Assembly (NCBI GenBank): GCA_051747065.1
Contig: JBNJFT010000004.1
Location: 1 to 34,867, forward strand
DNA: 34,867 nt
Origin: Bacteroidota bacterium
GTDB lineage: Bacteria; Bacteroidota; Bacteroidia; Bacteroidales; UBA12077
Direction of reading: 5' to 3'
A program made the translations under genes and the position numbers. The notes beneath the pieces are model-generated. The model ran no database searches, had not been told where the DNA came from, and saw only the letters and a list, made by a program, of their open reading frames with translations. Below are positions 1 to 34,867 of this stretch, in pieces (position 1 is the first letter of the stretch; the number at the start of each line of letters is the position of its first letter).

Positions 1-1
1 T

Positions 2-1012
2 TCATTATATCACTCTTCAAGAACAAATGCGTCATATTTTTATCAGTCCGGAGATAAATCCTTTAATATGTCAGGAGCTTCAGTTAGCCTCCAGAGGAGA
101 TTGGAATGGCCGGATGACTATTTTCTGTTGTCCAATTCTCTCAGTTTTAAGCAGTATAATCTAAACAAATGGGATAATTATTTCATAATTGAAGATGGAA
201 AGTCAAATAATGTTAGTTTTCAGACTTCTTTTTCAAGAAATTCTGTTTCTCAACCAATCTATCCTCGTAGTGGCTCAAAATTTTCGCTTTCATTGGAGTT
301 AACTCCTCCATTCTCCTTGTTTAAGGAAGATAAATGGTGGGAGTTATCTGGGAGCGAAAGAGAAGATATTACTGAGGATGTGAAAGATGATTATGATGCA
401 GGAGAAACAGACGCAAACCAAGAATCACTTGTCGAACAAGAAATACAGAATGAAATAAATTCGGAAAAATACAAATGGGTGGAATACCATAAATGGAAGT
501 ATAAAAGTGAATGGTATCTTAAACTTATTGATGATTTAGTACTTGCCACTAAAAGCGAATTTGGGTATTTGGGTTACTATGATCAGGATGTCGGGTTTAG
601 CCCGTTTGGTTCTTTTGATTTAGGCGGCGATGGTCTTTCCGGTTATAACCTATACGGAAGGGAAACAATAAAATTGAGAGGTTATGAGAATAGTTCTTTA
701 ACTCCTGTTATTGATGGCAAGAAGGCAGGGAATATTTATGAGAAAATTAATATGGAACTTCGTTATCCTATTTCTCTGGAACGCCAGGCTACCATTTATG
801 TTCTCGGTTTTGTTGAAGCAGGAAATGCATGGCATAACTTTGAACAGTTTGATCCTTTCGCCCTAAAACGATCAGCTGGTGTTGGAGTAAGAGCCTTTTT
901 GCCTATGTTCGGTAAATTAGGAATTGACTGGGGCTATGGCTTCGATACAATCGAAGGCAGGCCAGATGCAAACGGTGGACAATTTCACTTCGTAATTGGA
1001 CAACAATTTTAA
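2..1012 (+). CDS. bamA: Outer membrane protein assembly factor BamA, C-terminal beta-barrel (5'-partial)
   Basis: Frame is open from base 2. Contains the LRGYEN loop-6 motif, KRSAGVGVRAFLPMFGKLGIDWGYGFD and the C-terminal FHFVIGQQF. Followed by two skp genes. Confidence 0.95.
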   Translation, partial: SLYHSSRTNASYFYQSGDKSFNMSGASVSLQRRLEWPDDYFLLSNSLSFKQYNLNKWDNYFIIEDGKSNNVSFQTSFSRNSVSQPIYPRSGSKFSLSLELTPPFSLFKEDKWWELSGSEREDITEDVKDDYDAGETDANQESLVEQEIQNEINSEKYKWVEYHKWKYKSEWYLKLIDDLVLATKSEFGYLGYYDQDVGFSPFGSFDLGGDGLSGYNLYGRETIKLRGYENSSLTPVIDGKKAGNIYEKINMELRYPISLERQATIYVLGFVEAGNAWHNFEQFDPFALKRSAGVGVRAFLPMFGKLGIDWGYGFDTIEGRPDANGGQFHFVIGQQF

Positions 1013-1046
1013 TCTTTTTATGTGGTTCAAAAAAAAGAATATTCAA

Positions 1047-1559
1047 ATGAAACGCATTATCCTGATTTTATTTCTTTTCTTCTTTATGGCTTCAGCCTAT
1101 AGTCAAAGGTTTGCCTATGTCAATACAACATATGTTCTGGAAAATATACCAGCATATAAATCAGCTCAGGAAAAACTGGATCAATTATCTTATGAATGGC
1201 AGCAAGAACTCGAATCTAAACAAGAGGAAATTGATGAACTCACACAGGAATTTCAGAGTGAGAAAGTACTGTTGACAGATAGAATGAAGCAGAAACGTCA
1301 GGAAGAAATTGAAGAGAAGAAAAAAGAACTGAATGAACTAAAGAATAAATATTTCGGGCCTGAAGGCGAATTGTATAAGAAAAGACAAGAGCTTGTTAAG
1401 CCTATACAGGAAGAAGTATATAATATCGTACAGAAAATAGCTGATAATGGGAATTATGCAATTATTTTCGACGCGTCAGATAAATCGAATATACTCTATA
1501 CGAATCCTAAACACGATAAAAGTGATGAAGTATTAAAAGAATTGGGTTATAAAAAATAA
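1047..1559 (+). CDS. skp: OmpH/Skp family periplasmic chaperone
   Basis: Signal peptide from ATG 1047 (MKRIILILF), FAYVN motif, coiled coil, FGPEGELYKKRQELVKPIQ, and position after bamA. Confidence 0.9.
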   Translation: MKRIILILFLFFFMASAYSQRFAYVNTTYVLENIPAYKSAQEKLDQLSYEWQQELESKQEEIDELTQEFQSEKVLLTDRMKQKRQEEIEEKKKELNELKNKYFGPEGELYKKRQELVKPIQEEVYNIVQKIADNGNYAIIFDASDKSNILYTNPKHDKSDEVLKELGYKK

Positions 1560-1565
1560 ATTAAA

Positions 1566-1573
1566 TAAATTTG
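1566..1573 (+). promoter_or_regulatory. Bacteroidota -7 promoter box (TAnnTTTG)
   Basis: TAAATTTG lies 28 nt upstream of the second skp ATG. Confidence 0.45.
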
Positions 1574-1601
1574 TAAATAAACAATTAAAAACTAGACAGT
1601 C

Positions 1602-2126
1602 ATGAAAAGAATATTTGTACTAATTTTTGTAATTGCTTTCTTGTTCCCTATATCAAATCTTAAGGCTCAAGAAAATGATTTTAAGTTTGGACACATCAAT
1701 GTCCAGGAAGTAATGAGCATGATGCCTGAAAGAGACAGTGCCAGACAAGAGATGGAAAATTACAATCAGATGTTGCAGCAAGAATTGCAGACAATGCAGC
1801 AGGAATATCAGAAAAAGCTTCAGGATTATCAGGAAAACGTGGATAGATATTCTGAATCTGTCAGGGAATCCAAAGAAAACGAACTTCAGGATATTCAAAG
1901 AAGAATTCAGGAATTCCAAACTACTGCCCAACAGGATTTCCAGCAAAGACAAAACGAAATCATGGAACCTATCATGGAGAAAATTGAAAATGCTATAGAG
2001 AAAGTTGGAGAAGAGCAGGGATTTATTTATATCTTCGATACTAGTGCAGGAGCTGTCGTATATAAAAATGATAATAACAGTAAAGATGTTGCCCCTCTCG
2101 TTAAAAAGGAATTAGGAATTCAATAA
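1602..2126 (+). CDS. skp: OmpH/Skp family periplasmic chaperone (second paralog)
   Basis: Signal peptide, KFGHIN motif, Q/E-rich coiled coil, GFIYIFD, and C-terminal VKKELG. Confidence 0.9.
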   Translation: MKRIFVLIFVIAFLFPISNLKAQENDFKFGHINVQEVMSMMPERDSARQEMENYNQMLQQELQTMQQEYQKKLQDYQENVDRYSESVRESKENELQDIQRRIQEFQTTAQQDFQQRQNEIMEPIMEKIENAIEKVGEEQGFIYIFDTSAGAVVYKNDNNSKDVAPLVKKELGIQ

Positions 2127-2146
2127 ATGTTTTGAATACTAAATAT

Positions 2147-2179
2147 AAAAGGCCATCTTAAAAGGAGATGGTCTTTTTT
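2147..2179 (+). terminator. Intrinsic terminator after bamA-skp-skp
   Basis: AAAAGGCCATCT-loop-AGATGGTCTTTTTT. Confidence 0.7.
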
Positions 2180-2197
2180 AATGTTAATAGTTCTACT

Positions 2198-3013
2198 ATG
2201 ATAAGTTCAGAACAGCCTATAGGTATTTTTGACTCAGGTGTTGGAGGATTAACAGTTGCCAGTGCAATAAAACTAGCATTGCCCAATGAGAAACTGATTT
2301 ATTTTGGCGATACTGCACATTTGCCTTATGGAGATAAATCAGGAGAAACTATTGTCGGTTACTCAAAGCGTATTGCCGATTTTCTGATTAATAAAGAAGT
2401 AAAGGTTATTCTTATTGCCTGTAATACCGCCTCAGCTGTCGCATATAATGAATTAAAAAAGTACCTGGATGATAAGATTTTAATTATTAATGTTATTGAT
2501 CCTGTGGTGAACTATGTTTCTGAGCATTATGGTGAAACAAAAATTGGAGTGATAGGAACAAAAGGAACCATTAATAGCGGAATGTATGAGAAGAAAATTG
2601 TAGAGGGCTATAATAATGTTCAGGTGGCTTCCCTTGCTACTCCACTTTTTGTCCCTATGATTGAGGAAGGTTTTGTGTATGATGATATAAGTAATGCCAT
2701 TATCCGGTCTTATCTTTCCTCTGATACTTTAAAAGATATTCAATCGCTGATTTTGGGTTGTACGCATTACCCAATAATAAAAAATCAAATCCGCAAATTT
2801 TTTGATTTTAAAGTTGATGTGCTTGATTCTGCAAACATTGTCGCTCAATACTTAAAATCACAACTGGAATCGAAAAATTTACTCAATAATCATTTAAGAA
2901 CTCCCGAAGATACTTTCTATGTATCTGATTATACAACATATTTCGAAGCTATTGCCCGCATGTTTTTTGAGGAGCGCATTAATCTCGTTAAAGAGAATAT
3001 CTGGAAAGAATAA
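2198..3013 (+). CDS. murI: Glutamate racemase
   Basis: PIGIFDSGVGGLTV, PYGDKS, IACNTAS and LGCTHYP motifs. The ATG at 2168 lies inside the terminator, so 2198 is preferred. Confidence 0.95.
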   Translation: MISSEQPIGIFDSGVGGLTVASAIKLALPNEKLIYFGDTAHLPYGDKSGETIVGYSKRIADFLINKEVKVILIACNTASAVAYNELKKYLDDKILIINVIDPVVNYVSEHYGETKIGVIGTKGTINSGMYEKKIVEGYNNVQVASLATPLFVPMIEEGFVYDDISNAIIRSYLSSDTLKDIQSLILGCTHYPIIKNQIRKFFDFKVDVLDSANIVAQYLKSQLESKNLLNNHLRTPEDTFYVSDYTTYFEAIARMFFEERINLVKENIWKE

Positions 3014-3206
3014 CTCTAATACCAATATTTTACCTCCCGAAGGCACTGTTTTTTTAAATTATTTTGAGTCTAAATAGTATTCCAATCCTTTTATCTTTTC
3101 GTTTCATACTTATTGCTACCACCATTTGCCAGCCTTGCTGATAAAAGTCATTGAAAAAAAATAAATGATTTATAATCTTTAGTACATTAAACTAAAACCT
3201 GTTTTT

Positions 3207-6200
3207 ATGCATAAGATCACTAAACATCCTATTCTAGATATTGAAAAGAAAGAAGCCGTTTCTTTCAATTTTAAAGGACAAACTGTTACTTGTGAAAAGG
3301 GATTAACTATAGCAGCAGCTCTTCATCAAGCGGGTTATCCTGTACACTCTCAGAGTTTAAAAGGCAGGAACCGAAGCCTCGAATGTGGCATTGGTAAATG
3401 TGGTGCTTGTGAGATGATTGTCGATGGAGAAGTGAGGAGAATATGCATTACAAAAGTAGATAATGTACAAGAAGTTCAGGAAATTCCAAGGGATTATGAA
3501 CCGAAAGCAAAAACAGTTAATGCAGAACAACCACAAACTGTATATCAAACTGATGTGGCTATAATTGGAGCCGGGCCGGCAGGTTTAGCAGCAAGAGATG
3601 TTCTTAACGGACATAAAATAGATAACATTGTTATTGACAATAATGAAAATATTGGTGGCCAGTTTTTGATGCAAACACACCAGTTTTTCTTTTTTGAAAA
3701 GGAAAAGAACTTAGGTGGTAAACGTGGATTCGAAATTGCTAAAGAGCTTGCAGGAGATGATCATAGTGGAATATTTCTGAATTCAACTGTTTGGGATATT
3801 CTGGAAGGAAAACGTTTGGCTGTAAAAAATATTAAAACCGAAGAAATTTTCTTTGTTGAAGCAGACCAACTGATTATCGGGACAGGAGCTGTACCTTTTA
3901 TGCCACCATTTGAGAATGATGATGTCCCTGGTGTATATACGGCTGCAGTCGTGCAAAAAATGATGAACATTGAAGAGACATTACTGGGAAAAAATGTATT
4001 AACTGTCGGTGCTGGTAATATCGGTTATTTGACTTCCTATCAGCTCACACAGGCTGGTGCGAATGTAAAGGCAATAGTTGAAGCTCTACCTGAAGAAGGA
4101 GGTTTTCCGGTTCAGGCGAACCGTGTGAAACGCCTGGGCATTCCAGTCGTTACAAATCATCTTTTATTAAAAGCGATACCAAATGAAAACTATGATGGTA
4201 TTGTTGGTGCTGTAATTGCCGAATCAAAGAACTTTGAACCAATACCCGGTACCGAAAAAACCATTGATGGTATTGATGCTATTAATGTTTGTACTGGTTT
4301 AGTTTCTGATGATGTGCTTTATACAAAAGGCAAAGAGGTCTTTGGAAGAGCTTGCCATGGAGCTGGTGATGCTATTCGGATAGGAGAAGGAACGAGCGCA
4401 GTTTTACGAGGAAAACAGGTTGCATATGAGATTCTCGACGAAATGGGCAAGAAATATGATTATAAACAATATTTGAGCATTTCCAAAGAATATATCGATT
4501 CTCAGCAAGAACCTGTACCAATTCTCGATGAACCATATAAGCCCGATAAGAAAAGGCAGGAAGAAAAACCTTTTGTTCTGATTGATTGCTTGCATGGTTT
4601 TGCTTGTAACCCCTGCGCCTTTGTTTGTCCTTTTGGGGCTATTACAAAATCTTCAACAAGTACAGCACCGGAGATTGATTTTGAAAAATGTACCGGCTGT
4701 ATGCAGTGTGTTTATCAATGCCCGGGATTAGCAATATTTGGTTATAATTATAAAAAGAATACGGTGTTCTTACCAATTGAGATTGATGCTGAAGAAAACA
4801 CTGAAGTTTTTCTTGTGAATAATAAAGGAGAGAAAGTGGGCGAGGGAATCATAGATAAGATTATGAAGAAACCCAATAAAACCCATATTGCAAGAGTAAA
4901 AACTTATGGCCTGGAAGGGGAGGAATTGATGAATGCCCGTGGTTTTATTGCAAAAGAAGAATATCCGGGTAAAATGAAATATGAACCTTATAAAAATGGC
5001 CTGGAGGAAGATAAATATATCTGTCATTGTGATGATGTAAAGCTGAAGGACATTTTAGATGTTATAGGTGAACGTAAATTTATTTCTGTAGATGAGATAA
5101 AGCATACAACCAGATTGGGAATGGGTGCTTGTCGTGGTAAACGTTGTATAAAAAGATTAAAACAAATCTTGCCGAAGTATAACAAATCCATAGTAGGAGA
5201 AGCAACACCCAGAGGTCCTATGTCGAATCAAATTTCTATGGGAGAGCTTTATCCTCGTTCTGTGCATGAACAGGTTAAGCCTCTGGTTAATGGCAAAGAT
5301 GTTAAGAAAGTAAAGGTTGACTCCCTTGTTGCTGGCGGCGGAATAGCCGGAAGCGCTGCTTTTCGCTACTTAGCTGAAGAAGGAAAGAAGCCTGTCTTAT
5401 TAAATTATGGCAGAGGATCTTCCTGGAGAAATATTGCAGGAGGCAGACCGAATTTTAGTTTGCCCGAACTTTCAGATATTGCCAATAATAACAATAGAAT
5501 TTTTCAAGAGTTGCAGCAAATATCGAATGTAGATTATCGCCCCATACGTTACGTAACATTCGCTCACAATGATGAGATTTATAAAACCCTTGAGAAATCC
5601 ATTGAGTGGTCTGATGCTTATCTGATTGAACCAAAAGATTTTCCTAAAGAATTATCTCCTCATTTTAATAAAAATCTGGATACATATAAAGCTGCTTTGG
5701 TCACTAAAAATTGCTGGCAGTCTACACCGGGGAAAGTGCTTGATCTTATAAGGCACTTAGGTGAAAAAAATGGTGGCTCTGTGGAAGAAGACTGTAAAGT
5801 GATAGATGTAAAAAAAGAGGGGAATGTATATAAAGTATTAACACGAAATCATAATTCGGACTATATAGAATACGAAACGAATGTATTTATTAATGCAATG
5901 GGGCCAACTGGCCACCATTTTGCTAAAAATATGGGTATTGAAACCGGATTATTTTCCGTAAAACACCAGGCTTTTATTACCCGGCGCCTTCCTTATCTCG
6001 GGGTGAATGGAAATCCAATGCCGATGATGATTGACAGGAGAAATTATAAAGGGTTTGTTGCTGTGTATGGTCAACAACTTGCTGAAACAGGCCAGGTGAT
6101 AGGTTGTGCTTCACCGGCAATTGAGCCGAATGAAACGGAGAAAAACTTAAAGGTCAATTCTCAGGATTTCTTGAATATAGGAACGGAAATATTTACGAAT

Positions 6201-6440
6201 TGGATTCCGAAATTATCTTCTGTGGGTTTTCAGGCAGTTTGGGCAGGATATTATGTTGAACCAAGAATGATTATTGATCCTGAGCATGGTTTATTCCTTG
6301 GATTAAGAGGCCAGGGTTATATGCTTGGACAGTATCTTGCTAAAATGTATGTGGACAAGTTAGTTGGCAAGCCTGTCCCTGATTATTTCGATAGGCTTAA
6401 ACTTTCAGGAGATGGTTTATTGGAAAAAGCCTTTAAATAG
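3207..6440 (+). CDS. Multidomain FAD/Fe-S oxidoreductase: 2Fe-2S, NAD(P)/FAD reductase, 2x4Fe-4S, BFD-like 2Fe-2S and DAO-family domains
   Basis: CGIGKCGAC..C; IIGAGPAG and VGAGNIG; C..ACNPCAFVCP and CTGCMQCVYQCP; CHC..RLGMGACRGKRC; VAGGGIAG..GSSWRN; GLRGQGYMLG. Confidence 0.85.
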   Translation: MHKITKHPILDIEKKEAVSFNFKGQTVTCEKGLTIAAALHQAGYPVHSQSLKGRNRSLECGIGKCGACEMIVDGEVRRICITKVDNVQEVQEIPRDYEPKAKTVNAEQPQTVYQTDVAIIGAGPAGLAARDVLNGHKIDNIVIDNNENIGGQFLMQTHQFFFFEKEKNLGGKRGFEIAKELAGDDHSGIFLNSTVWDILEGKRLAVKNIKTEEIFFVEADQLIIGTGAVPFMPPFENDDVPGVYTAAVVQKMMNIEETLLGKNVLTVGAGNIGYLTSYQLTQAGANVKAIVEALPEEGGFPVQANRVKRLGIPVVTNHLLLKAIPNENYDGIVGAVIAESKNFEPIPGTEKTIDGIDAINVCTGLVSDDVLYTKGKEVFGRACHGAGDAIRIGEGTSAVLRGKQVAYEILDEMGKKYDYKQYLSISKEYIDSQQEPVPILDEPYKPDKKRQEEKPFVLIDCLHGFACNPCAFVCPFGAITKSSTSTAPEIDFEKCTGCMQCVYQCPGLAIFGYNYKKNTVFLPIEIDAEENTEVFLVNNKGEKVGEGIIDKIMKKPNKTHIARVKTYGLEGEELMNARGFIAKEEYPGKMKYEPYKNGLEEDKYICHCDDVKLKDILDVIGERKFISVDEIKHTTRLGMGACRGKRCIKRLKQILPKYNKSIVGEATPRGPMSNQISMGELYPRSVHEQVKPLVNGKDVKKVKVDSLVAGGGIAGSAAFRYLAEEGKKPVLLNYGRGSSWRNIAGGRPNFSLPELSDIANNNNRIFQELQQISNVDYRPIRYVTFAHNDEIYKTLEKSIEWSDAYLIEPKDFPKELSPHFNKNLDTYKAALVTKNCWQSTPGKVLDLIRHLGEKNGGSVEEDCKVIDVKKEGNVYKVLTRNHNSDYIEYETNVFINAMGPTGHHFAKNMGIETGLFSVKHQAFITRRLPYLGVNGNPMPMMIDRRNYKGFVAVYGQQLAETGQVIGCASPAIEPNETEKNLKVNSQDFLNIGTEIFTNWIPKLSSVGFQAVWAGYYVEPRMIIDPEHGLFLGLRGQGYMLGQYLAKMYVDKLVGKPVPDYFDRLKLSGDGLLEKAFK

Positions 6441-6823
6441 GCGTATTCAGTAGTTAGTAGAACGGCGGAAAGGGGCTTGATATGGATAATCTAAATAAAA
6501 GTTGTTAAAATAATGAACGTGAAAACTTTCAAGTTAAAATTGAAGGGCACTAAATTCCATAAGTCTATTTCTGCGATAACCCAGCTTTTTTCTAATTTTG
6601 ATTGTTTTCGAGGCCGTATTTTCCTCAATAACTTACAGACTGATTGATTATTAAACCTTTAATTTTATCTGAAACTGCCTAGTTAATACATTAAAATACC
6701 AGATACAATATTTTTATATTTCGTTGATAGTTAGCTGTTATCGTATTCTGCCTGCCTGCCGAGGGCAGGTAGGAATTCTTATAGATATATAGCCGGTACT
6801 TCTGAAATTGCCTGAATGCGCCT
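6438..6823. mobile_element. Nested MITE-like repeat cluster, locus A
   Basis: End motifs at 6438-6454 (+) and at 6668-6681, 6796-6814 and 6812-6823 (inverted). Segment 6683-6814 is the reverse complement of 23811-23933. Segment ~6560-6681 resembles the reverse complement of 31362-31480. Confidence 0.7.
6751..6773. repeat. REP-like palindrome CCTGCCTGCC-GAG-GGCAGGTAGG
   Basis: 10-bp stem with one G-U pair. Related copies at 17028-17043 and 17053-17073. Confidence 0.7.
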
Positions 6824-6827
6824 TTGT

Positions 6828-6870
6828 AAAAAGAAAAAAGCTGACCTCTACGGACAGCTTTTTTCTTTTT
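6828..6870. terminator. Bidirectional intrinsic terminator
   Basis: AAAAGAAAAAAGCTG-loop-CAGCTTTTTTCTTTT between convergent genes. Confidence 0.8.
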
Positions 6871-6889
6871 GATCTGGAGTTTATGTATT

Positions 6890-7363
6890 TTAATAAACGC
6901 TTTCAGTTTCTGCAGCTGAGTAGTTTACTTTTAAAGCACTTGCCTTACGAAGTGCCTGTTTTACGTCTGTAACAATTCCCATTTCTGATTCTTTATCAAT
7001 TTTAAGAACTGTTGTCATCTTCGACCTATCATCTTCATCAAGTTTTTCACGTTCTGTAAAAATATAATCACGAATATCTTCTACTTTAGCAAAAGAATCA
7101 TTTAACTGGATTCTTGGCTCGCTACCATATCTATCTTGATAAGTAGGCTTTGGTTTACCAATATAGATATGTGTCACCAGGTTTTTCTTTTCCAGTTTTG
7201 TGACTTCTGTGGCAGAAGGTAATCTTTGAGCCACGTTGACTGTTGTTTCACGAATAACCGTAGTTACCATAAAGAAGAACAGCAACATGAAAATAATATC
7301 CGGTAATGAAGCTGTTGATAAACCCGGTACCGTTTTCTTATCATCTTTTCTGAATTTACCCAT
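6890..7363 (-). CDS. exbD: Biopolymer transporter ExbD/TolR family
   Basis: TASLPDIIFMLLFFFMVTT transmembrane segment with the conserved Asp; LKIDKESEMGIVTDVKQALR. Confidence 0.9.
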   Translation of the reverse strand: MGKFRKDDKKTVPGLSTASLPDIIFMLLFFFMVTTVIRETTVNVAQRLPSATEVTKLEKKNLVTHIYIGKPKPTYQDRYGSEPRIQLNDSFAKVEDIRDYIFTEREKLDEDDRSKMTTVLKIDKESEMGIVTDVKQALRKASALKVNYSAAETESVY

Positions 7364-7365
7364 AA

Positions 7366-7947
7366 TTAATTCCCTCCGACATTTTTAGGTTCTGCTTCTG
7401 ATATAACCTGAGGGTATGCCTCTTTGATAGCTTTTCTTTTCTCGCTGTCCAGATCTTTATACTTTTTTCCGAACTTTCTGGAAGCAATTTCATTCCTAAC
7501 TTCATTATATGCTGCCACTAATTCGTTCTGAACATGCAGATAGATTTCATAAGAGGTTCCCCGGTCGTTTTGTAAAGATATAATGTGATTTTTCGGAACC
7601 GTTACTACTCCCAATTCTGAAATCTCTTTCTCTGTTAATTCAGGTAAATTATCTTTATTTTCTGGGTTTACGATAAACTCCTTGGCAGATTCCCGAAGGT
7701 TATTTATTCTCATTGGTTCACCATCTACAAGCAGCTGATCATTAGAATTAATCAGCACTTCAAAGACGTTACGTTCTTTAATTTTCTTATCGTCTTCTGG
7801 TTGCTCCTGATCCTCAGGTAATGGAGGCAGTTTTCGGGTCAGTCCCGTGTTAACATCCATTGTTGTGGCAACCAAAAAGAATATAAGTAGCAAAAACGCA
7901 ATGTCCGCCATTGGTGCTGCATTAAAATCTGGAACTTTTTTAGCCAT
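7366..7947 (-). CDS. exbD: Biopolymer transporter ExbD/TolR family
   Basis: MADIAFLLLIFFLVATTMD; ISLQNDRGTSY. Confidence 0.9.
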   Translation of the reverse strand: MAKKVPDFNAAPMADIAFLLLIFFLVATTMDVNTGLTRKLPPLPEDQEQPEDDKKIKERNVFEVLINSNDQLLVDGEPMRINNLRESAKEFIVNPENKDNLPELTEKEISELGVVTVPKNHIISLQNDRGTSYEIYLHVQNELVAAYNEVRNEIASRKFGKKYKDLDSEKRKAIKEAYPQVISEAEPKNVGGN

Positions 7948-7966
7948 ATATTCAATTTTTTAGTCT

Positions 7967-8012
7967 TTTTACATGCGACATTCGCTTTTTATAACGAATG
8001 TCACATGTAAAA
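7967..8012 (-). promoter_or_regulatory. Intra-operon 18-bp RNA stem-loop
   Basis: Minus strand reads UUUUACAUGUGACAUUCG-10nt-CGAAUGUCGCAUGUAAAA. It is fully paired with one U-G only on the mRNA strand, and no U-tract follows. Confidence 0.55.
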
Positions 8013-8018
8013 TATTTT

Positions 8019-8447
8019 TTACTTAAACACCTTTGCAATCTCAGTGAAGATGATCGATAGTATACCCAAACCAACCAGAATATACATGGTTATAATACCC
8101 ATGCCTGACAGTTGTAAAATTTGGGGTACATTTTGTGGATTAGGTTTGGCAAAATTTAATGGCTCAGTAGAAGCAAGAGCATAACTTATCAATCCTAAAA
8201 CCACCAGTACTAATATTCCTATTAAACTTCCCCTGGCCTTTTTGGGATGCATTACCATCTCAATTAATGGAAAAATCAATGCCAATACAGCCGCAATACC
8301 TGCTAAAATGCCGGCCCACAGGAGAATCGTGTTTGTGAAAGTAGGTGCACCACTGGCAGTCTCCGGTCCGGCATAGAATATTATGCCAAACACTGCGGAG
8401 ATTGCGAGTAGAACAATTCCTAATATTCTTATCAATTTATTATTCAT
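8019..8447 (-). CDS. Four-TM hypothetical membrane protein between exbB and exbD
   Basis: Four hydrophobic segments. This position is typical of the Bacteroidota exbB-X-exbD-exbD cluster. Confidence 0.8.
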   Translation of the reverse strand: MNNKLIRILGIVLLAISAVFGIIFYAGPETASGAPTFTNTILLWAGILAGIAAVLALIFPLIEMVMHPKKARGSLIGILVLVVLGLISYALASTEPLNFAKPNPQNVPQILQLSGMGIITMYILVGLGILSIIFTEIAKVFK

Positions 8448-8462
8448 AATGTCCTGTTAATT

Positions 8463-9305
8463 TTATTGTTTTTTCTTATTGTACTTATAAATCAGGTCAA
8501 TTAACGAAATTGATGCATCTTCCATGCTATTTACAATGCCGTCAATTTTTGAAACAATATAATTATAGAATAACTGAAGTATTACACCTACAATAAGACC
8601 TGAAACTGTTGTAATCAAGGCAACTTTAATACCACCTGCAACTAATGATGGAGAAATGTTTCCTGCAGCCTCAATGTTGTCAAATGCAGCGATCATACCG
8701 ATAACAGTACCCATAAAACCAAGCATTGGTGCAATGGCAATGAATAATGAAACCCATGTTAAGCCTTGTTCTAATAAGCCGGCCTGAACACTTCCGTATG
8801 AAATCACTGACTTTTCTGCTACATCAATTCCTTCATCTGCTCTGTCTAATCCTTGATAGAAAATTGATGCCACAGGGCCTCTGGTGTTTCGGCAAACTTC
8901 TTTGGCAGATTCGAGGCCACCTTCTTCCAGTGCATCTTCTACATTTTTAAGAAGCTTTTCTGTGTTTGTTGTAGATAGGTTTAGGTAGATGATTCTTTCA
9001 ATAGAAATAGCTAAACCGAAAATTAATGCTAATAATACAACTCCCATAAAAGCAGGGCCACCTTCAATAAACTTTTGTTTGATTTGTTTATGTAAGGATT
9101 CCCTTTCTTCTGTTGTTTCATCTCCTTGAGCGGCAGCTGTAGTATCAGCCTCTGTTGTGTCGGCTGCTGTAGTATCTGCTCCCGCTTCAGTTGTGTCTTG
9201 CATTTCTGCTTTGTCGGCTTGTTCATCTTCTTGAGCCATTGTAAAAGCTGTAGATCCAAAGATCAAAAGTCCGATTACTGCGATTGTTGTGAATAATCTT
9301 TTCAT
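8463..9305 (-). CDS. exbB: MotA/TolQ/ExbB proton channel family protein
   Basis: FIEGGPAFM, IAPMLGFMGTVIGMI and GGIKVALITTVSGL motifs. Signal peptide followed by an acidic linker. Confidence 0.92.
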   Translation of the reverse strand: MKRLFTTIAVIGLLIFGSTAFTMAQEDEQADKAEMQDTTEAGADTTAADTTEADTTAAAQGDETTEERESLHKQIKQKFIEGGPAFMGVVLLALIFGLAISIERIIYLNLSTTNTEKLLKNVEDALEEGGLESAKEVCRNTRGPVASIFYQGLDRADEGIDVAEKSVISYGSVQAGLLEQGLTWVSLFIAIAPMLGFMGTVIGMIAAFDNIEAAGNISPSLVAGGIKVALITTVSGLIVGVILQLFYNYIVSKIDGIVNSMEDASISLIDLIYKYNKKKQ

Positions 9306-9374
9306 GGTTTGTCTACTGTTTTTTGTTTGATTAATGTTTATAAAAATAATAAATCTTTGTTAGAAAAAAAACGG

Positions 9375-9462
9375 CGGAGAAAGAGGGATTCGAACCCTCG
9401 TGACGCTTGTGGCGTCAACACGCTTTCCAGGCGTGCGCCTTCAGCCGCTCGGCCATTTCTCC
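9375..9462 (-). tRNA. tRNA-Ser(GGA)
   Basis: Reverse complement shows acceptor stem GGAGAAA..TTTCTCC-G, anticodon arm CACGC-CTGGAAA-GCGTG, long variable arm TGACGC-CACAA-GCGTCA and T-loop GGTTCGAATCC. CCA is not encoded (3' reads CCG). Confidence 0.96.
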
Positions 9463-9523
9463 CGATATCTTTTTCACCATAATTTTGCGGCACAAATTAC
9501 AAAAAAATATGATTCAACAAATA

Positions 9524-10555
9524 TTAATTAGTAATTTCTCCTCTCATTGGTTTGTTTAATGTTTCTTTTATTTGCTTATAGTCAGAAAATTGCCCTAATA
9601 AAAACATTGATTTTGTTAATGCAGCCTCTGTAGTCATGTCATACCCATTAATCACTCCTGCATTTAGAAGTCTTTTTCCATTGTCATATTTTGACATATC
9701 CACCTGACCTGCCATGCATTGTGTTATATTAAGCACTATCTTATTATGTTTTACAGCATTTTCTAATGCCCGAATAAGCCATTCTGTCCCTGGAGCATTT
9801 CCTGCACCATAAGTTTCCAGGATTATACCTTTTATCTTCTTTGATTTGGTCATAAATTCTACGATATCTTTATCTAATCCCGGAAATAATCGGATAATAC
9901 CAATTCTTGAATCAATTTGATCATAGACTTCTAACTCTTTCTTTTTTGTTGGATAAAATATTGCTGAATTATTGTATCTGATATTTATTCCTATTTCTGC
10001 CAAATCCGGGTAGTTGGGCGAAGCAAAAGCATTAAAGTGTTCTGAGCTTACCTTTGTTGTCCTGTTTCCTCTATATAGTTTATTCTCAAAATAAATTGCT
10101 ACTTCAGGTACTAAGGGCTGTTCTTCTTTTTTTGTTGCTGCTATTTCTATTGCTGTTATTAAATTTTCTTTTCCATCTGTTCTTAATGTACCAATTGGTA
10201 GTTGTGAACCGGTAAAAATCACAGGTTTTTGAAGGTTTCCTAACAAAAAACTTAATGCTGAAGCGGTATATGCCATAGTGTCTGTTCCGTGTAATACCAG
10301 GAAACCATCGTAATTTGAATAGTTATCGTTTATGGTGTGTGCTAATTTAACCCAAAATTCCGGAGTGACATCTGATGAGTCAATAAGAGGCGAAAAAGTA
10401 ACCGTGTCAATATTGTATCCGAAACTTTTTAGTTCAGGCACCTGATCTACGATGTGAGAGAAATCAAACGGAGATAAACTGCCGGTTTCGGGATTTTTTA
10501 CCATCCCTATGGTTCCTCCGGTATAGATAATCAGTATATTTGCTTCTTCACTCAT
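9524..10555 (-). CDS. ansA: Type I (cytoplasmic) L-asparaginase
   Basis: IYTGGTIGM, HGTDTMAYTAS, TGSQLP and ETYGAGN motifs. Confidence 0.93.
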   Translation of the reverse strand: MSEEANILIIYTGGTIGMVKNPETGSLSPFDFSHIVDQVPELKSFGYNIDTVTFSPLIDSSDVTPEFWVKLAHTINDNYSNYDGFLVLHGTDTMAYTASALSFLLGNLQKPVIFTGSQLPIGTLRTDGKENLITAIEIAATKKEEQPLVPEVAIYFENKLYRGNRTTKVSSEHFNAFASPNYPDLAEIGINIRYNNSAIFYPTKKKELEVYDQIDSRIGIIRLFPGLDKDIVEFMTKSKKIKGIILETYGAGNAPGTEWLIRALENAVKHNKIVLNITQCMAGQVDMSKYDNGKRLLNAGVINGYDMTTEAALTKSMFLLGQFSDYKQIKETLNKPMRGEITN

Positions 10556-11328
10556 CAGGAATGAATATTAAATATTTTCTTTGCGTTTTGTGTAGTGATT
10601 TTTGCTACTTCTTCCAAACTCAGCCCTTTTATCTGTGCGATTTTTTCTGCAATATACAATACATGCGAACTCTCGTTTCGCTTTCCTCGTTTGGGTTCAG
10701 GGGATAAAAATGGTGAATCTGTTTCTAACACCAAATGATTAATATCAATTTGTTTTACAACATCATCTAATTTAGAATTTTTAAATGTTACAATCCCGTT
10801 TATTCCAATTTTAAATCCTAAATCAATGATATGTTCAGCTTGTTTAAGTGTGCCTGAAAAACTGTGAAAGACACCCATCAGGTTTTCGCCTGCTTCATTG
10901 TCTACTACTTTAAATATTTCATCAAATGAATTTCTTGCATGAATTACAATCGGCAGTTTGAGTTTTTTTGCCCATTGTATTTGCTTTCTGAAAACATCTA
11001 CTTGTTGTTGGTAATAAGTATCATCCCAATAAAGATCAATGCCGATTTCCCCTATTGCGATAAATTCTTTTTTTTCCAGCCAATTTTCTACATTTTTTAG
11101 TTCATCTTCATAATTGTTTTGGACTGATGTAGGGTGCAGTCCCATCATAGGATAGAATAAGTCAGGGTAATCCGCCTCGAGCTTAAACATGGCATCAATT
11201 GAGCCCGAGTCAATATTTGGGAGAAATACCTTTTTGACATGGTTTTCTTTGAGTCGGCTAATTACATCATGAAAATCTGCGGCGAAATCTTCAAGATACA
11301 AATGCGAATGTGTGTCTATAATTTCCAT
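10555..11328 (-). CDS. tatD: TatD family hydrolase
   Basis: IIDTHSHL, GLHP, AIGEIGIDLYW, IHAR, FHSFSG and LETDSPFL. Start placed at MEIIDTH. Confidence 0.92.
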   Translation of the reverse strand: MEIIDTHSHLYLEDFAADFHDVISRLKENHVKKVFLPNIDSGSIDAMFKLEADYPDLFYPMMGLHPTSVQNNYEDELKNVENWLEKKEFIAIGEIGIDLYWDDTYYQQQVDVFRKQIQWAKKLKLPIVIHARNSFDEIFKVVDNEAGENLMGVFHSFSGTLKQAEHIIDLGFKIGINGIVTFKNSKLDDVVKQIDINHLVLETDSPFLSPEPKRGKRNESSHVLYIAEKIAQIKGLSLEEVAKITTQNAKKIFNIHS

Positions 11329-11502
11329 ATTATTTGAACTGAAAGATGGAGCCCGCTCCAAAAGATAAAGTTATTTCAATTAAAATCTTTAGCTGTTAAG
11401 TCGATGCTATCATTTTATTGTTTTGTGTGTTTGTTTGATGTAGCTGTTCGGTGCATTTTAGTTTTATTCAATACTGCAAATCTTGTAAAAAAAAGTCGAA
11501 AT

Positions 11503-11530
11503 AAAAAAAGGGGCTCTAAAAAGCCCCCTT
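11503..11530 (-). terminator. Intrinsic terminator of gdhA
   Basis: AAGGGGGCT-loop-AGCCCCCTT with a T-tract on the minus strand. Confidence 0.8.
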
Positions 11531-11551
11531 GAATTGATTAGCCTGTTTTTT

Positions 11552-12925
<1,374 letters not shown>

Positions 12926-12942
12926 TCAACTTGTAGTACAAA

Positions 12943-12950
12943 CAAACTTA
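12943..12950 (-). promoter_or_regulatory. -7 promoter box for gdhA
   Basis: TAAGTTTG on the minus strand, about 50 nt upstream of the ATG. Confidence 0.45.
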
Positions 12951-13103
12951 GGCAAAAATTTTGTTTTGGTAAACATATTTTAGTTACGAATCTTTCGAGT
13001 AGGCCGAGGCTAAAATTATTTTTTGTTTAATATTATTATTGTCAAGGATTTTGAAGTTTTTGATAACAATATGTTGTGAAACATGTTGTGACAAAAGTCA
13101 TTT

Positions 13104-14222
13104 TTAAAGTTTGATAATTTTGTATTGCTTTCCGGGAAGGGATTTGACAAGCCCTTTGAATTCAAGATCTAATAACAGGGGAGATATTTGACTGGTTGAT
13201 TGTTTCATTTCATTACAAATGTGATCGATAGGAATTGTTTCGTAAGCTTTCAGTACTTCTAAAACTTCTTTTTCTTTTGCAGTTAGCTCCTGAAACATTT
13301 TTCGTTGAATGGTGCGTTGTTTTTGTTTTTGAACCTCCCAGCCCATAAGATATTCCAAGTCTGCTGCGCTTTCTATTAAAGATGCTTTGTTTGATTTTAT
13401 TAGTTGGTTGCATCCTTTTGAATATTTATCGCTTACTCTTCCGGGAAAAGCAAAAACATCCCGGTTGTAGGAATTTGCTATGTCTGCAGTAATTAATGCT
13501 CCTCCTTTATCTCCGGATTCAACTATTACTGTGGCATCAGACATGCCTGCTATAATCCGGTTTCTGCTTATAAAATTTCCTGCAATGGCCCTGGTGTTGC
13601 TTTTGAACTCAGTCACCAAAGCTCCCTGAGAAACGATTTTTTCAGCAATATTCCGATGCATGGCCGGATATACCATGTTCAGTCCATGCCCGAGAACAGC
13701 GATCGTTTTTAAACCGGCCTCGAGTGCTGTAGTGTGAGCGCAGATATCAACTCCATATGCCAGTCCGCTTACGATTAATAATTCATCATTTGTTTGAGCG
13801 AGATCTTTGATTAGTTTTTTACAAAGATCAATGCCATGTTCAGTGGGCTTTCTTGTTCCGACTATACTCAGTGTTTTTATGCGAGAAAAGTCAACCTTCC
13901 CCTTTGAATAGAAAATCACAGGAGAGTCTTCACAGTTTTTAAGACGCTCCGGATATGCCTTGTCAGTGAAGAAATATGTATGAATGTTGTACTTTTCTAT
14001 GAATTTTAATTCTGTTTCGGCTTTTTCGAGGTAATCTTTTGAACAAATGTGTTTTGCTGTTTGTTCTCCTATATTAGGAATTTTTAACAGGTTGTTTTTG
14101 TTCTCCTGAAACACAGCCTGGGGTGAGCCTGTGTAAGCTATTAGTCTTTTCGCTAAAATAGGCCCGATTTTTGGAATTAGACTTAATGCAATTTTATATT
14201 GAAGATTTTTGTCGAGGCTCAT
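13104..14222 (-). CDS. dprA: DNA-processing protein DprA
   Basis: YPERLK, SIVGTRKPT, VSGLAYGVD, FISRNRIIAG and GGALITA motifs; C-terminal winged helix LLDLEFKGLV. Confidence 0.95.
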   Translation of the reverse strand: MSLDKNLQYKIALSLIPKIGPILAKRLIAYTGSPQAVFQENKNNLLKIPNIGEQTAKHICSKDYLEKAETELKFIEKYNIHTYFFTDKAYPERLKNCEDSPVIFYSKGKVDFSRIKTLSIVGTRKPTEHGIDLCKKLIKDLAQTNDELLIVSGLAYGVDICAHTTALEAGLKTIAVLGHGLNMVYPAMHRNIAEKIVSQGALVTEFKSNTRAIAGNFISRNRIIAGMSDATVIVESGDKGGALITADIANSYNRDVFAFPGRVSDKYSKGCNQLIKSNKASLIESAADLEYLMGWEVQKQKQRTIQRKMFQELTAKEKEVLEVLKAYETIPIDHICNEMKQSTSQISPLLLDLEFKGLVKSLPGKQYKIIKL

Positions 14223-14460
14223 ATAACCTGATTTTTGTCATTATATTAAAATAATTCAATCAAAACTATAACTTAATATTAACCAGCACGTATTACTTAT
14301 ACTTTTTTACACCTTAAAATCGTTTCTATCCTTTTCAAAATGAGTGAAAAAAGATTGGCAATTTAAGTAAATTTTTTGCAACTTTGTAAAATTTCCCTTA
14401 AGAATTGTTCGTTACATTACATATATAATTGTTGGAATTAAAGAAAACTAAAAAGCAGAG

Positions 14461-15321
14461 ATGAGACAACTAAAGATTACGAAGTCCATTACGAATAGAG
14501 ATAGTTCATCTCTAGAGAAGTATCTTCAGGAAGTAGGAAAAGAAAACTTGTTAACACCGGATGAAGAAGTAGATCTAGCACAAAGAATTAAGAAAGGGGA
14601 TAAGGTTGCTCTGGAAAAACTTACAAGAGCAAATTTGAGATTTGTTATTTCCGTTGCAAAACAATACCAATTTCAGGGCTTAAGTTTACCGGACCTTATC
14701 AATGAAGGCAATTTAGGATTAATTAAGGCTGCAGAGCGTTTTGATGAAACTAAAGGTTTTAAGTTTATTTCCTATGCTGTTTGGTGGATTCGTCAATCCA
14801 TTCTTCAGGCAATTGCCGAACAATCAAGGGTTGTAAGATTACCTTTAAACAAGGTGGGATCAATCAACAAACTTCATAAAGCATATTCAAAACTGGAGCA
14901 GGAGAACGATAGAACTCCGACAGCTGAAGAGCTTGCTGAAATGGTTGATTTACCCAAGGAAAAGGTGGAAAAGACACTTCAACTTTCAGGAAAACCACTT
15001 TCTATGGATGCTCCTTTTGATGACGATGAAGACGGTAGCTTGCTCGATGTAATGGAAAACGGAGATGCGCCGGAAGCTGATGGAACATTGATGAATGAGT
15101 CTCTTAGCAGAGAGATTGATCGCACTTTAAGCGTTTTGCCTGAAAAGGAAAAAGCGGTTATCAAGTATTTCTTTGGATTAGGCGTTGGTGAAATGTCTCT
15201 TGAAGAAATTGGCCAAAAACTGAATCTTACACGAGAACGAGTAAGGCAGATTAAGGAAAAGGGCATTAGAAGATTGCGTCATTCTTCAAAAAATAAGCTA
15301 TTGAAAAAATATTTAGGATAA
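14461..15321 (+). CDS. rpoD: RNA polymerase sigma factor, RpoD/SigA family (Bacteroidota type, no region 1.1)
   Basis: [14 protein letters not shown]-terminus, [27 protein letters not shown] and [12 protein letters not shown]; 286 aa. Confidence 0.88.
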
Positions 15322-15348
15322 TTTTTTAAGCGTTTAATTTTTTTCTTT

Positions 15349-15378
15349 AAAAGCCATCCGTAACAGGGTGGCTTTTTT
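15349..15378 (+). terminator. Intrinsic terminator after the sigma factor gene
   Basis: AAAAGCCATCC-loop-GGGTGGCTTTTTT. Confidence 0.8.
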
Positions 15379-15476
15379 AGTTTATTTCGTTTTTGAAAAA
15401 TTTATTAATTTTAACTGTTTACTTAATTGATATCTTAGAGGTTCAATAGCTCTGTAAATCAAAAGAATAGAGCTGT

Positions 15477-15845
15477 ATGGAAATAGTGATCGGCCATTAC
15501 CACTTGCATCCCGGAGGTGTAACTAAGATTATTGATTCGCAGATAAAAAGCTTACGGCAAAATAGTCCTGGCATTAAACTGAAAATTGTTTGTGGCCATG
15601 CTGATGATGAACGTGTGCGAATGTATCAGAAAGATAATGTTGCTGTAATTATCAACAGTGACTTAAATTATCTTGCTGAAGGGCTTACTAAATCCGAACT
15701 GGAAGAAAAATTCCGTGAACTGAAATCGTTTTTTATTTCTCATTTGCCGGAAGATGGTATTCTCCATTTCCATAATGCCAATTTGGGCAAGAATCCATTG
15801 GTTTCCTACTGTATATATGAATTGGCAAGGGACACTATCTACTAG
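15477..15845 (+). pseudogene. Truncated glycosyltransferase-like gene (GT-B N-terminal fragment)
   Basis: HYHLHPGGVTKII and HFHNANLGKN resemble the N-terminal lobe of GT4-like enzymes. Only 122 aa. The last codons and the stop come from the repeat element at 15834-15894. Confidence 0.6.
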
Positions 15846-15894
15846 CTACTATCTGCTTTTTTTTAAATTTATCCTTCACTTGTGAAATTGCCTA
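15834..15894 (-). mobile_element. MITE-like end module, locus B
   Basis: Reverse complement TAGGCAATTTCACAAGTGAAGGATAAATTTAAAAAAAAGCAGATAGTAGCTAGTAGATAGT aligns with 23748-23800. Confidence 0.7.
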
Positions 15895-15933
15895 TTTCAA
15901 TCACTTACAATTTTAAATGCCGGAACCAATTAG

Positions 15934-16488
15934 CTACTTAGGCACTTTCACTTTGTATTTCACATTGAACTTCCCTTTTGATATAGCATTTAATTTATTT
16001 CTCAGCATTCGTTTTTTTAGAGGAGCCGCTAAATCTGTAAATAATACACCATTCAAATGGTCAAATTCATGTTGAATAATTCTTGCGGCGATTCCTCCAT
16101 ATTCTTCATCGTGATAGTTAAAATCCTGATCATAATACTGAATGCGGACTTTTTCAGGCCTGACAATCTGTTCTCTTATTTCCGGTATACTCAAACATCC
16201 CTCTTCAAACACTTTATCATCGCCTGTGCGCTCCACTATTTCCGGATTAATAAAGGCTTGTTTAAAATCTTTTACTGAAGGATCATCTTCCTCCATTGGA
16301 GTTCCATCAATGACAAATATCCTTAAGTTTTTACCTACTTGAGGAGCTGCAAGGCCAATGCCATCTGAGTGATACATAGTTTCCCATAAATTTTTTATAA
16401 ACTCTTCCAAACCCTCTTCTCCTTTTTCCACTTCTCTCGATACTTTCCGCAATACCGGAGAACCATAAACATATACTGGTAGTATCAT
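15934..16488 (-). CDS. def: Peptide deformylase
   Basis: GIGLAAPQVG, EGCLSIP and QHEFDHLNG motifs. Confidence 0.96.
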   Translation of the reverse strand: MILPVYVYGSPVLRKVSREVEKGEEGLEEFIKNLWETMYHSDGIGLAAPQVGKNLRIFVIDGTPMEEDDPSVKDFKQAFINPEIVERTGDDKVFEEGCLSIPEIREQIVRPEKVRIQYYDQDFNYHDEEYGGIAARIIQHEFDHLNGVLFTDLAAPLKKRMLRNKLNAISKGKFNVKYKVKVPK

Positions 16489-16494
16489 CACTTT

Positions 16495-16908
16495 CTATTT
16501 TTTGCGTTCTAAATAGGACTGTAGAATTATCGTTGCACTAATTCGATCTACATTTCCTTTGTTTTGTCGTTGTTTCTTCTTCATGCCTCCGTCAATCATA
16601 GTTTGTTGAGCCATCTTTGAAGTAAAACGTTCATCTTCTATTTCAACCGGAATATCCGGAAATTGTTTACGTAATTTCTTCAAAAATGGTTTTATATATT
16701 CGACAGCTTCTGAATCCTGGTTGTTCATCTGTTTGGGATAGCCCACTACAATAATCTCTACGTTTTCTTTTTGAAAATAATCAGTCAAAAATTTCATTAA
16801 CTCCTGGGGATGAACCGTGGTTAACCCGTTGGCTATCATTTGCAAGGGATCAGTTACTGCCAGTCCTGCCCGTTTCTTTCCATAATCTATTGCTAGTATC
16901 CGTCCCAC
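16495..16908 (-). CDS. ruvX: YqgF/RuvX putative pre-16S rRNA nuclease
   Basis: ILAIDYGKKRAGLAVTD, DERFTS and VDRISATIILQSYL; GTG start. Confidence 0.93.
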   Translation of the reverse strand: MGRILAIDYGKKRAGLAVTDPLQMIANGLTTVHPQELMKFLTDYFQKENVEIIVVGYPKQMNNQDSEAVEYIKPFLKKLRKQFPDIPVEIEDERFTSKMAQQTMIDGGMKKKQRQNKGNVDRISATIILQSYLERKK

Positions 16909-16939
16909 AATTATATTTATTTAAACAAATTTAAAATTG

Positions 16940-16947
16940 CAAAAATA
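16940..16947 (-). promoter_or_regulatory. -7 promoter box for ruvX-def
   Basis: TATTTTTG on the minus strand, about 32 nt upstream of the start. Confidence 0.45.
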
Positions 16948-17027
16948 ACAAGTTTTATGTTATTCTTCATAAAACGTTCTTTAAAATATTTTTATGACTA
17001 TCAGATTGAAATAATGGATAGAACGCA

Positions 17028-17073
17028 CCTGCCTGCAGGCAGGGATTAAGTGCCTCGCCTGCCGATAGACAGG
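17028..17073. repeat. Two REP-like palindromes
   Basis: Perfect 16-bp palindrome CCTGCCTGCAGGCAGG (17028-17043) and degenerate CCTCGCCTGCCGATAGACAGG (17053-17073). Confidence 0.65.
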
Positions 17074-17142
17074 GATTCGTCGGTTGCCGAACACAGTAAA
17101 CGCGGATTTTTTTCTTACAATAAAAACTAATAACCAATTAAG

Positions 17143-17185
17143 TCTCTTTGCCTTTGCTAACGGATGAGTTAGCAAAGGCCAGAGA
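17143..17185. other. Stem-loop downstream of the thi operon
   Basis: GCCTTTGCTAAC-GGATGA-GTTAGCAAAGGC, extended by TCTCT/AGAGA. No clear U-tract. Confidence 0.5.
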
Positions 17186-17222
17186 AAGGCAATGTCGGTT
17201 AATTTTAATTTTCATCATTCTC

Positions 17223-17927
17223 TTACAGAGTTACAATTTGATAGGAATTATTCTGAATATTATAAGATAACAGTTTCCCGTCAAGTATATCGCCGGTTTG
17301 AGTCAGCATTTTTATTACTTCATTTGCCTGAATGCTTCCAATAATCATTGGCAGCGTAGGTATAATTCCTTTGGCTGGTTGTTTTTCGGGCATTTCCGGG
17401 AAAATGTCACGGAGATTGATGCTGTTTTTATTATGCAGAATTGTCACTATTCCTTCATAATCACTAACTGATGCGTATACCAGAGGTCTTTTCAAGCTTG
17501 CGCACGTATCATTAATCAGGTAGCGTGTGGGAAAGTTATCTGTACAGTCCAAAACTACGTCGAAACCTTCAATTATTTTTTTGCAATTGGTTTCATCAAT
17601 ACGATTAGAAAATTTAGTAAGATGTATGTCCGGATTCAATTGCCGTGCCTTTTGACTCGCGATCTCAAGCTTGTCTTTTCCAATGTCGGAAGGGGAATAA
17701 AGCAATTGCCTTTGCAGGTTGCTTTTTTCCACTTTATCAAATTCCGCGACACCCAGATTTCCTACTCCTGCTGCAGACAAAGCAGGTATTGTGGCGGAAC
17801 CTAATCCCCCGGCACCTATTACAAGGATTTTTGATTTTTTTAAATTAATGATAGCTTTTTCTCCCATTTCAGGCAGGGATATCATCCTGGAATATCTTTC
17901 TTTTTCATTATTTGTTAACTGTTCCAT
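17223..17927 (-). CDS. thiF: ThiF/MoeB family sulfur-carrier adenylyltransferase
   Basis: RYSRM, VIGAGGLG, SNLQRQLLY and DCTDNFPTRYLIND. Start placed at MEQLT (17927), just after the thiH stop. Confidence 0.88.
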   Translation of the reverse strand: MEQLTNNEKERYSRMISLPEMGEKAIINLKKSKILVIGAGGLGSATIPALSAAGVGNLGVAEFDKVEKSNLQRQLLYSPSDIGKDKLEIASQKARQLNPDIHLTKFSNRIDETNCKKIIEGFDVVLDCTDNFPTRYLINDTCASLKRPLVYASVSDYEGIVTILHNKNSINLRDIFPEMPEKQPAKGIIPTLPMIIGSIQANEVIKMLTQTGDILDGKLLSYNIQNNSYQIVTL

Positions 17928-17943
17928 AGTAAATTTTGAAATT

Positions 17944-19068
17944 TTACTTTTCAATGCATTGGAGTGATTCATCCCAGTTTTTCCAAACTGCTTCATAACC
18001 TTTATTTTCAATAGCCGTTTCAATTTTTTCAGGACTTCGGTTATCGGCAACCTGAAATTGTTGCAAGTGATTATGCTCTTCATTATAACCGCCGGGTTCT
18101 GTCTTTGAGCCTGCACTCATAGTTGTAATGCCTAAAGGAAAAACATGATCCCTGAAATAAGGACTTTCCCTGGTGCTAAGTGCTAATTCCAGATTCTCAT
18201 CAAATATACGGTAAGCAGTTATGAGCTGTACCATTTGTTTGTCAGAAATTTCATAATTTGGCTGGTAACTCCCGGCAAAAGGACGAAGTCTTGGAAATGA
18301 TATGGAATAATTTGTTTTCCAGTAATGTTTTTGAAGATATCTAAGATGAAGGGCGTTAAAACAGGAATCAACACGCCAGTCTTCCAGTCCAAGCAAAACC
18401 CCCAGCCCCGTTTTATGTACTTCAGCATCTCCCATTCTTTCAGGAGTTTCTAATCTATGCCTGAAATCAGACTTTTTCCCTGAGGGATGATAGTGTCGAT
18501 AATTCGTTTGATTATATGTTTCCTGGTAAAGATATACAGAGTTCAACCCGGCTTTCTGAAGTTTTCTATATTCCTCAACTTTCAAAGGCTGAACTTCAAT
18601 GGAAACCATAGCGAACTTCTTAGTCATTTCCTGAACGACCTCATACAGATACTGAAAACCCGCTTCTTTGGGATGCTCACCAGTTACAAGCAAAATGTGT
18701 TCGAACCCCATTTCTTTGATTTTCTGGCTCTCATTCCGGATTTCTTCTCTGGATAAAGTTTTACGGGCAATTTTGTTAGTGTGATTGAATCCGCAATATA
18801 CACAACCATTCGTGCACTCATTGGAAAGATATAACGGAATGTAAAGCTGAATAGTCTTTCCGAATCTTTTCAAGGTGAGTTTACGGCTGATTTGTGCCAT
18901 CTCTTCGATATATTCTGAAGCTGCCGGAGAAAGCAATGCCATAAAATCTTCCAATTTGCCATTTCCGGCATGACTAAGGGCTCTTTCAACATCCCGGTAA
19001 GTTTTACCGTAAATTTGATCTTTGATTGTATTCCATGAATAGTGTTGAATTTCGTCAAAAAAGCTCAT
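17944..19068 (-). CDS. thiH: 2-iminoacetate synthase (radical SAM)
   Basis: PLYLSNECTNGCVYCGF, SISFPRLRP, SAGSKTEPGGY and WKNWD. Confidence 0.95.
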   Translation of the reverse strand: MSFFDEIQHYSWNTIKDQIYGKTYRDVERALSHAGNGKLEDFMALLSPAASEYIEEMAQISRKLTLKRFGKTIQLYIPLYLSNECTNGCVYCGFNHTNKIARKTLSREEIRNESQKIKEMGFEHILLVTGEHPKEAGFQYLYEVVQEMTKKFAMVSIEVQPLKVEEYRKLQKAGLNSVYLYQETYNQTNYRHYHPSGKKSDFRHRLETPERMGDAEVHKTGLGVLLGLEDWRVDSCFNALHLRYLQKHYWKTNYSISFPRLRPFAGSYQPNYEISDKQMVQLITAYRIFDENLELALSTRESPYFRDHVFPLGITTMSAGSKTEPGGYNEEHNHLQQFQVADNRSPEKIETAIENKGYEAVWKNWDESLQCIEK

Positions 19069-19080
19069 ATAATTATAGTA

Positions 19081-19845
19081 TTAATCGTTTAAAAAAGAAG
19101 TCAACGGGCTGGTAGAATGTGCTTTATTTGATTTTTCTCCAAGTTTAGCATGATATGCCATCCTCCCTGCCTCTACACTCAGCTTGAATGCCTTTGCCAT
19201 TTCCACTGGATTTCCGGCAACGGCAATTGCTGTGTTTACAAGAACAGCATCGGCACCAATCTCCATTGCATCTGCGGCATGAGAAGGTGCACCAATACCA
19301 GCATCAACCACTACGGGTAAATTGCTCTGTTCAATAATGATCTTCAGAAATTCACGTGTATTCAAACCTTGGTTGCTTCCAATAGGAGAACCCAATGGCA
19401 TTACTGCTGCACTTCCTACTTCTTCGAGTTTCTTGCACAAAACCGGATCGGCCAGTATATAAGGCAGAACAATAAAACCATCTTTAGCCAGTTCTTCGGT
19501 AGCTTTCAACGTTTCCTCCCCGTCCGGCAGCAAATATCTTGGATCCGGATGAATTTCCAGTTTAATCAGGTTTGTTCCCAGTGCTTCTCTGGCCAGTTGT
19601 GCTGAAAACACGGCTTCTTTAGCATTTCTCACTCCGGATGTGTTGGGAAGAATAGATAATTCTGGCTGATTAAGATAAGAAAGCATATCGTCTGAACTGA
19701 TCTTTTTATTCATCCTGCGCAGAGCAACAGTTACCAACTCCGAGCCGGACGCTTTAATTGCTTCCGACATCACTTGATTGGAACTGAATTTTCCTGTTCC
19801 GGTAAATAACCGCGAACGAAATTTTTTATCGCCTATGGTCAACAT
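19081..19845 (-). CDS. thiG: Thiazole synthase
   Basis: [34 protein letters not shown] and VDAGIG motifs. Confidence 0.97.
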
Positions 19846-20512
19846 GTTGGTTTGTTTGTTTTAGTTTATTAATGAGTTGCCTTGTGGATTTTTCTATGTC
19901 ATTGCTATTTGCCAGTGATGAAGAAATAACCACTCCGTGAATACCTGTTGCTACCAATTCTTCAATATCTTCCGGTTCTATTCCCCCAATCGCAAAAACA
20001 GGAAGTGTAATTCCATGAGAATTTAACACGTCCATTATGTTATGAAAACCTTCCAATCCTAATGTTGGAGATAGTTTTTGTTTTGTAGTAGTATGCCGAA
20101 AAGGGCCAAGTCCTACGTAATTTACACCTTTCCGGTAAAGCGCCATAATTTCTTCTGCGCTGTTTGCAGTTCCCCCAATGATTTTTCCCTCACCTAAAAG
20201 TTGCCTTGCTTTTTCCGGTGCCATATCTTCTTTTCCTACGTGAACCCCGTCGGTATCTACCCGAAAGGCAAATTCAACATGGTCATTAACGATTAGTTTT
20301 GCGCCAAAATCACGGCAAATTGCTTTAACATCGGCCCCGGTTTCTGCCCATGTGGAAGCATCTGTTTCTTTTAAACGCAGTTGAATCCATCTGCACCCAC
20401 CTTTACAAACATTTTCGACTTGTTGTGGGATGCTGGTTTCGCTCCACTGATTGGTAATGAATTGCAGCCGCTCTTCAACAGGTATTTTCATTGGGTTTAT
20501 TTCTTTATTCAT
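19826..20512 (-). CDS. thiE: Thiamine-phosphate synthase
   Basis: [34 protein letters not shown] and AIGGI. Start placed at MNKEIN (20512). Confidence 0.9.
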
Positions 20513-21140
20513 AAATCGATTTTTTGAGTTCGCTGAATTGTTTCTGTAAGTTTTCCATATCAGGATATTGAGAAAAATTTTTCCAAAGGCAGCCCAATAC
20601 AGCATATCCACTAAAAGGAATATTCTGTAGCGCCTTAATATTGTCTGGATTTATGCCGCCAAGTGCGATAATTTCTGTATTTATTTCATTTTGGCTAAAA
20701 AAATTGCTTAAATTATCTACCGAAAACCCCGATTTGTGACCCTCTTTCGAGATGCTGTTAAAAACCGGGCTGATAAAGGCATAGTCGTAATTAGCGCCCA
20801 GCAATATAACTTCATCTTCGCTGTGCGTTGAAATGCTAATGTGGTACCCTTCAAATTTTTCTTCTATATCCGTGTTTTTGGTTTTCCGGGTGATATGCAC
20901 ACCCTTTAATCCATAAATTTTCACCAGTTCATAATGATTGTGCAAAATAATATTTGCGTAAAACTCTTCAGGAATTTTCTGCAGTAGATGTTCGAGCTCT
21001 TCTGTCTCCCAATTTGGTTTTCTCAGATGAAAATATTTCAAGCCCGTTTGAAAAAGGCTGCTTATCGCTTTCGCCTCTTGATCAAGCCAACCCGGGTGGG
21101 ATATAACTATGAGTTTCTTATTTTCTGATATGGATCTCAT
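20505..21140 (-). CDS. ThiE-like/TenI family protein
   Basis: FHLRKP, STHS, YAFISPVFNSISKEG and IIALGGI. Start uncertain (21140 or 21170). Confidence 0.8.
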   Translation of the reverse strand: MRSISENKKLIVISHPGWLDQEAKAISSLFQTGLKYFHLRKPNWETEELEHLLQKIPEEFYANIILHNHYELVKIYGLKGVHITRKTKNTDIEEKFEGYHISISTHSEDEVILLGANYDYAFISPVFNSISKEGHKSGFSVDNLSNFFSQNEINTEIIALGGINPDNIKALQNIPFSGYAVLGCLWKNFSQYPDMENLQKQFSELKKSIYE

Positions 21141-21222
21141 TGCCCGTGTTGATGTCATGAATTTCCCCATTAATGTACTTTTTTGTTGATCCTGGCAGCG
21201 GTGATTGGCTTATGTTACTCAT
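21118..21222 (-). pseudogene. thiC: Probable thiC relic (34-codon ORF MSNISQSPLPGSTKKYINGEIHDINTGNEIHIRK)
   Basis: Not in the ORF track. It sits where thiC usually lies (after thiS, before the tenI-like gene). The N-terminal part resembles the start of long-form ThiC (P.P.S.K.Y..G..H.I) and the end resembles the ThiC C-terminus (G.EIY). Confidence 0.65.
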
Positions 21223-21335
21223 TCCATGGTTTTTAATTTATGTATAAGAGTTGAAAACAGAAAATTCCTTTTCCTAAAGACAGCAATTAAAGTGATTAAA
21301 TCTGCCAAAAGGATTTACTAAAAGCTTAGGTTCAA

Positions 21336-21539
21336 TTATCCGCCTTGTGATATTTCAATAAGTAAGACTTTATCTCCTTCCTTCAGGGCTGTTGTATCCC
21401 ACTTGTTTTTGGGAACGACTTGCTGATTTAAGGCAACGGCAAATCCAGCTTTATCGATAAAATTCATTTCCTTCAGGATAGATGAAACGGTAGAATTTTC
21501 TGGCACTATCTGTTTTTCTTGATTTACAATGATTTCCAT
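21336..21539 (-). CDS. thiS: Sulfur carrier protein ThiS
   Basis: 67 aa with FAVALNQQVVPK..W and C-terminal QGG. Confidence 0.95.
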   Translation of the reverse strand: MEIIVNQEKQIVPENSTVSSILKEMNFIDKAGFAVALNQQVVPKNKWDTTALKEGDKVLLIEISQGG

Positions 21540-21602
21540 ATGCAAAATTTTTGTTTTCTTTAACTCAGGAATAGTGCCGGTAAAATATACGGAATGAGAT
21601 TA

Positions 21603-21682
21603 TCTTTTTCCTCCGGCAGCACTAACTGCTTCAGGTTCAAAGGGTATGATCTCAGCCCGTATTTTGGGCACCCCTGTTTGAT
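21603..21682 (-). promoter_or_regulatory. TPP riboswitch
   Basis: Reverse complement AGGGGTGCCC..GGGCTGAGATCATACCCTTTGAACCTGAAGCAGTTAGTGCTGCCGGAGGAAA has the canonical GCTGAGA, ATACCC and GAACCTGA motifs. Upstream of thiS. Confidence 0.95.
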
Positions 21683-21689
21683 TTGTTTA

Positions 21690-21697
21690 CAAAATTA
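21690..21697 (-). promoter_or_regulatory. -7 promoter box for the thi operon
   Basis: TAATTTTG immediately 5' of the riboswitch. Confidence 0.6.
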
Positions 21698-21714
21698 GTG
21701 AAATTTTGTTCATA

Positions 21715-21744
21715 AAAAAAGCCGGGACAAAACCCCGGCTTTTT
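21715..21744 (-). terminator. Intrinsic terminator of trxA
   Basis: AAAAAAGCCGGG-loop-CCCGGCTTTTT. Confidence 0.85.
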
Positions 21745-21774
21745 CTATCTCAATTATTTAATAAGATTAATAAC

Positions 21775-22143
21775 TTAGTTCTGTTGGCCTGTTTGTACTT
21801 TTAATACATCTGAAATTGCCTTTTCAATTGTATCTTTGGGCAAAGCGCCCTGAGCCATTTGAGGTTGCTCGTCTTTAGGAATAAACAATATAGACGGAAT
21901 ACTTCGTATTCCAAACATCGCAGCAAGTTCCTGCTGATCTTCGGTGTCTATTTTGTAAACATCTATTTTTCCTTCATATTCCTGTGCAATTTCTTCAAGA
22001 ATGGGGGATACAATTTTGCAGGGCTGACACCAGTCTGCATAAAAATCTATGATTACTGGTTTGTCTCCTTCAAATTTCCAGTCCTTGTTTTCTTCAAAAT
22101 TGAAGATTTTTTCCTTAAAAGTTTCTTTTGTTAAATGTTCCAT
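21775..22143 (-). CDS. trxA: Thioredoxin
   Basis: DFYADWCQPCK and FGIRSIPS motifs. Confidence 0.9.
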   Translation of the reverse strand: MEHLTKETFKEKIFNFEENKDWKFEGDKPVIIDFYADWCQPCKIVSPILEEIAQEYEGKIDVYKIDTEDQQELAAMFGIRSIPSILFIPKDEQPQMAQGALPKDTIEKAISDVLKVQTGQQN

Positions 22144-22276
22144 TAAATTGTGTTTTTATTTATTTACTACTTTAATTATCTAACAATTAATAAAATTAAA
22201 TGTTTGAATAATATTAGTCAAACCTTATGCCAAAAAAATATAAACCTTAAAACCCTTCAAATATTTGAAATAATTG

Positions 22277-22284
22277 TAATTTTG
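22277..22284 (+). promoter_or_regulatory. -7 promoter box for cca
   Basis: TAATTTTG about 33 nt upstream of ATG 22318. Confidence 0.5.
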
Positions 22285-22317
22285 TCATGAAGTTTTCAAA
22301 AATTGTCATATCTATAT

Positions 22318-23727
22318 ATGAAGAAATGTCTTAATCATCCGGTTTTCAAAACAGTCTCTGAAGTGATAGAAGAAGAAGGTTGGGTAGCATACGCAATTGG
22401 AGGTTATGTAAGAGATTGCTATCTGAAACGCCCTTCAAAGGATATTGATATTGTAGTTTTGGGAAGTGGAATTGAACTTGCGGAAAAAACCGCAAACAAA
22501 CTGGGTATTAAACAAGTGAGTGTGTTTAAAAACTTCGGAACAGCAATGCTAAGGTATGAAGATGTTGAAATTGAATTTGTAGGTGCCAGGCGAGAATCTT
22601 ATGATCGAAATAGCAGAAAACCAATAGTGGAAGACGGCACATTGGAAGATGACCAAAAACGGCGGGATTTTACCATTAATGCCCTTGCAATGAGTTTGAA
22701 TAAGAATAATTATGGAGAACTGACAGACCCGTTTGAAGGGCTTAAGGATCTGAAAAACAAAACAATTCGCACTCCACTCGAACCCAGCCGTACGTTTTCA
22801 GATGATCCTTTAAGAATGATGCGGGCGATACGTTTTGCAACTCAATTAAGATTCTATATTGAAGAACATACTTTAGAAGCAATTACTGAAAATGCCAACC
22901 GGATTGAGATCGTTTCAAATGAACGCATTGTAGAAGAACTGCATAAGATATTGCTTTCACCTAAACCTTCAATTGGTTTTACCTTGTTGGACAAGACAGG
23001 TTTGCTGAATTACTTTTTACCTGAACTGAGTCAGTTGAAAGGAGTGGAGGAACGCAATGGCTGGAGTCACAAAGACAATTTTCAGCACACACTGCAGGTA
23101 GTAAACAATGTTGCCCGTAAAAGTGATAAACTTTGGCTTCGCTGGGCAACTTTATTGCATGATATTGGCAAGCCCATAACCAAAAGGTTTAATAAGGAGC
23201 AGGGCTGGACATTTCATGGACATGATAAAGTAGGGGCAGATATGATTCCTGCTCTTTTCAAAAGGTTGAGATTGCCCTTAAATGAAAAAATGAAATATGT
23301 TCAAAAATTAGTTGAATTACACCTTCGTCCGATCGCCCTGGTAGAAGAAGTAACTGATTCCGCATTGCGCCGCTTATTATTCGAGGCTGGAGATGACCTT
23401 GAAGATTTAATGATTTTATGCGAAGCTGACATCACATCAAAAAACATGAAAAGGCTGAAACGCTTTTTGAACAATTTCCAAAGGGTGCGGCGAAAACTTA
23501 AAGAAATAGAAGAAAAAGACCGGGTGAGAAACTTCCAGCCTCCTGTTTCCGGTGAAGTCATTATGAAAACTTTTGATATCAAACCGGGAAGAAATGTCGG
23601 AATCATCAAAAATGCCATTAAAGATGCCATCCTTGACGGCAAAATAGAAAATGACTATCAGCAAGCGTATGATTTTATGATTGAAAAAGGGAAAGAGCTC
23701 GGATTGAAGCCGGTGAATGATGAATAA
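22318..23727 (+). CDS. cca: CCA tRNA nucleotidyltransferase with HD domain
   Basis: [32 protein letters not shown] and LLHDIGKP motifs. Confidence 0.9.
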
Positions 23728-23747
23728 CTTTCCTGGAAAATTCTACT

Positions 23748-24154
23748 TAGGCAATTTCAGTAGTAGCGGCTAAATTTGAAAAAAGTAGATAGTAGATAGC
23801 ATCGATTAATCAGGCAGTTTCAGAAGTACCGGCTATATTCTTATAAGAATCCAGAATGAAGAACTCAGAATACGATAAGGCTAACTATCAATGAAATATA
23901 AATAATTGTATAGGTATTTTAATGTGTTAATTAAAAGAATGAGCATTTTATAAAATTCCTATTAAAAAACGAGGTCATATCTTCTCTCCTGCCTGCTGCT
24001 TAATTTTTTCTCTTTTCCTTTCTCTGTTCAAACGCTGACAGGCCTTGAAGGCGCTGTCAGGTTTTTCTCCTCGCTGCTACTGCTTCTGCGACTGCTTACT
24101 CATTAATTAAATGATGGCCTTTATAATATTTGCCCCTACTTCTGAAATTGCCTA
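23748..24154. mobile_element. Nested MITE-like repeat cluster, locus C
   Basis: Outer inverted ends TAGGCAATTTCAGTAGT (23748) and ACTTCTGAAATTGCCTA (24138-24154) match 16/17. Internal end at 23811. Segment 24078-24153 is homologous to 31573-31648. Confidence 0.75.
24030..24064. repeat. REP-like hairpin CTGACAG-GCCTTGAAGGC-G-CTGTCAG
   Basis: Nested inverted repeat inside locus C. Confidence 0.5.
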
Positions 24155-24177
24155 AAGTAATAGAAAAAGATAGTGTC

Positions 24178-24981
24178 TTATGCTTTCTTCTTCTTTTTGT
24201 TATTTTTTTCTTGTATTTCTTCAGCGATATCAGAGTCAACCAGAATTCTTCCACAATATTCGCATACAATAATCTTTTTCCTTGAACGAATATCCAACTG
24301 TCTTTGCGGAGGTATTTTGTTAAAGCAACCACCACAGGCACCACGTTCAACTCTTACAACGGCGAGGCCATTTCTTGCATTTTCTCTGATTCGGGTATAT
24401 GCATTAACTAATCTGTCCTCAATAAGTTTTTTAATTTCTTCAGACCGTTTATTTAGCTTTTCCTCGTCCTTTTTCGTTTCAGCAATAATAGAATCGAGTT
24501 CGTCTTTTTTATTTTGAAGGTCCTGCTTTCGCTCATCGAGTTCTTTTTTTGCTTCATCAATGTCTTTTTGGCGGTGCTCTATTTTATTCTCGAATTCTTT
24601 GATATGTTTCTGCCTCAATTCAATTTCCAGTGTCTGAAATTCAATTTCTTTAGACAAGGATTCGTACTCGCGGTTATTTCTTACATTATTTTGTTGCTTT
24701 TTATATTTTTCAATTAAAGCCTCAGACTCTTTAATTTCATTCTTTTTATTTGAAATAGAAGTTTCCAGTTCTTTTACTTCATCTTCAAAATTTTTCAGGC
24801 GTGTTTCTAAACCGGCTACCTCGTCTTCTAAATCCTGCACCTCCAAAGGCAGTTCTCCACGCAGTCTTTTGATTTCATCAATGGAAGAATCAACAGTTTG
24901 TAATTCGTACATTGCCCTTAGCTTATCCTCAACAGAAATCTCTTTGGGATCTGCTGCTTTTTTATTTTTTGTAGCTGCCAT
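24178..24981 (-). CDS. Coiled-coil C4-type zinc-ribbon domain protein
   Basis: Long coiled coil plus CGGC..CEYCGRIL. Usual partner of the Nif3-like gene. Confidence 0.88.
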   Translation of the reverse strand: MAATKNKKAADPKEISVEDKLRAMYELQTVDSSIDEIKRLRGELPLEVQDLEDEVAGLETRLKNFEDEVKELETSISNKKNEIKESEALIEKYKKQQNNVRNNREYESLSKEIEFQTLEIELRQKHIKEFENKIEHRQKDIDEAKKELDERKQDLQNKKDELDSIIAETKKDEEKLNKRSEEIKKLIEDRLVNAYTRIRENARNGLAVVRVERGACGGCFNKIPPQRQLDIRSRKKIIVCEYCGRILVDSDIAEEIQEKNNKKKKKA

Positions 24982-24982
24982 A

Positions 24983-26077
24983 TTAGTAATAGTTTATTGG
25001 ATTCGTATTTATCTTTGAAAAATGGACTGCAAAATTAGGAAAATTTTCTGTAAGTACTTCATAAAAAATTTCTTTCGTTACTTTTTCACTTTCATAATGT
25101 CCAATATCGGCAATCAATATTGCATTATCAGCATCGAAAAAATGATGATATTTAAAATCGGCGGAAACGAGCGCGTCAGCCCCTGCTTTTTTAGCGTCAT
25201 CAAGAAGAAAGCTACTGCTTCCGCCCCCAATCGCAACTTTTTCTACAGTTTTTTGAAGAAATTTTGTATGTCTAATGCAACCGGTTTCAAATGATTCCTT
25301 TAGAAAGTGTAGAAAATCAGATTCCTTCATTCCCTCTGAAAAAGAACCTATTACACCGGCTCCTGCTTCGGTATATAAATTATTAAGCGGATATAGGTCA
25401 TACGCTACCTCCTCGTAAGGATGCGAATCAAATAATGCCTTGAGGACCTGGTTGGTTTTGTATTTTGGAAAAACAGTTTCAACCCGGGTTTCATCTTCAA
25501 AATGCAGCTTTCCTTTTTCGCCTACATAAGGATTTGTTCCCTCGCCTGCTCTGAAAGTACCTTGTCCTTTAAGGTTGTAGCTACATGAGTCATAGTCGCC
25601 TATTTGGCCTGCTCCGGTATCAAACACTGCATCGCGAACATCATCAGCATTTGCGTGAGGAACAAAAAATACTAACTTGACCAATTGATTTTTCATTGGC
25701 CTTAAAATTTGAACATCCCTCAGGCCTATTTTTTCTGCAAGTTTAATATTGACGCCCTTGCCCGAATGATCAAGGTTTGTATGTGCAGAATAGATAGCAA
25801 TATTGTTTTGAAGAGCTTTTAAAACTATGCGTTCCACATAGTTCTTGCCCGTTAAACTCTTTAAACCTGAAAAAATCACAGGATGATGCGAAATGATAAA
25901 ATTGGCATCTTTCTTCAAAGCTTCATCTATGACATCTTCTGTCACATCTACGCAGGCAAGAATGCCTTTTAGTTCTTGTTCTCCGTCCCCTAATTGAAAC
26001 CCTGAATTATCATAATCTTCCTGCAGGGCGGTGGGGAAGTAACGCTCCAAAAAGTTTACCAATTCCTTTATTTGCAT
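24983..26077 (-). CDS. Nif3-like dinuclear metal center protein (YbgI/NIF3 family)
   Basis: DYDNSG, SHHP, HTNLD, HPYEEVAYD and DIGHYESE motifs. Confidence 0.92.
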   Translation of the reverse strand: MQIKELVNFLERYFPTALQEDYDNSGFQLGDGEQELKGILACVDVTEDVIDEALKKDANFIISHHPVIFSGLKSLTGKNYVERIVLKALQNNIAIYSAHTNLDHSGKGVNIKLAEKIGLRDVQILRPMKNQLVKLVFFVPHANADDVRDAVFDTGAGQIGDYDSCSYNLKGQGTFRAGEGTNPYVGEKGKLHFEDETRVETVFPKYKTNQVLKALFDSHPYEEVAYDLYPLNNLYTEAGAGVIGSFSEGMKESDFLHFLKESFETGCIRHTKFLQKTVEKVAIGGGSSSFLLDDAKKAGADALVSADFKYHHFFDADNAILIADIGHYESEKVTKEIFYEVLTENFPNFAVHFSKINTNPINYY

Positions 26078-26106
26078 AAAATGATTTAAGTTTATTTTCG
26101 AGGAAA

Positions 26107-26454
26107 TTATTCAATATTTTCCAAATCCTCACGAATATCAACAAGCATTGAGCGAATTTGTTTGAGGGATTCTATAACTTTGAAGTTGTATATAGTGCCT
26201 TCCCTGTTTTCTTTCATTTTCTTTTTCGCACCTTTTAAAGTCATTCCCAAATCTTTTACCAGGTAATAGATTATATGAAAGTTTTCAATATCTTTTTCTG
26301 TAAAATACCGGTTGCCTTTTTTGTTTTTTTTGGGGTTAATAACATCAAATTCCTTCTCCCAATAACGAATTAATGAAGTATTCACTCCAAACATTTCAGC
26401 AACTTCGCCGATACTATAATATAATTTTTCAACTTTTTTTTCTTTATAAGGCAT
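26107..26454 (-). CDS. MerR family transcriptional regulator
   Basis: YYSIGEVAEMFGVNTSLIRYWEKEF..GNRYF. Confidence 0.9.
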   Translation of the reverse strand: MPYKEKKVEKLYYSIGEVAEMFGVNTSLIRYWEKEFDVINPKKNKKGNRYFTEKDIENFHIIYYLVKDLGMTLKGAKKKMKENREGTIYNFKVIESLKQIRSMLVDIREDLENIE

Positions 26455-26533
26455 AAGCAAACAATTTGCGAAATATTAACAAATAGGCAAAACTTAATTT
26501 GGAAAGTTGTTATTGTATCCAGTCAAAAACATA

Positions 26534-27505
26534 TTAATCAAAAGATTGACCACTGTTTCGTGAGATAAAAATCATTTTTTCATATTGTTCGGGAGTCAGG
26601 TCATTAAAATAATAATGAACCGGATTGACTTTTTCATCCCCTTTTTCCACTTCATAATGAAGGTGGGGGGCTGTAGATAGTCCGGAATTGCCTAAATAAC
26701 CAATTACATCCCCTCTTTTGACTTTTTGTCCTTTCCTCACATTAAAATCAGCGAGATGAGCATATCGGGTTTTGTAGCCGAACCCATGATCAATGACTAC
26801 TCTTTTTCCGTACCCGCGGTAAGAGTCCTTTACTTTCTTAACAACCCCATCGCCGGTAGCATAAACTTCAGTACCCGTTGAAGCGGTAAAATCCATACCC
26901 TCGTGAAATTTTTTAATTTTATAGATGGGATGAATTCGCCAGCCAAATCCTGAAGCAGTTCGGGTAAGATCTTCGTTTGATACCGGCATAATAGCTGGAA
27001 TAGCTGACAACATTTCTTTTTTATTATCAGCCATATTTATTATCTCGTCATAGGACCTGGATTGCACATAAAGCTGTTTTGATAATTTATCCAGCCTCTT
27101 GGATGTTTTTATAACCAATTCGGAATTTTCAAGGTTTTTTAATTTATTATAGTGTTCAGTTCCACCATATCCTGCTTCTCTGACGGAAGAAGGTATTGGG
27201 TCGGTTTCAAAAATAGTGCGATAAATGTTATTGTCACGCTGTTGCAAATCTTGCAGTGTGTTTTCTACTAAATCAAATCGTTTATCGAGAATTTCATATT
27301 GAAGTTTAAGTTGTTCATTCTCTCTTTTCAAACCTTTTTCTTTGGGAGTATCAAAAAAAGTGCTGAATACCAAGTTGTAAACCACAGCAATTACCACAGT
27401 GGCAAAGAAATAAGTAAGAAAACGGAAGAACTTATCTTTCCAGGTAAGTTTCACCTTTTCATACTTAACTGTTTTGGGGTTATATTTATACTTAAACTTC
27501 TCCAT
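26534..27505 (-). CDS. M23 family metallopeptidase
   Basis: N-terminal TM segment, coiled coil, HEGMD and APHLHYEV. Confidence 0.92.
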   Translation of the reverse strand: MEKFKYKYNPKTVKYEKVKLTWKDKFFRFLTYFFATVVIAVVYNLVFSTFFDTPKEKGLKRENEQLKLQYEILDKRFDLVENTLQDLQQRDNNIYRTIFETDPIPSSVREAGYGGTEHYNKLKNLENSELVIKTSKRLDKLSKQLYVQSRSYDEIINMADNKKEMLSAIPAIMPVSNEDLTRTASGFGWRIHPIYKIKKFHEGMDFTASTGTEVYATGDGVVKKVKDSYRGYGKRVVIDHGFGYKTRYAHLADFNVRKGQKVKRGDVIGYLGNSGLSTAPHLHYEVEKGDEKVNPVHYYFNDLTPEQYEKMIFISRNSGQSFD

Positions 27506-27508
27506 TTT

Positions 27509-28480
27509 TTAATCCATTGGATTTCTGGATTTTGAAGCCACTTCAATCATCTCATCATATTCCTCTGCCGTTACATCATTAAAATAATAATGCATTGGAT
27601 TCACCGCCCGATTGTTTCTTCTTATCTCATAATGAAGGTGCGGCCCTGTGGATCGGCCAGTATTGCCTAAAGTTCCTATGACATCACCTCTGCTTACTTC
27701 ATCTCCTTCTTCTACTCCAATCTTGCGTAGATGAGCATAAATTGTTTTGTATCCAAATCCATGGTCGATTATCACTTCTTTTCCGTAACCAAAACGGCTG
27801 AATTCAGCCTTAATTACTTTTCCGTCACCGGTTGCATAAATATCGGTTCCAACAGGCCCGGTAAAATCCATACCTCTATGCATACGGATCTTTCCGTTAA
27901 AAGGATCCTTGCGTTTTCCAAAATAATCACTTATTCGTCTAAAATCATCAATTGCTATTGGCTGGACAGCAGGAATACATGAGTTCATTTCTTCCTTGTT
28001 CCTGGCCAAAACGGCAACAGAATCAAAAGATTTGGACTGGATATAGACTCGTTTTCTTAAATTTGAAATTTTGTTTGCAGTTTTAACTAATTTTTCAGAA
28101 TAAGGTAGGTTTTCCAGTTCTCTGAATTCCTCAGCTCCTCCAGTTCCTGCTTCCCTGATGTTATCCGGAATTGGCTCTAATTCAAAGATGGGTCTGTATA
28201 GTCTGTCATCCCGTCGTTCTACCAATTCCAGGTGAGAATTAATTTCCTCTAATTGGTCTTGCAAAACATCAAACTTCCATTCAATTTCTTCTTGTTCTGC
28301 TTTTAATTCTTTAACCTGGGGTGTGTCGTAATAAGATGTGACAATAACATGTAGAATTATAGCGGTAACAACTGTCACAAAGAAAAAGGATAATATATTG
28401 ATGAGCTTCTTTTTTGAAGAGACCCTTATTTTTTTGTAAGTAAGCGTATATGGATCAAATCGATATTTTATTTTTGCCAT
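27509..28480 (-). CDS. M23 family metallopeptidase (tandem paralog)
   Basis: N-terminal TM segment, coiled coil, HRGMD and GPHLHYEI. Confidence 0.92.
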   Translation of the reverse strand: MAKIKYRFDPYTLTYKKIRVSSKKKLINILSFFFVTVVTAIILHVIVTSYYDTPQVKELKAEQEEIEWKFDVLQDQLEEINSHLELVERRDDRLYRPIFELEPIPDNIREAGTGGAEEFRELENLPYSEKLVKTANKISNLRKRVYIQSKSFDSVAVLARNKEEMNSCIPAVQPIAIDDFRRISDYFGKRKDPFNGKIRMHRGMDFTGPVGTDIYATGDGKVIKAEFSRFGYGKEVIIDHGFGYKTIYAHLRKIGVEEGDEVSRGDVIGTLGNTGRSTGPHLHYEIRRNNRAVNPMHYYFNDVTAEEYDEMIEVASKSRNPMD

Positions 28481-28672
28481 AAAAAATAATGTTTCTCTTT
28501 TCTTACTACGAATGTAAGGAGTAAATGGTTCGCAAAACTTTGTTCAACTTTAAAATGCTTATTTGTAGCAAATCTAAAGGATTTATTTAATTTTACAAAA
28601 TATTTTAGATAAAAATCATTCTTGAGAAAGATATCAAGTGAATGGCGATAAAAAATTTTAAAATAATCTTTT

Positions 28673-31306
28673 ATGACTTCAAAAGAAATTAGAAAAAAGT
28701 TTCTGGACTTTTTTCAGAATAAATCACATACTGTTGTTCCCTCTGCACCCATGGTAGTTAAAGACGATCCAACTTTAATGTTTATCAATGCAGGGATGAA
28801 TCAATTCAAAGATGTATTTCTTGGCAATGAACAGCCAAAAGATAAACGTGTAGTGGATTCGCAGAAATGTATGAGGGTTTCAGGAAAACACAATGATCTG
28901 GAAGAAGTAGGCCATGATACCTATCATCATACAATGTTTGAAATGTTGGGGAATTGGTCATTCGGGGATTATTTTAAAGAAGAAGCTATTGCATGGGCAT
29001 GGGAATTTCTTGTTGAAGAATTGGGGATTCCGGAAGAAAGGTTTTATGCTACTGTATTTGAGGGTGATGAAAGAGATAGTCTGCAAAAGGATGAAGAATC
29101 CTATCATTTCTGGGAAAAATATCTTCCTGAAGGACGTATATTAAGCGGCTCTAAAAAAGACAACTTTTGGGAAATGGGTGATACCGGACCGTGTGGCCCA
29201 TGTTCTGAAATCCATGTCGATTTCCGTAGTGAAGAAGATCGCAAAAAAGTGCCCGGTGACCGACTCGTAAACCAGGATCATCCGGAGGTCATTGAAATCT
29301 GGAATCTTGTATTTATTCAATTCAACAGAAAAGCCGACGGAAGTCTTGAAGCTTTGCCGCAAAAACATGTGGATACAGGAATGGGATTTGAAAGGCTCTG
29401 TATGATAATGCAGAACAAGCTTTCAAATTATGATACAGATGTTTTCCAGCCGATAATACAGGAGATAGCAAAAATCTCAGGCAAACATTACGGAGATAAT
29501 GAGGCTACGGATATTGCCATGCGTGTAGTAGCCGATCATCTGAGAGCTATATCATTTTCCATTGCTGATGGACAGTTGCCTTCAAATGTGAAAGCCGGTT
29601 ATGTGATCAGACGAATCTTAAGAAGAGCCCTGAGATATGGATACAGCAACCTGGAACAAAAGGAACCCTTCATATATAAATTGGTGCCAACGTTAATTGA
29701 AGTTATGGGTGATGCCTATCCCGAACTTCAGAATCAGAAAACCCTTATAGAAAAAGTAATAAAAGAGGAAGAACAATCTTTTCTTAAAACTCTGGACACA
29801 GGCATTAAGTTGCTAAATCAGGTTATAAAAAAGACATTGGACAATAATTACAACGTAGTTGACGGTAAAACAGCCTTTGATTTGTATGATACTTATGGAT
29901 TTCCCCTGGATTTGACCGAACTTATTCTGAAAGAACATGATCTGGTTGTTAATCGCAAAGAATTTAACGAAGAGCTTGAAAAACAAAAGAAACGCTCAAG
30001 GCAAGCGGGACAGGTTGAAACAGGTGACTGGATAAAACTTCAGGAAGATGACAAAGAGGAGTTTGTAGGTTACGATTACCTGAATACTGAAGTACAAATT
30101 ACACAATATAGAAAAGTAAAGTCAAAAGGAAAAGAATTCTATCAGCTTGTATTTAATTATACGCCTTTTTATTCAGAAGCAGGTGGCCAGGTAGGCGATA
30201 CAGGATATATTGAGGCCAACGGAGAAAAGATAAATATTATAGATACAAAAAAAGAAAATAATCTTATAGTTCATTACACAAAAAAGCTTCCTTCGGATGT
30301 CTCTGCAACTTTTCGGGCTGTCGTTAGTAGGGAGGAAAGAGTGAAAACTGCTAACAATCATACAGCAACCCACTTGCTGCACCATGCATTAAGGAAAATA
30401 CTGGGCAGTCACGTAGAACAAAAAGGTTCTCTTGTTCATCCGGATTACTTACGATTTGATTTTTCTCATTTTCAGAAACTTTCAAAAGAAGAAATAAACA
30501 AAATTGAACAGGCTGTTAATCATTATATTAGAGAAAACATGCCGCTTGAAGAAAAACGGGAGATTCCGATGAAAGAGGCAAAAGAGATGGGAGCTACCGG
30601 TCTTTTCGGAGAAAAGTACGGAGACGTAGTCCGTGTCATCCGGTTTGGCGATTCTATCGAATTATGCGGAGGAACACACGTTGAAGCCACAGGACAAATC
30701 GGTTTCTTTAAAATTACTTCTGAAGCAGCAATTTCAGCAGGAATAAGGAGAATTGAAGCTATTACTGCCGATAAAGCCGAAGAATATATTTATGAAAAAT
30801 TAGACACCCTGGAGGAAATCAGAGAACTGCTGAACAATCCGAAAAATCTCCCAAAAAGTGTGGAAAAATTGGTGCAGGAGAATACATATCTTAACAAACA
30901 GGTTGAAGAGCTTCTTCAGGATAAAGTAAAAAATATAAAACAAGAGCTGGCCAATAAGAAAGAAAATATCAATGGAATTAATTTTATTGCAGATGTCGTG
31001 GAAATTGAATCGGCCGCGGCAATGAAAGACATGGCCTTTCAATTGAAAAAAGAGGTTGATAACCTGGTTCTATTCATGGGAGCTAATATAAAAGGAAAAG
31101 CGAACCTTTCTCTTATGATCTCAGAAAACCTGGTTGATGAAAAAGGCCTTAATGCAGGTAATATTATCCGTGAAGCTGCGAAGGAAATTAAAGGAGGAGG
31201 AGGCGGACAGGCATTTTATGCTACGGCGGGTGGCAAAGACCCCGATAAACTTAAGGCCGCATTGGATAAAGGGAAAAATATTATTCTTGAAAGTATGAAG
31301 CAATGA
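28673..31306 (+). CDS. alaS: Alanine--tRNA ligase
   Basis: [45 protein letters not shown] and GGGGG motifs. Confidence 0.98.
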
Positions 31307-31324
31307 GATTTTTGGGAGGTTCGA

Positions 31325-31770
31325 TAAATATCTATAAGAACACAGAACACAGAATTCAGAATAGGCGTATTCAGAAATACTTAAGGGTTTAATTATTAGT
31401 CTATTTGCAGGACTGAGTAATAATTTTCAGCACTAAAATTAACCAAAATCATCAAAAAACGAGGTTACGGAATTATCGACATGTGAAAAAAACTCACAAA
31501 ACTTTAGGTTATTCTAATACGTATTACGAAATATATTTTGTTAACCCTTATATGCTGCAGATTTTCTCTGCTTACTGCAACTGCGACTGCTTCCTCATTA
31601 GCTAATTGAGACTTATTTTTATATTTGCCTTCACTTCTGAATTTGCCTTTTTTATCGTATTCTGAATTCTGTATTCTGTATTCTGAATTCTGTATTCTTA
31701 TAGATATTTAGCCGGTACTTCTGAAACTGCCTATATAACCAAAATTGGTCGCTACTTCTGAATATGTCTA
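31325..31770. mobile_element. Nested MITE-like repeat cluster, locus D
   Basis: End motifs at 31362-31378 (+) and at 31633-31648, 31717-31733 and 31754-31770 (inverted). Heptamer module at 31325-31362 is an inverted copy of 31659-31710. Confidence 0.72.
31659..31700. repeat. Heptamer tandem array (ATTCTGW)x6
   Basis: ATTCTGA ATTCTGT ATTCTGT ATTCTGA ATTCTGT ATTCTTA. Confidence 0.85.
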
Positions 31771-31772
31771 TC

Positions 31773-32198
31773 TCAATCGTTTACAATTAACGTATCCGTT
31801 GTGTATTGATATGGATTGCGAGTAACGAAGAATAAATTGTAACCTTTTTGAACAGGAGAAAAATCAAATGAGGTGTCCTTCGAAACTTCTTCATCGGGGC
31901 ATACTCCATGGGACTCGTAAGTACCATAAGCCTTTAATCCATAGGCTGTATCGTTTAATTCTGTAAATATAAAATGCATATCACCCCAGCATCCATTATC
32001 TACTTTGGCTGTTGCACGTATTTGGAACGTGTCTGTCACCGAAACAGCTGAGTCGGGAATTGAGAACTCCGTGATTGGAACAATATCAGTTCTTTTAACG
32101 TATGTTTCGCTCCCCGGATCACACCGGACAATAAAAATAAGAAAAAGAATGCCTAAGGAACTGATCACCGTATTCTTTAAAGAGCGTTTATGTATCAT
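31773..32198 (-). CDS. Hypothetical secreted or lipoprotein-like protein
   Basis: Basic N-terminus, hydrophobic stretch, then VRCD (atypical lipobox). Internal Cys pair (NGCW..GVCP). Confidence 0.65.
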   Translation of the reverse strand: MIHKRSLKNTVISSLGILFLIFIVRCDPGSETYVKRTDIVPITEFSIPDSAVSVTDTFQIRATAKVDNGCWGDMHFIFTELNDTAYGLKAYGTYESHGVCPDEEVSKDTSFDFSPVQKGYNLFFVTRNPYQYTTDTLIVND

Positions 32199-32206
32199 TT
32201 TAAGTT

Positions 32207-34378
32207 TTATTTTGTTTGAACATCCATTTCATCAATTAACCAGTCAACCTCACCATATTTTTCAAGGATAAAAAGCAAATATCGAATATCAGTGCTAATT
32301 GTTTTTTGCATACCTTCTTCAAACTCGATATCACCGGTCATTCCTTCCCAATTACTGTCAAAAGCCAATCCAATAAGCTCTCCTTTACCATTCAAAACAG
32401 GACTTCCTGAATTTCCGCCTGTAATGTCATTATTGGTTATAAAGCACACCCGCATTTCTCCATCTACTCCATATTGCCCGTAATCTTTATTCTTGTATAA
32501 CTTCTTCAGTTTATCAGGCACTCTAAATTCATAATTATCAGGGTCTTCTTTTTCCATAACTCCTTTAAGAGTTGTGTAATATTTATACTTTACAGCATCT
32601 TTTGCTTTATAACTGCCAGCTTTGCCATAAGTCATCCGCATAGTTGAATTTGCATCCGGGTAGAAGGTTTCGTCTTCTTTCATTTCTATCACTCCATCAA
32701 CAAAAAGCCTTTGGCCCTTTTGCAGATTTGCATCAAACTGACCTGATTTTCTATTTAGTTCTCTGTACATATCAAATACCGACTGAGAGAAAGTATATAC
32801 CGGATCGTCAGCGATAACTTCAGCCTCAGGGTCGTCAACAAACTCATCAAATTTTTCTTTATCAGTGAATACAGATTGGTTGTAGAGCTCCTCTACAAAC
32901 TCTTTCACATTTCCGTCATGCCTTTTCAGGCCCTCTGAAAAAGCCTGGGGATAGTACTTCTCATCAATATCTTCTTTGAACATTTTAAATAATGCCAGAG
33001 CAATATCTTTATCTGTAGGTTTATGATAATCCTTAAAATGTTTGTTTGCCTGGGCTTTTAAATTTTCTTTTGCGTTTTCAATCTCTTTTCGGTTAAAAAG
33101 GCGCTTAAAGAAAGACATTTCAAGTTTCTCTTTCAGTGAAGAGGCATTATTAGCAAAGCGAGTTATTTCGGGGCCAATAAGCATTGTTTCCAACACATAT
33201 TGAGAGGCATTCTTAAATTCTTCGCGGTTTTTGTAAGCTTCGCGGATTAGTTCCAGCGCTTCGCCATATTTTTCTTCTCTCTCCTCGTTTCCTGTAACCC
33301 ATTCCAGAAATTCACGCTCCAGCTCTTTTCTTTGTGAAACCAGGTCGATCCTTTTAAATCCTTCCATCTGGCCTTTGCTGTACTTCCAGTAATTGCTGGT
33401 TCCTTTATACTTAGAAGAATACATTATGCGATGCTCGGGACTCTTATTCATGATCTCTTTCATGATGTCAAGCTTTTTTCCTCGTATATTTATGCGGTTG
33501 GGGTGAGAAATTTTTTTCAGCTCTTTAATTCCGTAGGAAGTCATAAAGCGGTCGGTATTACCGGGATATCCCATAATCATGGCAAAATCGTCTTCTTCCA
33601 CGCCGTCAAGCGAAACCGGGAGGTGGTGATCAGGTTTATAAGGCACATTATCAGGAGAATATTCAGCCGGTTTTCCATCTGGCGACATATAAACACGGAA
33701 CATCGAAAAATCAGCTTTATGCCTTGGCCACATCCAGTTATCGGTTAAGCTTCCAAAGTCACCAATAGAGGTTGGAGGAGAAGCTACCAGCCTGACATCT
33801 TTAAATGTCTCATAAACCATCATGTAAAATTCGTTGCCTTCATAAAACGGCTTTACTGTAGCATTGTAATGAGTTCCTTCAACAGCTTCTTCTTCGAGTT
33901 GGTTGCTCAACTCCTTAATCTTGGCAGAACGTTCCTGTTCTGTCATATCTGCATTGAGCTGAGAATTGATTTTATCAGAAACATCTTCAATTCGCTTCAA
34001 AAACTGAACTTTCAAACCCGGATTGGGAAGTTCCTCATCCATGGAATTTGCCCAAAATCCGTTTTTCAGATAATCATTTTCAACAGAAGAATGTGATTGA
34101 ATCTGCCCATATCCGCAGTGCATATTCGTGAGTAACAATCCTTTATCCGAGATGATCTCGCCAGTACATCCACCCCCAAAAATAACGATGGCATCTTTCA
34201 GGCTCGAATTATTCACACTATAAATATCTTCCGGGCTGAGTTTTAAGCCCATTTCTGTCATTTTTCCCTGATCCAGTTTATGGAGCAGGTTAACCATCCA
34301 CATGCCTTCATCAGCCTTTGCAATGTTGGTGAACAAAACTGATGCGCTAAAGATTGCTAATAAAAAGATTTTCTTCAT
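32207..34378 (-). CDS. S46 family dipeptidyl peptidase (DPP7/DPP11 family)
   Basis: ADEGMW, GGCTG..LLLTNMHC, NWMWPRH, YPDANSTMR, NDITGGNSGSPV and AFDSNWE motifs. Confidence 0.93.
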   Translation of the reverse strand: MKKIFLLAIFSASVLFTNIAKADEGMWMVNLLHKLDQGKMTEMGLKLSPEDIYSVNNSSLKDAIVIFGGGCTGEIISDKGLLLTNMHCGYGQIQSHSSVENDYLKNGFWANSMDEELPNPGLKVQFLKRIEDVSDKINSQLNADMTEQERSAKIKELSNQLEEEAVEGTHYNATVKPFYEGNEFYMMVYETFKDVRLVASPPTSIGDFGSLTDNWMWPRHKADFSMFRVYMSPDGKPAEYSPDNVPYKPDHHLPVSLDGVEEDDFAMIMGYPGNTDRFMTSYGIKELKKISHPNRINIRGKKLDIMKEIMNKSPEHRIMYSSKYKGTSNYWKYSKGQMEGFKRIDLVSQRKELEREFLEWVTGNEEREEKYGEALELIREAYKNREEFKNASQYVLETMLIGPEITRFANNASSLKEKLEMSFFKRLFNRKEIENAKENLKAQANKHFKDYHKPTDKDIALALFKMFKEDIDEKYYPQAFSEGLKRHDGNVKEFVEELYNQSVFTDKEKFDEFVDDPEAEVIADDPVYTFSQSVFDMYRELNRKSGQFDANLQKGQRLFVDGVIEMKEDETFYPDANSTMRMTYGKAGSYKAKDAVKYKYYTTLKGVMEKEDPDNYEFRVPDKLKKLYKNKDYGQYGVDGEMRVCFITNNDITGGNSGSPVLNGKGELIGLAFDSNWEGMTGDIEFEEGMQKTISTDIRYLLFILEKYGEVDWLIDEMDVQTK

Positions 34379-34589
34379 TTTTATACTGTTTTAATTAAAT
34401 ATAATTTGGTTACACATTTATTTTCTTCTTGAATTATACAATATCTATGACCCAAACAGTGTAATAACGTTTAAAAGCGATTAAAATAGATATTTACTAT
34501 ATTGTTTTATCCTGACTCCCATTGGAATAAATTGAAAAATATAAAAAGAATTCTTAATTTCATCTTATTCCTTCCAATAGGTTTCTGAA

Positions 34590-34867
34590 TTAATGCCTGT
34601 GGTACGTTTTACTTACAATCCGCCATCCTTCTTCAAACTTATAAAGCTGCAGGTAATCTGTAAAGAGCTTTTCATCTTTTTGATAAAGCTCGATCTTCGC
34701 CATAGCTGCTTTACCTGTGACATCTATAAAGTTATACTTACAGGTGATCTTTTCTTCTTCAGGCTTATCTTCCGGGTTCTTTTCTTTTCGTTTTTTCACA
34801 CTTTCCAACCAGCTGTAGATCGGATATTTGGTAAGCATATTTTTATCATCCACACCCAAAAGATTAA
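34590..34867 (-). CDS. NTF2-like (putative lumazine-binding) protein, 5'-partial
   Basis: IDVTGKAAMAKIEL..FTDYLQLYKFEEGWRIVSK. The ORF runs to the window edge. Confidence 0.65.
   Translation of the reverse strand, partial: NLLGVDDKNMLTKYPIYSWLESVKKRKEKNPEDKPEEEKITCKYNFIDVTGKAAMAKIELYQKDEKLFTDYLQLYKFEEGWRIVSKTYHRH

Follow-up and report, generated by a model that had tools for sequence, protein, structure and literature searches.

A MITE-like repeat family with IS5-like ends at convergent gene junctions of a Bacteroidota bacterium

The stretch of DNA analysed here (the window) comprises 34,867 nt of the forward strand of contig JBNJFT010000004.1 from assembly GCA_051747065.1 (Bacteroidota bacterium, UBA12077). 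The list of open reading frames agrees with the original prediction of exactly four tail-to-tail junctions (6440/6890, 15845/15934, 23727/24178 and 31306/31773, here junctions 1 to 4) and contains three divergent ones. About 12 copies of a 17-bp motif had been proposed at the tail-to-tail junctions, and a search with that pattern, allowing up to 2 mismatches, did return 12 matches in the window, against 0.08 expected and with none of 100 shuffles reaching that number. Ten of these lie within the four convergent spacers (6438+, 6798-, 15878-, 23748+, 23811+, 24138-, 31362+, 31633-, 31717- and 31754-), while the other two (21806- and 22882-), with 2 mismatches each, fall within ORFs and have no repeat behind them. 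Some reverse-strand copies had to be redrawn: the one placed at 6668 is degenerate (6667-6683), differing from the motif at 3 positions by eye, and those placed at 6796 and 6812 resolve into a full copy (6798-6814) and a second, truncated one (about 6811-6824). Repeated DNA, gauged by the depth of BLAST matches elsewhere in the genome, reaches 5-99 only between the outermost motifs (intervals 6440-6815, 15835-15897, 23745-24158 and 31325-31736) and is 0 in the flanking genes. The absence of a transposase from the window was borne out by searches with the Pfam profiles PF01797, PF01609 and PF13358 and by tblastn with four insertion sequence (IS) transposases; PF01797 and PF01609 matched only other contigs of the genome, and PF13358 gave no match in the genome search. 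The parts recognised at each junction are listed in Table 1.

Table 1. Parts of the repeat family at the four convergent junctions of the window (depth, BLAST depth as above).
Feature	Position	Strand	Observations
Outer end copy, junction 1	6438..6454	+	TA followed by inverted repeat GGCGTATTCAGTAGT; ORF 3207..6440 terminates at its TAG
Element 1, junction 1	6440..6683	.	Truncated B-derived arm and module M4; closed by the degenerate inverted repeat 6667-6683 (-); depth 10-12 over 6445-6620, 2-4 over 6620-6680
A-type arm (M1)	6684..6814	-	Inverted repeat 6798-6814; GC-rich palindrome/hairpin at 6746-6774; depth 46-54 copies
Truncated second inverted repeat CTGAATGCGCCTT	6811..6824	-	Adjoins the first; compound or nested end
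Short solo arm, type E (M2)	15834..15894	-	Inverted repeat 15878-15894; heptamer-like tail overlaps stop of ORF 15477..15845; depth 5-10
Type E arm	23748..23800	+	Inverted repeat 23748-23764; starts 21 nt past stop of CCA/poly(A) polymerase-like ORF 22303..23727
A-type arm (M1)	23811..23933	+	Inverted repeat 23811-23827; left end of 340-bp A-B chimeric unit 23813-24152; depth ~50
B' arm, 194 nt	23961..24154	-	Inverted repeat 24138-24154; GC hairpin ~24030-24066 plus M3 (24078-24153); 24 nt from stop of ORF 24178..24981; depth 16-76
A-type arm fragment	31325..31361	+	Heptamers ACAGAAC/ACAGAAT, no recognisable inverted repeat; starts 19 nt past AlaRS stop codon; depth 10-13
Two-ended unit, 288 nt including flanking TA pairs	31362..31649	.	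Inverted repeats 31362-31378 (+) and 31633-31649 (-); right arm B-type (M3)
A-type arm	31652..31733	-	Inverted repeat 31717-31733; six-unit heptamer array GTATTCT at 31657-31698 (TRF); depth up to 99
Solo inverted repeat, one mismatch	31754..31770	-	3 nt from stop of ORF 31773..32198; no repeat-family sequence behind it (depth 0 at 31745-31770)

Behind the outermost repeat of junction 1 an internal deletion has probably occurred, since the repeat runs straight into heptamer-array sequence that is internal in B-type arms elsewhere (cf. C2_10703; by eye). The compound end at the other side of the same junction, TAGGCGYATTCAGGCA..., was found again at C22:14612, C51:1384 and C53:14605. In junction 3, the A-B chimeric unit is flanked without duplication (TAATCA versus TAAAGT) and belongs to a rare arm combination, seen in 2 of the 62 adjacent inverted pairs of the genome. 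In junction 4, the two-ended unit likewise has unlike flanks (AGAATA versus TTTTTT), and the A-type fragment beside it is 90% complementary to 31672-31710 (inverted repeat I4, 39 nt).

Modules shared between the junctions had been proposed behind the motif, and these were assessed by local alignment, each against 200 shuffles. M1 is clear, with 79% identity over 133 nt between 6683-6814 and the reverse complement of 23811-23933 (score 119, shuffle maximum 25) and 95% over 39 nt for its part in common with 31652-31733; M3 also stands, 24078-24153 and 31573-31648 being 79% identical over 77 nt. M2 holds in part: 15842-15894 aligns over 53 nt with the reverse complement of 23748-23800 at 81% identity, but its supposed likeness to 31741-31770 reduces to the motif alone (score 15 versus a shuffle maximum of 20). 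M4 is weak, at 68% over 111 nt against the reverse complement of 31362-31480 (score 34, shuffle maximum 29). Recombination of modules between loci is not free: of the 62 pairs, 41 belong to one of three arm combinations (B-C 17, A-D 15 and B-D 9), mostly 250-285 bp long. The two-ended units as a whole (n=62) range from 92 to 520 bp, most often 250-285 bp, and contain no ORF of at least 90 aa, only unrelated genes occurring between distant pairs. Besides these families, solo ends, nested insertions and chimeras are numerous, and many of these pieces contain heptamer arrays. Period-7 arrays account for 117 of the 531 TRF arrays genome-wide (units AATACAG, AATTCAG, ACTATCT...), and about half of them (61/117) lie within 300 nt of an element end. 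Intergenic arrays of 7-nt units also occur in cyanobacteria as short tandemly repeated heptamers (STRR), from which the present arrays differ in phylum and in units.

Genome-wide, 272 motif copies were counted in 2.67 Mb, with a partial control in which mononucleotide shuffles were used and only matches keeping CAGAAGT exactly were counted. The predicted restriction to convergent junctions holds at this scale: copies occupy 90 of 223 convergent spacers (40%), 25 of 1284 co-directional and 4 of 261 divergent ones (odds ratio 35, p = 3.5e-63), the classes carrying some error because they derive from crude ORF calls (at least 90 aa). The ends face outward in 89 of the 90 convergent spacers that are occupied, with every '+' copy to the left of every '-' copy; 44 of the 90 have only one detectable end. 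The stop codon itself is supplied by 18 of 130 outermost copies.

The motif is composed of the TA of a target duplication and a terminal inverted repeat of 15-16 nt, GGCANWTTCAGAAGT(A). Perfect 6-bp flanking repeats surround 15 of the 62 pairs (2000 shuffles: mean 1.3, maximum 6), and 26 have flanking repeats with at most one mismatch (shuffles: mean 7.5, maximum 16). The composition of the flanks (T.73, A.74, W, W, T.74, A.89) gives a target consensus of TAWWTA, so the flanking TA noted in the original prediction is real but forms part of a full duplication of 6 bp. The same ends bound six full-length ISs of 1642-1658 bp in other Bacteroidota (L117, L172 and L163 and, within the same taxonomic family, L201-L203 of three genomes). 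As expected of a parent IS, each has one ORF flanked by short inverted repeats and, outside these, a short target duplication: the ORF encodes an IS5-like DDE transposase of 452-485 aa, and the direct repeats are perfect 6-bp copies in four of the six and have one mismatch in the other two.

The GGC termini are probably those of an IS5-type element, the transposase matching Pfam DDE_Tnp_1_2 (36.3 bits, cut-off 29.2) and DUF772 (26.9, cut-off 23.1). The resemblance extends to the single DDE transposase, the short imperfect inverted repeats starting with GGC and the short target duplications, whereas the NCBIfam model IS5_1 is reached with only 176.6 bits (cut-off 275) and the second match is an ISNCY model (ISNCY_1, 90.9 bits, cut-off 325). 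In ISfinder, the ISNCY subgroup typified by ISDol1 comprises ISs of 1.6-1.9 kb with 6-7 bp duplications; this subgroup may be nearer to the parent IS than IS5. A relative with 45% identity on a Phocaeicola plasmid is annotated simply as 'transposase'. Past the inverted repeat, the 93 nt of the D-type arm agree at 59-66 of 85-91 positions with the end of the family-level ISs that lies upstream of the transposase (z-score 4.3-9.9, against at most 2.4 at the other IS end), and comparison of the A, B and C arms with the IS ends gave nothing significant beyond the inverted repeat (z -2.6 to 1.6). Judged by these alignments, D is the only arm type demonstrably derived from the IS beyond its terminus.

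A transposase ORF bounded by the same ends thus exists in other Bacteroidota but was not found in this assembly, where tblastn with the four IS transposases gave no match at E up to 1; with the metagenome-assembled genome (MAG) 89.6% complete and restricted to contigs of at least 2.5 kb, this negative result extends to the assembly rather than to the whole cell. No cognate transposase was found in the related genomes G002 and G010 either, and the family may have died out in this lineage.

Taken together, it is very probable that the motif is the terminal inverted repeat of a MITE family whose parent is a Bacteroidota IS of about 1.65 kb with one IS5-like DDE transposase gene. Short non-coding units, terminal repeats shared with an IS, target duplication and many copies are all in evidence, and the assembly yielded no cognate transposase. 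The original prediction is largely supported: the family is prolific by its copy number, non-autonomous in that its two-ended units are devoid of ORFs and no cognate transposase was found in the assembly, and re-inserted into its own copies, as nested or compound ends occur at 6798-6824 (TAGGCGYATTCA abutting GGCA...) and at other loci. In such a scheme a transposase supplied in trans would bind both inverted ends, and the unit would be inserted at a TAWWTA-like site by a 6-bp staggered cut, giving the 6-bp direct repeats; later, units would degenerate, some being reduced to a single end, exchange arms by recombination, take further insertions and expand their internal 7-nt arrays. Mobilisation of the MITEs in trans appears plausible, and they may be active at the present day. 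The 194-nt B' arm is 98-99% identical at four loci (in this window and on contigs C18, C49 and C133; 94% to the C1 copy), suggesting that these copies are recent.

The concentration between convergent genes calls for a separate explanation. It could be explained by retention, as insertions there would break no promoter or operon, and we lean towards purifying selection, rather than site preference of the transposase, as the main reason for persistence at these places. Target-word supply does not explain the bias, TAWWTA being rarer in free convergent spacers (3.6 per kb) than in co-directional (5.3) or divergent ones (7.3), with 4695 sites within genes. This scarcity also fits active targeting, by which the bias would arise at insertion and not through selection, with the transposase preferring convergent junctions, attracted for instance by terminator hairpins, by positive supercoiling of the DNA or by copies already there. 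Of the 11 classifiable pairs with perfect duplications, presumably the youngest, nine are convergent and two co-directional, several insertion sites adjoin terminator hairpins (C1, C73 and C196), and nested insertions into other copies occur. Against this, no conserved feature beyond TAWWTA is visible in the surroundings of the 15 intact sites, and four of the 15 lie exactly at stop codons, as expected if selection removes anything further in. We consider targeting possible, but the less likely of the two.

Elements of MITE origin might by now be kept at convergent junctions because they serve the host, by terminating transcription, insulating against convergent read-through or stabilising 3'-UTRs. 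The 40% occupancy of convergent spacers and the copies that provide a stop codon (18/130) would suit such a role, as would the arm hairpins (the palindrome at 6746-6774, and that of the B' arm followed by GTTTTTC), the failure of a consensus scan to detect any other terminator at junctions 3 and 4, and the filling of junction 1 by different arm types in G000 and in its closest relative G002. Yet 13 of the 16 genomes of the genus manage with 0-2 copies, the arm types are diverse and many are decayed, the terminator scan finds none within the units of junctions 3 and 4, and no junction reaches the gathering score of any Rfam 15 covariance model, the weak E-value matches being far below it. We regard domestication as unlikely. 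Such a role would add to a MITE origin rather than exclude it.

That the motif is no element end but a host protein-binding or DNA-uptake site, or a REP sequence served by a RAYT, is highly improbable: the 15-mer is conserved across several Bacteroidota classes and the genome has two Y1 (IS200-like) transposase genes, one of them (C258:929-1477) in a convergent spacer beside a B-type arm, but the repeat that flanks this RAYT-like gene is another one, GC-rich and with 5-8 genome copies, no motif lies within 1.5 kb of the other Y1 gene (C63), the motif lacks palindromic symmetry, and the reading is contradicted by its absence or near absence in most congeners and by its bounding transposase-bearing ISs with target duplications.

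The MITE family is patchily spread among congeners. A 16-mer of the motif occurs 117 times in G000, 54 in G002 and 16 in G010; the 13 remaining genomes of the genus have 0-2 copies and the 25 outside it 0-1. In other Bacteroidota assemblies the motif is repeated on 2-6 contigs, followed each time by the same sequence and often no more than about 250 nt away from a contig end, and in a Flavobacterium contig about 150 nt separate it from the 3' terminus of a gene for an IS5-like transposase. No joint skipping the units was found in the DNA runs searched, and no empty-site allele in G002: in that genome junction 1 is occupied by a different arm type, the 3' side of AlaRS has no unit and also a different neighbour gene, and junction 3 falls at a contig end.

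Among characterised systems, BrickBuilt/MITEPgRS and other MITEs of Porphyromonas gingivalis are described as always intergenic, with IS5-family-like inverted repeats and with 'leader' and 'tail' arms, often incomplete, that surround an internal tandem array without a transposase remnant (PMC4596501). The present family shares with them the Bacteroidales host, the intergenic position, IS5-like inverted repeats, two often incomplete arms around a tandem array and lack of transposase remnants. According to the same text (PMC4596501), BrickBuilt has ends of GAGACC..., in contrast to GGCANWTTCAGAAGT here, a 23-nt minisatellite against 7-nt arrays, 19 copies against about 270 end copies and variable target duplications against 6 bp of TAWWTA; the word 'convergent' has no occurrence in that paper. 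As both ends and repeat unit differ, identity with BrickBuilt was rejected. Further close systems, treated in a review (PMC3184786), are SPRITE of Streptococcus pneumoniae and REP/BIME. REPs are described there as GC-rich palindromes moved by Y1 (RAYT) transposases, unlike the DDE-type inverted ends and 6-bp duplications found here, and the mosaic of modules is a trait in common with BIMEs.

Genome-wide scanning with the end-motif consensus TAGGCANNTTCAGAAGT was done on the metagenome-assembled genome that contains the window (G000; 2.67 Mb in 319 contigs, 36.6% G+C, 89.6% complete, the window being contig C4), and 272 occurrences were retrieved at up to 2 mismatches, against 4, 0 and 1 in a partial shuffle control. 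Spacers were classified on ORF-based gene calls of at least 90 aa made for the present analysis. Among convergent spacers 90 of 223 were occupied, compared with 25 of 1284 among co-directional and 4 of 261 among divergent ones, an odds ratio of 35 for convergent against the remaining spacers (p = 3.5e-63), and the predicted tie of the motif to convergent junctions is thereby upheld genome-wide as an enrichment. All '+' copies lie to the left of all '-' copies in 89 of these 90 convergent spacers, so that the TAGGC side faces the gene; in 18 of 130 outermost copies the gene's own stop codon is supplied by the motif's TAG, for example at 6438.

Within the window, the ORF map confirmed the four tail-to-tail junctions and added three divergent ones. 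The original prediction counted about 12 motif copies, all of them at convergent junctions. The count was reproduced with its 17-mer at up to 2 mismatches (12 matches, 0.08 expected). Ten of these belong to the four convergent spacers, and the remaining two, each with 2 mismatches, fall within ORFs and have nothing repeated behind them. BLAST of the junctions against the rest of the genome gave a depth of 0 in the flanking genes and of 5-99 exactly between the outermost motif copies. Among the shared modules proposed behind the motif, M1, the main pair of M2 and M3 were recovered, M4 was weak, and the likeness of M2 to 31741-31770 found no support beyond the motif itself.

Table. Positions and copy numbers of the features discussed (coordinates in the window unless a contig or locus is named; strand in brackets).
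Feature	Location	Number or size
Convergent junction 1	6440/6890	
Convergent junction 2	15845/15934	
Convergent junction 3	23727/24178	
Convergent junction 4	31306/31773	
Motif copies, convergent spacers	G000	159 of 272
Motif copies, co-directional spacers	G000	32 of 272
Motif copies, divergent spacers	G000	5 of 272
Motif copies inside ORFs	G000	17 of 272
Motif copies without called gene on one side, towards contig end	G000	59 of 272
Arm type A	G000	58 of 260
Arm type B	G000	80 of 260
Arm type C	G000	32 of 260
Arm type D	G000	29 of 260
Arm type E	G000	5 of 260
Other arms	G000	56 of 260
Arm pair B-C	G000	17 of 62
Arm pair A-D	G000	15 of 62, mostly 251-283 bp
Arm pair B-D	G000	9 of 62, all 272-285 bp
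Arm pairs mixed or unclassified	G000	21 of 62
B' arm	23961-24154	194 nt
tRNA gene	9375-9462 (-)	
ORF downstream of TPP riboswitch	20505..21170 (-)	
TPP riboswitch	21591-21682 (-)	
Zn-ribbon and poly(A)-polymerase-like genes, across junction 3	22303-24981	
Paralogous ORFs	26534-27505 and 27509-28480 (-)	323 aa
AlaRS gene	28673-31306	
Y1 transposase gene (L082)	C258:929-1477	182 aa
Repeat flanking Y1 gene	C258:745-855 and 1505-1640	~100 nt
DDE_Tnp_1 frame (L083)	C228:2186-2893	
IS982-like element, Polaribacter chromosome	L178:1116-2125	1010 bp

An 18-mer scan of one genome per species matched at least 100 stretches, with 80 listed as loci, against about 280 chance matches expected in that much DNA by our own arithmetic, and many single matches in non-Bacteroidota coding DNA look like chance. 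Several Bacteroidota assemblies, including Flavobacteriaceae MAGs, Algibacter, Mariniflexile, Polaribacter, Flavobacterium, Sinomicrobium, Carboxylicivirga and Thermophagus, have 2-6 contigs on which the motif is backed by the same sequence and often sits no more than about 250 nt from a contig end, which is the signature of a dispersed repeat. On a 761-nt Flavobacterium contig an IS5-like transposase gene has its 3' end about 150 nt short of the motif, and complete elements at three loci measure 1642-1655 bp between inverted motif copies, each with one ORF of 453-472 aa as an open frame (452 aa from the first ATG at L172). The L172 protein matched Pfam DDE_Tnp_1_2 and DUF772 above cut-off, and reached 176.6 bits with NCBIfam IS5_1, below its cut-off of 275, and 90.9 bits with ISNCY_1. 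Used as query against 41 genomes of the window's family, it retrieved full-length homologues at 61-64% identity in three sister-genus genomes, and the three loci fetched span 1648-1658 bp each with the motif at both ends. Perfect 6-bp direct repeats (CGGCTA, TACATT, TAAGTA, TATTTT) stand outside GGC...GCC in four of these six full-length insertion sequences (ISs), and repeats with one mismatch in the other two, indicating that the element starts at GGC. The GGC terminus of the original prediction therefore stands, its TA being the end of a 6-bp target duplication and not a 2-bp one, and a transposase ORF bounded by the same ends, which it had proposed to look for, is present in other genomes. 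The parent, an IS5-like insertion sequence, has a conserved 15-nt end shared by Flavobacteriia, Bacteroidia and Saprospiria-like genomes. A search of G000 for its transposase yielded no homologue at E up to 1, and in genus g1 the search gave only 23-30% identical matches, in G005 and G015.

Other parents were discarded. An IS630/Tc1 origin, suggested by the TA flanks, fails on the 6-bp duplication and on the lack of PF13358 matches in G000, G002, G010 and G006. IS982 was rejected since the IS982-like element of a Polaribacter genome is separated from the motif by 40 nt and carries 19-nt inverted repeats of its own, the two being unrelated neighbours; mobile elements cluster at that spot. An rRNA-operon boundary, suggested by contig-end positions of the motif in drafts, was dropped when the transposase genes and the full-length ISs came to light. 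Neither the C228 DDE_Tnp_1 (IS4/IS5-type) frame, which is broken by one TAG and has no motif at its ends, nor the Y1 genes on C63 and C258 carry the motif. The C258 gene, IS200-like and RAYT-like and situated in a convergent spacer, was also rejected as the motif's partner, being flanked by its own GC-rich, structured repeat; this contains GGCGCAAGCGTCCGCTTGTGCC, has only 5-8 copies in G000 and is unrelated to the motif. A B-type arm lies directly upstream of this gene region.

Among 62 adjacent inverted pairs without Ns in G000, perfect 6-bp flanking repeats were present in 15 and one-mismatch repeats in a further 11; 2000 shuffled pairings gave 1.3 perfect ones on average and never more than 6. 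The six bases before GGC in 249 copies read T(.73) A(.74) W W T(.74) A(.89), which gives TAWWTA as the preferred target. Clustering of the 45 nt behind the repeat in 260 copies resolved the arm types, and their pairing is non-random. D arms share 70-73% identity over about 90 nt with the family-level ISs at the end upstream of the transposase (z 4.3-9.9) and no similarity with the other end; A, B and C arms gave nothing significant beyond the repeat against either end. The B' arm recurs at three other loci with 98-99% identity while the partner D arms differ more, so that the arm histories are partly separate, through recombination or conversion. Compound ends such as TAGGCGYATTCA abutting GGCA... 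were seen repeatedly.

Heptanucleotide arrays are unusually common in G000, the main units being AATACAG, AATTCAG, AATGCAG, ACTATCT and AACTACT. Out of 531 TRF arrays, 117 have period 7, 67 period 14 and 18 period 21; about half of the period-7 arrays (61 of 117) lie within 300 nt of the motif and the rest farther from MITE ends. Some sit within arms and others immediately beyond ends, where nested insertion is the probable cause. The Bacteroidetes -7 box is TAnnTTTG. A promoter reading of the B-arm sequence just inside the repeat was set aside, as the match is one base off in most B arms and absent in A and C.

The family is patchily distributed. A 16-mer of the motif counted 117 in G000, 54 in its closest relative G002 (flanking genes at 84-87% nucleotide identity) and 16 in G010, with 0-2 in each of the 13 remaining congeners and 0-1 in each of 25 genomes outside the genus. 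Weak BLAST matches to arm sequence with only two strict motif matches in G006 suggest that the strict motif may miss diverged relatives. Congener gene order is not conserved around three of the four junctions, and hence no clean empty site is definable. The Zn-ribbon gene, in the window a convergent neighbour of the poly(A)-polymerase-like gene across junction 3, lies 1.7-7 kb upstream of it and points away on one contig in at least six congeners. The AlaRS neighbour differs from that in G002 and six other congeners, and the AlaRS itself has at most 69% identity to those of Bacteroidales and Marinilabiliales-like genomes. From these comparisons, rearrangement at repeats is a possible source of the gene-order differences at MITE-filled junctions.

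The supply of target words does not explain the convergent bias: the density of TAWWTA per kb is 3.6 for convergent spacers free of elements, 5.3 for co-directional and 7.3 for divergent ones, and 4695 sites lie within genes of G000. Of 15 perfect-duplication units, four lie precisely at a stop codon, and three adjoin terminator-like hairpins; among the 11 classifiable, nine are convergent and two co-directional. Strong purifying selection and insertion preference are both compatible with this distribution, and we lean somewhat towards purifying selection as the cause. A similar bias is already published for SPRITE and for REP elements (PMC3184786). With 40% of convergent spacers occupied against 2% elsewhere, G000 offers one of the cleaner natural data sets on targeting versus selection in bacterial MITEs.

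A secondary host role of the MITEs as terminator or insulator is possible. A hairpin is visible by eye at ~6838-6868 and is missing from the terminator consensus scan list; Rfam, loose thresholds included, and the consensus scans gave nothing firm or usable on this role, little weight being given to the sigma-70-type/terminator scan, which is not designed for Bacteroidota promoters. Four public runs were consulted, all as Logan contigs, which break at repeats (e.g. 24125, 31707). One DNA contig spans the AlaRS stop into the unit (30185-31515) and one RNA-library contig covers 24125-24735, transcript ends not being resolvable from a contig; MITE bins show 10-30 times the depth of the flanks, as expected of a repeat, and no joint skipping a unit was found in these runs. 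A wider reading, which we consider improbable, would make the MITEs the standard filling of convergent junctions, with hairpins and 7-nt arrays as terminators or insulators, ends providing stops and arms reshuffling gene order. Hundreds of near-identical arms would then act as crossover points, and the poly(A)-polymerase-like, Zn-ribbon and AlaRS neighbourhoods depart from congeners exactly at MITE-filled junctions; in its most novel version the transposase would sense convergent transcription or terminator structure. The parents with their transposase, the duplications and the patchy distribution contradict the alternative in which the motif is a host binding site, an uptake sequence or a REP/RAYT system.

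Overall, the original prediction of a MITE-like family is supported with corrections and its observation confirmed. An ordinary mechanism, with a named parent, explains the striking repeat landscape of this uncultured member of the Bacteroidales. Among described systems the P. gingivalis MITEs, and BrickBuilt in particular, come closest in kind: BrickBuilt is always intergenic and has IS5-like ends as well as leader and tail arms, with a tandem array inside (PMC4596501). The G000 family differs in ends, repeat unit, copy number and duplication. Searches confined to the published literature did not find the end sequence or family described. The end motif with its TAWWTA duplication permits annotation of such elements in Bacteroidota genomes, and they account for many contig breaks, as seen from the copies without a called gene towards the contig end.

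Beyond the repeats, the window holds a TPP riboswitch (60.2 bits against a gathering score of 54.3) upstream of a minus-strand ORF, a tRNA gene, and two adjacent paralogous ORFs with about 75% DNA identity in register at 975-nt spacing, as deduced from direct repeats D3, D6, D8 and D10.
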